A DNA stretch of 64,000 bases. Source: a virus (Duplodnaviria > Caudoviricetes). Shown in pieces: positions 1 to 64,000 of the stretch. The notes beneath the pieces were generated by a model. The model was given only the letters and a program-made list of their open reading frames with translations, did not search any database and was not told the DNA's origin. Position 1 is the stretch's first letter; every line of letters starts with the position of its first letter. The DNA lies in the IMG/VR virus record IMGVR_UViG_3300044259_000036, positions 27,596 through 91,595 of that record; one strand, written 5' to 3'. A program made the position numbers and the translations under genes.

Positions 1-1
1 C

Positions 2-3000
2 TACCGCACCGTGTACAACGGCCCGGGCACCTCGTTCGACATGACCAACGCCGAGGCAGGTCAGTGGACCGTCCGCGTGCGCTCTACTGCCAGCACCGGC
101 AAGCTGTCCCAGTGGACTGCGCGTACCGTACAGATCAGCCAGCTGCTCCTGCCAACCCCGCCGGACTCGGTGAACGTGGCCGTGGCCACCTTCAGCGTGA
201 CGCTGACCCCGCTCAGCGCCTACACCGATGCCATGTGGGAATTCTGGCGCAGCCTGGTACCACTCACTGCTCAGCAGATCGAGGCGAACGCCCAGCAGCT
301 ACCGACCGGCCAGTACCTGGTAGACGCTGACCTCAAGCCGGACACCCAGTATTACTACTATGTCCGCGGCGTGAACCAGTACGGCAAGTCCAACTGGTTC
401 GGCGTACAGGCCAAGACCCTCAACAACTTCGACGACATCCTCGAGGCGGTGACTGAGGACATCAAGGAAGGCATCCTCTACCAGTATTTCGAGGAGAAGA
501 TCGACACCAAGGCCGCCCAGGTTGCGATCGACAAGGCCAACGAAGTCGTCAACGGCGCGCTGACCGAGGTCAACCAGTCGATCGCCGACCTGAACGCCAC
601 TGTCGACCAAGTGGGAAGCACGGTCACCACCGGACTGGCGGACGCCAACACCGCGATTCAGGCTGTGAAGACCCAGGCCGACGGCATCCGCGCGGACTTG
701 AACACCAACGTGTCCAGCGTCTCCGGCACCCTGCAGAGTATCCTGGGCAACGTCAGCACGCTGCAGAGCGAGACCAACACGCTCAAGACCAGCATGACCT
801 CGGTGCAGGGTTCGATCACTACCATCAACACCACCACCGGGACCCTGCGCGCGGACCTGACCGCCCTGCAGACCGACGTTTCCACGCAGGTCGGTACGCT
901 GCAGGGCCTGACCGGAGGCCTGCGCACCGACCTGAGTGCCCTGCAGTCCAGCGTCTCCACGCAGGTCAGCGGGCTGCAGGCTCAGCTGGACGCTGCATCG
1001 AGCGCGCGTGAGTACAACAAGGGGAACGCCTACACCGCCGGCCAGTTCATCAGTGTCGGGCGATCGCTGTACCAGGCGAAGATCGCGGTACCGGCCAAAG
1101 CCGACGGCACCAACGCGCCGCCGAACGCCACCTACTGGCGGGATGCCGGCAGCGTCGTGGCTTCCGCAGATGGCTTGGCCGCCCGCGTGACCACCGCCGA
1201 GACTAACATCGGCACGATCAACGGAACGCTGACCTCCCAGGCGACGACCATCAGCGGTCTCCAGACCACCCTGAACGGCAAGGCTGACTCCAGTGCGCTG
1301 ACGGCGCTGACCAGCCGTGTGACCGCCGCTGAGAACACCATCACCAGCCAGGGTTCTGCGATCACCAGCCTGACCAACACCGTGGCCGGCAAGGCGGATG
1401 CCTCGGCCGTGACTGCGCTGACCACTCGCGTCACGGCGGCGGAAGGCACGCTGACCTCGCTCAGCAACTCGCTGACCACCGTACAGGCCACGCTTGGCAA
1501 CATCGCCGGCAACGGTAGCAACTTGGTGCCATCGGAATACAGCTGGCTGTCCGCAGCCGTGCCGACCATTGCCATGAGCCCTGTAACCCCTGTGGTGTCG
1601 GAGGCTGACGCCACCGTGCCGAGCGGGTACCGCTACAAGATCACCCGTGGCAACGCCTCCAACCCGTGGACCATGTTCTGCAAGACGAACAACGCGGCGG
1701 GCTGGAACACTACCCTGACGGCCGGCACCTACATCGTGTCGTTCTACGCGAACACCAACGCGGCAGGCGTGACCAACGGCCTGAAGGCCCGGTCGGCTGT
1801 GTGGGACGGTACGTCCCGCGGAACCACTGACTTCACCGTGACCGCCGCCCGCACCCGGTACAGCCACCTGGTAACCCTGGCTGCCGACACCGTGGGCGCG
1901 CTGACGATCTTCCTGCCCACCGGCGCCGTAGGCGACCTGCTGTGGGTCGACTCGCTCATGATCGAGCGGCAGATCGCCAACGGCACCACACCGTCGGCCT
2001 TCGTAGCGGGTCCAACTGGCTCCGAGATCACTGGCCTGGCCACTGCGCAGACCGCGCTGGAGGCCCGTGTCACATCTGCAGAAGGTGTGAACACCTCTCA
2101 AGCGACCTCGATCACCAACCTGAACAGCTCGCTGGCAGGTAAGGCGGACGCATCCGCTCTCACAGCCCTTACCACTCGGGTGACCGCGGCTGAAGGTGTG
2201 AACACGTCGCAGGGTGACTCGATCACCAGCCTAACCAACACGGTCAATGGTAAGGCCGACGCCTCTGCGCTGACGGCGCTGACCACCCGCGTCACCGCGG
2301 CTGAGGGGTCGATTTCCAGTCAGGGTAGTGCGATCACCAACCTGACCAACAGCCTGGCAGGGAAAGCGGACGCTGCCGCCCTGACTGCGCTCACCACCCG
2401 TGTTACCAGCGCAGAGGGCACCCTTACCTCGCTGGGCAACTCGCTGACCAGCGTGCAGGCTACGCTGGGCGGGATCTCCGGCAACGGCACGAACATGCTG
2501 CCGGCGGAATACTGCGTGTTCGGCGCAACGGCGCCGGCCATGGTCGTGGGCGGCGGCATCACCGCAGAGGTGGAAGCAGACGCCACTGCGTTCAGCGGAT
2601 ACGCCCTGAAGTTCCAGAAGAACAGCGGCACGGCCACTGTCTACCTGTCGCCTTCGACCGTGTTCGGTTCGGCGAACATGGTGTTGAAGAAGAAGAAATA
2701 CTTGGTGTCGATGTACGCCCGGGCGGGCACCGCTGGCCATCAGTTCCGCGCTGGCTTCCGTGCCATCCAGGCCGACGGCACCGTGGTGTTCCACTACCCG
2801 AGCAACATGACCGTCACCACTGAGTGGGCGCGCTACACAACGGTCATCGACATGACCGCCTCGCCTGCCGACAAGATGATCCTGTGCATCGACGCCAAGT
2901 CGGGCACCGGCGCCTACGGCGTGCCAGTGTGGGTCGACAAGATCATGGTCGAGGAGCAGATCGGTACTGGCACCGAGCCCTCAGCATTCGTGATGGGCAA

Positions 3001-6000
3001 CAGCGCCGGCCAGGTAACTGGGCTCGCTGCCGCGCAGACCGCGCTGGAAGCCCGTGTGACTGCTGCAGAAGGGGTTAACACCTCCCAGGCCACGTCGATC
3101 ACCAACCTGAACAGCTCGCTGGCCGGCAAGGCGGACGCATCCGCGCTCACCGCCCTGACCACCCGCGTGACCGCGGCCGAAGGGGTGAACACCTCGCAGG
3201 GTGAGTCGATCACCAGCCTGACCAACAGCCTTGGCAGCAAAGCGGACGCATCTGCGCTCACCGCACTCACCACCCGTGTCACGGCTGCCGAGGGGGTGAA
3301 CACCTCGCAAGGCACCGCGATCACCAACCTGACTAACAGCCTGACTGGTAAGGCTGACGTGTCCGCGCTGAACGCGCTGACCACCCGCGTCTCTGCGGCG
3401 GAAGGGTCGATCATCAGCCAGGGCAACTCGCTGACCAGCGTGCAGGCTACCCTCGGCAACATCGGCGGGAACGGTACCAACCTGCTTCCCACCGAGTGGA
3501 GCTGGCTGACCTCCCTGAACGCACCACCTCTGCCGAAAGGCGCTGCGGTAAACCTGAGCATGGTGGCGATCGCAGAAGCTGATTCCGGGTTCGGGGTCAA
3601 GTCGGACACCGTAAACGGTGGTTCGGTGACCAACAGCTTCTACATGTACTCCCCGGCCAACAACGCAGGCGGGCGAAACATCCGCATCGAGCCGGGTACC
3701 TACCTGGTTTCGATGTACGTCAAGGCCAGCGCCGCTGCAACTGTCCGCGTCTCGCTGTACGACGGCACCCACCGCTACTCGGCGGACCAGACCTCGTCGA
3801 CCACCCGTACCCGCATGACCTTCCCGGTCACTGTGACGGATTCGGCGCGCATCTCGGTGACCGTGTACCCGAACCGGACGATGCTCAACGACATCAGCAC
3901 CGAGATCGACTCGGTGATGATCGAGCGCCGAATCGGCGAGAGCAACACCCCGTCCCCGTTCGTAGCAGGCCCTACTGGCTCCGAAGTCGCCACCTTGGCC
4001 AGCGCACAGACTGCGCTGGAGGCCCGTGTCACAGCTGCAGAAGGTGTGAACACCTCTCAAGCGACTTCGATTACCAACCTGAACAGCTCGCTGGCCGGGA
4101 AGGCAGACGCCTCCGCTCTCACAGCCCTGACCACTCGGGTTACGGCGGCTGAAGGTGTGAACACGTCGCAAGGCAGTGCGATCACAAGTCTGACCAACAG
4201 CGTCGCTGGTAAAGCGGATGTGTCGGCCCTTAACGCGCTGACCACCCGTGTCACGGCTGCCGAAGGCACGCTGACCGCGCTCAGCAGCTCGGTAACCACC
4301 GTTCAGGCCACGCTGGGCAACATCGCCGGTAGCGGCGTCAACCTGCTGCCAAGCGAATACAGCTGGCTGACCAGCACTACCCTGCCGACCATGACCAGCT
4401 CGCTGTCCAACCGGTCCGGCGTAGCAGTGGCGGGCTCCCCTTCGGGCTTCGGCTACTACCTGCAGGCGACCAGCAACAGCCTGTTCTCGTACATGGTCAT
4501 GGCGCCGAGCAACGCGGTGGCCAACTACAACCTGAGCCTGGAGGCCGGCACCTACCTAGTGTCGATGTACGTCAAGGGCGACACGGCTGGCCAAGTCATG
4601 GCCAACCTGTACGACGGCACGAACTCGCGCTCTGCGACCCTGGCCTACACCACCGCGCGTCAGCGTCTGACCTTCGTCATCACCTTGCCTGCGGCGGCCA
4701 AGAGCGCGCTGCTGATCTACCCGAACCGCCAAGGCGCTGCCACTGCTGGCATCACCGTCGATTCGATCATGATCGAGAGCCGCGTAGGCGAGAACAACAC
4801 GCCGTCGACCTTCGTGCCTGGTCCGTCTGCATCGGAAGTGGCCGGCGTGGCCAGCGCTACCACCGCGCTGGAGGCCCGTGTCACAGCCGCAGAAGGTGTA
4901 AACACCTCGCAGGCTACGTCGATCACCAACTTGAACAGCTCGCTGGCCGGGAAGGCAGACGCCTCCGCGCTGACAGCGCTGACCACCCGGGTAACCAACG
5001 CAGAGGGCGTGAACACCAGCCAGGGCAGCGCAATCACCAGCTTGACCGCAGGGGTGGGTAACACCAGCCAGGAAGACGTCCTGCTGAACCCTACGTGGGC
5101 TGCGGAGGGCTCGCTGAAGACCGAGAACGGTTCGGTCTACCAGATGGACTACGCCAACGCCACGGATGCAGGCGTACCAGCAGGCGCGCCGGCAGGCCGA
5201 CTGCTGTGGCGTCTGAAGAAGGCTGCGGACTCCGGGTGGGGAGGCACTGTCCTGAACTCCGCCTACGCCATTGGCGGAACGAACCAGATCTACAGCCGTG
5301 CTAACGCCGGAGATGTGATCAACCTGTCCTGCCACATGTTCTGCGAGAACACGGCCGCGAACGCAGGCAAAATCGCTATCACTCCAGTAGACGCTGACGG
5401 TAACAGCGGCGGCGTGGGCAACATCAGGATCTTGGGCTACGACGCTGCAACTGGCGGCTGGCAGTTCCTGACCGCTCAGTACACCATTCCGGCTGGCTAC
5501 GCAGGCTTCCGCATCTACGTGGTGCCAGAAGGCGTGGCGCCGGTAGGGTTCAAAATGTGGCTGGCCAACCTGAAGGTCACCCGTCAGACCGCAGGTGAGA
5601 AGACCCTGGCCTCTGCCCAACAGGCGCTGGACACCCGCGTGACGGCTGCCGAAGGCACCATCACCAGCCAGGGCAGCTCGATCACCAACCTGAGCAACAG
5701 CCTGGCCAACAAGGCGGATGCTTCGGCACTCACCGCACTGACCACTCGCGTCACCGCCGCTGAGGGTGTGAACACCAGCCAGGGTACGTCGATCACCAAC
5801 CTGACCAACAGCCTGGCCGGGAAAGCCGACGCATCCGCACTGACGGCGCTGACCACGCGCGTGACCGCCGCTGAAGGCGCGATCACTTCTCAGGGAAACA
5901 GCATCACGACGCTGACGTCGATGATCGGCCAGCAGCCCGACAACCTGATCCTGAAGGGTACCTTCGAGGACGGTGACATCGGTCCGTGGACTGCCAGCCC

Positions 6001-9000
6001 GTTGATTGCCAACGTGACGGCCCACGCTTCGTACAGCAAAGCCATCCAGTTCATGGCCAACAGCTTCTGCGGTACGACTCGGAACGTGATCACCCGCGGC
6101 GGGGAGGAGTTCGACTGCTCGGCGGATGTCTGGAACAACTACATGACGGCTGGTCAGACCACCCGCCTGCAGATCCAGTTCTACGACAAGGCCGATACGA
6201 GCCTGGGCTACTTCACTGCGTTCACCGTATACGCAGGTGCAAACGGCTTCCAGACCTACAGCGGTCGCATCACCGCGCCTGCGGGTTCGGTCACCGCGCG
6301 CTTCGTGGTCCGCCACGAAACCTCGGACGGCACCGGCCGCTCGCTGTGGTGCAACATTCAGGCGCGTCGTGTGTCGATGGCTGACTCGGCCAACGCCGCG
6401 GCTACCAGCGCGCTGACCACCCGTGTGACCTCGGCGGAAGGCTCGCTGACCTCGCAGGGCAGTTCGATCACCAACCTGACCAACTCGATGAACGCTATTG
6501 CTGGCTCGGGTAGTAACCTGCTGCCGGCGGAATACAGCGCCTTCTCGGCGACCGGCCCGGTCACCTCCACCAACGCAGCCTACTCGGTGGCTGTTGAAGC
6601 GGACGCCGCTGCGTTCAACGGCTACGCGCTGAAGCTGACCACCAACAACACCACCAACAGTACGATGTACTTCGTACCGTCCGCCGCCGCGACCGTCGTT
6701 TACGGCCACGCCAACATCGGCTTCAAACGCGGCAAATACATCGTCTCCTACTACGCGAAGGCAAACGTCGCTGGGCACACCATTGCGCCGTTCCTCAAGA
6801 GCATCGCGGTGGGTAACGCGAACGTTAACTCGAACATCGCCAACCAGAACCAGGCACTGACCACGGACTGGGCGCGCTATTCGGCTGTGATTGACATGAC
6901 CTCGGCCAGCCACGTCGGCGACCTGATGATGCTGTGCATGCAGCTGAACGTCTCGGTCACCTCCGGCCGTATCGTGTGGATCGACAAGGTCATGATCGAG
7001 CCCGCGGTAGGAGGCGGTACCGAGCCGTCTGCGTTCGTACCAGGTAACAGCGTCCGCCAAGTGATGCTGAACGCCGCTGCCACCCAGGCTCTGGATACCC
7101 GACTGACCGCCGCCGAAGGGGTTAACACCTCCCAGGCGACCTCGATTACCAGCCTGAACAGCTCGCTGGCCGGGAAAGCTGACAACTCCGCACTGACAGC
7201 GCTGACCACCCGCGTCACCGCAGCGGAGGGGTCCATCACCAGCCAGGGCAGCTCGATCACCGCCCTCAGCTCCACCTTGGGCGGGATCTCGGGTAACGGT
7301 GCCAACCTGCTGCCGTCGCAGTACAGCTGGCTGACCAGTGCGGTTGCACCTCAGATGGCGGTATCCGCTACCACGATCGCAGGTGTTGCGGTGGCTGGGT
7401 CGGTGAGTGGCTTTGGCTTCACAGCGACTTCCACCTCTGCAAGCACTGGCTGCTACGCCGAATTGGCCCCATCCAACAACGCCGCCGGCTGGAACATCTG
7501 GATGGAGCCAGGCACCTACCTGGTGTCGTTCTACGCCTCGGCGCCGAGCGCTGCGTCGGTCCGGGTCAGCATGTACGACGGCGCACAGCGGTACAGCCCG
7601 ACCTTCACCCTGAATGCTACTCGCACCCGCTACTCGGGCGTGGTGACTGTAACAGCGGCTACCAAGGCCGGCCTGGTGTTGTTCTACAACATGGGTGGCG
7701 TCAGCGGCACTGTTGTCACCTTTGACTCGGTGATGATCGAGCGGCAGATCGCCGGGGGCACCGTGCCTTCGAGCTTCGTCGCCGGCCCATCCGCCTCGGA
7801 AGTAACCGGCCTGGCCACTGCTCAGCAGGCCCTGGATACCCGCGTGACCGCCGTAGAGGGTGTGAACACCTCCCAGGCCACGTCGATCACCAACCTGAAC
7901 ACCTCGGTGGCCAGTAAGGCCGACGCTTCGGCGCTGAACGCCCTGACCACCCGGGTGACGACTGCCGAGAACACGATCACCAGCCAGAGCGGCGCGATCA
8001 CCAGCCTGACGTCCGGCCTGAACGGGGTGTCCACTGACAACCTGATCATCGACCCGACCTACGCTGTCGGCAACAACACCAACCAGGGTACCGTCACCGT
8101 CCTTACCCGCACGGCGCCGACCGTGACCTCGATCGGCTGCCCGGCACCGCGCGTCCTGAACTGGCCGGTGGCAACCAGCACCGGCAACACCTACATGGGT
8201 ATCAACGCGGTCGTGAACTCGCGATCGCCAGAGTCGGCGCTGGCCCACAACATGGCCGTGGCTGAGGGCGAGACCTACGACTTCGAGCTGTATGTGTTCT
8301 CGACGGTGGCCCGCCAGTATGGCCTGTGGATTCAGTTCTACGACACCGCCGGTGCCAGCATCAACCACACCTGGGCTGCCGAAGGCGGTGACGGTGTGCG
8401 CCTGTCCTCGACGGCGGGTGCGTGGGTCAAGCTGACCGGTACCGCCACTGTTCCGGCCGGCGTGATCCGCATGGCCATGTGCTTGCGCTTCAGCGCTGGT
8501 GACGCCACCACTGCCCAGATCTGTTCGCCGGTGTGCCGCAAGCGCGACGGCCAGACCAACGGCCAGGCCTCCGCCATCCAGAACCTGGACACTCGCGTGA
8601 CAGCGGCTGAAGGGGTGAACACCTCACAGGCAAGCTCGATCACCAGCCTGACCAGCACCGTGGCCGGCAAGGCGGATACCAGCGCGCTGAACTCGCTGAC
8701 CACCCGCGTGACGGCAGCCGAAGGTTCGATCTCCAGCCAGGGCAGCGCTGTGACTGCGCTGCAGACCTCACTGGGCAACATCGGCGGTACCGGCAGCAAC
8801 CTGAACCCGTCGGAATACTCGGTGTTCGGCCCGAATCCTCCAACCATCGGTGCACTGAGCAGCGGTCTGACCGCAAGCACCGTCGCGGACTCGGCGACCT
8901 TGGGCGGCTACGCGCTGAAGTTTGTCAGCTCCAACACCACCACCACGCTGGCCTGCTACCTGCACGCCTCTAACACGGTGGCGGCGGTTGGCTCGTTCCC

Positions 9001-9946
9001 GATGGCGTACAGCCCGGGCAAGTACATCCTGTCGTTCTACGCCAAGGCCAACGTAGCCGGCCGCACGATCAAGGCTTGGCTGCGCGCGCTGAACTCGGCA
9101 GACGCAGTGGTTGCACCTACGGCGCCGACCTTCACGCTGACCACCGGGTGGGTCCGCTACTCGGCCATCATGGACCTGAGCAACGCCACCACCTACTCGG
9201 GCAGCCGGATGGTGTTCGCTGTCACTCCGAACAACTCGGGCGTCTCCGGTACCGAGGTCTACCTCGATCGGATCATGGTCGAGCAGCAGATCGGCTCCAA
9301 CGCTACGCCTTCCGCGTTCGACGGCGGTACCAGCTACACCCAGGCGCAGGCCCAGGCATCCGCGATCAACTCGCTGGATACTCGACTGACCTCGGCTGAA
9401 GGGGTGAACACCTCCCAGGCTAGCTCGATCACCAGCCTGACCAGCCGTGTAGGGAGCGCTGAGGCGAGCATCAGCACCACTGCCAGCACCCTGGCCAGCA
9501 CTAACGGCACGCTGTCGTCGATGTGGGCCATGAAGATGACCCAGACCTCCAACGGGATCAACTACGTTGCAGGTATGGGTGTCAGCCTGGTAACCGACGC
9601 GAACTCAGGTATCGCGCAGGCCGCCATCGCCTTCCAGGCTGACCGCTTCGCGCTGCTGAACGTCGCGAACAACTCGGTTACGGTGCCGTTCTTCGTAGAA
9701 AACGGGGTAACCTATATCCAGCAGGCGATGATTAAGGCAGCCACGATCACCAACCTGATCGTCGGTACCGAACTCAGCTCCGCTGCACAGACCAACTGGG
9801 GCGGCCCGGTGATGCAGGTCAACTTCAACATTGGCCAGGTCGTCACCCGCCACCCTACATCGGCCTGGACTTACACCGTGATGGATAGAAACGGCGTGGT
9901 CGTGGTCGTTAACGGGGTAGTCCGGGTGCGGATGGGCGTCTGGTAA
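2..9946 (+). CDS. Giant central tail fibre / host-specificity protein J-like, 5'-truncated by the window
   Basis: Frame is open from base 2. FN3-like N-terminal part (YYYYVRGVNQYGKS), coiled-coil repeats (ALTALTTRVTAAEG), CBM5/12-like motif (YTAGQFISVGRSLYQAK...YW), ten jelly-roll-like modules, and a DUF1983-type C-terminus (YVAGMG...FQADRFA...PFFVENG) ending VRVRMGVW. Confidence 0.9.
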   Translation, partial: YRTVYNGPGTSFDMTNAEAGQWTVRVRSTASTGKLSQWTARTVQISQLLLPTPPDSVNVAVATFSVTLTPLSAYTDAMWEFWRSLVPLTAQQIEANAQQLPTGQYLVDADLKPDTQYYYYVRGVNQYGKSNWFGVQAKTLNNFDDILEAVTEDIKEGILYQYFEEKIDTKAAQVAIDKANEVVNGALTEVNQSIADLNATVDQVGSTVTTGLADANTAIQAVKTQADGIRADLNTNVSSVSGTLQSILGNVSTLQSETNTLKTSMTSVQGSITTINTTTGTLRADLTALQTDVSTQVGTLQGLTGGLRTDLSALQSSVSTQVSGLQAQLDAASSAREYNKGNAYTAGQFISVGRSLYQAKIAVPAKADGTNAPPNATYWRDAGSVVASADGLAARVTTAETNIGTINGTLTSQATTISGLQTTLNGKADSSALTALTSRVTAAENTITSQGSAITSLTNTVAGKADASAVTALTTRVTAAEGTLTSLSNSLTTVQATLGNIAGNGSNLVPSEYSWLSAAVPTIAMSPVTPVVSEADATVPSGYRYKITRGNASNPWTMFCKTNNAAGWNTTLTAGTYIVSFYANTNAAGVTNGLKARSAVWDGTSRGTTDFTVTAARTRYSHLVTLAADTVGALTIFLPTGAVGDLLWVDSLMIERQIANGTTPSAFVAGPTGSEITGLATAQTALEARVTSAEGVNTSQATSITNLNSSLAGKADASALTALTTRVTAAEGVNTSQGDSITSLTNTVNGKADASALTALTTRVTAAEGSISSQGSAITNLTNSLAGKADAAALTALTTRVTSAEGTLTSLGNSLTSVQATLGGISGNGTNMLPAEYCVFGATAPAMVVGGGITAEVEADATAFSGYALKFQKNSGTATVYLSPSTVFGSANMVLKKKKYLVSMYARAGTAGHQFRAGFRAIQADGTVVFHYPSNMTVTTEWARYTTVIDMTASPADKMILCIDAKSGTGAYGVPVWVDKIMVEEQIGTGTEPSAFVMGNSAGQVTGLAAAQTALEARVTAAEGVNTSQATSITNLNSSLAGKADASALTALTTRVTAAEGVNTSQGESITSLTNSLGSKADASALTALTTRVTAAEGVNTSQGTAITNLTNSLTGKADVSALNALTTRVSAAEGSIISQGNSLTSVQATLGNIGGNGTNLLPTEWSWLTSLNAPPLPKGAAVNLSMVAIAEADSGFGVKSDTVNGGSVTNSFYMYSPANNAGGRNIRIEPGTYLVSMYVKASAAATVRVSLYDGTHRYSADQTSSTTRTRMTFPVTVTDSARISVTVYPNRTMLNDISTEIDSVMIERRIGESNTPSPFVAGPTGSEVATLASAQTALEARVTAAEGVNTSQATSITNLNSSLAGKADASALTALTTRVTAAEGVNTSQGSAITSLTNSVAGKADVSALNALTTRVTAAEGTLTALSSSVTTVQATLGNIAGSGVNLLPSEYSWLTSTTLPTMTSSLSNRSGVAVAGSPSGFGYYLQATSNSLFSYMVMAPSNAVANYNLSLEAGTYLVSMYVKGDTAGQVMANLYDGTNSRSATLAYTTARQRLTFVITLPAAAKSALLIYPNRQGAATAGITVDSIMIESRVGENNTPSTFVPGPSASEVAGVASATTALEARVTAAEGVNTSQATSITNLNSSLAGKADASALTALTTRVTNAEGVNTSQGSAITSLTAGVGNTSQEDVLLNPTWAAEGSLKTENGSVYQMDYANATDAGVPAGAPAGRLLWRLKKAADSGWGGTVLNSAYAIGGTNQIYSRANAGDVINLSCHMFCENTAANAGKIAITPVDADGNSGGVGNIRILGYDAATGGWQFLTAQYTIPAGYAGFRIYVVPEGVAPVGFKMWLANLKVTRQTAGEKTLASAQQALDTRVTAAEGTITSQGSSITNLSNSLANKADASALTALTTRVTAAEGVNTSQGTSITNLTNSLAGKADASALTALTTRVTAAEGAITSQGNSITTLTSMIGQQPDNLILKGTFEDGDIGPWTASPLIANVTAHASYSKAIQFMANSFCGTTRNVITRGGEEFDCSADVWNNYMTAGQTTRLQIQFYDKADTSLGYFTAFTVYAGANGFQTYSGRITAPAGSVTARFVVRHETSDGTGRSLWCNIQARRVSMADSANAAATSALTTRVTSAEGSLTSQGSSITNLTNSMNAIAGSGSNLLPAEYSAFSATGPVTSTNAAYSVAVEADAAAFNGYALKLTTNNTTNSTMYFVPSAAATVVYGHANIGFKRGKYIVSYYAKANVAGHTIAPFLKSIAVGNANVNSNIANQNQALTTDWARYSAVIDMTSASHVGDLMMLCMQLNVSVTSGRIVWIDKVMIEPAVGGGTEPSAFVPGNSVRQVMLNAAATQALDTRLTAAEGVNTSQATSITSLNSSLAGKADNSALTALTTRVTAAEGSITSQGSSITALSSTLGGISGNGANLLPSQYSWLTSAVAPQMAVSATTIAGVAVAGSVSGFGFTATSTSASTGCYAELAPSNNAAGWNIWMEPGTYLVSFYASAPSAASVRVSMYDGAQRYSPTFTLNATRTRYSGVVTVTAATKAGLVLFYNMGGVSGTVVTFDSVMIERQIAGGTVPSSFVAGPSASEVTGLATAQQALDTRVTAVEGVNTSQATSITNLNTSVASKADASALNALTTRVTTAENTITSQSGAITSLTSGLNGVSTDNLIIDPTYAVGNNTNQGTVTVLTRTAPTVTSIGCPAPRVLNWPVATSTGNTYMGINAVVNSRSPESALAHNMAVAEGETYDFELYVFSTVARQYGLWIQFYDTAGASINHTWAAEGGDGVRLSSTAGAWVKLTGTATVPAGVIRMAMCLRFSAGDATTAQICSPVCRKRDGQTNGQASAIQNLDTRVTAAEGVNTSQASSITSLTSTVAGKADTSALNSLTTRVTAAEGSISSQGSAVTALQTSLGNIGGTGSNLNPSEYSVFGPNPPTIGALSSGLTASTVADSATLGGYALKFVSSNTTTTLACYLHASNTVAAVGSFPMAYSPGKYILSFYAKANVAGRTIKAWLRALNSADAVVAPTAPTFTLTTGWVRYSAIMDLSNATTYSGSRMVFAVTPNNSGVSGTEVYLDRIMVEQQIGSNATPSAFDGGTSYTQAQAQASAINSLDTRLTSAEGVNTSQASSITSLTSRVGSAEASISTTASTLASTNGTLSSMWAMKMTQTSNGINYVAGMGVSLVTDANSGIAQAAIAFQADRFALLNVANNSVTVPFFVENGVTYIQQAMIKAATITNLIVGTELSSAAQTNWGGPVMQVNFNIGQVVTRHPTSAWTYTVMDRNGVVVVVNGVVRVRMGVW
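1190..9480 (+). repeat. Intragenic coiled-coil linker repeats in the tail fibre
   Basis: Dozens of near-identical units encoding LTTRVTAAEGVNTSQxxSITxLxxSLAGKADASALTA, with DNA such as ctgaccacccgcgtgaccgcggctgaaggtgtgaacacctc recurring between the globular modules. Confidence 0.95.
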
Positions 9947-9960
9947 GGGAAACAAGCAAC

Positions 9961-9984
9961 TGGTAGGCGTGAAAACGCCTACCA
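9961..9984. terminator. Stem-loop after the tail fibre gene
   Basis: tggtaggcgt-gaaa-acgcctacca, a perfect 10-bp stem. No U-tract on +; U-rich tail only on -. Confidence 0.5.
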
Positions 9985-10110
9985 CGGGCTAAGGCATATG
10001 TGACAGGCTACGGAAATCTGCCAACAGCCTTCGCTAGACACAACGATTTAGGATAACTTATGGCCGCGAAACGGACTTTCGTATCAAAACCAGCCGCAGA
10101 GGATCTGCTT

Positions 10111-10350
10111 ATGTACGCTGTGATCAACAAGACCAACAACTTCGACCCTGCCAACAACCTGCGCTTCGCCACCGAAGCCGAGGCCGAAGCCAAGGCAGTC
10201 GAGATCCTGAATCTCAACCCCACCCACGTTGTCCTCACCTGCGACCTGCTCAAGTCGTTCAAGGCTGTCGTGACCATCGAGTCCGGCCCTGTGGTTGAAG
10301 AAACCCCAGTGGGCGGCGGTGGCGATAGCGGCGAAGGCATGCCCGAGTAA
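10111..10350 (+). CDS. Hypothetical protein (alternative start 10060)
   Basis: ORF with phage-like codon usage; agagga upstream of ATG 10111. Confidence 0.7.
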   Translation: MYAVINKTNNFDPANNLRFATEAEAEAKAVEILNLNPTHVVLTCDLLKSFKAVVTIESGPVVEETPVGGGGDSGEGMPE

Positions 10351-10401
10351 GCATCACCAGGTGCCGGCACCTGCCGGCACCACTTGATGCACGGAGGCAT
10401 C

Positions 10402-10827
10402 ATGAGCAAACAACTCGAGAAGGACATCGACGTCCTGGCTCGCACCCTTTGGGGTGAGGCGCGAGGTGAGGGTTACACCGGCCAGGTCGCGGTAGCCTGG
10501 ACTGTCCGCAACCGGGTCGACGATGGCAAGGACAAGTCGTGGTGGGGTGAAGGCTACGCCGGCGTCTGCCAGAAGGCCTACCAGTTCAGCTGCTGGAACA
10601 AGAACGACCCGAACTACCCCTACCTGGCAGGGCTGAAGCAAATCCCTGCAGCGCAGTACGCCCAGGCGCGCAAGGCGGCGATCGCCGTGATGACCGGCGA
10701 GCTATCCGACCCTACCAAGGGTGCCACCCATTATTTCTCCGACGTGATCAAGGCTCCGGCCTGGTCCAAGAACGCAACTCAGACGCTGTACCTGGGTCAC
10801 CACCTGTTCTTCAGGAACGTTCCCTAG
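10402..10827 (+). CDS. Endolysin, SleB/Hydrolase_2-family cell wall hydrolase
   Basis: LARTLWGEARGE, VAVAWTVRNRV, YQFSCWN, DPTKGATHY and GHHLFF motifs; ggagg SD. Confidence 0.92.
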   Translation: MSKQLEKDIDVLARTLWGEARGEGYTGQVAVAWTVRNRVDDGKDKSWWGEGYAGVCQKAYQFSCWNKNDPNYPYLAGLKQIPAAQYAQARKAAIAVMTGELSDPTKGATHYFSDVIKAPAWSKNATQTLYLGHHLFFRNVP

Positions 10828-10880
10828 CCCTGCGAGCGGGCGGCGTATACAATCGCCCAAAATTTGACAAGGATTGTCAT

Positions 10881-11246
10881 ATGACAGGGATCAAAGGATT
10901 GGTCGCCTTGCTCGTCATCTGCGTCATCCTGGCCGCGAGCCTCGTCGTCTCGATGAAGCACGTCGGCCAGCTCCAGAAGGATCTGGAGGATTCGGCGCAT
11001 GACCTGCAAACCATCACCGCTGAGCGCGACGGTGCGCTCGCAAGTCTCGACGCTTGCCGGGGCCAGCTACAGAAGAACAGCCTGGAAGCCCAGCAGCAGT
11101 CCGAGAAATCCCGACTGGAAACCGAGGCAGCGCTCAAGCGCGCTGACGACGTTCTCAGCCAGCTGCCCACGCAGATCGCTGCCGATCGCAAGGACAGCAA
11201 GACGCCGGAGCAGGCGTCGGGTTGGTTGAAGGCGCTGTTCCAATGA
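10881..11246 (+). CDS. Inner-membrane spanin (Rz-like)
   Basis: Single N-terminal TM segment followed by a coiled coil; directly after the endolysin. Confidence 0.75.
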   Translation: MTGIKGLVALLVICVILAASLVVSMKHVGQLQKDLEDSAHDLQTITAERDGALASLDACRGQLQKNSLEAQQQSEKSRLETEAALKRADDVLSQLPTQIAADRKDSKTPEQASGWLKALFQ

Positions 11247-11557
11247 AGGCGCCAACGTTGTTGCTGATGCTCGCCGTCCTCCTCCTCGCAGGCTGCACCA
11301 AGACGGTGACGCAGCGGGTGGAGATCCCCTACGAAGTCACCGTACCGGTTTATTTCAAGGTAGCTGCGCCGGCAGAGCTGCTGCGTCGCTACATCCCGAC
11401 CGAGTACCCCGTCTTCATCTCTCCGAGCAGCAAGGACGCTGTGATCGGTATGTCCACCCTGGACTGGGAACGCCTGCAGGTGATTCTGCGGACGCTCGAA
11501 AGCAGGGACGAGGCATGGCGCTCCTGGGCTCAGCAACCGGCCGAGGCCAAGCCATGA
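11243..11557 (+). CDS. Outer-membrane spanin lipoprotein (Rz1-like)
   Basis: Lipobox LLLAG-C, Pro-rich mature region; ATGA overlap with the i-spanin. Confidence 0.75.
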   Translation: MKAPTLLLMLAVLLLAGCTKTVTQRVEIPYEVTVPVYFKVAAPAELLRRYIPTEYPVFISPSSKDAVIGMSTLDWERLQVILRTLESRDEAWRSWAQQPAEAKP

Positions 11558-11886
11558 GCACACCCCAAACCATCGACGTTCTTATCGACCTGGCTCCCTT
11601 CGCCATGTACACGGCAGTGCTGGTGAAGCTGCTGTTCGGATGGAGAACGGTCAAGACCCACGGCTTCAACAGCGGGCGCACAGCGATCTTCGCGCTGCTT
11701 GCCCTTGTCGTCACCAGCCTACTAGCGGCCAACGTGTACGCCTTCACGGTCGAAGGCAAGACCTACCTGTCGCTGAAAGTCTTCCAGATGTTCCTCGTCG
11801 GGAATTGGTTGGTCTACTGGATCGTCATCGACTTCCTCACCAGAGCACCGGAGCAGAAGGAAGCGAGCCGTGAATCTACCGACTGA
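11554..11886 (+). CDS. Three-TM membrane protein, putative holin/antiholin
   Basis: Three hydrophobic segments, charged C-terminus, located in the lysis cassette. Confidence 0.55.
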   Translation: MSTPQTIDVLIDLAPFAMYTAVLVKLLFGWRTVKTHGFNSGRTAIFALLALVVTSLLAANVYAFTVEGKTYLSLKVFQMFLVGNWLVYWIVIDFLTRAPEQKEASRESTD

Positions 11887-12229
11887 GCTGATGGAGAAGT
11901 TCCATGAGTACGCCTACACGGGCGCGCTCGGGGCCTTCGCCGCGCTGGTAGGCTATCTCTACCAGGTGGCCAAGAATGGCGGGGCCAAGATCAGCTTGCT
12001 GATGATCGTGGCCACGCTGGTGATCGGGTTCTACTTGGGGGTTTTGTTTGGCGGCTTCATCCCCAAGGACTGGGGAAACCGCGATGCCGTCCTGCTGCTC
12101 GTAGGAGCGACGGGCTTGAAGGGGTTCGAGATCGTCAGCGGCTGGGCCAAGGCTGTGATCCCGCGACTGCTGCAGGCGTTGGTACCAAGTGCCGGGGGCA
12201 TACCGCCCCCGGATGACCCTAAGCCCTAG
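11870..12229 (+). CDS. Putative holin
   Basis: Gly-rich TM helices (GALGAFAALVGYLY, GFYLGVLFGG, LLVGATG) typical of 3-TM holins; last gene of the lysis cassette. Confidence 0.65.
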   Translation: MNLPTELMEKFHEYAYTGALGAFAALVGYLYQVAKNGGAKISLLMIVATLVIGFYLGVLFGGFIPKDWGNRDAVLLLVGATGLKGFEIVSGWAKAVIPRLLQALVPSAGGIPPPDDPKP

Positions 12230-12492
12230 GGATGGGTCCAGGCGAATCGGCCAAAGTAGACCGATCCGTCATCTGCTTCATACGACATCTCGTCGTCGCG
12301 TCGCTCGATATGTGCAACACGGGTGACGCGCTTCTTGTGCGGCGGGGTCAGCATCTTCTCCAGCCGGCTGGCCTCCTCCCCATCGTCATTGAACATCCGG
12401 TACTCGCCCTCGACCTTGATGATCAGCGGGCTGCCCACCGGCGGCAGATGGCCTGACGAGTTGAAGTGTTCGTACTGATCCAGGTCAGTCAT
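12226..12492 (-). CDS. Hypothetical protein
   Basis: Last ORF of the leftward operon; overlaps its upstream neighbour. Confidence 0.7.
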   Translation of the reverse strand: MTDLDQYEHFNSSGHLPPVGSPLIIKVEGEYRMFNDDGEEASRLEKMLTPPHKKRVTRVAHIERRDDEMSYEADDGSVYFGRFAWTHP

Positions 12493-12742
12493 CGGCGTAA
12501 CCCTCCGCAGCTGTCATACCCTCGGGCATTTCCAGCACCTTGAAGCTAAGGGAGGTTTGAGGGCTGTGCTCTACGTACAGCTTTCCAGCCCCTTCAACCT
12601 CCACCACTTTGGGTCCTGATTTCTTGTTTACGAAGTCGGCCACCTCCAGGCGGCCTCCGTCGTCGGTGGTAAACACTACGTCCCCTTGGCACACAAGCTG
12701 GCCGACTTGGTAGTACAGCCGGGAAATTTCGATCTTGTACAC
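12485..12742 (-). CDS. Hypothetical protein
   Basis: Tightly coupled to the SbcC stop. Confidence 0.65.
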   Translation of the reverse strand: MYKIEISRLYYQVGQLVCQGDVVFTTDDGGRLEVADFVNKKSGPKVVEVEGAGKLYVEHSPQTSLSFKVLEMPEGMTAAEGYADD

Positions 12743-12743
12743 C

Positions 12744-14993
12744 TTACTCCCCCACGCAAATGATGTTCTGTGCCAGCGCCTGGTCGCTGACCCGGTGGGT
12801 GATCAGCAGCGTCTGCTTGGCGGCGGTGGACAGCATCGCCGACAGGCTCGCTGCGTTGTTCTCGGAGCACGACTCGGTCGGTTCGTCGAACAGCAGCGGG
12901 CACTCCTTGCCGTACAGTGCGCGGGACAGGCCGATGCGCAGCGCGGTGCCGATCAGCGCTCCCTGAGCACCGGAGGCTTCGGCGCAGGAGATAATCACCC
13001 CCGCCTCTGCGTACTGGAACTCACCTTCGCTGTTCAGGATCTGGGTGATGGTGCCCTTGGACGACTGCTTCACGATCTTGGTCGACAGGCCCAGGATCAC
13101 GGCCCAGACCTCCTGCAGGTAAACCTGCCGGCGATCGCGGAGGAAGCGGACCAGCTTGTTGTACAGCTCGGCCTTATTGGCATCCGCCACCGCAGCCGCC
13201 GCCCGCTCGCGCAGGCGCACCAGGTTGGCCTCCGCAGTGCTCAGCGAGTGCTTGGCATGGCCCATGGCCTGATCCGTGGTCTTCTGCTCGGACTGTAGGG
13301 TCAGCGCCTTGTAGGCGTGAGCCTGCTTGCGCTCGTTGTAGGCTGCCAGGGTCTTCTCGGCTTCCTGCACCTGGGCGTCGGTCGGAGGCTCAGGCAACGC
13401 TGCATAGGCCTCGTCCAGCTCTTTCACCTTGGCAGTCAGCGAGTCGAAGGACGACTTGGCGAAGTCACGCCGGCCAACAGCCTGGGTGATGCGGTCGTTG
13501 TGGGCGCCTGCACCATCCAGCTCGGCCTTCAGGGTGGTGTGCTGGGCGCGCAGGTCGTCGTAGGCCTGGTGCTTCGCGCTCTGGATACCCACCAGATCGG
13601 ACAGCGGTACGAGCGCTGCTACGGTGGCCAGCGCGTCTTCCTTGGCAGCCGCAGCCTTTACAAGCTCGGCCTGCTTCTGGTCGTAGGCTCGATGCAGGTC
13701 CTCCAGCGTGCGCAAAGTGCCTCGAGCTTCGCTCAGAACCCGGCGCTTCTCCTTCTCGATCTCTGTCAGGCTGTCCAGCTCGGCCTTCGCCGCAGCCAGT
13801 TCGGCTTCCAACTTGGCCGGGTCGTGACCTTCCTTCACTGCGCCACAGGTAGGGCACTCGGCGCCGTCGGACAGCTGCTTCAGGGCCTGATACTTGGAGT
13901 TGGCGTCGGACCGGGCTTCCTGTGCGCGGTCGACCGCGCCCTCGGCTTCAGTGATGGTGAACTTCAGAGCGTCCAGAGGAGCAGGCTTCTCTGGCAGTGC
14001 CTCGGCAGCGTGGGTTGCGGCGGCCACTGCATCGTCAGCGCGCTTGGTAGCGTCGTGGTGAGCTTGCACGGCCTCGTCGGCCGACTTGCGCTCGGCAGCT
14101 GCGGCCTGGCCATCGTCCACCAGCTGCTTCAGGCGGGCGGCCATTTCAGTGGTGTCTCGCAGCTCGCCGGACTCGGCCACGGTCTGCTCGGCGGCGTCGA
14201 GCGCTGCCTTCTGCACCTTGTGCTGGGCCTCAGCGGACTCCAACTGGCTGAGCAGGTTGCTTGCAGCCGTCTTCTCGGCGCGCATCGCCGCCGGGTCCAG
14301 CTCTGGCGCAACCTCGGTGAACTCACCGTGAGCCTCGACCGCGCGGCGGGCCTGCTCAGCCAGCTCGACCTTCTCGGTGACGACAGCCTTGCAGCCGTCC
14401 ACGGCGTCGGCCGCATTGGCCATCTCCTCGTCGCCGACCTGCTTGGCCTCGGCGTAGGAGGTATAGAGCGAGGCGATGCGGGCCGACTCGGTGGCCACCT
14501 TGTCGATCAGATCGACACCGGCGAACTCCTCGACCTTGCGGTTCAGCGCCGTGGCACCGTAGGTGAGCACGCCGGCCGACTGACCCTGACGGGACTGCAT
14601 GAAAAGGTCGTAGTCCTTGGCGCTGACGCCGATCAGATCCTCGACGAATTCGGTGACCGCGGTGTGGCCGTTGGCAACCAGCTCGTCGACTGCCTCGCCG
14701 TCACGGGAAGTGCGGCGCATCTTGCCGGTGCTCTTGCTGCGGGTGATGTGGTAGGTGCAGCCGCCTGCAAAGAAGGCCAGGTCGACAGACCACTTGTCGT
14801 GGCCCCAGGTTGGGATGTCTTCTTTCTTGCCCGGGATCGAGGCGATGCCGAACAGGGCCAGCTTGATGGCCTTGAGCAGGGTCGATTTGCCGTGGGCGTT
14901 CTCGCCGGAGATCACGTTCAAGCCAGCTGTGAATTCAGCGGCGAAGGTGCCCAGGCGTTTAAAATTCAGGGTGTGGAGGCTGATAAGGCGCAT
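12744..14993 (-). CDS. sbcC: SbcC/Rad50-like ATPase (T4 gp46-like)
   Basis: Walker A GENAHGKST, long coiled coil with zinc hook CPTC, signature ASGAQ, Walker B LLFDEP, ITH. Confidence 0.92.
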   Translation of the reverse strand: MRLISLHTLNFKRLGTFAAEFTAGLNVISGENAHGKSTLLKAIKLALFGIASIPGKKEDIPTWGHDKWSVDLAFFAGGCTYHITRSKSTGKMRRTSRDGEAVDELVANGHTAVTEFVEDLIGVSAKDYDLFMQSRQGQSAGVLTYGATALNRKVEEFAGVDLIDKVATESARIASLYTSYAEAKQVGDEEMANAADAVDGCKAVVTEKVELAEQARRAVEAHGEFTEVAPELDPAAMRAEKTAASNLLSQLESAEAQHKVQKAALDAAEQTVAESGELRDTTEMAARLKQLVDDGQAAAAERKSADEAVQAHHDATKRADDAVAAATHAAEALPEKPAPLDALKFTITEAEGAVDRAQEARSDANSKYQALKQLSDGAECPTCGAVKEGHDPAKLEAELAAAKAELDSLTEIEKEKRRVLSEARGTLRTLEDLHRAYDQKQAELVKAAAAKEDALATVAALVPLSDLVGIQSAKHQAYDDLRAQHTTLKAELDGAGAHNDRITQAVGRRDFAKSSFDSLTAKVKELDEAYAALPEPPTDAQVQEAEKTLAAYNERKQAHAYKALTLQSEQKTTDQAMGHAKHSLSTAEANLVRLRERAAAAVADANKAELYNKLVRFLRDRRQVYLQEVWAVILGLSTKIVKQSSKGTITQILNSEGEFQYAEAGVIISCAEASGAQGALIGTALRIGLSRALYGKECPLLFDEPTESCSENNAASLSAMLSTAAKQTLLITHRVSDQALAQNIICVGE

Positions 14994-15012
14994 TGTGGGT
15001 GTCCTCAAAGAG

Positions 15013-15036
15013 AGCGCCCGGCTTTCGCCGGGCGCT
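15013..15036 (-). terminator. Intrinsic terminator-like hairpin
   Basis: agcgcccggc-tttc-gccgggcgct (GAAA loop on -), followed by ctcttt on -. Confidence 0.6.
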
Positions 15037-15041
15037 GGGTG

Positions 15042-15488
15042 TTACTTGGCGGCGGGTTTGCGAGGCGCCCGGGTAGGCTTCGCGGCTGCTACTGGCACTG
15101 CCTTCGGCTTGGCCGGGGCGCGCTTACGCGGTGGCTTGGCTGCACCAGGCGCAGGCGGGGTCACCACTTCGTCGGTCTGGACGATGTGCTCAGGCATCTG
15201 CGGCGGGTTGGAAGGGACAGCTGCCACGATCATGTCGGCGCGGATGGCCACCGGCACGCCGTTGCCCGGGTCAATCACAACGGTCCACAGGTCCAGCTCG
15301 CCCTTCTTCGGGCCTAGGCGAGGCTGCGACACGCCGGCACACAGGTAGCCACGGATGTAGCCGCGCTCGGTGTAGGCAGGGTTACCGTCCTGATCCACCC
15401 CTGCCCAGTCGCGGCGCATGACCAGCGCCATGAATTGACCGAGGTCCAGACCCAGGTGGTTGTTGCGATTTACGTTGTTTTTGCTCAT
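15042..15488 (-). CDS. Hypothetical protein with Pro/Ala/Lys-rich tail
   Basis: ORF between sbcD and sbcC with coupled start/stop. Confidence 0.7.
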   Translation of the reverse strand: MSKNNVNRNNHLGLDLGQFMALVMRRDWAGVDQDGNPAYTERGYIRGYLCAGVSQPRLGPKKGELDLWTVVIDPGNGVPVAIRADMIVAAVPSNPPQMPEHIVQTDEVVTPPAPGAAKPPRKRAPAKPKAVPVAAAKPTRAPRKPAAK

Positions 15489-16528
15489 TACTTCGTTACC
15501 CCGTTGAGAACTTCCGTGAAAATTTCTTCAAGCTCCGTACCTGCCAGATCGCGCTTGATGCGCTCCGGCAGGTGTTCCAGGCCGACATCCTCGACGACGT
15601 CATCGACGCCACCCAGGCTGTCCTCTGGCTGGATGCAGTTACGGACGGCCAACATGTGAGGTGCGGCCTTCCAGATGGTTTTGATGTACTCGCTGATCTC
15701 GACCACAGTGGCGTCGGCCGGCGTGCCGGTGACGTCGATGAACTGGACCTTGCTCAGGTCGGGCAGCTCGCTGTTCACCTTGAGCGACAGGTAGCCTTCA
15801 TCCTTGGACCAGATCATCCGCTTGGTCAGCGTCGCTGTTTCCAGCTCCAGGTCGTAGACGAACTTGTCGCTGATGTCGTGGAACGACGTCGGGTGGGTGT
15901 TACCCAGCATGACGATCCGGCCACCCTGGTGGGTTGACGGGATGTGCTCATGGCCGATGAAGATGAAGTCGAAGGCTTCCAGCAGCTGCTCGCCGACGTG
16001 CGCCGGCAGGTTCAGCGAGTCGTCCTCGATGGCCAAGGTGAAATCGTAGTTGCAGTGCAGGACCAGATAGCTGGCCAGCCCGTCACGGGTTTCCGCAGCG
16101 TGGGCGGCGGCCTGGGCTACGGCGCGCAGGAACAGCTCCTGCGAGGCGTGGTGCGGTACCAAGTAGATCGAGTCGTGGTGCTCGAAGTACGGAGCGCTGA
16201 GATCCTTGGAGCGGATGACCGGCACGCCGGCTTCTGCCAACGCCATCAGCGAGGTGACAGTGCCCTCGCGGTTGGTCTCGTCGTGGTTGCCGGACAGGAC
16301 GGCCCAGCAGCGCGAGCCCACCTGCATGCCCTGGACGATACCGGCTTCAGGGTTGAACGAGCGGTCGAACAGGTCACCGGCGCAGAGGACCGGGTGCTTG
16401 CTCTCGTTGACGACCTTCATGGAAACGTCGAACAGGGCGGTGCGCAGGCGCACGGCCGAGTCCGGGGTGGTGTGAGCTTGACGCTGCAACCAGAGGTGGT
16501 TGTCGCTGAATAGGGTCAGGTTCTTCAT
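15488..16528 (-). CDS. sbcD: SbcD/Mre11-like metallophosphoesterase nuclease (gp47-like)
   Basis: DNH, GDLFD, GNHD and GHEH motifs; adjacent to sbcC. Confidence 0.9.
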   Translation of the reverse strand: MKNLTLFSDNHLWLQRQAHTTPDSAVRLRTALFDVSMKVVNESKHPVLCAGDLFDRSFNPEAGIVQGMQVGSRCWAVLSGNHDETNREGTVTSLMALAEAGVPVIRSKDLSAPYFEHHDSIYLVPHHASQELFLRAVAQAAAHAAETRDGLASYLVLHCNYDFTLAIEDDSLNLPAHVGEQLLEAFDFIFIGHEHIPSTHQGGRIVMLGNTHPTSFHDISDKFVYDLELETATLTKRMIWSKDEGYLSLKVNSELPDLSKVQFIDVTGTPADATVVEISEYIKTIWKAAPHMLAVRNCIQPEDSLGGVDDVVEDVGLEHLPERIKRDLAGTELEEIFTEVLNGVTK

Positions 16529-16641
16529 GAGATTGCCTCTTTGATGGCTGTGTAGCCAACGGCGAGAATTGGAAGGGCAGCGAGAGCCAGGACGCTGCCG
16601 AGGATCAGGGCAGCCAGGCGCTGGAGTGTCTTCTTTGACAT
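16525..16641 (-). CDS. Small membrane protein
   Basis: MSKKTLQRLAALILGSVLAL..., with aggagag SD and ATGA overlap with sbcD. Confidence 0.5.
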   Translation of the reverse strand: MSKKTLQRLAALILGSVLALAALPILAVGYTAIKEAIS

Positions 16642-16681
16642 GATCGTCTCTCCTGAGAGGGCAGCTCGCGCTGCCCGAGGG

Positions 16682-16837
16682 TTACAGCAGGCTGTGTGCC
16701 CAGTCGAAGAACGACCAGGCCGCCGCGATACCCGTGAACATTCCAAGGCCCAGGAACACGCCGGTGTACATCAGGCGGCGGACAACCCGGAGTTCCTGGA
16801 CAAATTCGTTGGCGAGTTGTTTCAGGAAGGCCCTCAC
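16682..16837 (-). CDS. Small membrane protein
   Basis: GTGA overlap with the ligase stop; one TM segment. Confidence 0.45.
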   Translation of the reverse strand: MRAFLKQLANEFVQELRVVRRLMYTGVFLGLGMFTGIAAAWSFFDWAHSLL

Positions 16838-17952
16838 AGCGGTTCGTACCAGCACTTGGCGGTGGCGATGCAAGGGATACCCTTGGCCGAGTAGCCCATG
16901 TGCTTGACGGTCAACAGCTTGTCCATGTGCTCCTCCCACTTCAGCCCCTGCTCATGCTTCTCAGCGTGGGTACCGGCCGCGAGGACCTTGGCGTTGACGT
17001 CAGGCTTTACCTCGTAGGTCCAGATGGGGTTGAGCCACTTCTCGCCGTTCGGCCCCTTATTAGGCTTGCCCCAGGTTACCGCGATCACTTTGAACTCGGT
17101 GTCCTGGAACGGCTTCACCTTAATCAGGTGGATGCTGCGGGTGTCGTCCTCGTAGCCTTCGTTACCCCAGCGCAGGATCGAACCCTCGAAGCCGTTGCGC
17201 AGGTTTTCCTGCTGCGCCGCTTCGACTTCTTCCCAGCTGCGAACACGGACGGTCGGGGTCAGGATCAGCAGAGGGTGTGCCGGCGAGGCGTCGAATGCCG
17301 CCTTGAGCATGTCAAAGCGCTCACCGAACGGCGCGTCATCCACCACGTCGTAAAGCCAGTAGGCCAGATTCTGCGTGCCGTCCTGCATCTTCTTGATGAA
17401 GCCGGTGATCTTCTGCAGCAGTACGCCCTTGGTGTAGATCTCGCCGTCGAGGTGCAGGTTTTCCAACGGCGTACCGACGACCAGGTCGTTCAGGTGGGAC
17501 AGGTTCACGAACTCGTTGCCGGCGCGGCTGTACATGATCTCGTCGCGTAGGCCGCGGTTACCGTCCAGCTTCGGCTGCAGGTAGGCGGTGTCCCAGTCGA
17601 TGTCTTCGGCTTTCACCTTGTCGGCCGGCTGGGCCAGCATCGGTTTCTTCTTGCCCAAGGTGTTGGTCACCGGCTCGTTGGCGGCTTCCAAGGTCTCGAC
17701 GTAGCCGCGGTCCAGCTGCTTGGCATGGCGGGCAATCAGCTCCAGCTGTGCCTGAGTTTCAGCGGTGGTCTCGTTGCTGCGGCCGAGGTTCTTCGCCTCG
17801 GTGGGGCTGAATTTCTGGACCGGGCTGCCGTCCATCTTCTTAGCGAAGGTGATCAGCAGGCCGGGCTCCTGTCCGCCGATAGCCTTGATATTCCAGTAGC
17901 CGATGGTGCCGGAGTGGTTTTTGTACAGCGTCTTCTCTGCAAGTACCTGCAT
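16834..17952 (-). CDS. ATP-dependent DNA ligase
   Basis: Motif I QPKLDGNR, LDGEIY, EGSILR, KVKPFQDTEF and a C-terminal OB-fold. Confidence 0.92.
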   Translation of the reverse strand: MQVLAEKTLYKNHSGTIGYWNIKAIGGQEPGLLITFAKKMDGSPVQKFSPTEAKNLGRSNETTAETQAQLELIARHAKQLDRGYVETLEAANEPVTNTLGKKKPMLAQPADKVKAEDIDWDTAYLQPKLDGNRGLRDEIMYSRAGNEFVNLSHLNDLVVGTPLENLHLDGEIYTKGVLLQKITGFIKKMQDGTQNLAYWLYDVVDDAPFGERFDMLKAAFDASPAHPLLILTPTVRVRSWEEVEAAQQENLRNGFEGSILRWGNEGYEDDTRSIHLIKVKPFQDTEFKVIAVTWGKPNKGPNGEKWLNPIWTYEVKPDVNAKVLAAGTHAEKHEQGLKWEEHMDKLLTVKHMGYSAKGIPCIATAKCWYEPL

Positions 17953-17969
17953 GGGAATCCTAATATCGA

Positions 17970-17995
17970 GTTAATGCGCTGATTGGCGGACTTTC
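17970..17995 (-). promoter_or_regulatory. 26-bp dyad motif copy 1 (upstream of ligase)
   Basis: gttaatgcgctgattggcggactttc; matches GTTAAT-N-CG-N8-CG-N-AYT. Confidence 0.5.
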
Positions 17996-18504
17996 TCAAG
18001 TGTAACCGCCGATCGCGGGATGTGGAAGTAGGCAACGAGGTGGTCAACCACTCGCTGTGTAATCAGCTTGTTGATGCAGCCAATGCCCTCCCACTGGGCG
18101 AGCATGTGGCGTTTGTCGATGTTCTTCTCGCCCTGGATGGCAATGCCGTCCCACAGCTGCAAGACGCCCAGCTGTGTGTCCCAGAACAAAATGAAGTAGG
18201 GGATGCCGAGCATGTACCGGAAGGTCCCGATAGCTCCGCGCTGTGATGGCCTCACCATCGCCTTGGCCAGCTTGTGGTGCACCTCACTGGCCTTGATCTC
18301 CAGGAACATCATGCGCTGCCCGTCCAGCCCGGTCTCAGCGCCGGGTGGAAGGCCGAGGATGTAGTCGCTTGGCTGGGCCGAGACAACGGAGCCAGCGGCT
18401 CCGGTGTCTGTGAGCCGATGCCAGCCGACCAGGTATTGCGCCTTGAGCTGCTTGAAGACCTCAGTCATCTCGCCCTCAAAGACCTTGCCTATGTCAGCTG
18501 CCAT
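17971..18504 (-). CDS. RecU-like PD-(D/E)XK nuclease (Holliday junction resolvase)
   Basis: GKVFEGE, RLTDT, PSDY, FLEIKAS and RPSQ motifs. Confidence 0.7.
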   Translation of the reverse strand: MAADIGKVFEGEMTEVFKQLKAQYLVGWHRLTDTGAAGSVVSAQPSDYILGLPPGAETGLDGQRMMFLEIKASEVHHKLAKAMVRPSQRGAIGTFRYMLGIPYFILFWDTQLGVLQLWDGIAIQGEKNIDKRHMLAQWEGIGCINKLITQRVVDHLVAYFHIPRSAVTLEKVRQSAH

Positions 18505-18505
18505 G

Positions 18506-19075
18506 TCACACCTTCGTCAGGTAGTCCTTCATCAGGCTGTCCAAGGTCTGGTGCAGGTAGGCCAGGTCGCCTGTGTTGTGCACCTTGACGTTGGTCAGCC
18601 CTGGACTGATCCCCCGCTCGCTGGCATGGCCGGCGATGCCGACCTCCTCGATGCCCGGGCGGTCGATCTCGATCAGGATACCGCCCTGCTCTTTGATCCA
18701 GCGCGCCTCGGAGTCGAAGCGGACATCACTGAGGATCATGCCGGTGGTGTGCCCAGTCTCGGGCGACCAGAAGCCGTCCTTGACTGTGTTCCACTGCTTG
18801 GCCACCAGGTTCACCCACAGGTCCGGGTTCACCGCCCGGCCCCACTCGGTGCCCAAGGTCTGCATCAGCGCGCGGTAGCTGATCCCCGCCTCTGGGCAGA
18901 TCTGCTCCCGGTCGCCGGTGTGGAAGTGCGGGCCGAATACGGACGTAAGCATTTGCTTGATTGGTTCCGCAAATGCGTACTTACGTAAGTGCATACGTGC
19001 GGCAAGGTAGTCGGACATGGTGTCCTTGCCGGACCGGGCCTTGCCGTAGACCCCGATCAGGACGGGCTGCTTCAT
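18506..19075 (-). CDS. Deoxynucleoside monophosphate kinase
   Basis: GKARSGKDT, FAEPIK, RALMQTLGTEWGR, SDVRFDSE and HASE motifs. Confidence 0.92.
   Translation of the reverse strand: MKQPVLIGVYGKARSGKDTMSDYLAARMHLRKYAFAEPIKQMLTSVFGPHFHTGDREQICPEAGISYRALMQTLGTEWGRAVNPDLWVNLVAKQWNTVKDGFWSPETGHTTGMILSDVRFDSEARWIKEQGGILIEIDRPGIEEVGIAGHASERGISPGLTNVKVHNTGDLAYLHQTLDSLMKDYLTKV
18935..19002. repeat. 4-bp phased repeat array inside the dNMP kinase CDS
   Basis: gaat acgg acgt aagc attt gctt gatt ggtt ccgc aaat gcgt actt acgt aagt gcat acgt gcgg. Confidence 0.75.
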
Positions 19076-19803
19076 GCCAGGCATGCTTGGAGCCCCTTAC
19101 GCAGGTCGTGGGAGAACGGCACCTCGCACTTGGTCAGCAGCCACTGGACGTAGTCCTTCTCCAGGTTTTTGAGCTTGCTGCCCTTGTGCTTGCCGAAGTT
19201 GATGGTCATGTTCGGCGTGCCTTCGTCCTTGGTAGCCCAGGCGATCAGCTCGTCCAGGCTGTTCAGGCCAGCTGCCTTGATCGCAGGGGCGACCAGGTCG
19301 AGGGTGGCGGTGACGTCAGCCAGTGCGTCGTGCGCCTTTTCCATCGGCTTGCCCAGCAGCTTCTCGTAGGACTGGACCAGCTTGGCGCCTTCCCAACCAT
19401 GCAGCTTCTTCAGCGCACGGCACGGCTTGATCATGTCGATGGAGAAGACGGGCTTCCAGCCCACCCGCATGCTGATCTTGTCGTCGTAGCTGTAGTTGTT
19501 GTAGCCGAACACCGCGTCCACCTTGAGGGCATTGACGGTGTCGAACTGTTCGGTCATGTACTCGATCCAGCACGGCTTGTCGGCCACGTCCATCATGCTG
19601 TAGCCGTGAATCGCGGTGGCTTCAGCGGTGATCTCCACGCCGGGGTTGAGCAGCTGGCAATCCTTGTCGAGGATTTCGTAGCTGCCGTCCTGGTGCAGTT
19701 TGACGATGATCAACGCAGCCTGCAGAACGCCGCAGGAAGCGGTGTCCAGGCCTGTGGTCTCGTAGTCATAAGCCAGTACGTCGATGCTGCGTCCGAAGTT
19801 CAT
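19072..19803 (-). CDS. DEDDh 3'-5' exonuclease (ExoX/DnaQ-like)
   Basis: YDYETTG, AIHG, YNNYSYD, AHDALAD and a C-terminal FGKHKG...YVQWL module. Confidence 0.9.
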   Translation of the reverse strand: MNFGRSIDVLAYDYETTGLDTASCGVLQAALIIVKLHQDGSYEILDKDCQLLNPGVEITAEATAIHGYSMMDVADKPCWIEYMTEQFDTVNALKVDAVFGYNNYSYDDKISMRVGWKPVFSIDMIKPCRALKKLHGWEGAKLVQSYEKLLGKPMEKAHDALADVTATLDLVAPAIKAAGLNSLDELIAWATKDEGTPNMTINFGKHKGSKLKNLEKDYVQWLLTKCEVPFSHDLRKGLQACLA

Positions 19804-20024
19804 TTGCGTTTCTTCCTTTTGGTGGTGGGCCGCACGTTGGGGAAATACCGGGCACAAAGGTCAGGATGTTCTTTCCTGAACTGGTCAATGCCCGCTTCAG
19901 CGCGGCTGAGCTTCGTGCTCAGGCCTCTGATCATAATTCCTTGCTGATGCACCTGCAGTTTCAACTTGTCTAAGGACTCCACTGGAACCCCCGGGGGCAA
20001 TTGCCCCCGGAGTTCCGACGTCAA
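19800..20024 (-). CDS. Hypothetical protein (start uncertain)
   Basis: ORF coupled to the exonuclease start; its 5' part contains the 20-bp palindrome ccgggggcaattgcccccgg. Confidence 0.5.
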   Translation of the reverse strand: MTSELRGQLPPGVPVESLDKLKLQVHQQGIMIRGLSTKLSRAEAGIDQFRKEHPDLCARYFPNVRPTTKRKKRK

Positions 20025-20036
20025 GAGTCCGCACCA

Positions 20037-23000
20037 TCAGTCAACAACATCGAGTTCAACCTCCTCGTCTTCGTCCAGCTCAACCAGGGTGTATTTCGTG
20101 ATTGGATCGAACGGCTCAAGCATGTCCTCGTTCCAGATGTAGCCCGACTCCCACAGGGCCAGATCCACGTATTCCTGGACGTTCTTCGGGCTGATATCGC
20201 GGCCCAGTTCGTGTACCCGGCCCCAGTCGGCGCCGATGGAGAACTCCGGCACCTGGCGGACCACATGGTCAGGCGGCGTCGACTCTTCCATGTACTTGCC
20301 CATCTCTTGGCAGTAGGCGAGCACGTCGTCCTTGTGCACCCAGGACACGATTTCGTCGTATACCGGGGCGAAGAACTCCATGCGCAACCGGTCCAACATG
20401 TCCGACTCGGCCACCCGGGTGAGCACGATCCGCAGCATGTCGGCGCCGGTGCCCTGGATCTGGGCGTTGGTGCCTTGACGATGCTGCCGAGCGACCTTGC
20501 CGTTGTCCTTGTGGAAGATGTCGGCCGTGGCGTGACGCTTCGAGCCGTAGGCAGTCAGCGTGTAGCCATGGGTCTCCATGAACTTCGCCGACTCCTCCTG
20601 CCACGGCCGGATTCGCCAGTAGAGCTTCATGGTCTGCTCGAGGAGCTGCTTCGCTTCCTCCAGCGGGGCGATCAGGTTGCGGGACAGCGTGCCCGCGCCG
20701 GCGCCGTAGGCCATGCCGAAGTTGATCGTCTTGGCCTTGCCGCGGATCGCGATGCACAGCTTGTGCATCGGGTGATCCTCGCTGTCCTTGGCCAGACAGA
20801 ACTCCAGGTAGTCCATCTTCGCGATACCGGACCCGGTCATGCTGTGCAGGTCTTTCTCGTTCTCCGGGTCGTAAACGCTCAGCATCACCGGGTCTTTTGC
20901 GAGGTTCGCCATGATGCGAATCTCTTGACCGTTGAAGTCGATCGCCACGCACAGGTAGTCGCGGTTCGGCGGCACGTAGATCGAACGCATCGCCTTGCCT
21001 GCACCTTTCTTCGGCACCTGCAGGATGTTCGGCGCCGAGCCGGTTGGACGGCCGGTGTCGGTACCGTAGTCGGTGATGTACGGGTGAACCCGGCCATCGC
21101 GGTGACGCCAGAGCGGGTACTTGTCGTGGTACAGGCTGCAGCGGGTGGTAGCGGTCTTGACCTTACGCAGGACATCCAGGGCGTCACGCTGCCACTGGAG
21201 CTTCACGTCGTTCGCGATCGCCGTCAGGATCGCCTGCTCGTCGGTGGACGGGCCAGCTTCCTGAATGCCCACAGCCAGGCGACCTTTGCCTGCCTGCTTG
21301 CCCCGCAGCTTGACCGGCACGCCGATCTTGCAATACAGCAGCTGTTGCATCTGCGCCGGGCTGCCCACGTTCAGTGGGTCGCCGAAGGTCACGATGCGAG
21401 GCTCGACGCCGGCAGCGCGCTGCACGATGTCAGCCATGACTTCCATGTGGGACTCGGCTGCCAACAGGGCCTGTTCCGCGGCGTTGCCGCCGTCCTCGGT
21501 CTTCTTCCGCAGATCGCCCATCTTCAGGCAACCCAGGTTTATGGCCTTGGCCAGCAGCTTCACCATGGCTACCTGATCGGCGTTCAGCTCCCAGTTTTCC
21601 TCATAGCCTACGGCGCCGGCCGCTTCCAACCACTGGTTGAACGCCTTCTGCGACAGGCTCTCGAACTCGGGCAGGCCCAGGTTCTTCATCGCCGGGTTCA
21701 GCTGGGTCGGAGTGAAGGCGAAGGTCGGCATGATCTTCTCCTCCCGATACGGCGTGTATTGGCAGGATGCCTCCAGCTTCTTACGCCATTCGACCAGCTT
21801 CTGCGTCGCGACCTCGGTGTTGCCGTCGGCCTTCTTCTTGGCGGAGCGGAAGATGTAGTCCTTCTCCGCCTCGATCAAGGACAGGCAGCCCTCGGTGATG
21901 TTGCCGGTGACGTTCTCCAGCAGGATCTGGCGCAGCTCGACCATGCCTTCCTCAATGGTCTTGAGGTCGGCGGCGTGCAGGCGTTTCTGCTGCGCCCAGT
22001 TCATGTTGACGCCGCAGATGTAGGAGCGCTGCAGGACTTCGGTCGGCCGCACTGCCCAGCGGCTGTAAAAGTCCCACTGCCCGTCCAGCTTCAGCAGCAG
22101 CTCAAGCAGGTCGTGCAGGTGACCTGTGACCAGGGAGTCATCGGTACCGTAGGTGAACGTCTCGTCGGCGGTCAGCTCGCACATCATGTTGACGCCCAGG
22201 CCACCGTTGCCAGCTGCCAGGGTGTCTTCAAACGAGGCCTGCTCATAGCCGAGGTAGTTCAGCGACAGGAACTTCAGGCCGGCCGGCGTGTTCTCGTCGT
22301 AGAAGCGCTGCATCATCCGGGTGTCGTGGACGTTCTTTAGCCGCTTGCCCAGGTTGGTCTGCGTCACCACGCCTTCAAAGTGGGCGTTGTGGGCGATCAA
22401 CTGGGTATGCTTCTCGGCGTGCTCCAGGATCTCCAGCACCACCAGCTTGTTGACGTTGGCCGAGTCCTTGTGGTCTACGGGAACGTAGATCACGTTCTCC
22501 ATGTGCCGCCCGAACTGGAACGAGGCGCCGGCCAGCTCCTGGCTGAGGGCATCGACGAAGCTGTTACCACTGGCCGAGGCCATGCGGAACCCGGGGATTG
22601 GGTCCTTGTCGCTGGACTCGTAGTCGAACGCGGTCTTGTCGCCTGCCTCGATCTCCGCAAAGATCGCTGCCTTCATGTCGGCCCAGTTGTTTGCGTCGAC
22701 CATCAGCGGCGCCGGCAGGACTGGCTCAAAGTGCGACCACAGGTCCAGCGCGCCGATATCGGCCAGCAGGTCGTACAGCCGCTGCGGGTTGGGCACGCGC
22801 TTGTCGATGGTCAACTTGGTCAGCTTACGCTGCCGCGGCTTCCAGCACAGCTCGGGCTTGAGGTTGGCCAGCTTCCAGCCAGTGCGCCACTCACCGAAGG
22901 ACTCGCGCAGCTTGATCAGGATCTTGTTGCCCGTCTCCTCGATCGCCGCGTCCAGCTCGGTAGTGTTGCCGCTGGCCACGATAGCTTGCAGCTCCAAGAG

Positions 23001-23675
23001 GCCATCGTCGCCGAAAGCCTCGCGAAGATCGCGTATCTTCTTCGGACCGAGGCCTTTCACGCCGCCGTAGTTGTCCGAAGGGTCGCCGACGATCGACTTG
23101 GCGAAGCTGGTCAGGTAGTACGGCAAGCCCGCCAGGTCGTGAGTGTCGTCGTAGGTGCCGTCGGCGCCGAAGTGCGGGGCGCCCTTCAGGTAGACGATGG
23201 TGTCGTCATCGACCAGCTGCAGCATGTCCTGGTCGACGGTGTGGATGTTCATCGGCCCTTTCACCATCTGGCGAATCCAGGCCATCAGGTCATCCGCTTC
23301 CACGCCTTTGACCGCCAGCTGCGTGACGCCCAGGTTGCGTAGGAACTTCTTCGCCCAGTCCATCATGAAGCCGTACTGCTCGATCTCGACCGGCGACTTG
23401 TTCTCGTCCTTCTTCGACTTCTGGCCCTTGTAATCAGGGTAGATGCCGGTGCGGTAGTCACGACCGAAGTCGTGGGCAACGATCATTTCCCGCGGCGAAC
23501 CACCGCCGTCGAGGACCGGGATGACGTAGCGGGTCAGGAAGTCCGCTGCACCAGTCTGCCAGGTGGCGAACCGGCGGTCCGTCTTCTCGCAGTGGATGCC
23601 CTCGTCCTTCGAGGCGCCGTAGTAGGCGTGCTTGGCGCACGCCCGAAAGTCCATCACGTTGTAGGGAAGTTTCAC
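20037..23675 (-). CDS. polA: Family A DNA polymerase with 5'-3' and 3'-5' exonuclease domains
   Basis: 5'-exo (YPDYKG, EADD, GDPSDNYGGVKGLGPK); 3'-exo (FDYES, HNAHFE, YGTDD); motif A DFNGQEIR, motif B RGKAKTINFGMAYG, motif C VYDE. Confidence 0.95.
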   Translation of the reverse strand: MKLPYNVMDFRACAKHAYYGASKDEGIHCEKTDRRFATWQTGAADFLTRYVIPVLDGGGSPREMIVAHDFGRDYRTGIYPDYKGQKSKKDENKSPVEIEQYGFMMDWAKKFLRNLGVTQLAVKGVEADDLMAWIRQMVKGPMNIHTVDQDMLQLVDDDTIVYLKGAPHFGADGTYDDTHDLAGLPYYLTSFAKSIVGDPSDNYGGVKGLGPKKIRDLREAFGDDGLLELQAIVASGNTTELDAAIEETGNKILIKLRESFGEWRTGWKLANLKPELCWKPRQRKLTKLTIDKRVPNPQRLYDLLADIGALDLWSHFEPVLPAPLMVDANNWADMKAAIFAEIEAGDKTAFDYESSDKDPIPGFRMASASGNSFVDALSQELAGASFQFGRHMENVIYVPVDHKDSANVNKLVVLEILEHAEKHTQLIAHNAHFEGVVTQTNLGKRLKNVHDTRMMQRFYDENTPAGLKFLSLNYLGYEQASFEDTLAAGNGGLGVNMMCELTADETFTYGTDDSLVTGHLHDLLELLLKLDGQWDFYSRWAVRPTEVLQRSYICGVNMNWAQQKRLHAADLKTIEEGMVELRQILLENVTGNITEGCLSLIEAEKDYIFRSAKKKADGNTEVATQKLVEWRKKLEASCQYTPYREEKIMPTFAFTPTQLNPAMKNLGLPEFESLSQKAFNQWLEAAGAVGYEENWELNADQVAMVKLLAKAINLGCLKMGDLRKKTEDGGNAAEQALLAAESHMEVMADIVQRAAGVEPRIVTFGDPLNVGSPAQMQQLLYCKIGVPVKLRGKQAGKGRLAVGIQEAGPSTDEQAILTAIANDVKLQWQRDALDVLRKVKTATTRCSLYHDKYPLWRHRDGRVHPYITDYGTDTGRPTGSAPNILQVPKKGAGKAMRSIYVPPNRDYLCVAIDFNGQEIRIMANLAKDPVMLSVYDPENEKDLHSMTGSGIAKMDYLEFCLAKDSEDHPMHKLCIAIRGKAKTINFGMAYGAGAGTLSRNLIAPLEEAKQLLEQTMKLYWRIRPWQEESAKFMETHGYTLTAYGSKRHATADIFHKDNGKVARQHRQGTNAQIQGTGADMLRIVLTRVAESDMLDRLRMEFFAPVYDEIVSWVHKDDVLAYCQEMGKYMEESTPPDHVVRQVPEFSIGADWGRVHELGRDISPKNVQEYVDLALWESGYIWNEDMLEPFDPITKYTLVELDEDEEVELDVVD

Positions 23676-23911
23676 GGCTTCTCCTTGCCCACTTGGGCCT
23701 GCTGGAGTCGCGCCGCTGCCAGGGCGCAGGCAGTCGAGCTGCCTGAACCACCGGTGCTGAAGGCACAGTCAGCGGCAATGGGGTCGGCCCCATCGCGGAT
23801 GGCTTGGGCCGTCAGGTTGTTACTGTGAACGGTGCAGGAGACCGGGACGCCCACAACGATGGCTGCGAGTGCCAGGGCGCCCAGCCAGTGCACGATTACT
23901 TCAGCGTCCAT
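23672..23911 (-). CDS. Small membrane protein
   Basis: N-terminal TM segment, GADPIAADCA; coupled to neighbours. Confidence 0.65.
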   Translation of the reverse strand: MDAEVIVHWLGALALAAIVVGVPVSCTVHSNNLTAQAIRDGADPIAADCAFSTGGSGSSTACALAAARLQQAQVGKEKP

Positions 23912-24645
23912 TACTCACCCCGCGTCAGGGCAGCCCAGCTCACCGGGAACAGCGGCTCGATGATCTTGCCGACCTGGTCGAACAGCTCACGCACTTCCTG
24001 CTGGGCGTGGGTGTCGGAACGAGCGTTGAAGGCCATGGCGTAGGCATACAGGCTGCCGGTCCAGACCCAGTGCACTTCCACGCCTTGGGCCAGCACGAAG
24101 CGCGCTTGTTCAGGGCACACGCCGTCCTTCAGCATCGAGAGGTAGATGCGGATGCCGTTCTGGACGTGCTGGGTGTAGGTGAACTTCCAGTATTCGCTCT
24201 GGTGGTGCTTGCCTGCGCTACCCTGCTTGACGTCCTCGGCCGCGGCGCGGAACTCCTCGGGAACGTAGAACACCGGCTCTGAGGTGATGTAGCGGCGGCT
24301 TTCCTCGGACTCGACGTAGCCGATCTTGTGCTTGAAACACTGGGTGCGGATCGGTACAGGTGCTTCCATGCGGATGGAGATGTGGGGGTGGCCGAACGGT
24401 ACCCAGTGGGTCGGAATCTTGCGCAGATGCACAGCGAGATGGTGTGCCAGCTCGCGGGTCTCCAGCTCGACCATGCTGTCCAGAATGCCGTTCCAGTCGC
24501 TGGTCTTAACGCCGCGAGCCAGGTAACGAATCAGGCTCGCGTTCTGGTCTTCGGTGTAGTTGGCAGCGAGGTCAGCGAACGAGTGACGTGCGAAGTTGGC
24601 CACGTCGTCGTCGGTCAAATAGTGGCTTTGGTAAACGGCTTTCAT
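23911..24645 (-). CDS. thyX: Flavin-dependent thymidylate synthase
   Basis: VANFARHSF, HWVPFGH, KHKIGYVESEESRRY, GVCPEQARFVL and HAQQEVR motifs. Confidence 0.92.
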   Translation of the reverse strand: MKAVYQSHYLTDDDVANFARHSFADLAANYTEDQNASLIRYLARGVKTSDWNGILDSMVELETRELAHHLAVHLRKIPTHWVPFGHPHISIRMEAPVPIRTQCFKHKIGYVESEESRRYITSEPVFYVPEEFRAAAEDVKQGSAGKHHQSEYWKFTYTQHVQNGIRIYLSMLKDGVCPEQARFVLAQGVEVHWVWTGSLYAYAMAFNARSDTHAQQEVRELFDQVGKIIEPLFPVSWAALTRGE

Positions 24646-24926
24646 GCGCGGATGATCTCCCCTTTCTCACCCCAAATAGGCTTCCCGCCTACGGCGACCA
24701 TGGCTGCGTTCATTTCAGCGCGGCTGAGCAGCTTGCCGCGGATGTGCGGGCTGTGGCTGCCAATGTCCTCGGGCATGCACAGGATCAGCGTGCCTTTCGA
24801 CAGCTGACCAGGTTGCCGGAGGGTGGCACCGTCGTCGTGGACGTGGGTACAGCCGAAGTGCGCCATCAGCTTGTGCTTGTGAGTGGTTTTGCCGGTGCCG
24901 GCAGGTGAAGCGAAAATGATTGGCAT
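24642..24926 (-). CDS. Small P-loop protein
   Basis: IIFASPAGTGKTT at the N-terminus of a 94-aa ORF. Confidence 0.6.
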   Translation of the reverse strand: MPIIFASPAGTGKTTHKHKLMAHFGCTHVHDDGATLRQPGQLSKGTLILCMPEDIGSHSPHIRGKLLSRAEMNAAMVAVGGKPIWGEKGEIIRA

Positions 24927-24943
24927 CGCCTAATCCTTGTTCT

Positions 24944-25600
24944 TTACATGTAGGTAACGTCGGCCAGCAGGACCTGGGGCGGCCCTCTGGTGCTCTTGGG
25001 TCTGTTCGAGCCGGGGTCCTCGCCGCCGACCGAGCCCACCTTGATGTCGTCGATGTAGATCGAGGTGCCGGAGACCCACATAGCCTCTTGGTAGAGGTCC
25101 CAAGGGGAGTGGGTGATGGGGCGTTTCTCAACCCACATGCGGGAGAACGACATGGCAGCGGCGTAGGACCGACCGTCTTGGGGGATGCTGAACGAGTTCG
25201 GGCCGGTCCCAGTCACCTGGAACACGTCCTTCAAGGTCAGGACCATGTAGGCGGCGTCGTAGGTCAGCTCGCCCGAGGCGTTGAACACCTGCATGCCAGA
25301 GTTACTGGCTGCAGGAGGCCCCTTGTCGAAGATGTAGAGCTTCACGTCCGCTTGGCTGTTGGCCCGCAGCGTGAATCGCCAGAGGTTGGTGCCGATGTAG
25401 ACCCTGCTGAGCACGACCACTCCGATGCCGTTGGTGTTGCCCAGGAACAGCATCGGGCTCACACCGTAGACGTCGTAGTAGGTTTTGTTGGGGTAGCCTG
25501 CAACAGTGATCACCGGGGCTGCCCGAAGGCCGACCGCCGAGTAGTTCTCGTCGAACTGGACCGTGCCCCAGTCGTTGATGCTTTGGAATCCTGTAGGCAT
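24944..25600 (-). CDS. Tail-tip accessory / putative receptor-binding protein
   Basis: MPTGFQSINDWGTVQFD and internal GMQVFNASGELTYD repeats, characteristic of the ~200-250 aa gene that follows J-like genes. Confidence 0.7.
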   Translation of the reverse strand: MPTGFQSINDWGTVQFDENYSAVGLRAAPVITVAGYPNKTYYDVYGVSPMLFLGNTNGIGVVVLSRVYIGTNLWRFTLRANSQADVKLYIFDKGPPAASNSGMQVFNASGELTYDAAYMVLTLKDVFQVTGTGPNSFSIPQDGRSYAAAMSFSRMWVEKRPITHSPWDLYQEAMWVSGTSIYIDDIKVGSVGGEDPGSNRPKSTRGPPQVLLADVTYM

Positions 25601-25602
25601 GG

Positions 25603-25890
25603 TCAGCGGAACCCGTAGGTGATGATCACTGGTTTGTTGGAAGTCCACTGCACGTTGCCGAACTCCCAGAAGAGGGTGTTACCCTCGAACCAGATGTCCG
25701 GCAGCAGGTGGTTCAGCTGCGGTTCCTCCACCGGGGTGGCGTAAGCCCAAGGCGTGCCTTTGGCTGTATCCGTCCAGACGCTACCGCTGCTGGTACCTGA
25801 GTCCACTGTCCCAACGAAGGTGCCGACCCTGGCACTGGTGTCTACGATCAGACGACCACTCGCATCCCATACTTGCAATCCGTTAGGCAT
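25603..25890 (-). CDS. Small tail-tip accessory protein
   Basis: MPNGLQVWDASGRLIVD...ITYG, the ~100-aa type that normally directly follows J. Confidence 0.72.
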   Translation of the reverse strand: MPNGLQVWDASGRLIVDTSARVGTFVGTVDSGTSSGSVWTDTAKGTPWAYATPVEEPQLNHLLPDIWFEGNTLFWEFGNVQWTSNKPVIITYGFR

Positions 25891-25902
25891 AGGCTCCCTA
25901 CC

Positions 25903-26127
25903 TTATTGCTCTGTGCGCAGCTCCGACTTAGGCGTCCAGCCGCTGTCCTTCTTCACCATGCAGCCCACGCCGATGGCGTACTTCACGGTGCGGTCGGTCT
26001 GGTAGCCGTACAGCTGACAGCTGCCGAGGTTCCAGGCGGCCTTCACGACCATAACCATGAGCACCAACAGCAGCAGGATCAGCCAGGTCAGCGTCTTGAC
26101 CGACAGACCTTTCTTCTCCGCGGCCAT
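25903..26127 (-). CDS. Small membrane protein with a two-Cys exported domain
   Basis: TM helix followed by CQLYG...KY...C..K...W. Confidence 0.7.
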   Translation of the reverse strand: MAAEKKGLSVKTLTWLILLLLVLMVMVVKAAWNLGSCQLYGYQTDRTVKYAIGVGCMVKKDSGWTPKSELRTEQ

Positions 26128-26582
26128 CAGGCTTCCACCTGCAGGTAGTCTTCGATGCGCAGACCGAACTCGCGGCCGATTTCGCGCAGGACTTCCATCT
26201 CGGCCTTCTCGATCGGCATTTCAGCCTGGGCCATGGCGATCATGTTCACGAACACTTCTTCAGCGTCCTGCTTGTTGTTCTTGATGTCGGCGATTTCGCG
26301 CTTGATGTGCACACGGCCCACGATGAAGTTGGCCTTCAGCTGCGCGCTGAAGCGGTTGATGGTCTGGCCGATCTCGCTGCCGAAGTGGGTCAGCGCCGGG
26401 TTGGAACGGATCAGCTCGTCCAGCTTCAGGATCTCGTTGTCCGAGATGTTGCCGTCGGCTGCGGCCACCAGCAGAGCACCACCCACGATGGCTTCCATCA
26501 GGTCCTTGTTTTCGACCTTCTTCATTTCAGCCAGGGCGTTGCCAGCTTTGCGACCGAACATCTTGCCGAGAGATTTCAACAT
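26127..26582 (-). CDS. terB: TerB-family protein (P1 TciA-like)
   Basis: EAIVGGALLVAAADGNISDNE...E.EVLREIGREFGL; aagga SD. Confidence 0.85.
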   Translation of the reverse strand: MLKSLGKMFGRKAGNALAEMKKVENKDLMEAIVGGALLVAAADGNISDNEILKLDELIRSNPALTHFGSEIGQTINRFSAQLKANFIVGRVHIKREIADIKNNKQDAEEVFVNMIAMAQAEMPIEKAEMEVLREIGREFGLRIEDYLQVEA

Positions 26583-26583
26583 T

Positions 26584-26675
26584 GCGTAAGTCCTTGTGTG
26601 CGTAGTTACTTGCTTGAGTAGGTACGCAGTTACGTAAGTACGCAACTGCGCAATTGCGTAGGTACGTGCTTACGG
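26584..26675. repeat. 4-bp phased repeat array upstream of terB
   Basis: gcgt aagt cctt gtgt gcgt agtt actt gctt gagt aggt acgc agtt acgt aagt acgc aact gcgc aatt gcgt aggt acgt gctt acgg (23 units). Confidence 0.85.
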
Positions 26676-26861
26676 AGTAACGATGATCCAACTATCGCCG
26701 GCTTTCGCCAAGCAGTAATTGGTTCGGCTGTCGAACTTGGTGGTCACGCTGTAGGCCTTGCCGTATGCCTCACAGCGGTCCATCCGCTCGTTGGTCTTTA
26801 CGACAGCCATCACGATCACAGCTGTAACCACCAGTCCGGCCAGCCAGTAGCCGATGCTCAC
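26670..26861 (-). CDS. Small membrane protein with a two-Cys exported domain
   Basis: TM helix followed by CEAYG...KF...C..K...W. Confidence 0.65.
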   Translation of the reverse strand: MSIGYWLAGLVVTAVIVMAVVKTNERMDRCEAYGKAYSVTTKFDSRTNYCLAKAGDSWIIVTP

Positions 26862-27484
26862 TGGCCTGGCTCCTTATCAGCGCGCTCCTGGGCTGCAGCG
26901 TCGCTGTAGCCTTTCGGGTAGCGCTTGCCGAGCAGCTTCACCATGTTGGCAAAGCCGGCGGTCTGCATGCTCAGGCCAACCGGGCCGAGCAGCCCCTGGA
27001 TGAAGAAGGAAGCGTCGCCGCCCTCCTCGAGGATGTTGTCGACGTCCAGCTGGCCACCGAAAACGTGGTCCAGCACAGCTGCCAGCATCTCGGCGCCTTC
27101 GCCTACCAGGCCGATGGCCATGTGCAGAAGGTGGGCCTTTTCAGGGGTCAAGGCAGCCAGCGACTGGTCCAGGCCTTGACTGGTTGGGAGGACGTAGCGC
27201 TCAGCTGGCTGCACGTCTTCCTTGTTGTAGATCGCGATGCGCTTGGCCTGGTCCAGGCCGTGGCCGGCGTTCACCATAAGCACGGCGGCGCGGGTCAGCG
27301 TCACGAACTTGTCGAAGGTCATCTTCTCGACAATGGCCTCGCCCGGCTTGGACAGCTCGCTGACCATCTGGGCGTAGGTGGTGCCCTTGATCTTCTCCTG
27401 TGCTTCCGGCGACACGCCGGCCAACAGGCTGTTGCAAAGATCCAGGTCCAAATTCTCGGGGTACTGCGGCTTCACTTGCGTCAT
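26858..27484 (-). CDS. MazG-like nucleotide pyrophosphohydrolase
   Basis: LHMAIGLVGEGAE, EEGGD and N..KL..RYP.GYS...A..RADK motifs. Confidence 0.75.
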   Translation of the reverse strand: MTQVKPQYPENLDLDLCNSLLAGVSPEAQEKIKGTTYAQMVSELSKPGEAIVEKMTFDKFVTLTRAAVLMVNAGHGLDQAKRIAIYNKEDVQPAERYVLPTSQGLDQSLAALTPEKAHLLHMAIGLVGEGAEMLAAVLDHVFGGQLDVDNILEEGGDASFFIQGLLGPVGLSMQTAGFANMVKLLGKRYPKGYSDAAAQERADKEPGQ

Positions 27485-27510
27485 GCAAATCTCGAATCAG
27501 TAGTGGAAGG

Positions 27511-27535
27511 AAAAGCCCGGCGATCGCCGGGCTTT
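27511..27535. terminator. Intrinsic terminator (probably bidirectional)
   Basis: aaaagcccggcg-at-cgccgggcttt. Confidence 0.75.
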
Positions 27536-27551
27536 AAGGGGAGCTGCCAGA

Positions 27552-28529
27552 TTAGGCGGCTGCGGCTTCACCGGCGGCTACGCGCAGGGCCTTGAACAGC
27601 CATGGGCGGAAGGCTTCATCGCCGGAACCGATCTTCTTGCCAACGCGGCATTCGATGATCAGGTTGTTCGCAGCGGCACGGAACAGCTGCTTACCGACTG
27701 CGAATGCGCCTGCCAGACGGTCACGGGAGGCCGGTGGAATGGACAGGGTCACGATCATGCCATCGTACTCGTCGTCACGATTCACCAGCATGGCCATGCC
27801 TTCGATGTAGCGCTTGATGTCGAGCGGCTTGCCGTCGACGCCGTAGCCGTCATCGCGCCATTCGGCCAGGGTTTCTTCAGCGCTCGAACCGTCGGCCTTG
27901 AACTTGCCTTCAGGATCGTAGCTGTAGTAGACCTCGGCACCGTTGCCGCTGTACTGACGGACGATGTACAGGTTGCGAGTGGACATGATCTGGACTTCGA
28001 TTTTGTCGCCCAGGTTCACGTCTTCGCTGCCCAGCTGGAAGTTCGCTTCGTGCAGCTTCACACGCTCGAACGACATGCCGGTGAGGGTCAGGCCCTCGAA
28101 GCCTTCCTCAGCCATGTCCTGGCTGAAGTTGGCCATCGCACCAGTGGTCTTGTGAGCCACGGCCACCTGGGTGGTCTGCTCGGCTGCCACATGGACCTGC
28201 TTCTGCTCTGCTACCACTTCAGGCTTTTCGGGCTCAGCCACGGCTGCAGTGTCAGCGGCGGCTGCGTCCGAAGCAGCTTCAACGGTAGCGGCTACATCGC
28301 CCTTTGCTTCCCCTTGCTCTGCAACAGTCTGGCTCGCGCCAGTCTGCGACTCGGCATCCTTGCCAGCGCCTTCCTTGGCGATAGCGTCCGTGCTTGCATC
28401 GTCCTTGACGACTTCAGTCTGCTGCACCACCGCGGTGGTGGTGACCTCGTTAACAGACTGTTCGGAGCCTGCGGCTGCGTTAGCGGCGGAGGCTTCGTTA
28501 TCAACTACATCTGGTTTGCGCAGTGCCAT
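27552..28529 (-). CDS. Hypothetical protein with acidic low-complexity N-terminus (possible ssDNA-binding protein)
   Basis: Own promoter and terminator, beta-rich C-terminal domain, located in the replication block. SSB function is only a guess. Confidence 0.6.
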   Translation of the reverse strand: MALRKPDVVDNEASAANAAAGSEQSVNEVTTTAVVQQTEVVKDDASTDAIAKEGAGKDAESQTGASQTVAEQGEAKGDVAATVEAASDAAAADTAAVAEPEKPEVVAEQKQVHVAAEQTTQVAVAHKTTGAMANFSQDMAEEGFEGLTLTGMSFERVKLHEANFQLGSEDVNLGDKIEVQIMSTRNLYIVRQYSGNGAEVYYSYDPEGKFKADGSSAEETLAEWRDDGYGVDGKPLDIKRYIEGMAMLVNRDDEYDGMIVTLSIPPASRDRLAGAFAVGKQLFRAAANNLIIECRVGKKIGSGDEAFRPWLFKALRVAAGEAAAA

Positions 28530-28572
28530 GGTCGTGTTCCTTTCGTCAATTTAAACATCATCGTTATCATCG

Positions 28573-28598
28573 GTTAATCCGCCATATGGCGAACTAAC
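28573..28598 (-). promoter_or_regulatory. 26-bp dyad motif copy 2
   Basis: gttaatccgccatatggcgaactaac. Confidence 0.6.
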
Positions 28599-28613
28599 TA
28601 GCGCAGCTGGTAT

Positions 28614-28643
28614 TTTATACAGCGCCGTCTGCACCGCTGTCAA
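28614..28643 (-). promoter_or_regulatory. Sigma70-like promoter
   Basis: On -: TTGACA-18 nt-TATAAA. Confidence 0.65.
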
Positions 28644-28695
28644 GACAGCCGCCATCCTCGAATTGCTTCGTGAATGGAGGCGGTCTCAGGTGGGG

Positions 28696-30372
28696 TTAAC
28701 CGAGCAGTTCGTACAGCAGGTCGTGCTTGTCCTTGATGGCTCGGTTGTTGCTCCACTCGTTCTCGAGTAGGGCCTTGAAGTTTTTGTCAGCCAGCGTCTT
28801 GAGTACCCGCAGGAAGTACACGTTGACGATGTTGACCTGACCCTTGCGGTCAGCCCTGGCGATGGCCTGCTTGGCGGCCTTCGGTGAGGTGGGGGTCTCG
28901 TAGAAGATGATGTAGCCGGCGACCTGCAGGTTCAGCCCGGCGCCGCCGGAAACCCATTGGATCACGATCACGCTGCAGTCATCGTCGTGGAGGAAGCGAT
29001 CCAGCTCGCCCTGGCGGTCACGGCTCTCGCCGTAGACGACCGCCACGTTCATGTGGGCGAATTGCTTGGCCAGCCCCTCGATCGCCTTCTTGTAGTAGGC
29101 GAAGATGATCAGCTTACGGGTTGGCTGCGGGTTGATGGTCTCGACCAGCTCTCCGCAGGCCTTGGCCAGCTCGTTGTGCTCGTTGAACGACTGGTCGAAC
29201 TCGCCCGGACAGCTGATGATCTGTAGGGCCAGGTGCCGCAGCGCGCTGACGTTGTCCGGTGCCAGCACCTGGTCGCCCAGGATAGCGAAGCGATCGTTGA
29301 CCACCTCCCGGTACAGCCGCAGGTGCTTGCCGGACAGCCTCACCGGCAACTGGCTGATGATCGGCTCAGGCATGTTGATCACGTCGCGCTTCTGCACCCT
29401 ATGGGCGTTCTTCCAGAGCGCATCGTAGATGCCCTGCACGTTTCGGTACTCGGCGATCTGCTTGACCTTCGCCGTCTTGCCGTTGGCCAGCGGTACCTTG
29501 AACGTCTTCTCGATGCAGTGCTGCCGGATGAAGGCAGCCTTGTTCATGAAGGCGCTAGGGTTGATCAGCCGGATCAGGCCGTAGGCGTTGTGCAGCTTGG
29601 TCGGGATCGGTGTGCCGGTCATCACGTAGATGGCCATCTCGTCCTTCAGCTGCAGGGACATCTCGTAGACCGACTCGGACAGGATCGAGTCCAGGCCGCA
29701 CAGCTGGTCACCCTCGTCGAAGAACAGGACGTTGTAGCCCTCCTCCTTCAGCTTCATCTTGCGGGTGTTCTCAGCGTATCCCTTGCGGTCGATACGCCTG
29801 CCATCCGACGTGTAGGGCTGCGCCCCGACGCTGAACGGCGTGCCGTCCTCCAGGAAGTACGGCGTGGCGTATTCCTGATCGGTGCCCACGGCGTTGGTAT
29901 TGCGAATTTTCCAGAGGTTATTGCCGATTTTCTTCTTGTTGTTCTTGTCGTTGTACATCCGGTAGATGCCGTAGGACATCACCAAGATGTCCGGCCAGCC
30001 CTCGGCTGCCCAACGGGTTTCACGCTTTTTCTTCTGCTCAGCCGAGCAGGCGATGTCCTCGATCTTCAAGTGACGGCTGACGCCCGGGAAGAAGGCCTCG
30101 AACTCGTCCATAAACTGGGGAATCAGCGCGGGCAGCGTCACGAAGACGACCTTGTTGCCCAGAGCAGCCATGGTGATGGCGTGGGTCTGTGCGGGGTAGG
30201 TCTTGCCAGCGCCGGGTTCGGAGAAGTCGCCGTACCGCATGTGGCGGGGGTACTTCTTGATCATGTCCATCTGATGGGGCATGGGCCAGTTCGGGAGTCC
30301 AACCTTCTCGAACCAGGCGGGGTGGTTCTTCACCCCGCATGCCAGCATCAGGTCGTGGAGACTCGATGCCAT
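28696..30372 (-). CDS. SNF2-like superfamily 2 helicase
   Basis: PGAGKT, FFDEGD, MTGTP, GAGLNLQ and QAIARADRKGQ motifs. Confidence 0.88.
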   Translation of the reverse strand: MASSLHDLMLACGVKNHPAWFEKVGLPNWPMPHQMDMIKKYPRHMRYGDFSEPGAGKTYPAQTHAITMAALGNKVVFVTLPALIPQFMDEFEAFFPGVSRHLKIEDIACSAEQKKKRETRWAAEGWPDILVMSYGIYRMYNDKNNKKKIGNNLWKIRNTNAVGTDQEYATPYFLEDGTPFSVGAQPYTSDGRRIDRKGYAENTRKMKLKEEGYNVLFFDEGDQLCGLDSILSESVYEMSLQLKDEMAIYVMTGTPIPTKLHNAYGLIRLINPSAFMNKAAFIRQHCIEKTFKVPLANGKTAKVKQIAEYRNVQGIYDALWKNAHRVQKRDVINMPEPIISQLPVRLSGKHLRLYREVVNDRFAILGDQVLAPDNVSALRHLALQIISCPGEFDQSFNEHNELAKACGELVETINPQPTRKLIIFAYYKKAIEGLAKQFAHMNVAVVYGESRDRQGELDRFLHDDDCSVIVIQWVSGGAGLNLQVAGYIIFYETPTSPKAAKQAIARADRKGQVNIVNVYFLRVLKTLADKNFKALLENEWSNNRAIKDKHDLLYELLG

Positions 30373-30377
30373 GAGGA

Positions 30378-30599
30378 CTACCTCTTGTAGAACTGGCTCT
30401 TGTTGCGCTTTTCAAAGTCGTCGCGACAGTCCGCGTCACAGAAACGCGACTTTTCTTTGAAGGGTTCGCCACAGTTGTGGCAGGAATCGGCGAGGGGAAT
30501 AGGCTTCTCTCCAGGCTTCCGTGCCTGGCGGATCTGCTCCTCGAGGAGACGATCCTGTTCCACCGTGGCCCGATCCAATGGGTCCGCGTAGTGTTCCAT
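30378..30599 (-). CDS. TraR/DksA-like C4 zinc-finger protein
   Basis: ADPLDRA N-terminal DxxDxA, CHNCGE...FCDADC. Confidence 0.8.
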   Translation of the reverse strand: MEHYADPLDRATVEQDRLLEEQIRQARKPGEKPIPLADSCHNCGEPFKEKSRFCDADCRDDFEKRNKSQFYKR

Positions 30600-30602
30600 G
30601 AT

Positions 30603-33494
30603 TTAGGCTTCCAATGCTTCCGTTGAGTCGTTGAAGTTGTTCATAAGGGTGCCTTTGTCGGTCAACTTTCCTTGGTTGACCACGAAGACATCCACCTCAC
30701 GATGCGGGTGTGGCTCCATGCGCTCGAAGTACACCTCACCTTCCAGCAGCGTTGCAAGCTGGTCGTAGTTGCGGATCGGCGCGATCTCGCCGACCGACTT
30801 GGTGTAGCCGAGGTAGCGGGGCATGCACGACTGCAGGACCAGGTACAGCTGGTCGCCTTGGCGCCAGTAGTGCAGCCCAGGCTCCAGGCGGTAGCGTTCC
30901 TCGAAGGTCGGGTCCGCCATGGTGTTCAGGGTGGTGAGCACCTTGTCCACTTCCGAGGCCGACTTGCCGCGCTCGCTGATCATGACCTGGCCACCCAGGT
31001 ACTCGACCAGTGCGTCGTTCAGACGCTGCACTTCCTCAACGCCGCCCACCTTGAATTCCTTCATGGTGTGCATGAGCATGTGCAGCCCGGTCAAGCAGGT
31101 CTGCATGCCCCACTTGGGACGTTCAGCGAGCGCCTTGTGCACCAGGTCGGCCTTGCTGTCGAAGATCTCCAGCAGAGCCTTGGGCGAGGTGCCCATGGCC
31201 ACTGTGACCATCGCCTTGGCCAGGCGCAGCAGCGACTGCCGCTTCGAGCTGGCGATCTTGAAGTTGGTCTTGTACGAGTCGTTGGTCAGCGTGCGGGCCT
31301 GCAGCCTGACCTCGACCGAGCGGCTGCGCAGGGATGGCATCGCTGCCAGCTGCTCGCTGGTGTACACCAACGGCGCCGAGACGCGGTCTTCGGTGACGCC
31401 GACGTCTCGGTCGGTAAGCCGGCCACGTTGGATCGGCGCGCTGTTCCAGGATGCCTTCAGCACGCCGGCGATCTTGGCGTACATCTGGGCGCCCAGCATT
31501 ACCGGGTTCACTTCCTCGACCAGGCGCGGCACCGTGGTGCTGCTGCTGACGAACTTGACCAGCGGGTAGAACGTGCCGACCTCGACGTTCTGGAACTCCG
31601 CCCGGGTGTAGTCGATGCCGTTGATCATGGCGATCAGCATGGCCAGGCTGGTCTTGCCAGAGCCAGCGTTACCGGAAATGTTGCAGACCGGGAACTGGGG
31701 CTCCTCGAACTGGATGTGCTGCCGGTAGTGGCAGGCAGCGAACCAGCCGATCAGCATGGCCATCTGCACAGGCTCGTTACAGTGGCACAGGGCACGGATA
31801 GCCGTTTCCAGCTCGACGTCGTCGACGAACGGGTTGGACTGGCTCAGCAACGCCGGGGATTGCCGGGGGTTGCCGTTGAAACGGTAGGCGCTGCGGCCTC
31901 CCATCGAGTTGATCGAGGCATCCGATTCAACATAGTGAGGTACAGGGTGCTTACCGCTGCGGTCCAGAATCAGACCGCACACGTCTGCACGGATCATCTT
32001 GTCTAGCTCCTTGGATTCCGCCCTCTCTTTGGCGAAAAATACGATGGCCTGCAGCATCTTTTGGATTTCAGCGTCACTGGCAAACACGGCGCAGGCGGCG
32101 TGGCCCTTGACTGTGTTGATCAGGTCGCGGCGAGAACCCCAGGTGCGCTCCGGCATCTGCATGTCCTCGATGCGGGTACCGTTCTCGTCGAGCAGGGTGC
32201 CTCGCAGTTCGCGGCGCGGGCTCTCCTTCCAGGCCGGGCTGCCGTCCAGGGCGATCGACGGCATTAGCTCGAAGACCTCGGTGTTCGGGAAGAACACGAA
32301 GTTGGTCAGCTGACGGCTGCTGTTCTCACCGACCAGCCAGTAGCCGCGTTCGTCGAAGCGGATCTTCGAGTCGTGGTGGTAGTTGGTACCGGCCTCGGAC
32401 TGGCTGGACTCACCCTTGGCGATATCCGGCCGGCAGATCGGACACTGGCGGCACGGGGTGCCAATCGCCGCGATGAAGGCGCCCGGGGCGAACTTGAACG
32501 AGCCACGGAAGGTCCGGTTCAGCTGGTCCTTGACGTGCTTGTACCGCTCGTTCTCGTTGGCGCGACTGCTGCTCTGTACGTTCTTGGTGAACGGGCGCAC
32601 CAGGTGCTCAAGGTAGAACTTCTCGTCTTCCTTGGTATAGGCCGCGGCGATGTAGGAAGCGAGCTGCATGGCAGCCTGGTTCCAGTTCGATTCGCCGCAA
32701 TCGCCGTCTGTGATCAGTCGTTCCACGCAGCCAGGGATACCCTCCCACTCACGGAAGACCTCAGCCGGAACCGTGCAGGCTTCCTTCATGGCGCGGATCT
32801 TCTTGTTCGCAGCAGTGCGCGCGGCCTTGTACAACGCCTCACACTTCAGGAACGTCAGTTCCTTCGGTGGGTACGGGGTCGCAGCGGTCGGCCGTGCGGC
32901 GGCCACGATCGCCAGGTACTCGTCGGCGTCCATGTGGGCCAACTCGTTCGGCGTGGTGGCGACCTTGAAGGTCCCGCTGCCCGGGCGCGGCATGCCCTCG
33001 CAACGCCACATGCGGCCCTTGCCGCAGGAATAGACGTTGTAGTCCAGGGTGCTCGGCGTGATCAGGCCGGCCGCAGCCTCTGCCGTCATCATGATCTCTT
33101 TGTAGATCATCGGCAGCGCTTTGGTCGGACCTTTGACGCCAAAAACCTGGTACGGGACGGTGATGTGCACGCCCTTACCGCCAGACAGGTAGCAGTGGAT
33201 GTACTGCTCCGGGATGTCCAGCTTGTTCATCAGGTAGTCGATGACAGCGTTGGCCTCGCCGATCACTCGGTCCAGGTCGTGCTTGTCGTCGAAATCGAAG
33301 TACATCGGACCCACGTATTTCAGCGTGTCGATCAGGTCCAGTTCCTGCTCCATTACCTCGTCGGGGTTATGGCTGACCATCAGCACGGTCTGGAAGGTCG
33401 GCGGACTCGGCAGGTCGCCTGCGGCGATTTGCTGTTCGGTGTACATCCGCCAGGTGTCGCTCTTGTCTGGGCGGAACTGCAGGAAATAGTTCAT
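30603..33494 (-). CDS. Primase-helicase (AEP-type primase, Cys cluster, C-terminal P-loop)
   Basis: YFDFD, SGGKGVH, GRMWR, CRQCPIC and GNAGSGKT motifs. Confidence 0.85.
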   Translation of the reverse strand: MNYFLQFRPDKSDTWRMYTEQQIAAGDLPSPPTFQTVLMVSHNPDEVMEQELDLIDTLKYVGPMYFDFDDKHDLDRVIGEANAVIDYLMNKLDIPEQYIHCYLSGGKGVHITVPYQVFGVKGPTKALPMIYKEIMMTAEAAAGLITPSTLDYNVYSCGKGRMWRCEGMPRPGSGTFKVATTPNELAHMDADEYLAIVAAARPTAATPYPPKELTFLKCEALYKAARTAANKKIRAMKEACTVPAEVFREWEGIPGCVERLITDGDCGESNWNQAAMQLASYIAAAYTKEDEKFYLEHLVRPFTKNVQSSSRANENERYKHVKDQLNRTFRGSFKFAPGAFIAAIGTPCRQCPICRPDIAKGESSQSEAGTNYHHDSKIRFDERGYWLVGENSSRQLTNFVFFPNTEVFELMPSIALDGSPAWKESPRRELRGTLLDENGTRIEDMQMPERTWGSRRDLINTVKGHAACAVFASDAEIQKMLQAIVFFAKERAESKELDKMIRADVCGLILDRSGKHPVPHYVESDASINSMGGRSAYRFNGNPRQSPALLSQSNPFVDDVELETAIRALCHCNEPVQMAMLIGWFAACHYRQHIQFEEPQFPVCNISGNAGSGKTSLAMLIAMINGIDYTRAEFQNVEVGTFYPLVKFVSSSTTVPRLVEEVNPVMLGAQMYAKIAGVLKASWNSAPIQRGRLTDRDVGVTEDRVSAPLVYTSEQLAAMPSLRSRSVEVRLQARTLTNDSYKTNFKIASSKRQSLLRLAKAMVTVAMGTSPKALLEIFDSKADLVHKALAERPKWGMQTCLTGLHMLMHTMKEFKVGGVEEVQRLNDALVEYLGGQVMISERGKSASEVDKVLTTLNTMADPTFEERYRLEPGLHYWRQGDQLYLVLQSCMPRYLGYTKSVGEIAPIRNYDQLATLLEGEVYFERMEPHPHREVDVFVVNQGKLTDKGTLMNNFNDSTEALEA

Positions 33495-33496
33495 GC

Positions 33497-33748
33497 TCAG
33501 TCCTTTGTCATGCGAACCTTGGAGATCCGTTTGACGTAGGTCTTACCGTCCTTGTTGAAGGCCTGGTAGTCCACCCCCTGAGTGATCCCACGCAGGTCCA
33601 GCGAGCGGCGGAACAGCGTGATGTTGTAGACCTTCTCCAGCTCTACCGCGTCCCCATCCTCGCAGCGGTTGTAGTAGTCGGCCAGCTTGCCGTAGTCGAC
33701 CGTCTTTCGTTCCTTGGGGCCGGAGGCTTGGTCGGACACAATTTTCAT
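33497..33748 (-). CDS. Hypothetical protein
   Basis: aggag SD; coupled to the primase. Confidence 0.7.
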   Translation of the reverse strand: MKIVSDQASGPKERKTVDYGKLADYYNRCEDGDAVELEKVYNITLFRRSLDLRGITQGVDYQAFNKDGKTYVKRISKVRMTKD

Positions 33749-33770
33749 AGCCTACTCCTGTTGGGTTGAC

Positions 33771-33804
33771 GCACAGCGGGGCGCTGGTAAGCGCCCCGGT
33801 GCGT
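33771..33804 (-). terminator. Intergenic stem-loop
   Basis: cggggcgct-ggta-agcgccccg with extended gcac/gtgc arms; no clear U-tract. Confidence 0.45.
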
Positions 33805-33833
33805 GTGATTTTGCGCACAGCATACACCGATGG

Positions 33834-35162
33834 CTACGCTGCGAACGCCGTCTTGTTGGTGATCAGCTCCTCGGCGCCGCGGCTGAACGCCACGTAAGCC
33901 AGTCGCTGTCGTTCGCTGCGCACAGGGTTGCCCAGGATGTCCTTGATGTCGACGATCGCCCGCTTGTACGTGCTGCCCTGGCTGCGATGCACAGTCAGGC
34001 AGTAGCAGTAGCGAATCTCGTTGAACATGCCCTTGAACTCATGGTACTGCCGCCACCAGTAGCCCTGCGCCTTGCCCTCGGCAGCCTGAGCTTTCTGAGC
34101 CAGCTCCTCCAGACGCCGCTCGTAACGAGGACGCTCGATCTCGTCCAGGACATGGGCGAAGGCCTGCTGCACGTCGGAATAGATCGGCTGCAGGGTCAAC
34201 AGGATCGTCTTGTACGACTCGTTGGTCTGCTTGTCGATCTTCTTGCCTTCCTTATGGGCAGAGACGATGCACTCCTCGTCGGTGTTGAGCAGGACGTCGC
34301 CGTACAGGTCCTTGATCGTGCCGCCGGTGACGATGCGCTCGCCCACCTCGAAGCGCGCCGCGTCCTTGCCGTAGATCTTCCGACGGATCGCGTTGTTCAG
34401 GTCGTCGACGCGGCGGTTGCGCCATGCCAGCACTCGGGTGTGCTCCATGTCCGTGTCCTTGTCGAACAGGGACAGGACGTGCTGGAGGAACTGGGAGTCC
34501 TTTAGGGCCACCACGTTTTTATCCGGCACCACGGTGAAGCGGAACTCGCGGCGTTCCTTGATGGCTTCGCGCAGCGGGTGGGTGAGCTGCAGGATGCCGT
34601 TCGGCGAGCCGTCCGGGTTGTTCTGGTTGCGCTCGGGCTTGGTCAGCTCACTGCACGGGAAGATGCCGAAGGCCATCGACTTCTCTTCGCGCACCGGCGG
34701 CAGCTGCATGTCGTCACCCATCAGCAGGCAGAACAGGCCGTTGGCCTGCAGCTCAGGGATCAGGTAGTTGAACAGCATGAACTCGCTGAGCATCGACGCC
34801 TCGTCGAGCACCAGGAAGTCGTAGTCGCACAGAACGCTCTCGCGCACCGAGCGGGCCGCCTTGTTCTCCTTGTCCGGCAGGAGCGACAGGCCCATCGCGC
34901 TGTGGATGGTCTTGAACGCCACGCGGGTGGTATCCAGCCCCGCCGCGCGAGCCGCACGGTAGAGCTGCTTGACCGCCTTGTTGGTCGGCGCCGTCACCAG
35001 TACCGAGTTACCCAGCTTGATGATGCGCCGGATGACCTCGATGCAGGTGTAGGTTTTCCCGGTACCGCCTTCCCCGATCAGGGTGTGGCCCAGGACCTTC
35101 TTCGCCTCAAATGCCGCGACGATGGCGGTTGCCGCCAGTTCTTGGCCGGTATTGAGTGCCAT
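33834..35162 (-). CDS. Dda/RecD-like SF1B helicase
   Basis: GEGGTGKT, APTNKA, LDEASM, GDDMQLPPV, TVHRSQGSTY and YVAFSR motifs. Confidence 0.92.
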   Translation of the reverse strand: MALNTGQELAATAIVAAFEAKKVLGHTLIGEGGTGKTYTCIEVIRRIIKLGNSVLVTAPTNKAVKQLYRAARAAGLDTTRVAFKTIHSAMGLSLLPDKENKAARSVRESVLCDYDFLVLDEASMLSEFMLFNYLIPELQANGLFCLLMGDDMQLPPVREEKSMAFGIFPCSELTKPERNQNNPDGSPNGILQLTHPLREAIKERREFRFTVVPDKNVVALKDSQFLQHVLSLFDKDTDMEHTRVLAWRNRRVDDLNNAIRRKIYGKDAARFEVGERIVTGGTIKDLYGDVLLNTDEECIVSAHKEGKKIDKQTNESYKTILLTLQPIYSDVQQAFAHVLDEIERPRYERRLEELAQKAQAAEGKAQGYWWRQYHEFKGMFNEIRYCYCLTVHRSQGSTYKRAIVDIKDILGNPVRSERQRLAYVAFSRGAEELITNKTAFAA

Positions 35163-35180
35163 GGGTATATCTCCTTATAC

Positions 35181-35222
35181 CGTTATGCGCTTATGCTATT
35201 ATGTGCTTATGTGCGCGTCAAC
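35181..35222 (-). promoter_or_regulatory. Sigma70-like promoter overlaid by four CATAA repeats at 8-bp period
   Basis: On -: TTGACG-17 nt-TAGCAT; cgcacataa gcacataa tagcataa gcgcataa; strong SD taaggag downstream. Confidence 0.7.
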
Positions 35223-35538
35223 GACTTTTTGCAAACATATTCACGATGTTATCCGCCAGAGGTTCTTCTGCGGGACGCTGTCGTGGTTCAGGGGCGACGT
35301 CGATGTACAGGACCAAGTCGCGGTTGGCCGTCTCGATGCCGGTCTCAGCGGCCGCCCTGAACCAGTGCACCATCAGCGCACGCAGGTGGAACATCTCGAA
35401 CGAGCGGATGGCTTCGGGTGTCAGGTACAGGTGCAGGGCATCCATGAACACCTGGATGAACTGGCGCCTGTCTTCCACAGAACCGTGGTCACCTCGCTCG
35501 TTGCTGAGCTTCAACAGCTCGACCTTGATCTTGTCCAT
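35218..35538 (-). CDS. Hypothetical protein
   Basis: TGATG coupling to the upstream ORF. Confidence 0.6.
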   Translation of the reverse strand: MDKIKVELLKLSNERGDHGSVEDRRQFIQVFMDALHLYLTPEAIRSFEMFHLRALMVHWFRAAAETGIETANRDLVLYIDVAPEPRQRPAEEPLADNIVNMFAKSR

Positions 35539-36251
35539 CAGCGTGGACTCTCGAGGTAGGCCTTCAGGGTCTCGTACAGCCTGCTTGGCCGGCCCAGGCG
35601 GAAGTCGAAGCACAGCTGGGTCTGGTTCTGCTGGCTGAATACAGCCATCAGGGTCGCTTCATCCGGCACCTTCCATACACTGCCTGGCGTGTACATGTGC
35701 ATGAAGTTCTTGGTCTTGGCCGCTCGCCGCTGCTCCGGCGTCACTTGGTCGTACTGGATGCCGTGGAACAACGCGGCGCTGATGGTGTGCAAGTCCAGTA
35801 GCTTGGACTGGATAGCCGGCCCGACCCGGGCGGCGTGCGCTGCAGCTCGTAGCTCCAGTGCCTCGAAGCTGCCGATGCCTGGTTGATCTTTAAACATGGT
35901 GCTCTCCTCATTGAGGTAGTGTTTGGCCCGCTCGCAAGCACGCCGGATACGGTTGGCGTCTCTCTCTGTGCCGTCCATGACGGCTCGGGAGATCGAAGCC
36001 CAGGAGGCCCCCGCCCTCCGTGCACGGGTGGCTGCCTGCAATAGGTCAACGGAATATGTGACTGTACGACCCTGCCGCCGCCGGACACGGCCATCACGGC
36101 CGTTCTTTATGCCCTTGTGGATCAGGTGGTGCACGGCACTCCTCAGTACCTGAGCTGGGTAGCCCAGGCCTTCGGCAATGTTCTGCCAGCTGCAGTTGTC
36201 CACCTTCATCTCGTAGGCCAGGACCAGCTCGGCGATCGTAGGTAGCGTCAC
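35538..36251 (-). CDS. Tandem-HTH protein in frame with a degenerate DNA Pol I fingers domain (internal start 35897)
   Basis: N-half SWQNIAEGLGY and SWASISRAV HTH-like segments; C-half SFEALELRAAAH, DLHTISAALFHG, VTPEQRRAAKTKNFMHMY; gaggag SD before ATG 35897. Confidence 0.7.
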   Translation of the reverse strand: MTLPTIAELVLAYEMKVDNCSWQNIAEGLGYPAQVLRSAVHHLIHKGIKNGRDGRVRRRQGRTVTYSVDLLQAATRARRAGASWASISRAVMDGTERDANRIRRACERAKHYLNEESTMFKDQPGIGSFEALELRAAAHAARVGPAIQSKLLDLHTISAALFHGIQYDQVTPEQRRAAKTKNFMHMYTPGSVWKVPDEATLMAVFSQQNQTQLCFDFRLGRPSRLYETLKAYLESPR

Positions 36252-36658
36252 GAACCTTTCATCCCCTTGCGGATCATCACCATTTCCTCGGGGTACGAGC
36301 TGGCCGCACAGTAGGTGGCAACCCCGTCCTTATTGAACGTCAGGCGGTCAGCCCATCCGTAGCAAGGCATGAGGCTTAGCGAGCGGCCCAGCCAGCGGCC
36401 ACAAGCGGACACAGTAGCGGACCGGCACCCGGAGGTAACCAGGACCAGCATCTTGCGCTGCGCTTCCTCCGACAGGTACAAGGACGGGCTGTCCTCACGG
36501 CTGCCGTAGTTGATCAGGTCCTTCAAGCGGACCTCCCCGCGCTCGACCATCTTCGCCTCGAACTCCTTGAAGGTTCGCTGGTGGGTAGTGTCGCGCAGGT
36601 TGTCCAGGGTTTCTCCCTGGTGTGGGAATGCGAGTTGCAGAAGGGATTTGACGTCCAT
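36248..36658 (-). CDS. Hypothetical protein
   Basis: gaggat SD; C-terminal YCAASSYPEE; ATGA overlap downstream. Confidence 0.65.
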   Translation of the reverse strand: MDVKSLLQLAFPHQGETLDNLRDTTHQRTFKEFEAKMVERGEVRLKDLINYGSREDSPSLYLSEEAQRKMLVLVTSGCRSATVSACGRWLGRSLSLMPCYGWADRLTFNKDGVATYCAASSYPEEMVMIRKGMKGS

Positions 36659-36668
36659 TGGATCATCC

Positions 36669-37106
36669 TCAAATAACAAGCAGCGGCTGCGCCTGGACCT
36701 CGTCCCAGCCTTTGGCCAGGAGGTGGTCGATTGCAGCCTCGGTTGCCGTTTCCGGCGTCATGTTGGGGTCGCTGGAAGTGACCAGAATGTAGTCGTACTG
36801 CTTATGGAACCCTTTCGGGGTGAAGGCCGGGCTCTGGAACCGCACCAGGCGCACCAGGTTGGTCTGGAATCCGACGTGCTGATGGATGGTGTGAAAGCTG
36901 CCGAACGATTCATGCTGGTAGACCGAGTAGTCGTCCGGCTTGAAGTCCGGCTCAACCAGCTGCCAGTCGATCCCGGCCTCGTCATTGGGATGGGCACGGT
37001 GGAGCATCCCATCACTCGGGTCGATGAATACGCAGCTGCGATGGCTGTTGTGCAGGACGTGCACACCGGCGTTCAACAGGTCCTTAACTTGCTGCAGCTG
37101 TAGCAT
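36669..37106 (-). CDS. Hypothetical protein
   Basis: ggagg SD; part of the leftward operon. Confidence 0.55.
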   Translation of the reverse strand: MLQLQQVKDLLNAGVHVLHNSHRSCVFIDPSDGMLHRAHPNDEAGIDWQLVEPDFKPDDYSVYQHESFGSFHTIHQHVGFQTNLVRLVRFQSPAFTPKGFHKQYDYILVTSSDPNMTPETATEAAIDHLLAKGWDEVQAQPLLVI

Positions 37107-37539
37107 CCTTGCCCTCCTGGATCTTCGCCTTGATGGCCCGGCCCAGCTCGGTGTCGGGCAGCTGGCCATGGGCGACCTTGGCGCCTTGGATCTGTGCACG
37201 GAGCACCGCGGCGATGAAGTTGGCGTGGCCAACCTTGTCCAGGTGGTTGTGCAACGCCGACCGCGCCGCCGAGCGGATCTCGCGAGGGGTCAGGTTCTTG
37301 AAGCAGGCCTCGGTCAGCTGCGCACCGGTTCGCGGGTGGCGGATTCGGGTACCAGTGTCGGCGCCGGAGGTCAGCTCGCTGATCACCAGGTCCTTGATGT
37401 TGCGGTTGCCTTGGGTGCCGTCGGCGTGCAGGGCGAACTCGAAGGTCAGGTCGCCGATCTTCTTGGTCCAGCGGTCGTAGGTGACCACTGGCTTCGGTCC
37501 TTCACCGCTCATGAGCTGGACGTCGTCGATGCGTTTCAT
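37084..37539 (-). CDS. Hypothetical protein
   Basis: ggag SD; ATGA overlap. Confidence 0.6.
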   Translation of the reverse strand: MKRIDDVQLMSGEGPKPVVTYDRWTKKIGDLTFEFALHADGTQGNRNIKDLVISELTSGADTGTRIRHPRTGAQLTEACFKNLTPREIRSAARSALHNHLDKVGHANFIAAVLRAQIQGAKVAHGQLPDTELGRAIKAKIQEGKDATAAAS

Positions 37540-38108
37540 GGGTATTCTCCGAAGAATTTGACCACGGTTTCCCACGGCACTACGGCCAAGAAGCGGGAGC
37601 CCAGGATCTGTTGGTATTTGAGGCGGATGTAAGCGAGAGGCGTACCGTTACCGTCGTCGCAGCGGTGGATCTCGATGTAGTAGCTGTCGTCCAGCTGCGG
37701 GTTAGAGCCATAGATCAGGTTTTCCTTGATCCACTCATGGGTTGCCGGCCGGGCTACCACGTCTCCACGCTGAAGCATTTGAGCCTGTCTGCTGAAAGCG
37801 AAGCAGCTGACCCACATCTGCAGGCTGGCCCGCTTGCCGTGCTCCATTGGAGGGGACAGGGCGAACAGTTCCTCGATGTCCATGCACTGAGGGAATACCG
37901 CCATCCGGCTGGCGGACACGCCAGTCAGCATGTGGGAATTCCGCACGTCATCCGGGTCCAGGTCCTCCAAGAGGGCGTGGGAGCCGCAGTAACCCACCGG
38001 GCCTTCGGTGACGGCGGCGTCGTAGTAGGTAGCGAGATTGCTGCACTGGCAGCAGACCACGTTGGCTGCCGGGTTGATCCGGCGGAGTAGCTTCGTCGAT
38101 AGGATCAT
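37536..38108 (-). CDS. Hypothetical protein with N-terminal Cys cluster
   Basis: CCQC...YCGSH; coupled ORF. Confidence 0.6.
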   Translation of the reverse strand: MILSTKLLRRINPAANVVCCQCSNLATYYDAAVTEGPVGYCGSHALLEDLDPDDVRNSHMLTGVSASRMAVFPQCMDIEELFALSPPMEHGKRASLQMWVSCFAFSRQAQMLQRGDVVARPATHEWIKENLIYGSNPQLDDSYYIEIHRCDDGNGTPLAYIRLKYQQILGSRFLAVVPWETVVKFFGEYP

Positions 38109-38542
38109 TGCCACACCTTGCTGTCGAACCAGCGGTTGATGTCGAATTTGATGCTTGGCAGGATCTTGGCGTCCTCAAGCACGTTCATCATGGCCTCGGA
38201 AAGGGCCAGGTCCTGGGCGGTGGCCACGGCCGTTCGGACCGGGGCATTCAGGACCTCGACCCGACGAATGCGGGTCCTGTTAAATTTCCGGTTCGCCACC
38301 ACGTTTCGCCAGGACGCCGCCACCTTGTTGATGACGTGGATGTCCGGGTGATGCTCGGTGACGTCCTCCCCGTTGGCCTGGATCAGCCGGACGCCGAACG
38401 GCGCCTCCAGCGTGACGTTCATCAGGCCGGGGTTATTGTGCATCCAGTCAGCCGTACTGCGTGCCTTGGCTTCGTCCTCGAAGTGCTCGATGACGGGGTT
38501 TACGTCGCCGTTGGAACACCATGCTGTCACTCGGTATTTCAC
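38105..38542 (-). CDS. Hypothetical protein
   Basis: GTGA overlap with the upstream stop. Confidence 0.55.
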   Translation of the reverse strand: MKYRVTAWCSNGDVNPVIEHFEDEAKARSTADWMHNNPGLMNVTLEAPFGVRLIQANGEDVTEHHPDIHVINKVAASWRNVVANRKFNRTRIRRVEVLNAPVRTAVATAQDLALSEAMMNVLEDAKILPSIKFDINRWFDSKVWQ

Positions 38543-38961
38543 GCTTCCTGCTCCTGCTTCTGTACACGCCACGCACACACCGGCAGCTTGAGGTCAGGAT
38601 ACTCCGCCCACTCCCACTGCTCGACGCCGGGGCGCAGCGCCTTGAGGGTGACATTGCGAAGGACACTATCGTCCTCCAGCTTCACCTCTACCACTGTCCC
38701 GATTTTCGGGTAGTAGTCGACGTCGAAGTCCTCCTGCGGAAGGGTGTTCCAATGCTCACACATCCCCCGCACCATCTCGACCACAGCGTCGCACTCCCAC
38801 CCTCCCCTGGTGCCCGTGGTCAGGCCTGCGATGATGTTCATCGCGGTCTCGAAGCGATCCTTGCGGACCACCTTTCCGTCCTCGCGGATCTCCAGCTGCT
38901 CCAGCTTGACACCCCTGAATTCAGGGAACCGGAGGTCGTCCTCAGTCACTGCTCGGCTCAT
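38539..38961 (-). CDS. Hypothetical protein
   Basis: aaggag SD; DLRFPEFR...REDGKVVRKDRFE motif. Confidence 0.65.
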   Translation of the reverse strand: MSRAVTEDDLRFPEFRGVKLEQLEIREDGKVVRKDRFETAMNIIAGLTTGTRGGWECDAVVEMVRGMCEHWNTLPQEDFDVDYYPKIGTVVEVKLEDDSVLRNVTLKALRPGVEQWEWAEYPDLKLPVCAWRVQKQEQEA

Positions 38962-38990
38962 AGCCTTCTCCTTCAATCCTTCCGCCCATG

Positions 38991-40892
38991 TCACGCTGCC
39001 ACCTCCAGCCGCTGGGCGATCGCCCACTTCGGCACGTTCGCTTCCACCAGTGCCCGGGCCAGCCCCGGCGGTACCGAGTTGCCGACCATGCGCACCTGGG
39101 CATGCTTGGCCAGCTTCTTGCCCTTCACGGTTTCGTGCTGGTAATCGGCCGGGAAGCCCTGGCAGCGATACAGCTCATGCGGTTCCAGCATGCGCATGCC
39201 GATGTCGACGATCTGGTAGTCCTGGCCCTGGAAGGTGACCAGGCCGAAGCGGGTCTTCGACGTGATGGTGTGCAGCGGCTCGTCCAGGCTCTGGCCGATC
39301 GCGCCGGTGGTGTAATACTTCATCAGGAAGGCCTGGACATTGGCGTAGTGGTTGCCCTGCGCCTGGATGGTGCCAAGCGGTTCGTCCAGGCTCTGGCCGT
39401 GCTGGCAGGTTCCCTTGAGCTTGACCAGGCTGCTGGCCACCAGAGCGGCCTTACCACCGCCGCCGGCGGTGATCGCGCCCAGTGGCTCGTCGGCTGGGTG
39501 GCCCACGCTGTTGCCGAAGTCGCGCTGGATGTGCACGGCCTTGGCTTCCAGTACCGAGTTGTGGTCGGTGGCTGTGATGGTAGGCAGCGGCTTGTCCAGG
39601 GCCTGGCCAACCACGCCGGTGTAGTGCTTGAGCAGCGCTGCGATGTGGATGTGGCGGGCCTTGCTTGTCACAGTGGTCAGTGGTAGGTCCATCGACTGTG
39701 ACGGATCACCGGAGCTTTGGTGGTCGATGGTGGTGATGCAGCCGGCGGAGACCAACGCTTCGTCGAGGTCGTTCACGGGCTGCATGGACACGTCCACCAG
39801 CCCGGTACCGAGCTTGCTGGTGATGGTCTGCAGCGGCTCGTCCAGGCCCTGGCCACGGAACTGGTCGTAGGCGTGGTTCACCTTCACCAGGAAGGCGTCA
39901 TCGCCGGCATTGATCACGAACTTCTCGAGGCCCTTGAAGATTCGAGCCAGGGTCTTCTCGGCCAGCGGCTTCTTGCGGTCGAAGATCGACGGGCATGGGA
40001 TCGAGAAGTCCAGGTTCTCGCCGGCGGTCTTCCACGGATGCAGCTTGCCTTCCTTCACGGCCTTGGACTTCGGATCACCGTGGGTCGGCTCAGGCCAGAC
40101 GATTGGCAGCCCGTCCTTGCGGGCCATCAGGAAGAAGCGGTTGCGGGTGGTCGGGTCGCCGTAGTCGGCGGCGGTCAGGCCTTCCATACGCCACTGCACG
40201 TCGTAGCCGGCCTGCTGCAGGTGCCACAGGAACAGCTTGAAGGTGCGGCCCAGCGGCTGGCCCCACTTGGCGTACTTGCGGCGCTGCTTCCGGCGGTTGG
40301 CAGCCGAGCCGTAGATCTTGCCACGGTCCGGTACCAGCGCCTGCTCGCGGTACGGCACATATTCGCCTGGCTCCGCGACCACCTCGTTCATCACCGGGTC
40401 GCCGTTCTTGTCCTTCTTCACCAAGTCGGCGACCAGCTTGATCACGCGGCCAGTGTCCTTGCAGCGCTTGGCCACCAAGGGACCCCAGGTCGTAAATTCG
40501 GTCACATTTTCCATGAAGAGGATGCCCAGGTCGGACTGGCCGATCCACTTCTTCACGATCCAGGCCAGGCCGCGGATCACCTTCTTCACCGGCTTGCCGC
40601 CCTTGGCCACGCTGAAGTGCGTGCAGTCAGGGCTGAACCAGGCCATCAGCACCGGAGCCCGGCCGGTGGCCTTCTGGATGTTGATTTCCCATACCGACTC
40701 GTTGAAGTGCTGAGTCTCGGGGTGATTTTCTTCGTGCATCATCAGCGCCTCGGCGTTGTGATTCACGGCGATGTCTGGGCTGCGGCCGAGGGCCTGGGCG
40801 ATGCCGGTGGAAGCGCCACCGCCCCCTGCGAAGTTATCCACGATCAGGCCGCCGATCCAGCGGTAGTTGGGGATGATTGCTAATGCTGTCAT
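38991..40892 (-). CDS. C5 cytosine DNA methyltransferase (start may be GTG 40943)
   Basis: FAGGGG, SPDCTHFS, MENV, R.RFF and MVGNSVPP motifs. Confidence 0.93.
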   Translation of the reverse strand: MTALAIIPNYRWIGGLIVDNFAGGGGASTGIAQALGRSPDIAVNHNAEALMMHEENHPETQHFNESVWEINIQKATGRAPVLMAWFSPDCTHFSVAKGGKPVKKVIRGLAWIVKKWIGQSDLGILFMENVTEFTTWGPLVAKRCKDTGRVIKLVADLVKKDKNGDPVMNEVVAEPGEYVPYREQALVPDRGKIYGSAANRRKQRRKYAKWGQPLGRTFKLFLWHLQQAGYDVQWRMEGLTAADYGDPTTRNRFFLMARKDGLPIVWPEPTHGDPKSKAVKEGKLHPWKTAGENLDFSIPCPSIFDRKKPLAEKTLARIFKGLEKFVINAGDDAFLVKVNHAYDQFRGQGLDEPLQTITSKLGTGLVDVSMQPVNDLDEALVSAGCITTIDHQSSGDPSQSMDLPLTTVTSKARHIHIAALLKHYTGVVGQALDKPLPTITATDHNSVLEAKAVHIQRDFGNSVGHPADEPLGAITAGGGGKAALVASSLVKLKGTCQHGQSLDEPLGTIQAQGNHYANVQAFLMKYYTTGAIGQSLDEPLHTITSKTRFGLVTFQGQDYQIVDIGMRMLEPHELYRCQGFPADYQHETVKGKKLAKHAQVRMVGNSVPPGLARALVEANVPKWAIAQRLEVAA

Positions 40893-40989
40893 TTTGTGGG
40901 GTCCGGGTGAGTTGGAGATGTCCGATTGCTGCATCGCAGGCACGGGGATACCTCGCCAGATGGCGAAGTATCTCCAGATCGGTGGGAAA

Positions 40990-41529
40990 TTACCAGTTGT
41001 AGCTGGTGAGGTCGTCGATGGTGGGCACCGTCGAGTCAATGCGAACCCAGTCGTAGCCCTTCGCCGCGGCCCATTCGGCCACTTCGCGGATGCTTTGCGG
41101 GATCAGCGCTACGTCGTCGTGATCGAGGAGAACACGGAAGAAGTAGCCTGCGTCGTAGGGTGCCAGGATGATTGGCCCGCGCCGTCCGTCCCAGGTCTGC
41201 AGCCACTGATCGGCGTCTTCGCTAATGTGGTTGGTACTGAGCACCGGTACCACCTGTCGCTCGAAGCTAGGCTTAGGTGGCGGTGGTGGCTTCGATTCGT
41301 CTAACGCCGGGTGAATACGCCACTTGTACTCACAGCCGCCGGTACGCACCGAACTGAACTGGTCGTGGCCTTCCATGAACAAGGCCGGGATCGAGTGCTC
41401 GGCGGTGGCCACGCTGCCCTCGCCCACCTTCACCTTGTAGAATCCGTGCGGTACCGGCACCGGGGTGCCGATGATGTTCATGCGCTTGCCGTCGATGTAC
41501 AGGTGGTCCTGATTTTTCAGCGTCTTCAT
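40990..41529 (-). CDS. Hypothetical protein
   Basis: Two domains separated by a PPPPP linker; C-terminal LSTNHI...GYDWVRIDS. Confidence 0.65.
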   Translation of the reverse strand: MKTLKNQDHLYIDGKRMNIIGTPVPVPHGFYKVKVGEGSVATAEHSIPALFMEGHDQFSSVRTGGCEYKWRIHPALDESKPPPPPKPSFERQVVPVLSTNHISEDADQWLQTWDGRRGPIILAPYDAGYFFRVLLDHDDVALIPQSIREVAEWAAAKGYDWVRIDSTVPTIDDLTSYNW

Positions 41530-41753
41530 TCGTCTTCGTCCTCTTCTTCCTCGTCGACGCGCTCAATGGTGACGCGGCCGCACTTGTTGCCGTTGATGTC
41601 GTTCAGGCGGAAACCGTCGCCGTCGCTGCCGAAGTCACCGTTCTCGATGCGCTTCGCAGCCTCCCGCAAAATGCGGGCGATCTCGGTGGCCGGTGAGTCC
41701 TCGAAGGCCGCATTCCCGTTGGTTTCCAGGGTGACGCTGATGCGCTCGCTCAT
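41526..41753 (-). CDS. Hypothetical protein
   Basis: gagga SD; NAAFED...EIARILR...LNDINGNKCG; acidic tail. Confidence 0.7.
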   Translation of the reverse strand: MSERISVTLETNGNAAFEDSPATEIARILREAAKRIENGDFGSDGDGFRLNDINGNKCGRVTIERVDEEEEDEDE

Positions 41754-41754
41754 T

Positions 41755-41878
41755 GCGTAAGTCCTCAATTAAGTGCGTATGTACTTGCGTACTTACGGAT
41801 TTACGCACCTACGTATTTACGTAAATACGTGAGTGCGAAGTTACTTTGACACGTATGTGCTTATGTACTTAACTACGT
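41755..41878. repeat. parC/parH-like centromere-operator: 31 phased tetramers overlapping the parA promoter
   Basis: gcgt aagt cctc aatt aagt gcgt atgt actt gcgt actt acgg attt acgc acct acgt attt acgt aaat acgt gagt gcga agtt actt tgac acgt atgt gctt atgt actt aact acgt; TTGACA at 41846-41851. Confidence 0.85.
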
Positions 41879-41907
41879 AGTTCCACGGTCCGAATCTGGT
41901 AACCACC

Positions 41908-42594
41908 ATGAAAGTATTAGTCATCACCGCGCAGAAGGGCGGCGTCGGCAAGACCACCCACTGCGGCCACCTTGCCGTCGAGCTGACCCTACGCGGGAAG
42001 CGCGTCGTCATCGTCGACACCGACCCCCACGCCGGCCTCACCGAATGGTGGGACGATCGCAAGGCTGAGGACATTCAGCTGCTCAACCTCGAATTCAAAC
42101 ACCTGGCAGCCGGCCTCAAGCGCCTGGCTGCCGAGGGCGTCGACTACGTGATCATCGACACCCCTGGCGTGGCCAGCAAAGCGGTCAAGGTCCTGATCCA
42201 GTACGCCGACCTGGTGATCGTTCCCACCAAGGCCAGCCGCCATGACCTTCGCGGCATCCGCAAGACCCTGGAGCTGATGGAATCCGAGGGCGAGCCGATC
42301 GAGAAGCCCATGATCTTCGTGCTGAACGAGGTCCGACCCCGCACCAAGCTGGAGACCCAGGCCATCATGGCCATCGGTCAGTACGGCAAGATGGCCCCTG
42401 TGGTGCACTCGCTGAACGAATTCGTCAGCAGCATGAACGACGGCCGGGCCTGCGTCGAAACCGCACCCAAGAGCAAGGCAGCTGACCAGACTCGAGCCCT
42501 GGCTGACTACGTGCTCAAGCAGGTGGGCGACTTCCCGCGTCCTCAACCACGTAAGCAACCACGCACTTACGTAGGCACGGAGGTCGCTGAATGA
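41908..42594 (+). CDS. parA: Type Ib partition ATPase (ParA/ParF)
   Basis: QKGGVGKTT, VDTDP and IIDTPG motifs; short, no N-terminal HTH. Confidence 0.95.
   Translation: MKVLVITAQKGGVGKTTHCGHLAVELTLRGKRVVIVDTDPHAGLTEWWDDRKAEDIQLLNLEFKHLAAGLKRLAAEGVDYVIIDTPGVASKAVKVLIQYADLVIVPTKASRHDLRGIRKTLELMESEGEPIEKPMIFVLNEVRPRTKLETQAIMAIGQYGKMAPVVHSLNEFVSSMNDGRACVETAPKSKAADQTRALADYVLKQVGDFPRPQPRKQPRTYVGTEVAE
42545..42584. repeat. 4-bp phased array in the parA 3' end / partner RBS
   Basis: aacc acgt aagc aacc acgc actt acgt aggc acgg aggt. Confidence 0.7.
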
Positions 42595-42875
42595 ACGCCA
42601 CCTCCAAGTCGTCGGACCTGCCACCCTCGATCCTCACAGCCAAGTCTCGCACCGCGGCTACCGTGCTGCCTGACGACGCCGAACTGGAGGCACAGAACGA
42701 GCCTGTCGCTGCACCTGCAGAGGTCGGCGGCACCAAGGCGCTGACCGTCAAGGTCGACATGCCGCGCTACAAGCGGATGCAGATGGCCAGGATCAAGCGC
42801 GACAAGACCACTCAGACCATCCTCAGCGAGGCCCTGGACCTGTGGTTCAAGAAGTACGATCGCCCAGCCCCTTGA
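42591..42875 (+). CDS. ParG-like ribbon-helix-helix centromere-binding protein
   Basis: Flexible N-terminus and C-terminal KALTVKVD...YKRMQ...TTQTILSEALDLWF; ATGA-coupled to parA. Confidence 0.82.
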   Translation: MNATSKSSDLPPSILTAKSRTAATVLPDDAELEAQNEPVAAPAEVGGTKALTVKVDMPRYKRMQMARIKRDKTTQTILSEALDLWFKKYDRPAP

Positions 42876-44256
42876 GCACCCGCTCTGCCTGAGCTACGGC
42901 CTGTTCCTTATCCGGGAACTGGCCGTACTCCGCACCATCTGCACCGCTAACGAAATGCACCCTCCTCGCATGCTCATGGTCGTATGGGATCAGGCATGAA
43001 TAGGCGCTGATCCCCTCCTTGTCCAGGTGCACCACCCTTGGCGCCTCCATGGCCGCACCTGAGCTGATCTTCACCATCTCGTATCTGTCACGCATATCGC
43101 TCACCTTCGATGGCTGATTGTTGCTTGAAAAGCAAAGATCAAAAGCTGGCCCCTGCGGGGCTGTTATCTGATGGACACCATGCTTAACATCCCGGATGTT
43201 GGTTACCGAGGCCCCTGTAGGGGCTTCTTTGACGACATGGGGATGCGCTGCCACGGTCTGCCTGGTGATGCCGGCGATCAGTGCGATCGCAGCCTGGGTC
43301 AGCCGCTTGCCTTGGGCGCGCAGCGACGCACAGGCAGCGCGGATCTTTGACTCCGTGGCCTTGTGTCGGACTTCGTGGGTTCGCTTCGCTGCGAGGCGCT
43401 GCCGCGTCTGCAGGGGCAAGGACTTGTCCAGCTCCATCGCGCCCCTGTGGCATTTGCCGCCGCCCTTGTACTTGGCCCAGGTCCACCTGGCCACCGAGCG
43501 CACCGTGGCGCGCACCGAGGACAGGGGCAGGTTCTGTGCCGTGCGGAATTTGTGGAAGTGGTTGCTGTTGTGGGCGAACGCCTCCAACCGGCTGAAGAAC
43601 CGCTCGTAGGAGCGGGCAGCGCGCATCTCGTTGACGATGCTGTAGGCGTAGAACCTCAGCTTCTCGAACAGGGTGCAGTGGCGGGAGTGGCTGACGCTTT
43701 CCAGGTCCGGCGATTTGCGCCACGACACGGCGTCCAGCTCGACGTAGTCGGCCAGCTCGCCCAGCTCATGCACCCTGTTGTGCAGCTCCGTCGTCTGCCA
43801 CCACGGGTGCCCGGGCGTCTTGGCCACCGGCCCGCTGCTATACGCCTGGTCGGAATCCAGGCGCGCGGCGAAGGCGGCGTACACCGCTCGCATGTAGAAG
43901 ATCGGATGTGACCGGGCATTCTCCGTGGTGCACACGGGCACGATCGCATAGTAGAGATGCGAGTGTCCGTTCGTCCGATTTCTTACAATGAAATTTGGCG
44001 CCGGTAAACCAGCGTCCTCCCACGCCCATGCGTTCTCATGGTCGAGGTCGAATATGAGCCAGGAGACGAAGCCCTGGCGGTTGATCTGCATGTACGGCCA
44101 ACGGATCGCATAGTCCCGCGGCAGAGTGCGCGCAGCGGTTTTGTCCTCACTACAACGGGGCAGGTACGGCGCCTCTGTCAGCAGCCGGTTGAATGCCGTG
44201 CCGGCCTCGAAAAATCGCGAGGTCGGGGTGTAGGCCATGCCCGTGGGTCGTTCCAT
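42847..44256 (-). CDS. repA: Plasmid replication initiator, ColE2/pPT23A-type primase Rep (Replicase-PriCT-HTH)
   Basis: LIFDLDH, PAPNF, NGHSHLYY, KTP.HP.W, SRHCTLFE, SVARWTW, then an HTH (TQAAIALIAGITRQTV). Confidence 0.92.
   Translation of the reverse strand: MERPTGMAYTPTSRFFEAGTAFNRLLTEAPYLPRCSEDKTAARTLPRDYAIRWPYMQINRQGFVSWLIFDLDHENAWAWEDAGLPAPNFIVRNRTNGHSHLYYAIVPVCTTENARSHPIFYMRAVYAAFAARLDSDQAYSSGPVAKTPGHPWWQTTELHNRVHELGELADYVELDAVSWRKSPDLESVSHSRHCTLFEKLRFYAYSIVNEMRAARSYERFFSRLEAFAHNSNHFHKFRTAQNLPLSSVRATVRSVARWTWAKYKGGGKCHRGAMELDKSLPLQTRQRLAAKRTHEVRHKATESKIRAACASLRAQGKRLTQAAIALIAGITRQTVAAHPHVVKEAPTGASVTNIRDVKHGVHQITAPQGPAFDLCFSSNNQPSKVSDMRDRYEMVKISSGAAMEAPRVVHLDKEGISAYSCLIPYDHEHARRVHFVSGADGAEYGQFPDKEQAVAQAERVLKGLGDRTS
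43155..43195 (-). other. Putative ColE2-type replication origin inside repA
   Basis: The - strand reads ...GTCCATCAGATAACAGCCCC, matching the ColE2 origin core ATCAGATAACAGC as recalled from memory. Confidence 0.65.
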
Positions 44257-44303
44257 GAGGTCGCTGCCATGCGGTCAGCTGACATGAATTTCATGTTTCA
44301 GGC

Positions 44304-44332
44304 TTGCAGGAAGCCACCATGAAAGCCATACT
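44304..44332 (+). promoter_or_regulatory. Promoter for antisense RNA
   Basis: TTGCAG-17 nt-CATACT. Confidence 0.7.
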
Positions 44333-44338
44333 CAGCTC

Positions 44339-44436
44339 ACGTTTTGTGGGAAGTAATCAGATCGGCACCGTGGAAGGGATAGACCTGATTACTTACTGTT
44401 CGACCAAAAAGCCCGGTTCCCGCCGGGCTTTTTGGT
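44339..44436 (+). ncRNA. Putative antisense copy-control RNA (RNAI-like, about 95-100 nt)
   Basis: Lies between the promoter above and the terminator accaaaaagcccgg-ttcccg-ccgggctttttggt; internal hairpin aagtaatcag...ctgattactt; complementary to the repA leader. Confidence 0.65.
44403..44436. terminator. Bidirectional terminator / attenuator in the repA leader
   Basis: 14-bp perfect inverted repeat with a T5 tract on both strands. Confidence 0.8.
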
Positions 44437-44478
44437 TTCTGTCGTTCTGTTACTTCACTTCAAAACTCCCATCCACTG

Positions 44479-44525
44479 TGTGGATAAACAGTCGCGCATT
44501 GTAGGGCGGTTGGATCCAAGTGCAA
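44479..44525 (-). promoter_or_regulatory. repA promoter with downstream DnaA box
   Basis: On -: TTGCAC-16 nt-TACAAT (44525-44498); perfect DnaA box TTATCCACA at 44487-44479. Confidence 0.65.
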
Positions 44526-44590
44526 GCGATATTCGTGTGGTTATAGCCACTTAGCGTAAGCGGTAGACGACCGGTAAGCAAATCGGCTGG

Positions 44591-44992
44591 CTACGTCCCA
44601 AGATAATAGTAGATCTCGCCGTCTGTACCCTTGAACATGCGCCCGCCGCAGGTGCCTTTTTCGGCCAGCTTCTCGTAGGCGTCCCAGTCCCAGTCGCTTG
44701 GGTCCAGGCCTGGTGCCTCCTTGATGTCGCCGGAGATCATCTGTATCAGCAGCGCGTTGCATTCCTGAACCGTCCACCCGTCGATTTCTTCGTCGCTCCA
44801 GGCGCCGAAGCCACGGGCGTGGTCGCGCAGCGCTTCGACCTTGGCCGAGGTGTCGAGCATCAGGTGCTCGTCGACGGCTTCCTTCGCTGCGTTCCAGGTG
44901 ATGGTGCCGGCCTCCTCGCCCTTCTCGGCGCGGGAGGCCGAGAAGTCGTGAGGGTTGGCCTCGTTGAAGAACTTGGTGATGTTGATTTCCAT
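44591..44992 (-). CDS. Hypothetical protein (acidic)
   Basis: gaagg SD; last gene of the right-hand leftward array. Confidence 0.7.
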   Translation of the reverse strand: MEINITKFFNEANPHDFSASRAEKGEEAGTITWNAAKEAVDEHLMLDTSAKVEALRDHARGFGAWSDEEIDGWTVQECNALLIQMISGDIKEAPGLDPSDWDWDAYEKLAEKGTCGGRMFKGTDGEIYYYLGT

Positions 44993-44994
44993 GG

Positions 44995-45549
44995 TCACAC
45001 CTTCGTGACGATGAAGAACGTCATGCTGAGGTCGTTCGGTGCCAGGTAGGCCTCCGGGATCGCCCCGCTCATGTACCACTCGCCCTTCTTCGGGCAGCGT
45101 TGCGGCTGGCCGTCCCAGCGGAACTTGCGGCCGGCAGCTTCCTCCTGCTCGCGCTCGCAGTCGGCGGCCGGGATTGGGGTGTAGCCGATACGTGGTTTCA
45201 CGGTTTCATCCTCGTTCTGTGCCCAGGTTACCTGCAGGACGTATGCAAGGACCTCGCTGGGGAATTTGTTGGTGCCGAAGGAGACGATCGCTGCATCGTC
45301 GCAGTGGCGCAGGGCCTTGATGACCAATGCGGTCATCTTGGCGTGGGTTTTGTGGTCGACGTGGGTGCGCGGCAGATGCGCGCCCAGCGGGTCCAGGGCC
45401 AGGCGGCTGCTGAAGACATCGTGCGCCTCCTTCCAGCTATTCAGCGTGGCGTCGACGATGTCGTAGGCGCAATTGTAGATCAGGGTGTTCTCCCCTCCCG
45501 GCCATTTGCCGACGGAGGGGTTCAGGTGGCGGAGCTGTTGCAGGTACAT
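44995..45549 (-). CDS. Hypothetical protein
   Basis: ggagga SD; tight packing. Confidence 0.65.
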   Translation of the reverse strand: MYLQQLRHLNPSVGKWPGGENTLIYNCAYDIVDATLNSWKEAHDVFSSRLALDPLGAHLPRTHVDHKTHAKMTALVIKALRHCDDAAIVSFGTNKFPSEVLAYVLQVTWAQNEDETVKPRIGYTPIPAADCEREQEEAAGRKFRWDGQPQRCPKKGEWYMSGAIPEAYLAPNDLSMTFFIVTKV

Positions 45550-45551
45550 GG

Positions 45552-46892
45552 TCAGTCCTCCGGTTGGTCCAGCCAATGGTCGAGCACCGCCCGCACGTTC
45601 TCTATGCGGATGCGGATCGGGTCAAGATCCGTGTTGAGTACATCGGATTCCAGACGCTCCAGCAGCAGGGCCATGGCCAAGTCGTAGCCTTCCAGGTCGC
45701 CTTGCGCGTCGATCTCGCAGCGTTCGGCCAGCCACTGGATTGCGCCGGCCAAGTTGTGCCGGCTGACCATTTTGAATTCGTGGCTCTTGCTGTACTCGAA
45801 CACCCGGTGCTCACCGGTCAGAATCGTCGTGGCGATGCGGGCTGTGAACGCCATGGACAGCCGCGCTGCCGCATAGTCCAGGTGGTCATCGGGGGAGTCA
45901 TTCCCGTCTCCCAGTTCGCACTCCCAATACGGGGAGATCGTTACCGGGCTGCCGGTAGGCACGTCGTGGTGGCTCAGGCGGCAGCGCATCTCGGCGTTGC
46001 CGTCCTGATAGCAGCGCAGCTGGCCACCGCTGACGGTGAAGTCGCTGTTGACCTTGATCTTGTCGGCCAGCTCTTTGCCGTCCAGCGGGCACTCTGCCCA
46101 GGCATCGCGGCCGCGCCAGTCGGCGTGGCCCACCTCGATGCGCAGGCCGTCTGGTTTCGGCATGCCGCTGGCCTGCAGGTGCTTGGTCAGCTCGGTCACC
46201 AGGTGCTCGAGGTGGTCCTGGTAGTTCTCCCAGATTTCCCGGCCGTCCTGGTCGTCGTAGGCGGCGTCGGGCAGGTCCTCCGCAGGGCTTACCTTGACTC
46301 GGGTGACCGCATCACATTGGTCACAGCGACAGTACGGCCCACTCAGGTGGGTAAATCCGCCCAGGTCGTGCTCGTTCTCCTTGAGGAAGGCCGCGGGTGT
46401 GTCGTCGCCCATCTGCTCTCGGACGTGTACCTCATGACCGCAGGAGGCGCACCCGACGGTGGTCCAGTATTCCCGCTCACTTTCACCATCGTCGTCGTTG
46501 TAGCTGAAAGTCCCACGAACGATCGACTTGACCTGGTCGCCCTCGAAGTAGAACTGGTCGAGGAAGCCTTCGACCGGGAGCGGGATCATCGCGGTGCAGC
46601 CGAACGCCCTGGCCATGCGCTGGCCCAGTTCGCGGCTGAGAGGCTTGTGACGCTGCGACCAGGTGAGGTGCCGCCAGAAGTGGCGGCCGGCAGCCAGGTT
46701 GGCCTTGCCCTTCGCGGCATCGAGGAGGGCGCGGTAGAGGATGGCCGGATGCTTGCCTACCACCTGCAGGCGGTGGAACTCGGTCAGGCTAACCTTGTAG
46801 AAGTTCAGGAACTGGGGAAGCGCCCACCATTGGCACTCAGGTTGGTTGATGTAGCGAGCTGCGGTGAGCTTGCAAGGTCTTGAGTTGCCCAT
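45552..46892 (-). CDS. Hypothetical protein with central C4 cluster
   Basis: 446 aa; CASC...CDQC; gagga SD. Confidence 0.75.
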   Translation of the reverse strand: MGNSRPCKLTAARYINQPECQWWALPQFLNFYKVSLTEFHRLQVVGKHPAILYRALLDAAKGKANLAAGRHFWRHLTWSQRHKPLSRELGQRMARAFGCTAMIPLPVEGFLDQFYFEGDQVKSIVRGTFSYNDDDGESEREYWTTVGCASCGHEVHVREQMGDDTPAAFLKENEHDLGGFTHLSGPYCRCDQCDAVTRVKVSPAEDLPDAAYDDQDGREIWENYQDHLEHLVTELTKHLQASGMPKPDGLRIEVGHADWRGRDAWAECPLDGKELADKIKVNSDFTVSGGQLRCYQDGNAEMRCRLSHHDVPTGSPVTISPYWECELGDGNDSPDDHLDYAAARLSMAFTARIATTILTGEHRVFEYSKSHEFKMVSRHNLAGAIQWLAERCEIDAQGDLEGYDLAMALLLERLESDVLNTDLDPIRIRIENVRAVLDHWLDQPED

Positions 46893-46954
46893 CGGGTCAG
46901 TCCTCGGTAGTTGGTGTTACTTGGGTTGGTATCGTTCTGCTAGTGCGATGTTCA

Positions 46955-47155
46955 TCACATGTACTCTCCCGCCTCCTCATGCTGGCTTGCGTCCAGGTTG
47001 ATACCTTCGCGCATGCGGAAGTAGGTGTATCCCCTTTTAGTTCGACGGGTGTTCCGTAGCTTCAGCAGGTCGGGGTTCTGTTCCCCGCCGCTGAACTCCC
47101 AGTCGGTCTTGGAGATCTTCAGGTAGACGTGTCCGTTGTAATTGATCCTGGTCAT
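46955..47155 (-). CDS. Hypothetical protein
   Basis: Coupled small ORF. Confidence 0.55.
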   Translation of the reverse strand: MTRINYNGHVYLKISKTDWEFSGGEQNPDLLKLRNTRRTKRGYTYFRMREGINLDASQHEEAGEYM

Positions 47156-47158
47156 GCA

Positions 47159-47512
47159 CTACTTGACCGGCGTCCATGCGTTGAACTGGTCGATCAGCTT
47201 GTCGATTGGGTTGTCCGGTAGGCTGCGGGTCACCTGCAGCTCGCGGATCTCATGCGGAGCGCCGGTCAGGGCCTGTAGCACGCTGCGCAGCGCGGCCATG
47301 TCGATGTTCGGGTGGGTGGCAGCCTCCGACATCCTACCTGACATCCAGACCTTGAACAGGAAGGTCGACTGCATGAACTTGAACGTGAAGGGGTCCCGGT
47401 TGAATGCGGGGTGTACCTTTCCGTCCTCCTTCACGCAGTTGGGGTCGACCTCTTGCATGTCCGAGCGGAAATGCTCCATCAGCTTGAGGGTGAGTTCTTG
47501 TTCCGGCGTCAC
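47159..47512 (-). CDS. Hypothetical protein
   Basis: GTGA overlap; LQALTGAPHEIRELQ...NPI motif. Confidence 0.6.
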   Translation of the reverse strand: MTPEQELTLKLMEHFRSDMQEVDPNCVKEDGKVHPAFNRDPFTFKFMQSTFLFKVWMSGRMSEAATHPNIDMAALRSVLQALTGAPHEIRELQVTRSLPDNPIDKLIDQFNAWTPVK

Positions 47513-47676
47513 TTCGCCTTCCTCGCAGCGCGCTGCAGCTTACGGATGCGTTTGCGCTTGGCGCGATGGCCTGTGGGCTTGAACACATGCAGGCTGCGGA
47601 CGTGCTTGCAGCCGTTCCACTTCCCCTCCGGCTGGGTGGGTACCGGGGCGGAATCGTAGTCATAATCGTCGAACAT
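47509..47676 (-). CDS. Small protein with acidic N-terminus and basic C-terminus (not in ORF track)
   Basis: aggag SD; MFDDYDYD...KRKRIRKLQRAARKAK, 55 aa. Confidence 0.55.
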   Translation of the reverse strand: MFDDYDYDSAPVPTQPEGKWNGCKHVRSLHVFKPTGHRAKRKRIRKLQRAARKAK

Positions 47677-47685
47677 GGGCGTCTC

Positions 47686-47889
47686 CTACGCTCGTGCTAT
47701 CAGTGTCTTGCTGCCGTCATCTTCGACGCGATGCAAGGTGGTCATGTCCTTCAGGACATGGTGTTCGTCCAGCTTCTCGTTGGCCACGACAGCGGCGGTC
47801 TGGTCGTCAGTCGCCTCGATGTCGAAACAGAGCTGGCTGAACTTGCCGCCACCTTCGGCGGCGGTGAAGGTCAAGATGTAGTTGTTCAC
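47686..47889 (-). CDS. Hypothetical protein
   Basis: ggag SD; GTG start. Confidence 0.6.
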   Translation of the reverse strand: MNNYILTFTAAEGGGKFSQLCFDIEATDDQTAAVVANEKLDEHHVLKDMTTLHRVEDDGSKTLIARA

Positions 47890-47950
47890 GCTGCCGGGAT
47901 CTCCAGTGGGTTGACCCTGCTGGGCTCTCGCAAGAGCCCAACGGTCAATC

Positions 47951-48022
47951 GACTGCGTAGGTGCGGACTTACGTACTTACGCACTCACTTGGGTACGTGA
48001 CCACTCAAGTGAGTACGTAAGC
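47951..48022. repeat. 4-bp phased repeat array downstream of the TAXI gene
   Basis: gact gcgt aggt gcgg actt acgt actt acgc actc actt gggt acgt gacc actc aagt gagt acgt aagc (18 units). Confidence 0.82.
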
Positions 48023-48030
48023 CCGCGCCG

Positions 48031-48900
48031 TCAGCGAACCAGCTTGACGGTGCTGTTGATGCCCTTGGCCACGGCCTTGCGCACCTTGCGGGCTTCCTTG
48101 GTGTCCAGCTGTGCCAGGTAGTCGTTGTTGAACACGACCTGGGCTTTCAGGCAGTAGGTGCCCGGGTCGAAGGTGGTGGACGCCGGCAGGCCGGCGCGCT
48201 GGGCCTTGGTCACGCTGCAGTGCGTGTACAGCGGGTTGTTGTTCAGGTCCTTGGCGTCCTCGAACGAGTTATCGTCCACCTCCCCCACGAACAGCTGGGT
48301 GCCGAAGTCCTCGGTGATGTCCGTGCTGATGCCCCGGCCGATGTACAGCATGCCTGCGATCTCGTAGCGCACGCCGGCTCGAACCACGTAGCCCTGGGCC
48401 ACGGCCTCGGCGGCCTCGGCCCAGTCGTCCAGCTCCACGATGCGGACACCCTCGTAGTCCTTGTCCGTTTTCACCCAGTTGGTCATGGTCACGCTGGCAC
48501 CAGAACCCTTGACGGTGGCCATCGCATACTTTTTTGCGGTGGCATCGTCTTCCATGTCGCCGAAGTCCTTGACCCCGTTCTTGCCGTGCAGCCAGTAGAC
48601 GATCTCGGTGTGAGCGTCCACCACCTTCACGTCGCGCAGGCTCATGCCGGCAGCCACGTCGGCCTGGATCAGCGCGATGTCACACTCGCGCTCTTGCATC
48701 ATCTCGGCGTTCTCGACCGAGCCGCCGGTGTTGAGGACTTCCAGCTCGCCGCCGGTGCCCTTGGTGATGTTGCGGCCGACCTCGCTGGCCAGCTTCTCGT
48801 AGTAGCCGCCCGGCTGGCCAGAGCAGAACTTCATCTCCGGCGCCGAGGCGAAGGCCTGGCCGGCGGCCAGGAGCAGGCCAAGCAATAACGCTTTCTTCAT
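48031..48900 (-). CDS. TAXI-family TRAP solute-binding protein
   Basis: Signal peptide (AFA-S), SGQPGGYY, TGGSVEN, DIALIQAD and GSGA motifs. Confidence 0.85.
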   Translation of the reverse strand: MKKALLLGLLLAAGQAFASAPEMKFCSGQPGGYYEKLASEVGRNITKGTGGELEVLNTGGSVENAEMMQERECDIALIQADVAAGMSLRDVKVVDAHTEIVYWLHGKNGVKDFGDMEDDATAKKYAMATVKGSGASVTMTNWVKTDKDYEGVRIVELDDWAEAAEAVAQGYVVRAGVRYEIAGMLYIGRGISTDITEDFGTQLFVGEVDDNSFEDAKDLNNNPLYTHCSVTKAQRAGLPASTTFDPGTYCLKAQVVFNNDYLAQLDTKEARKVRKAVAKGINSTVKLVR

Positions 48901-48936
48901 GACACTTTCCTTTAGGTTTGGGGTGTAAGGCGCTGA

Positions 48937-48962
48937 GTTAATACGCCAAATGGCGCATTAAT
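48937..48962 (-). promoter_or_regulatory. 26-bp dyad motif copy 3
   Basis: gttaatacgccaaatggcgcattaat, preceded on - by TTGA. Confidence 0.6.
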
Positions 48963-49347
48963 TCAATACGACAAGTTCCAGAGGCTCTATCGGAGCTTCG
49001 TGGCGCATGGACAGGGTTGCAGCCAGGGCCAGGGCGCCCAGGCGGGCCAGCGGTTGGTCCTTGGGCACCTCGCGGTCGAACGGGAAGTCCTGAACGTGGG
49101 TGCACAGGCCTTCGCTGTCGCGGGTGTAGACCGAGTAGTGGTTCGCGTCGGGCGACGCCTCCTCGACCACGCAGATGTCGCCCGGCGAGTGCGCCGTGGC
49201 AGCGACCTGGATGGACGCCACCTGGGCCAGGCTTTCGGTCAGCTGCAGGCGGACGCCCTTTGCGCCCATGTCCTGTGCCATCTGGCGCACCAAGTTGGCC
49301 TTGTCCTGCGGGGCGGTGAAGGTGAAGGTGAATTTCAGGCTTTGCAT
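48958..49347 (-). CDS. Hypothetical protein
   Basis: aagga SD; HYSVY...VQDFP domain. Confidence 0.6.
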   Translation of the reverse strand: MQSLKFTFTFTAPQDKANLVRQMAQDMGAKGVRLQLTESLAQVASIQVAATAHSPGDICVVEEASPDANHYSVYTRDSEGLCTHVQDFPFDREVPKDQPLARLGALALAATLSMRHEAPIEPLELVVLN

Positions 49348-49348
49348 G

Positions 49349-49648
49349 TCAGTCTTCCTTTGCAACGTCGGTGATGACCAGGGTGGCACCGTGGCGGCTG
49401 CCGGCCAGAGGCGATCGACATAGCTCGCATTCGTGGCTGCTGAACTCCTCGTAGCCTGTGCCATCCGGGTCGTCTTCGGTGGGTTCGATGCCGGCGCAGA
49501 AGTGGCCGACCTTGTCGCCTAGCTCTACCTTCACGCCGGCGTCGAACGCCTGCTCATGCTCGTCAGGGGCACCTTCGCTGATGCCGTTGGCGATACAGAG
49601 CAGGCAGTCTTCGCAGACGCTGTACTCGATGGTGTCGATCGTGACCAT
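49349..49648 (-). CDS. Hypothetical Cys-rich acidic protein
   Basis: VCEDC...FS..ECELC..LAG.RH motif. Confidence 0.65.
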   Translation of the reverse strand: MVTIDTIEYSVCEDCLLCIANGISEGAPDEHEQAFDAGVKVELGDKVGHFCAGIEPTEDDPDGTGYEEFSSHECELCRSPLAGSRHGATLVITDVAKED

Positions 49649-49650
49649 GA

Positions 49651-49839
49651 TTACTCCAAGCCGCGGAAGCGGCGCGATTTGCTACGAGCTGCATCGTAGT
49701 AGTCGACCATCTCCCCATAGGTGAGATGGCCGGTGTAGGTTCCGCGGCGAAGCTGCATCATCCGATCGGACCACCCTTTCTGGATGTCCTTCAGCCGCTG
49801 CTTCTTCGCCTCGTAGGCTGCTTGGGACATCCGGCGCAT
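49651..49839 (-). CDS. Hypothetical protein
   Basis: Fills the gap in the tightly packed array. Confidence 0.5.
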   Translation of the reverse strand: MRRMSQAAYEAKKQRLKDIQKGWSDRMMQLRRGTYTGHLTYGEMVDYYDAARSKSRRFRGLE

Positions 49840-49841
49840 GG

Positions 49842-50075
49842 TCAGATCCGCTCGTAGCCCTCGATCACCTTGATCGAGCTGGTTTCCCCCGCGGTACCCA
49901 CGATCTTGCCGTCGTAGATGCTCTCCAGGGCGCCCTTGTGGTGCTCACGCAGCTGGGCTTCGGACTGACCGTCGTCGATCTGACCGATGAACTCAGCGCG
50001 GATCTCCTCGATGCTGAAGCCCTCCGGCACCTCGAAGAAGGTGCGGACGGTGTGGGTTACGGTGATGATAGGCAT
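49842..50075 (-). CDS. Hypothetical protein
   Basis: ggagg SD; TGATG coupling. Confidence 0.6.
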   Translation of the reverse strand: MPIITVTHTVRTFFEVPEGFSIEEIRAEFIGQIDDGQSEAQLREHHKGALESIYDGKIVGTAGETSSIKVIEGYERI

Positions 50076-50467
50076 CAGGGCCTCCCGTGCTTCAGGTCGT
50101 CTTCGTGGATGCCATACAGGGTGGCGATCGGCGTGGCCATCAGGTTACGCAGCTCAGACAGGGTCACCTCCAATGCCTGGATGCGGGCCTGCTGCGCGGA
50201 GAGGGTTGGGTCGCCGCTCATGACGCTGGCAGCGTTGAAGTCTTGGTCGGTGACTTGGTTCAGCTCGCCGTAGCCGGACAGGCTGTAGCCGATCAGCTGG
50301 TAGAGCTGGGCCAGGTCCTCCTGCTTGACTTCGGGGTCAGCGACGATCTGGTTGAGGCCATAGCCATGCTTCTGGGCGATGTCCAGGAGCTTGTCGACCA
50401 GGGTGTTCTCCTTGAAGCGGAGAACGCCACGGTCGTCGGTGATCAGGGGTTGGATGGGGTGGTTCAT
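50075..50467 (-). CDS. Hypothetical protein
   Basis: HPIQP...GVLRFKEN...QLIGYSLSG motif; ggagg SD. Confidence 0.7.
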   Translation of the reverse strand: MNHPIQPLITDDRGVLRFKENTLVDKLLDIAQKHGYGLNQIVADPEVKQEDLAQLYQLIGYSLSGYGELNQVTDQDFNAASVMSGDPTLSAQQARIQALEVTLSELRNLMATPIATLYGIHEDDLKHGRP

Positions 50468-50880
50468 ACAAACCCTCCTGCAGCGACTGAGAAGTCCGGG
50501 TGCGCCTCCTCGAACCACTTCCAGATCAGGAACTTGTGGTCGCCCTTGTGGAAGAACAGGAACTGTCGCTCGATCTCGTCCTTGTCATTCACCGGCACGG
50601 ATGCCAGGGCTTGCCAGAGGGCGATGATCACTTCCTTGAGAGTCAGGTCTTCCCGGTAGTAGACGACTTCCGTCCGTGTGACGGCGTCGGCGCCGTGCTC
50701 GAGGACGTCCACCTGCACTTTGCCGAGGAAGTCCGGCGAGGTGCCGTCGGCCAGCTGGTAGTTCCAGCGCAGGTCGCTGTCGTAGCTGACGGTCATGACG
50801 TCACCAAACTGACGCTGTACGCCTGCGAAGGCGTTAATCACGGCAGACGGCGCGCTGACGATGTTGTTTAGGGTTCCCAT
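50464..50880 (-). CDS. Hypothetical protein
   Basis: aggag SD; FLFFHKG...IWKWFEE motif. Confidence 0.65.
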   Translation of the reverse strand: MGTLNNIVSAPSAVINAFAGVQRQFGDVMTVSYDSDLRWNYQLADGTSPDFLGKVQVDVLEHGADAVTRTEVVYYREDLTLKEVIIALWQALASVPVNDKDEIERQFLFFHKGDHKFLIWKWFEEAHPDFSVAAGGFV

Positions 50881-50889
50881 GGTTGACTC

Positions 50890-51252
50890 CTATCGGTTGT
50901 ACCAGACGATGTGGGTGGCCCACGCTGGGCGGGCCAGTACGCCTTTGACCAGGTCGGACGGGCGAATCCAGTCGGTTTCGAGGGTGGAGATCGGCGGCAA
51001 GTGGCTGGCAAGCATGTCGTCGTAGTAGCGGTGGTTCAGCGCCTCGCTCCACGGTGCGTCGAAGCCGCGGATGTAGGTGCCGTCGGACCACTCGCCCATG
51101 CCGTCGTCGTCAATGAACCCCCCGCAGGCTACGCACTCGGCCCATTCGCGGACGGTCATGACGTCGCCGTGCTCGGGCACCCTTTCTGGGCAAGGCACGG
51201 CGGTGATCGCGCAGCCCATCAGTAGCTGGTCTTTGCTGGGTACCAGGCTCAT
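50890..51252 (-). CDS. Hypothetical protein
   Basis: GGFIDDDG.G...WATHIVWYNR motif; ATGA overlap. Confidence 0.65.
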   Translation of the reverse strand: MSLVPSKDQLLMGCAITAVPCPERVPEHGDVMTVREWAECVACGGFIDDDGMGEWSDGTYIRGFDAPWSEALNHRYYDDMLASHLPPISTLETDWIRPSDLVKGVLARPAWATHIVWYNR

Positions 51253-52271
51253 TCCTGTACCGCCTCGGCCGGCTTCTGGCCAAGGACCACTACCAGCGCT
51301 TCGATCTGCGCCTTGGTGTCCGCCAATGCTCCTGGGACGCTTGCCTGCAACGCCCCCAGGTCTGTAGCACCGTCCAAACATTCCACGGTATTGGCCAGAT
51401 CTCCGCGTAGCTTGGTGAGCGCGGCGATGTGCTCAGCGGTAAGGGTGGGCTGGAACGGCGTGGCCGGGTCGCCGGTGAAGGACACCTTGGCTGTTTCACC
51501 CTTGTGTTTCGTCCCACAGAACGGGCAATACTTGGTGTCCTTGGATACACCCAGGAACAGTTCGCTGCAGCATTCACAGCGGTCCACCTCGGTCACCTTC
51601 TGTAACTGGTCTACCACCTTCCCGTGCGCTTCCTTGAAAGCGGTCACCGTCTCGCCCAGGTGCCGGATCACGGACGCTGCGTCCATGCCGGCGTAGCCCA
51701 GCTCGTTGCTCGCGGCCATAGCCTCGTTGTACCAGGTAGCAGCGTCGCACACAGGCTCGGTCTTGGTTTCGTAGAGGCTGCCCATCTGATAGCTCTCGAA
51801 CTCGGCCTTGCTGACCGCTTCCCACTTGGCCTTGCCGAGAAGGCGGGCGAAGTAGGTGACGGTCGGCACGGTTGAATCTGCCGGTACCGCCTTGCCGTCG
51901 ACCACCGCGCCACAGTCACACACGTCGGCCGCGGCGCTGCCGGGCTGGACATTGGCGCAGGTGTGCTTGTGGCCCCGGACCAGCTCGACCCGTGGGTAGC
52001 CTTCCTGCTTGGCCGGCGCCGTCTTGATGAAGGTGTTCTTGATCGGCAGGTCCTGCATGCTGCTCGCCAGCATCAACGCATCGACGCGGGCCTTGGCCTG
52101 GTCGCCGTTGATGGGGAAGTCCTGCACCGGCTCGGCCTCCTCGTCGCTGACCAGGTAGACTGAGACGTGGGTGGCGTCCTCGAGGCGGCAAGGGGTGAAG
52201 TTTGTACCGAGTTCCGGCTGACTGACGTGGGCGTCGTAGGTGCCGGTGATCCAGATGGCTGTGGGTTTCAT
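51249..52271 (-). CDS. Mosaic multi-domain hypothetical protein with Zn ribbon
   Basis: HVSVY...VQDFP domain, H..C...CDCG, CECC...CPFCG. Confidence 0.7.
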   Translation of the reverse strand: MKPTAIWITGTYDAHVSQPELGTNFTPCRLEDATHVSVYLVSDEEAEPVQDFPINGDQAKARVDALMLASSMQDLPIKNTFIKTAPAKQEGYPRVELVRGHKHTCANVQPGSAAADVCDCGAVVDGKAVPADSTVPTVTYFARLLGKAKWEAVSKAEFESYQMGSLYETKTEPVCDAATWYNEAMAASNELGYAGMDAASVIRHLGETVTAFKEAHGKVVDQLQKVTEVDRCECCSELFLGVSKDTKYCPFCGTKHKGETAKVSFTGDPATPFQPTLTAEHIAALTKLRGDLANTVECLDGATDLGALQASVPGALADTKAQIEALVVVLGQKPAEAVQE

Positions 52272-52284
52272 GCTGGTGGTTCTC

Positions 52285-52545
52285 CTATCGGCCGAAGACC
52301 TTCTTGTCCGGGCAGAACAAGAAGGTCTCCAGCCATTGATCTTTGGTTACATTGCAGCTGCGAATCAGGTAGCTGCCGCCCAGGTTCACGACGACCAGCT
52401 CGGCCGGGAAGTCCATACCGTCACAACGCACGTTGTGCTTGGCGACGACCACCTCCCAGCCCGGCTGGAGAACCTGCCCGGCCAGCTCTATGCCTCGCGC
52501 CTTGGTGAGGGGCAGCTCGTACTCTTCGGGGTAGTGTCCGGCCAC
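52285..52545 (-). CDS. Hypothetical protein
   Basis: Packed ORF. Confidence 0.5.
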   Translation of the reverse strand: MAGHYPEEYELPLTKARGIELAGQVLQPGWEVVVAKHNVRCDGMDFPAELVVVNLGGSYLIRSCNVTKDQWLETFLFCPDKKVFGR

Positions 52546-52546
52546 G

Positions 52547-52999
52547 TCAGATCACCGTCACGCTGGTGGTGCCGGAGGTTTTACCCGGCGGAAGCAGCCC
52601 GTGCTTCTCCGCGATCAGGTCCAGGGCCAGGTCCCCTGCTTTGTCTTGGTCAAGCGTGATGCCAGGCAGGTGGCTACGCACCGCTACCCACCACTGCCTG
52701 CCCTCTCCCGCCTCGACCTTCACGTAGCGGTGAGGGGTGATCACCGTTTCGTTCAGTGCCGTGGCGTCGAAGACGCACAGGGTGTCGTCCAGGTAGTAGT
52801 TGAGGCTGGTGTAGCTGACGTAGAACTGGCTCAGGTCGGCGAAGTGGGACTCCAGCCCGACGCTGTTCTCGCCGGTCTTACCCTTCTGCCAAGTGACGAA
52901 CCACTGGCCATGCTGGTCGACCTGCACCACGTAGCCAGGGTTGGCCCAGTGCACGGTCAGGCCGTAGTTCACGGCCGACTTGATTTGCTGGATATCCAT
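52547..52999 (-). CDS. Hypothetical protein
   Basis: IKSAVNYGLTVHWANPGY.V motif; gaggt SD. Confidence 0.6.
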   Translation of the reverse strand: MDIQQIKSAVNYGLTVHWANPGYVVQVDQHGQWFVTWQKGKTGENSVGLESHFADLSQFYVSYTSLNYYLDDTLCVFDATALNETVITPHRYVKVEAGEGRQWWVAVRSHLPGITLDQDKAGDLALDLIAEKHGLLPPGKTSGTTSVTVI

Positions 53000-53006
53000 G
53001 CACACC

Positions 53007-53213
53007 TCAGTTCGGGTACTCGCCCAGCAGGCGTAGACCGTGGATCAGGTCCTCGATCAGCTGTCGGGTTTCAGTTGGGTTGAGCGTCGCAGGCCCGCTG
53101 ACACCCTTCTCCCGCCTGGGGTAGAGGATGACGCACGGGTCCTTGACGTGGTTGGCGATCAGAATGAACGGGCTGTCCGGGGTGCAGATCCGCTCATGGG
53201 TGCCTTTGATCAT
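53007..53213 (-). CDS. Hypothetical protein
   Basis: ggagg SD. Confidence 0.5.
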   Translation of the reverse strand: MIKGTHERICTPDSPFILIANHVKDPCVILYPRREKGVSGPATLNPTETRQLIEDLIHGLRLLGEYPN

Positions 53214-53493
53214 GGGAGACCTCCGCCTTGTCGGTGTAGACGGGCTCGGTGTGCCAAGGCGTGGGCAGCCGGCGAACCCGCATGGTCATCAGTTTGCCGC
53301 GCCTGGACTTCTCGATCTCGCCCGGCCGGGCGTAGCCCATGATCTTCACGGGCTGCTTCGGCATCTGGAGGAGGTGCGTGAGGTGTCCCACCAGGCTCAT
53401 GAGTTCGGCGGTGCGCACCAGGAGGCGGGTGGCACCCTGCTGCTGGGCCTGGGCCAGCTCGGCGCGGAGGTAGTCGAGGTCCTGGGTGTTCAC
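53194..53493 (-). CDS. Hypothetical protein
   Basis: gagga SD; GTG start. Confidence 0.55.
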   Translation of the reverse strand: MNTQDLDYLRAELAQAQQQGATRLLVRTAELMSLVGHLTHLLQMPKQPVKIMGYARPGEIEKSRRGKLMTMRVRRLPTPWHTEPVYTDKAEVSHDQRHP

Positions 53494-53659
53494 CGGCCTT
53501 TCCTCAGCTCCGCGATCCGGTCAGCCAGCCTGCAGGCTTCACGACCCCAGCAGGGCTCCATGTGCTTGGTGCGGCCAGCCTTCCAGTCCTTGATAGCCTG
53601 GACGTGTTTACGGGCTGCGCGGCGCCGACGGTGCCGCAGCCATTCGAGGAGGAGAAATT

Positions 53660-53920
53660 TCACCCGCGCTGCCTCCGCTGGCCATCCGGGTCAAGGATCA
53701 GGCGCTCCACCGGGGTCAAGCGGTTCAAGATTCCCTTACGCACCTCGCTCACGTCCACCACAGTCGGGTGGATGCGGAAGCGTTCGTCCTTGCCGACGTG
53801 ATTGGTGGCCAGGCCTTTGTCGTAGTAGGCGGCTACCACCGTTCCGCCCTTGTCGTTGTAGTCCCGACCGTCTGCCCCACCACCGGTGGTCACGATCTCG
53901 TAAACGATGCGGTCACTCAT
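53660..53920 (-). CDS. Hypothetical protein
   Basis: aggag SD; ATGA overlap. Confidence 0.55.
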   Translation of the reverse strand: MSDRIVYEIVTTGGGADGRDYNDKGGTVVAAYYDKGLATNHVGKDERFRIHPTVVDVSEVRKGILNRLTPVERLILDPDGQRRQRG

Positions 53921-54402
53921 GCTGCTGCTCCTGCTGCCTTCGCTTCTGCTGCCAGCAGCGTCATGCGTCGGGTGATTGTCTTGGGCGCGAAGCCCACCTT
54001 CTTGCCGATCACCTTCCATGGCTGCTTGGCAGCGCGCATGTCACGGGCGATCTGAATGATCTCCGGGGTTACCTTCCGGCAACGGCGGCCCGGCCCGCGG
54101 TGCTTCTTCCCTGCTTCCCGGCAGCGCGCTCGCAGCAGGCTTTCCGAGACGTTGAATTCTTTGGCCATCTCAGGCCAGGTCGCCCCCTCGTCGTAGCGCT
54201 GCAGCACCTTCGGCATCTCCTTCTCGGTCAGCTTCTGCTTGCCGTAGGGTACGTGGGCCTGGCCGGCTTCCTTTCGGTACGACCACAAGGTGTGCTTCGA
54301 GACCCCGAACTGGGCTGCTACGACCTTCAGGTGCTTGCCTTCCTTCAAGAGTGCCAGGGCCTCGGCCAGGCGCTCGTCTGATAATTTGCGGGGGCGTCCC
54401 AT
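53917..54402 (-). CDS. Triple helix-turn-helix DNA-binding protein
   Basis: GRPRKLS...VAAQFGVSKHTL; KLTEKE...MAKEFNVSESLL; RKVTPE...IGKKVGFAPKTI. Confidence 0.8.
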   Translation of the reverse strand: MGRPRKLSDERLAEALALLKEGKHLKVVAAQFGVSKHTLWSYRKEAGQAHVPYGKQKLTEKEMPKVLQRYDEGATWPEMAKEFNVSESLLRARCREAGKKHRGPGRRCRKVTPEIIQIARDMRAAKQPWKVIGKKVGFAPKTITRRMTLLAAEAKAAGAAA

Positions 54403-54543
54403 AGTGCTATTCCTTTTCCGGTGAGGACTCCTCGTCCTCTGCTGATCCGTGGTCACTTTCATGGCAGTAGTCGGGCGGAGGGCTTTGCTCGCTGGGGTCC
54501 AGCCAGCTCGGCGCGCCGCAGTAGATGCAGGTGTAAGGCGGTG

Positions 54544-54789
54544 TCACGCTGCTTGTACCTTGGGTAGGTGGTGGGTTTTGCACCAGGCAATGGCCTCGGG
54601 GGTCATCGGGCGCCATGGGTCGTTGTTGACCTGGACCTGCCAGGTCTTCACGTTGTAGCGGACGAAGGTCACCTTCGACCCGCCGTAGGAGAACACCTCC
54701 TCGCGGACCGTCAGGACGTCGCCGAGCAAGCTGTGGAACAGGGCCATAGGGTCAACTCCAGCGGCTACCACGGTTGCGTTTGCGCTCAC
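54544..54789 (-). CDS. Hypothetical protein
   Basis: Packed ORF. Confidence 0.5.
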   Translation of the reverse strand: MSANATVVAAGVDPMALFHSLLGDVLTVREEVFSYGGSKVTFVRYNVKTWQVQVNNDPWRPMTPEAIAWCKTHHLPKVQAA

Positions 54790-54957
54790 CCTTTCCTCGG
54801 CGTCGCCGTGGGAATGAGCTTTCGTCCAGCGCCCGGAGCGGTGGAATCTGCTCCGGTGCGCCGATGTGGATGAATTCGTGGCCGGCCTCCTCCAGCCGCT
54901 CGGCCAGGGTCGCTATGAATGCCGGTCCCAGGCTACGGCCGATGATGCCGACCCGGC

Positions 54958-55224
54958 TCATACTGCCTCCGCGAAGCCAGTAGGTACCTGAGAGCACGCC
55001 TGGAATTCGACTTTCAGGTACGCCTCGTCCATCGCTGCCCAGGCACGGGCGATTTCAGGCGCTGCCACGCACATGCCGTAGCCGGCGGCCGAGCATTCCA
55101 GAAGCGTCTGCTCGTACAGCAGGCCGCGCGCCCAGCCGTCCTCGATGATCACGTAGAGGGGCACGCCGCGGCGCCATGCCTGCCGGGCCAGCTGCAGGCG
55201 GACCTCAATCGGTGGCAAGTTCAT
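54958..55224 (-). CDS. Hypothetical protein
   Basis: ggag SD; ATGA overlaps at both ends. Confidence 0.5.
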   Translation of the reverse strand: MNLPPIEVRLQLARQAWRRGVPLYVIIEDGWARGLLYEQTLLECSAAGYGMCVAAPEIARAWAAMDEAYLKVEFQACSQVPTGFAEAV

Positions 55225-55544
55225 GAGTGGAACTCCGACTGCTCGCCCGGCCGGCGCTCGATCGCACCGATGCACAGGCGGCGGTTGCCCGGGCCTTCGT
55301 AGTTCACGACGATGGCGTGCTCCAGCCAGCCGCCGTCGTCGTAGACGTGGCCTGCGCTGTTGGACTTGGGCTGGGTGCGATCACGGACGTAGATCTCGAC
55401 GCAACGCACGCCGGCGTCGCTGCTGCCCTGCGTAAAGCACAGGGCTCGGTTCACCGTGGCCAGGAAGTGTCGCTGGTCATCGACGGCCACCTGGTAGGGC
55501 TTTCCGTCGGCGGTTTCGGGGTAATGGATAACGAGATGGCTCAT
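55221..55544 (-). CDS. Hypothetical protein
   Basis: ATGA overlap; ends IGAIERRPG..SEFHS. Confidence 0.55.
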   Translation of the reverse strand: MSHLVIHYPETADGKPYQVAVDDQRHFLATVNRALCFTQGSSDAGVRCVEIYVRDRTQPKSNSAGHVYDDGGWLEHAIVVNYEGPGNRRLCIGAIERRPGEQSEFHS

Positions 55545-56083
55545 GGCTGCACCCACCAGTTGACGCGAAGGGATTCGTGCACGAACGGGGACGGCTGCTG
55601 ATTCAGGGCCTCGATCATGCGGTCCTTGATAGCCTCCTTCAGGGCTTCGTCGGAGATCCCGGCGTCGTACTCCTGGAGGACAAATTGGTAGGTCAGGCGC
55701 TCCTCGTCGTTGTGGGAGGAGTCGTGGAACATCTGGCAAGCCTGCAGGAACGCCCCGTACTCGTTGTCGGTCAGCGTGGTCGGCGCCTTGGCGCGCAGGT
55801 GGTCGACCCACGACTTGGCTGCCGCTGCGATGGTCACCGCGTCCTCCTGCTCGGGTAGGTCCTCACCCACTGCCCAGGAGAAAATGTTCCCGATGCTGGT
55901 CTCCAGCTCCTCCTTGTAGAGGTCATCCGGGATCAGGGCGCCGACCACGCACTTGCAGTCGGCGAGCGCACCGGTGCCGCGGTACGCACAGCCTCCTTCG
56001 CTGCCGTAGGAGATCTTGCGCTGCTTGGCCAGGTGGGTGGCCATCTCGTCGAGCAGTGCGTCGAGTTCAGGTATCAGTTGCAT
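55541..56083 (-). CDS. Hypothetical protein, paralog A
   Basis: MQLIPEL...AKQRK...CAYRG...CKCVVGALIPDDLY...ACQMFHD. Confidence 0.75.
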   Translation of the reverse strand: MQLIPELDALLDEMATHLAKQRKISYGSEGGCAYRGTGALADCKCVVGALIPDDLYKEELETSIGNIFSWAVGEDLPEQEDAVTIAAAAKSWVDHLRAKAPTTLTDNEYGAFLQACQMFHDSSHNDEERLTYQFVLQEYDAGISDEALKEAIKDRMIEALNQQPSPFVHESLRVNWWVQP

Positions 56084-56616
56084 GGCTTCACCCAAAATTC
56101 TGGATTGTTGTGGTGGGTTACCAAATGCCCTATCAGGCGCTTGGTCAGCCGCTCCTGCAGGTCCTCGTCCGTGACGTCATCCGGCGCGTCGGTCATCACC
56201 GACTCGTAGGAATAGCGCTCCGTTTCCGGGGTCGGGCTATCGTGGAAGTGCTGACAGGCCGAGAGGAAGTGCAACAGGGTGACGTGGCTCACGCTCGGGG
56301 CCATGCTCGCCAGGTGCCTTACCAATTTGGCGGCGGGTTCCACGCTGTCGGCGTCTTTGCATGCCTTCGCATGGCGGATGGCTTCCTCGTCATACGTCCA
56401 GTTGAACAGTCGAGTGACGCTGACCTCCAGCCTGGGGTCGTAAAGCTCGTCCGGGAACAGGGCGCCCACTGCGCACTTGCAGCCGTCCAGGCCCCGGTAC
56501 CGGCAGACGAACCCAGTGTCCGTTGATGCGTCCGCAACCACCGCGCGCTTGCGCTGCTTGGCCATCTGCGCGGTCATGGTGGCGACCATCGCCGCCAGTT
56601 CAGGTATCAGTTGCAT
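56074..56616 (-). CDS. Hypothetical protein, paralog B
   Basis: MQLIPEL...AKQRK...CRYRG...CKCAVGALFPDELY...ACQHFHD. Confidence 0.75.
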   Translation of the reverse strand: MQLIPELAAMVATMTAQMAKQRKRAVVADASTDTGFVCRYRGLDGCKCAVGALFPDELYDPRLEVSVTRLFNWTYDEEAIRHAKACKDADSVEPAAKLVRHLASMAPSVSHVTLLHFLSACQHFHDSPTPETERYSYESVMTDAPDDVTDEDLQERLTKRLIGHLVTHHNNPEFWVKPCN

Positions 56617-56821
56617 GATCAGATCCTCCGGTGCTGCCGATACGCCTTCTGGTAGGCGTCGGTCGCTTGTTGGCGGTTGGCGTCGCTCTCCTCGTTCCGG
56701 GCATTGCGGAACCAGAGGGAGAGGCGTTCGGCGCCGGCGTTGTCTTGTTCGTTGCGGGCTTCGGCGGCCTTTCGACCGGCATCCCAATAAGCTGCGATCG
56801 AATGGACCACAGGGCCTCCTT

Positions 56822-57340
56822 TCAGCCGTAGTACAGGACGTGAGGGTTGGTCTTCAGCTCGTACAGAATGAACATCCGGTACTCGCTGGTGAGCTGGGTA
56901 AGGAAGAACAGCAGGTTGCGGCCGCACTGCCCGGCGAACTTGTGGGCCAGGTGGTTGCCCAGCTGCTCGCCGAACAGGTAGACCAGCATGTCGCCGCCCA
57001 TCTTGCTGGACATGCGTTCCAGCTGCTTGGCCTGGGCGATGTAGGAATAGCTGCCGTCACCGCGCAGCTCGTCCTTGAATTGGCCGGGGTCGCGCTTGAA
57101 CCGGGCATGGAACTGTTCGTAGCGGGTAGGCTCCCCCGCGCTCGGTGGCGGCGGAGGCGTCTGCTGCACCAGCTTGACCATGCGGTTCTTGAAGTCGTCC
57201 GCGCCGCGCAGGAACAGCTGGCCGGTGGTGGTGTCGCGGTAGATCTGGCGGTCCTCACCCTTGGTGAGGCCGGCGCCGATGGCCAGGCCCAGCAGCTCGT
57301 ACTCGCCGCCCTTGCCTTCGCAGGTATAGAACTCAGTCAC
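56822..57340 (-). CDS. Hypothetical protein with DUF1653-like N-terminus
   Basis: Y...KGGEYELLG.A...IYRD...GQLFLR...F pattern; poly-Pro linker. Confidence 0.6.
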   Translation of the reverse strand: MTEFYTCEGKGGEYELLGLAIGAGLTKGEDRQIYRDTTTGQLFLRGADDFKNRMVKLVQQTPPPPPSAGEPTRYEQFHARFKRDPGQFKDELRGDGSYSYIAQAKQLERMSSKMGGDMLVYLFGEQLGNHLAHKFAGQCGRNLLFFLTQLTSEYRMFILYELKTNPHVLYYG

Positions 57341-57728
57341 TTCCAGCCTCCTTGACTTCCTTGATCAGTTGCACGGCCTTGATGCGGTCTTGCACGCTGC
57401 CGCCCCGGTGTCGCTTCTGGAACACCCGGCAGGTGTGGAAGCAGCCGTTGATTTCAGGGCCAGCGCCGGTGGGCTGGCCGTTCTTGCTGAAGTAGCGGGC
57501 ATCGTGCGGGCAGTGGTGGTTGCCCCGGGCATACACCCCGTCGCGCATCTCCTCGATGGCGTCGTCGCACAGGCCCAGCGTGAACTCGGTGTTTTTGGCC
57601 CCCGGGCTGTCGTCGTCATAGCCCCGTGGAGTCATGCCCACCTCTACCCGGCGCTTCAGCTCAGCCAGGGTGCGGTTGTGGCTGGCATCGCTCTGGTAGA
57701 ACGGCATGTTGCGGATGTCACGCGCCAT
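57333..57728 (-). CDS. Hypothetical protein with Cys/His motifs
   Basis: GLCD...HCPHD...GCFHTCRVF. Confidence 0.6.
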   Translation of the reverse strand: MARDIRNMPFYQSDASHNRTLAELKRRVEVGMTPRGYDDDSPGAKNTEFTLGLCDDAIEEMRDGVYARGNHHCPHDARYFSKNGQPTGAGPEINGCFHTCRVFQKRHRGGSVQDRIKAVQLIKEVKEAGSD

Positions 57729-58002
57729 CGGCCTTCTCCCGTGGATACTTCTTGCCGCAGAACATGCAGTAGGTGGCCACCATGTTGGTGGTGCCCTTGA
57801 CCAGCTTCTCGCCGCCGCCCTTCTTCGGTGCCATGTAGGCGAACTGAGCCGGCATGCACTGGCGGGTGGACGCCTTGCCGCCGTCAATCACCAAGCCGTA
57901 GCCCTGCAGGTGCACGCTCAGGTCGCGGGCACCCTCCGGCAGGTCGTCTTGCATGCGGTCCCGGATCAGGTCCTCCATGCGCTTCTTGCATTCGCAGTTC
58001 AT
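57718..58002 (-). CDS. Zinc-binding hypothetical protein
   Basis: MNCEC...YCMFCGKKY. Confidence 0.65.
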   Translation of the reverse strand: MNCECKKRMEDLIRDRMQDDLPEGARDLSVHLQGYGLVIDGGKASTRQCMPAQFAYMAPKKGGGEKLVKGTTNMVATYCMFCGKKYPREKADGA

Positions 58003-58003
58003 C

Positions 58004-58351
58004 TCATTCCCCTTGGAGGATGTCGACGGTGCCGCGCCACAAGTAGCCGTCTTCCCGGCATTTGGCCTGGGCGGCCAGCTCGGCGACGGACTCGGACACG
58101 GTGTCGATGTTGTAGCGGACGGTCAGCAGCTCACCGTGCTCGCCTTCGGATTTACGGCGCACGTTGAGCACCACGACCTTGGTGTAGCTGACCGGGCGGT
58201 CAGGACGGTACATCGGCGGGCGTGTGGCCTTCTTCTTGTTGAGGGCCGTGCGCGCCGCCTTATAGGCCTTGCGGTCGGCGATCTTCTTGGCTGCCGCTGC
58301 GATGATCTCGTTGCGCTCCCGGATCAGGTTGGAGAGGTCGAGGAAGCTCAT
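58004..58351 (-). CDS. Hypothetical basic protein
   Basis: ggag SD; ATGA overlap. Confidence 0.6.
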   Translation of the reverse strand: MSFLDLSNLIRERNEIIAAAAKKIADRKAYKAARTALNKKKATRPPMYRPDRPVSYTKVVVLNVRRKSEGEHGELLTVRYNIDTVSESVAELAAQAKCREDGYLWRGTVDILQGE

Positions 58352-58508
58352 GCCCGGCGCTCCAGTGATTTCTTGGCTGCCTTCAGTGCCTCGGTGCGGG
58401 CCATGCCCTGGGCCTGCAGGTCGTTGGCGATGCGCGCCTCGTCCTGCAGGCGCTGAAAGTCGGTGTCGTCCTGCGCTCGGCGGCGCGCGGAGATTATGGC
58501 GTTCTCGC

Positions 58509-58799
58509 TCATTCGACCTCCCGGTTCAGGCCGGCCAGTGGGCACGCGCTGTCGTGCACGTCGCCATGCCAGCTGCGGTCGTCGCAGTCGCAATCGTCAG
58601 GGTTCCGGCAGTCCAACCCGAAGTTGTCCAGGATCTCGCTGATGCTCAGCGCGGTGTCGCTGTCCCACTCCTTGCCGTCCAGCTTGTTGTGGACACAGGT
58701 GATCAGCTCATGGGCTTGGCGCACCACCTCTGCGCCGGCCAGCGGGCCGCGCACGTTGAGTTCTTCCTGCAATTGTTTCAGTCGGGTCAGGATGTTCAT
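58509..58799 (-). CDS. Hypothetical protein
   Basis: LDGKEWDSDT and CDCDDRSWHG..HDSACPL motifs. Confidence 0.6.
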   Translation of the reverse strand: MNILTRLKQLQEELNVRGPLAGAEVVRQAHELITCVHNKLDGKEWDSDTALSISEILDNFGLDCRNPDDCDCDDRSWHGDVHDSACPLAGLNREVE

Positions 58800-59650
58800 T
58801 CGTCTTTCCCTCTGCCCGTGCGGGCACCGTGAATAACCTCTCGCAGCTCAGAGAATCCGGTGCCGGCCGTGCGCCGCCGGAGGTAGTCGAGCTGGGTCTG
58901 GTCGAGTAGGCCCATATCCACCTGCTTGACCTGTAGCACCTGGTCCTGATGCTGGTCGAACGGCGTCAGCGGTAACGTCTGGTGCATCAGCGGGAACGTT
59001 TCCTTCAGCCGGCGCACCACCTCGGCCACCCTTACGTTCTGCAGGACCCCGATAGCGCGGTCCAGGGTGACGAGCACGGCGCCCAGGCCGTCGCCTTCGT
59101 AGCTTTCCTGCAGGTGCTCGATGTCCTCCCGGGACATGGTGAGGTCCTGTATCAGCTCCTCGATCTCGGTCGGCAGGGGCTGATGGACCGTGTCAGCGTG
59201 CGCCTCCCAGCCTTCCAGCATGTGCTGGGTGCGGTCATAGCGGAAGGTGCGGAAGCTCTCCGGGTACAGGCACAGGGCTGTGTTGCAGTGCTCACGCCGG
59301 GCGTATTCGAGGAAGGCTGCCACGTTGGTGACCTTGCCCAGCTTGTCGTCGGCGGTGACCTTCTGCCCGGCCTTGAGGTGGTCCAGGGTGCGAGGGATCT
59401 TGCCGATCCGCCACCCGCTATTGGCGCGCTCGGTGAACGGGCGCAGGAACTGGGCGGCGCTGGGCCAGTTGCGGATCAGCTTCTTGACCATGCCGTGGAA
59501 GATCAGCGGCAAGGCCTCGACCGTGGGCACGATGTCCCAGCGTACCTGGGTGTAGCCGTGGCCCACCGGCTTGCCGACCACGTTGAGATGGAAGATCACG
59601 CCGCCGAAGCTGGGCGTGCACCACCAGCGGATGCGAGGGCCGTTATTCAT
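58796..59650 (-). CDS. Hypothetical protein
   Basis: ggagag SD; packed. Confidence 0.6.
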   Translation of the reverse strand: MNNGPRIRWWCTPSFGGVIFHLNVVGKPVGHGYTQVRWDIVPTVEALPLIFHGMVKKLIRNWPSAAQFLRPFTERANSGWRIGKIPRTLDHLKAGQKVTADDKLGKVTNVAAFLEYARREHCNTALCLYPESFRTFRYDRTQHMLEGWEAHADTVHQPLPTEIEELIQDLTMSREDIEHLQESYEGDGLGAVLVTLDRAIGVLQNVRVAEVVRRLKETFPLMHQTLPLTPFDQHQDQVLQVKQVDMGLLDQTQLDYLRRRTAGTGFSELREVIHGARTGRGKDE

Positions 59651-60023
59651 CGTCGCTCTCCTCCTCGAGGAACACGAAGAAGGCGTAGACCTCCTCGCTG
59701 TCATCGTCCTCGGCGCGCGGCTCCAGGGTGGTGAACAGCTTGTCGTCCGCCGGGTCCTTCAGCTCGATGGCGTCGATCGCGGCCTTGGCGGCGTCGTGGA
59801 AGGCGCTGTATTCCGGGTGGTGGTCCTGAGCGCGGTCATCGCTGCCGCCGAAGCAGCCGGTCAGCATCTCCTGGTGCAGGCCTTCCTTCAGCTCTGCCAG
59901 GGTCATGTCGCGCCACACAGCGACCTGCAGGTGTGGAAGGTGGTGGCCCGGCCAGTAGCAGGCCAGGCAGGTTTCAACGTGTGCCGCTGACAGTTTCAGC
60001 GGGCGAGCGGGTGCCGTGGGCAT
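59643..60023 (-). CDS. Hypothetical acidic protein
   Basis: ggag SD; TCL..YW.GHH...YAFFVF motif. Confidence 0.65.
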   Translation of the reverse strand: MPTAPARPLKLSAAHVETCLACYWPGHHLPHLQVAVWRDMTLAELKEGLHQEMLTGCFGGSDDRAQDHHPEYSAFHDAAKAAIDAIELKDPADDKLFTTLEPRAEDDDSEEVYAFFVFLEEESDDE

Positions 60024-60059
60024 ATCATGCTCCGATGCGAATGCTAATGCGGTTGGTAA

Positions 60060-60085
60060 GTTAATCCGGCAATCCCCGGATTATC
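60060..60085 (-). promoter_or_regulatory. 26-bp dyad motif copy 4
   Basis: gttaatccggcaatccccggattatc. Confidence 0.55.
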
Positions 60086-60142
60086 TCATGACAGGAGTCA
60101 GGCCAGCGAGGGGTTTCTTTACCCTCGCTGTACCTTTTGTCG

Positions 60143-60976
60143 TCACTTCTGGGCGGGTGCCAGGCTGACGAAGATGCGGGCGTCCACATGGCAGCCCAGG
60201 ACACGGCCGTCTCTGCCGTAGGAGATCTCGACCTTGGCGTCTGGAGCGACGCTGATGTGGGCCGGGAGTTCGTCGCGAGCGGCGCTGCGATGGCCGTCCT
60301 CGATGTAGTGCTGGAGCGCTGCGATACGCACGTCCGTTTCGGGCTGGGGAGGCTGGGCGGGCTTGCCGGCGCGCGGCATGTTGTACCAGTTGTCCATCGC
60401 CATGTCGGCCGTGTCGAACCAGACAGAGGTATAGCCCCCGCCCTTCCACTGCCAGCGGCCCTCGTCATCCCGGCGCAGGTGCACACCGGCGGCATCCATC
60501 TCAAGGAATGCCTGGGGCACCTGCTCGGTCTGGTCGGCCCAGTATTCCTCTACCACGTCGGCGTAGATGCCGTCGTGACGGGTCACCACACCTTTGCAGG
60601 CGACCGTGGTCTGCGTGCCTTCGATGGCGAACTCGTAGCCGCGGATCTGTAGCAGGGCCAGGATGTTGGCCGGGAGCATGGCGCGCTCCTTGGGAGCCAG
60701 GGTGGGCCAGACCAACTCCTCCCACTTGCGCAACATGGTGGGGAAATCCTCATACGCATCGGACGGGTTCCGGCCATGCGTTCTGCGCCAGTACCAGCGG
60801 TCCGCGGCATCCCAGTCCGCGATGAACCCACAGCGGTCCATGCGTTCGAGGATGGTCGGCGGTCCTTGCACCGCCGTGGCCTGGATGAACAGGTGGTCCA
60901 GCTCTTTGTCGGTAATGTTCGGCCTGGCCCCATAGTTCCTGACCTTGATCATTGCCAGTTTATTCGCGCGCTTCAT
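60143..60976 (-). CDS. Hypothetical protein
   Basis: 277-aa ORF with typical codon bias. Confidence 0.65.
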   Translation of the reverse strand: MKRANKLAMIKVRNYGARPNITDKELDHLFIQATAVQGPPTILERMDRCGFIADWDAADRWYWRRTHGRNPSDAYEDFPTMLRKWEELVWPTLAPKERAMLPANILALLQIRGYEFAIEGTQTTVACKGVVTRHDGIYADVVEEYWADQTEQVPQAFLEMDAAGVHLRRDDEGRWQWKGGGYTSVWFDTADMAMDNWYNMPRAGKPAQPPQPETDVRIAALQHYIEDGHRSAARDELPAHISVAPDAKVEISYGRDGRVLGCHVDARIFVSLAPAQK

Positions 60977-61430
60977 CTTCCATCGCTTCCTTGGTGGGGT
61001 ACGGGATGACGGCCATCTGCGCCGTCACGTCTACCCTCCCCAGCTTCTTCACCACGCCGCTCAACCACACGCGCCCAGTGGGCACGCACAGCTGATCGGC
61101 GTAGAGCATGCGGAGGAAGGCTGTATTGCTGAGTTTCATCGTCCCTCCGATATCGAGGAAGACCCGGGCGGCGGTCTCGCCGTAGTAGACGAGCCCGGCC
61201 TTGATGTAGCAGAAGGTGCCCTTGGCCGGGCACCGGTGCAGACCCACCGCCCAGAAGCGCGGGTCCTCACTGGCGAACACATCCAGCAGGATGTGCAGGT
61301 ACTGGTTGCCTGAATTGACGGACGGATACGGTGCTTGGGCAGCGTATGGCCAGCGCTTTTCAGCGACTTCCTGAGCCAACACCTCCAGCATCTTCCAATG
61401 AACGGCTTGGGTGGTGTGCGTGACCTGCAT
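60960..61430 (-). CDS. Hypothetical protein
   Basis: aaggag SD. Confidence 0.65.
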   Translation of the reverse strand: MQVTHTTQAVHWKMLEVLAQEVAEKRWPYAAQAPYPSVNSGNQYLHILLDVFASEDPRFWAVGLHRCPAKGTFCYIKAGLVYYGETAARVFLDIGGTMKLSNTAFLRMLYADQLCVPTGRVWLSGVVKKLGRVDVTAQMAVIPYPTKEAMEDEARE

Positions 61431-61453
61431 GGTGTGCTCCTTTGTTCGACCCG

Positions 61454-62998
61454 TCAGTCGCGTTCGAGGTACGGGTCGAAGTTGAATTTGTAGACCGGCT
61501 CGTCCTTGTCACCGTAGCCCTCGAGGTAGTAGGTCTCGGGGCCGTAGGTCTGCGCGGTCCAGAACGGCCGGCTACCGCGGCGCAGCTTCCATGCAAATCG
61601 TGCCTTGTACTCGCTTTCGGTCGAGCGCAGCGCTACCTGGTACTCGCGGATCTCGGCAATGCACGGGCCGGCCTTCTGGCCGATCTCGCTCATTTCCAAC
61701 ATCTCGATCACCTCGTCGAGGGTCTTGTCGTTGATGAAGGTCTCCCCGCGCCGGTCCAGCTCTTGCAGCGCGAAAGCGATCCACTTACAGATCGGGATAC
61801 CCGTCAAAAGTGCCATGCCCAGCAGGACGACAGCGCTGATCAGGACCGGCTTGGCTTGGCTGCGACGACTGGATGCCAGGCGGCTGATGATCATCCGGGC
61901 AATCATAACCTCCACGTCATCGCTTATGTGTGATGTTGTCGCGTGGAAGTCCAATTCTGCCCACGGCTTCTCATACACCCGACGCACGGCGCGGCTGAAC
62001 TGGGCGTCGTCGAGCGCAATGGCCTGCCGGTACTTGGTCAGGTTGCCGTCGACCAGGCGCTCGTACATGAACTCGGTCATGCCCTGATCGGTGGGACCGT
62101 TGAACAGGTGGGTCACGTCCCGGAGCAGGAACGGCTTCATCTTGGCAATGACCTGCTGCTCGGCACCTTGATAGGCACCTTTCCCCGCGAGGAGGGCCGA
62201 TGCGAACGACGCGCCGTGTGGCAACTCGTAGACCAGGTAGTGCTGCCGCTGGCTCATGGCCGTGGTGATGCGGCTGGGCTCGACGTAGGTCAGGGTGCCC
62301 TGCCGGCGCAGGTAGGCGTCGTGGTCCTCATGTAAGCGCCAGTTGAATAGGTCGGCACGGAGCAGGTCGAAGTGGCTGTGGTCCGCATGGATGCCGTAGC
62401 CCACATGCGTCATGGCATCGACAAGGGTGGCGTCGACCACGGGGGTGGGGATCTCGAGGACGTCCATGGCGTCGTGGCACAGGACCTCAAGGGCGCCCAA
62501 GGTCATGCCGCCCAGCAGGAACGCGGCCAGTCGGGGGCTGACAGGGTCGATGTTACTGGTGCTGCTGTGCGCAGTGGCGAACGGGGCCAGGCGCTCCAGG
62601 TACATGCGCAGGTACTTGCGACTGTAACGGGCAGGGTCGACCAGGGTGCGGCCGAACTGACGCTCACATTCTCCTTGATAGGCGGGGTCAGGGCTGGCCA
62701 GGTACTGGGCGAGGGTGCCACGGGCGGGTACAGGGGCCTTGATGCCGGTGGCCCGGATCAGGGCGTCGGTGGTCATGAGGATCAGGGCTGCACTGGCGGT
62801 GTCGGCGTCGTCCTGTTTGTGGAGGTAGTTGGGCAGGTAGGTTTTGCCCTTACCAGAAAACGCGAAGCAAGGGAAGCGTTTTGCCTGATTTGGGTGTTTT
62901 CCACGGGGGTTGCGCTTACCTGCATCTTTGTGCCCATAGACGCGATTCTGAGCGGGGACAGCGTGCGCTGGAACGATCCGAAACTCGCTATTTTCCAT
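61454..62998 (-). CDS. Hypothetical protein (514 aa), first gene of the leftward array
   Basis: ggag SD; long ORF with no motif I recognise. Confidence 0.75.
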   Translation of the reverse strand: MENSEFRIVPAHAVPAQNRVYGHKDAGKRNPRGKHPNQAKRFPCFAFSGKGKTYLPNYLHKQDDADTASAALILMTTDALIRATGIKAPVPARGTLAQYLASPDPAYQGECERQFGRTLVDPARYSRKYLRMYLERLAPFATAHSSTSNIDPVSPRLAAFLLGGMTLGALEVLCHDAMDVLEIPTPVVDATLVDAMTHVGYGIHADHSHFDLLRADLFNWRLHEDHDAYLRRQGTLTYVEPSRITTAMSQRQHYLVYELPHGASFASALLAGKGAYQGAEQQVIAKMKPFLLRDVTHLFNGPTDQGMTEFMYERLVDGNLTKYRQAIALDDAQFSRAVRRVYEKPWAELDFHATTSHISDDVEVMIARMIISRLASSRRSQAKPVLISAVVLLGMALLTGIPICKWIAFALQELDRRGETFINDKTLDEVIEMLEMSEIGQKAGPCIAEIREYQVALRSTESEYKARFAWKLRRGSRPFWTAQTYGPETYYLEGYGDKDEPVYKFNFDPYLERD

Positions 62999-63580
62999 TT
63001 TACTGACACTCCACGGGAATTTGCTGAATAAGTTTATGAATTATGCCATTTTTCATAAGAGTGGAGAACCCTCACAGCGAAAAAGTGACCCCTCGGATAG
63101 GTGCTTTTTGCTGCCGGTTTGGTCACCAGCTTTGCATAGCAGGAGGTGGTTATGTGCGTATGTTGTACAAAAACTGTACAGCAGAAAATAAATATTCCCG
63201 ACGAACGGTCGCGAGATGTGGAATCGCTCTCTCGTTTTGCGGGTAGGTTTATATAACAAAAGGCCGTTTTCGTCGATTCCAATGGAAATGACAGCGACCT
63301 GTACAGCCCGTGCAGCCTGGGTTTTGGCGAAACTCTTATGCACCTTGATACCCATTGTCACAGCCAAAATTTAAAATCGCGATTTCCAAGCCACTTTCAA
63401 AAACACAGAATCGAATTTTTAAAAGTCAAGAAATTTTTGCAGCGACCGAATTACAAAGTAGCTGTCACTTCCCACCTCACGACAGCAAACGTTATGTTCT
63501 CACTCCCCCTTATACCCCCTACTACTACCCCAAATATTATTTAAAGATAGATAGATAGAGGGCATCACTGGCACAGTCCT
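62999..63580. promoter_or_regulatory. AT-rich noncoding control region
   Basis: Sharp drop in GC with A/T tracts; extended -10 TGgCATAAT on - near 63040 inside the inverted repeat ttatgaa...ttcataa. Confidence 0.6.
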
Positions 63581-64000
63581 TGCATGCTTCATTCAGGCCC
63601 AGCTGCCCACCCACACCATCAGCAGGAACAGCTGGCTGCCCACCTTGCCTGGTGCACTCGATGGGCGCTCAGCGACCACCAGGCTGCCCTCTCTCGGCGT
63701 CACTCGCACTGCACAGCCACAGCGGACACGCTGCATGCGGCTACGACGCTCAGACAGGCCCTCAGCGACCGCTGTGAGCCATATCCCTACGCTGAGCAGC
63801 AGTCCCAGCCCCAACAGCAGCCAGACCCACGCTGGCAGCTCACCCTGCACCTTGATGCACATATCCATAACGACCTCCTCATGGCCACCTTGATGGCCGA
63901 ACTCATGGCCACCTTAGTGGCCGGGCTCAGTTGGAATTCAGGCTGCCAGTGACTCAGGCAGCGGGGACGAGGGCGGCGATCTCGGCCTGCAGCTCGTTCC

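Follow-up and report, generated by a model that had tools for sequence, protein, structure and literature searches.

The genome of a Lana/PMBT3-like, Pseudomonas-type phage carries seven dispersed arrays of an 8-bp unit, TRCGYA followed by two bases, and on the sequence evidence these are probably binding sites for dimers of an RHH partition protein, serving as a par operator and as extra centromeres elsewhere in the genome. The genome (91,595 bases, ~91.5 kb) is a circular metagenome contig with a 127-base overlap. The window analysed is a stretch of 64,000 nucleotides, positions 27,596 to 91,595 of IMG/VR record IMGVR_UViG_3300044259_000036, and coordinates are those of the window unless stated otherwise.

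We scanned the whole genome with a tetramer matrix trained on the array at 41755 alone, which makes that array's own score circular. With a uniform background the scan returned seven segments of 26.7–89.8 bits, whereas no segment reached 20 bits in 100 local 100-bp shuffles (maximum 19.1); shuffles scored against the genome's GC content gave a mean of 0.04 segments of at least 20 bits (maximum 23.8). The arrays do not occur at the background frequency of shuffled sequence, the outcome that an earlier note on this DNA had named as fatal to its proposal. A plain pattern of four RMKY units discriminated poorly, missing A2, A4, A5 and A6 and giving single chance matches in 5 of 17 relatives. Five of the six arrays listed in the earlier note are present and hold phase without indels (A3, 18935–18998; A4, 26584–26675; A5, 41755–41882; A6, 42545–42584; A7, 47947–48022), and the genome has two more beyond the limits of the window, A1 and A2 (G000:C1:3146-3201 and 24212-24243). 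The period, however, is not 4 bp as had been claimed but 8 bp, with CG-centred boxes alternating with spacers: CG boxes co-occur 25 times at lag 2 (12.8 expected) and once at lag 1 (13.7 expected), and 0 of 5000 shuffles were as extreme at either lag. Every array has at least four CG boxes. Nor are the arrays spaced 5–9 kb apart, since neighbouring arrays on the circle are separated by 21.1, 22.3, 7.7, 15.2, 0.7, 5.4 and 19.1 kb; the six loci are more evenly placed than random (p 0.02–0.04, post hoc). On the sense strand, ACGC occurs nine times and GCGT three times in six arrays, too few for a claim about orientation.

The sixth element of the earlier list, at 35181–35216, scored 15.7 bits with the GC background and less than 14 bits with the uniform one. 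It is a leader with TAA every 8 bp, located between a sigma-70-like promoter (35221–35193) and the start of the Dda helicase gene, and the same TAA pattern is found in Lana, PMBT3 and UAntarctica, all of which lack par genes. Its low score and its occurrence in these relatives rule it out as a partition array. The element has a 13-base word in common with A5.

A5 has 11 CG boxes and takes up the whole spacer from which parA and a leftward DNA-metabolism block diverge; it is likely to be the par operator and main centromere. A perfect TTGACA hexamer (41846–41851, + strand) interrupts the array and is a candidate −35 element of the par promoter, with a poor −10. The earlier note had the longest array overlapping the parA promoter; A5 does fill the spacer and hold this hexamer, but a promoter scan detected no complete consensus promoter in it. 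The parA gene (41908–42594, + strand) encodes a short Walker-type ATPase of 228 aa (Pfam AAA_31/CbiA; PHROG 164, E 3e-42) with no N-terminal HTH, a deviant Walker A motif at residues 10–16 and ParA-family matches from residue 1. A6 (four CG boxes; 24–27 bits as an extended segment) lies at the 3′ end of parA and immediately precedes the ribosome-binding site of the RHH gene, and homologous par loci likewise carry arrays at the A5 and A6 positions. That gene (42591–42875, + strand) encodes a ParG-like protein of 94 aa, and no other RHH-like ORF was found in the genome; its product is the predicted array binder; the best PDB match of its family profile is ParG (1p94, E 5.7e-7). In its AlphaFold model the N-terminal half, or tail, has low confidence and C-terminal helices span residues 57–70 and 74–89. 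Because the top matches in a fold search were RHH proteins but none had E ≤ 0.001, and the Pfam Antitox_RHH match fell below the cut-off, the RHH assignment rests on the ParG profile match. The locus has the features of a type Ib system, namely a short ParA without an HTH, a small downstream protein with a tail and an RHH domain, and arrays upstream of and after parA. From the co-variation of motif and protein we predict RHH binding to the array and repression of the par promoter.

Comparison with other replicons gives good support to the earlier note's prediction of this protein as the binder of all the arrays. Five par-less Lana-like phages, scanned over 416 kb, had no array of at least 18 bits; Lana, PMBT3 and UAntarctica were covered whole, and G017 and G006 over 79.7 of their roughly 83 kb each. 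We also compared 167 loci with a ParA relative, 1.92 Mb in total. Arrays of at least 20 bits occur at 18 of these loci, never farther than 1.5 kb from parA. An array of at least 16 bits flanks parA at 13 of 16 loci whose RHH strand reads [LM][TS]VK, the form seen in this genome, as against 7 of 81 others, the loci being related and hence not independent. The motif is present in replicons that lack this Rep and in plasmids with other Rep types; because the latter carry it, it is not a Rep iteron, and we rejected Rep iterons or an origin as candidates, the repeats not going with a Rep family. Searching IMG/VR for four exact boxes gave no further par-linked cases.

The backbone and gene order of this genome are common to the Pseudomonas phages Lana, PMBT3 and UAntarctica, with DNA polymerases 68–71% identical, but these three lack parA, the RHH gene, rep and arrays, whereas the genome studied here has all four. 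Alongside parA and the RHH gene, its plasmid-type genes include rep (42847–44256, − strand), which encodes a replication initiator (Replicase and PriCT-1; Pfam PF03090, E 1e-44) that is 48% identical to Rep of the Comamonas plasmid pZM22-2 and absent from the par-less relatives. A full virion and lysis set is present (terminase, portal, capsid, tail, endolysin), and scans with PHROG and Pfam gave no integrase match. This gene content is that of a phage-plasmid, and, together with the circular contig, suggests a plasmid state of the phage. None of 17 Lana-like IMG/VR records, 10 of them less than 90% complete, gave a ParA match, which left no second complete Lana-like genome with par for comparison; the RHH protein had no match among GenBank phages, and single-protein searches of IMG/VR with ParA and RHH gave no match. 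As to the phage cytosine methyltransferase, ACGT and ACGC are neither depleted nor in excess relative to kin, and a link was rejected. Contigs of related phages from independent samples cover A3 (run X3), A4 and A5 (both X4) without gaps; at A7, a relative's contig from X3 has deletions of 1+3 and 16 bases.

A3 (38.4–43.8 bits) lies wholly within the gene for deoxynucleoside monophosphate kinase (18506–19075, − strand; PHROG 139, E 2.8e-48), whose product is 50–57% identical to its homologues in Lana, PMBT3 and UAntarctica. At the site the three relatives have one peptide in common, of which four residues are changed in this phage, and comparison of codons with these relatives showed many third positions switched to rare codons; GC3 is 0.52 at A3 versus 0.92 elsewhere in the gene. 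None of 3000 synonymous recodings reached the array score. We conclude that A3 was built through in-frame point substitutions that recoded dNMP-kinase codons against codon bias. A4 (nine CG boxes, 62.6–66.5 bits) occupies the spacer between the stop of a 63-aa ORF and the start of a terB-like gene directly downstream (26127–26582, − strand; Pfam TerB, E 3e-9), including the terB ribosome-binding site, and the spacer before terB holds no array in Lana or PMBT3. A7 (six CG boxes, 47.5–50 bits) lies in a co-directional spacer, starting 9 bases past the stop of the gene at 48031–48900.

A parallel case is pRBH2-3/Ab2712, an unrelated, N4-like Acinetobacter phage-plasmid deposited (pRBH2-3) as a circular plasmid of A. 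baumannii, which has 15–16 dispersed arrays; four par-less N4-like phages have 0, 0, 0 and 1. Ahead of parA this element has just a weak site (16.7 bits), and its arrays lack even spacing (p 0.34–0.38). Dispersal is not required for partition, because homologous systems work with clustered sites only, among them G019 (105 kb), which has a single very long array of 936 bp, and plasmids of 15–134 kb. Scored against their own composition, pZM22-2 has four sites of 21–24 bits within 6 kb and G021 has three within 8 kb, so replicons other than phage-plasmids also show local spreading. Among titles and abstract openings of the open-access literature, we found none that dealt with dispersed RHH arrays of phage-plasmids.

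The same protein might bind the remote arrays, as operators or roadblocks, chiefly to shut down or modulate lytic transcription while the phage is a plasmid, replacing a missing phage repressor; we regard this as an appreciable, if lesser, possibility. RHH ParBs repress promoters overlapped by their sites (PMC9499535), and the relatives of this phage, PMBT3 among them, are described in the PMBT3 paper as virulent, without integrase or repressor. The PHROG and Pfam scans likewise found no CI-like protein in this genome, although a repressor could escape them because most small genes have no family. The rightward virion operon has A1 ahead of its first gene, A5 stands at the head of the leftward DNA-metabolism block, and three arrays of pRBH2-3 lie round its RNA polymerase gene. 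Four of the five remote arrays are in spacers preceding a gene start, a placement that also fits regulation. Coding sequence makes up 91.6% of the genome, yet five of the seven arrays fall in non-coding DNA (p 8e-5), although the same would be expected of any added site. However, A2, A4 and A7 are in operon-internal spacers and A3 is mid-gene. No remote array lies over a 9/12 sigma-70 consensus (none at A3, A4 or A7, with a consensus that may not be this phage group's own), and a relaxed scan of all seven arrays gave a single 8/12 match, upstream of A4. Moreover, the sole clear promoter of the replication operon, the one preceding the TAA leader, has no array of the TRCGYA type.

It is unlikely that the arrays belong to another binder, such as a multi-HTH protein (53917–54348), Rep or a host factor. 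The multi-HTH gene is likewise absent from the five par-less relatives, RHH binding is itself a prediction, and viral records without ParA hold single exact four-box arrays (20 stretches; ParA in 0 of 17 searchable records). However, the motif flanks parA and the RHH gene in plasmids and phages that otherwise have little in common with this genome, it varies with the RHH strand, and just one of the array-bearing replicons that we compared showed Rep homology. Least probable of all is that the arrays are neutral, either microsatellites produced by slippage or strays copied from the par operator. Many of the viral four-box stretches, in unrelated contigs, are indeed perfect microsatellites of the motif (146 of 292 octamer pairs identical), some being degenerate, and words of 13–15 bases common to our arrays exceed those in shuffles (sum 249 versus 206 ± 10), which could mean copying. 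In our arrays, however, adjacent octamer pairs are identical in just 1 of 100, so these are not slippage repeats, and the longest common stretch, 15 bases, is not above chance (p 0.4). Neutrality is largely refuted by A3, where a conserved gene has been altered base by base in defiance of its codon bias, and the absence of arrays from the five par-less relatives also counts against it.

We favour sites that act as operator and centromeres. By analogy with TP228 and pSM19035, one RHH dimer would bind each box and coat 4–11 boxes cooperatively, autorepression would act at A5 and A6, and ParA would segregate a circular plasmid prophage. A virulent Lana-like phage would have acquired the par-rep cassette first, and selection would then have created additional sites where they now lie, one within a gene and the others in spacers, and thereby distributed ParA-contacting cargo about the 91-kb circle. 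To our knowledge, RHH proteins do not slide along DNA, unlike CTP-clamp ParBs. As a proposed rationale, more cargo would need one very long array or several scattered ones because of this lack of sliding. The multi-centromere reading of the earlier note fits the array positions and known systems; its 4-bp period, 5–9-kb spacing and inclusion of the TAA leader are wrong.

More speculatively, virulent Lana- and N4-like phages that turn into plasmid prophages by gaining ParA, RHH and rep genes may evolve RHH sites in place throughout their lytic genes, to the point of recoding essential enzymes, the partition protein becoming a lytic repressor that gives lysogeny without CI. The Lana-like and N4-like phages are two naturally controlled cases, each with par-free relatives, in which predicted partition-protein sites are spread across a lytic genome, one of them plainly the product of recoding in a conserved enzyme gene. 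They make it possible to ask, in testable form, why some replicons disperse centromeres and how virulent-derived phage-plasmids keep their lytic genes off when no repressor is obvious. The host of pRBH2-3 is in culture, which puts ChIP-seq and RNA-seq within reach. If the sites are only extra centromeres, our findings are a modest extension of pMF1, N15 and pSM19035.

Dispersed partition sites are already known from pMF1, pSM19035, N15 and RK2. Those of N15 and RK2 are bound by ParB proteins of the SopB/KorB, HTH type. Our locus resembles ParF/ParG of TP228 in having a short Walker ATPase followed by a small protein with a tail and an RHH domain. At TP228 parH and OF, degenerate 4-bp boxes and 4-bp spacers give an 8-bp period, the sites are both operator and centromere, and four boxes give half activity (PMC3130281). 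However, the TP228 box is ACTC, whereas ours is CG-centred and palindromic, and TP228 has 20 boxes together 5′ of parFG, whereas here five arrays lie 5–25 kb away, one of them within a gene. In the delta/omega system of pSM19035, an RHH ParB binds several short arrays (six parS) that are centromere and operator, with four repeats as the minimum (PMC9499535). Those are heptad repeats, all over the copS, delta and omega promoters, whereas our remote arrays lie among lytic genes with no consensus promoter. The Myxococcus plasmid pMF1 has six dispersed sites of 8-bp units (ItA–ItF), some in ORFs, to which EMSA showed the partition protein to bind (PMC3235114), but it is an 18.6-kb, non-phage plasmid with a three-gene par operon and a different motif, and the accessible part of its report gives no evidence on site origin. 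The same source names the phage-plasmid N15 and RK2 as having dispersed centromere-like sites, of which N15 has four (IR1–4; PMC7205306). The N15 sites and the KorB sites of RK2 are single inverted repeats, whereas those described here are arrays with a predicted RHH coating.

We trained a tetramer matrix on the 41755 array alone and ran it across the whole phage genome (G000). Seven arrays scored 26.7-89.8 bits: A3 (18935-18998), A4 (26584-26675), A5 (41755-41882), A6 (42545-42584) and A7 (47947-48022) in the window, and A1 (G3146-3201) and A2 (G24212-24243) outside it, the G prefix marking whole-record coordinates. A score of 20 bits was reached by 0 of 100 local shuffles (uniform background); the array set is real and not due to chance. 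The earlier note took the unit to be strictly 4 bp and the spacing to be 5-9 kb; both need revision. CG-centred boxes occupy every second tetramer (co-occurrence 25 versus 12.8 expected at lag 2, 1 versus 13.7 at lag 1), giving a unit of 8 bp, and the gaps between arrays range from 0.7 to 22 kb. The box core is TRCGYA (44 boxes), each array contains 4-11 CG boxes, and adjacent octamers are identical in 1 of 100 cases. The element at 35181-35216, formerly counted as a sixth array, was removed from the set, since its score is at background and the same leader pattern occurs in the phages Lana, PMBT3 and UAntarctica. In this leader (35165-35221, minus strand) TAA recurs every 8 bases from a sigma-70-like promoter to the start of the Dda helicase gene, an arrangement kept before dda in those three relatives; it is a candidate separate operator of Lana-like phages.

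The G000 contig (91,595 bases) has a 127-base terminal overlap and closes to a circle of 91,468 bp; the window corresponds to G000:C1:27596-91595. It represents a tailed phage related to the Pseudomonas phages UAntarctica, Lana and PMBT3 (DNA polymerase 68-71% identical), in which the virion operon runs rightward and the DNA-metabolism and early genes run leftward. Three genes are inserted in the leftward block: parA (41908-42594), one for a 94-aa ribbon-helix-helix (RHH) protein (42591-42875) and one for a Replicase/PriCT plasmid initiator, Rep (42847-44256, minus strand), none of which was found in Lana, PMBT3, UAntarctica or two further relatives (G017, G006). The par cassette agrees with type Ib partition in every testable feature. 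PMBT3 is described as virulent and lacking an integrase or repressor (PMC8421299). Neither an integrase nor a protein resembling CI was detected in G000, most of whose small genes have no assigned family. A protein with several tandem HTH domains (53917-54462, minus strand), missing from the five par-less relatives, may regulate the plasmid state. Elsewhere, a 3992-aa tail protein (window 11-9946; G25563-37541) carries 111-bp internal repeats and is ~60% longer than that of Lana, and a 12/24-bp repeat spans the circular-contig junction (window 63877-63922 and G000:C1:1-50), upstream of the leftward early genes. Where the early and virion gene blocks diverge, directly before A1, a stretch of ~850 bp (G000:C1:2300-3145) has no clear gene and contains many CCTAGG/CTAG palindromes; it may be the genome end, or serve in packaging or as the origin.

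Judged by its sequence profile (32 relatives), the 94-aa protein is ParG-like, with TP228 ParG as best PDB match (E 5.7e-7). Its structural model has a low-confidence N-terminal half and two helices; the fold-search matches are RHH proteins, none with E <= 0.001. No other RHH-like ORF was found in G000, and no array of at least 18 bits in 416 kb from the five par-less Lana-like phages. A survey of 1.92 Mb around ParA relatives (167 loci; flanks of at most 10 kb, often far shorter) gave 18 loci with arrays of at least 20 bits, always within 1.5 kb of parA. Where the RHH strand is [LM][TS]VK, the G000 type, an array of at least 16 bits flanks parA at 13 of 16 loci, versus 7 of 81 others, counts that come from related, non-independent loci. 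Because these replicons have other initiators, it is the RHH gene that the motif accompanies, and a Rep-linked motif was rejected. On these sequence comparisons, the RHH protein very probably binds all seven arrays.

A3 lies inside the dNMP kinase gene. Three relatives have an identical peptide at this segment; G000 has four changed residues, rare codons and a GC3 of 0.52 versus 0.92 elsewhere in the gene. When the G000 peptide was recoded synonymously 3000 times, no version matched the A3 score of 38.4 bits (maximum 23.5); the genes of the relatives score 5.6-7.6 bits. Since A3 shows no indel against the relatives, we conclude that substitutions built the site where it stands, and hence that it was selected for. 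The spacers filled by A2 and A4 are short and array-free in relatives. Words of 13-15 bases common to the arrays exceed shuffles, with no long copy among arrays. In a related phage's contig from an independent sequencing run (X3), A7 differs by deletions of 1+3 and 16 bases that preserve the 4-base phase.

Whole replicons were then scanned for dispersal. A complete 105-kb phage (G019; IMGVR_UViG_3300009092_000012) has 936-bp and 244-bp arrays at par and nothing else reaching 20 bits. The longer (G019:C1:44536-45471; L027:8924-9859) precedes a homologous parA, runs for 234 tetramers without a break in phase and far exceeds TP228 parH (~100 bp); the shorter lies between parA and the RHH gene. 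In plasmid NZ_CP044072, six arrays lie at par and a single weak array (21 bits) is remote; sites in the Methylomonas, Deefgea, PLAsvaD and p8E072658 plasmids only adjoin parA or the RHH gene, and pZM22-2 and G021, each scored with its own background, show local spread over 6-8 kb. Wide dispersal recurs in the N4-like Acinetobacter phage Ab2712 (OK149216.1; 16 arrays) and its near-identical plasmid form pRBH2-3 (NZ_CP110465.1, L250-L251; 15 arrays, 0 in 40 shuffles); four par-less N4-like phages have 0, 0, 0 and 1. In pRBH2-3, 13 of 15 arrays are intergenic or cross gene ends in a genome ~10% intergenic, the RHH strand is SVK and the site before parA is weak (16.7 bits). Deposited as a circular A. 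baumannii plasmid, it is the sole plasmid record with this N4 capsid, and it also carries ParA-RHH and, in the position of the virion RNA polymerase, a gene of 10.9 kb. Exact four-box arrays, one each, occur in 20 viral stretches with ParA in 0 of 17 searchable records, so a single array is not diagnostic. On a Lana-like fragment, a lone RHH gene (G014:C1:23088-23373; L020:8956-9240) lies ~1 kb upstream of dda and has a tetramer array of its own that covers a TTGACG; parA was undetected on that fragment. The ParA relatives P0005-P0009, from contigs of up to 108 kb, end in low-complexity tails resembling array read-through, verified in DNA for P0008/L026 only.

Together the arrays most probably form a dispersed network of sites bound by a type Ib partition protein. 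In TP228, whose arrays combine boxes with 4-bp spacers, each box takes one ParG dimer and activity is about half with four boxes (PMC3130281), and ParA activation in pSM19035 is reported to need four contiguous repeats (PMC9499535). By analogy, each G000 array could nucleate a segregation complex. A5, which includes a perfect TTGACA, and A6 would form the autoregulatory operator of the par genes. The remote arrays are most simply read as extra centromeres, because they coincide with no consensus promoter, are placed mid-gene or in spacers internal to operons, and show a somewhat even distribution (p 0.02-0.04, post hoc); even spread was not seen in pRBH2-3. We regard a mainly centromeric role as probable. 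That they are mainly regulatory, the partition protein silencing lytic genes, seems rather unlikely. In its favour, G000 has no detectable repressor, A1 precedes the first virion-operon gene, A5 precedes the DNA-metabolism block and three arrays surround the pRBH2-3 RNA polymerase gene, but the absence of overlapped consensus promoters and the operon-internal or mid-gene positions argue against it. The bolder idea that the partition protein stands in as lysogeny repressor is also rather unlikely. Centromere and silencing roles are not exclusive.

Dispersed sites are likewise known from pMF1, where six iterons of an 8-bp unit, some within ORFs, were bound in EMSA, and the same source names N15, RK2 and pSM19035 (PMC3235114); N15 is described as having four IRs (PMC7205306). 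In the open-access literature searched, no publication describing RHH arrays scattered through phage-plasmids was found. To these systems the present case adds, for each of two phage families, matched controls that lack par, and an array demonstrably made by recoding a conserved gene.
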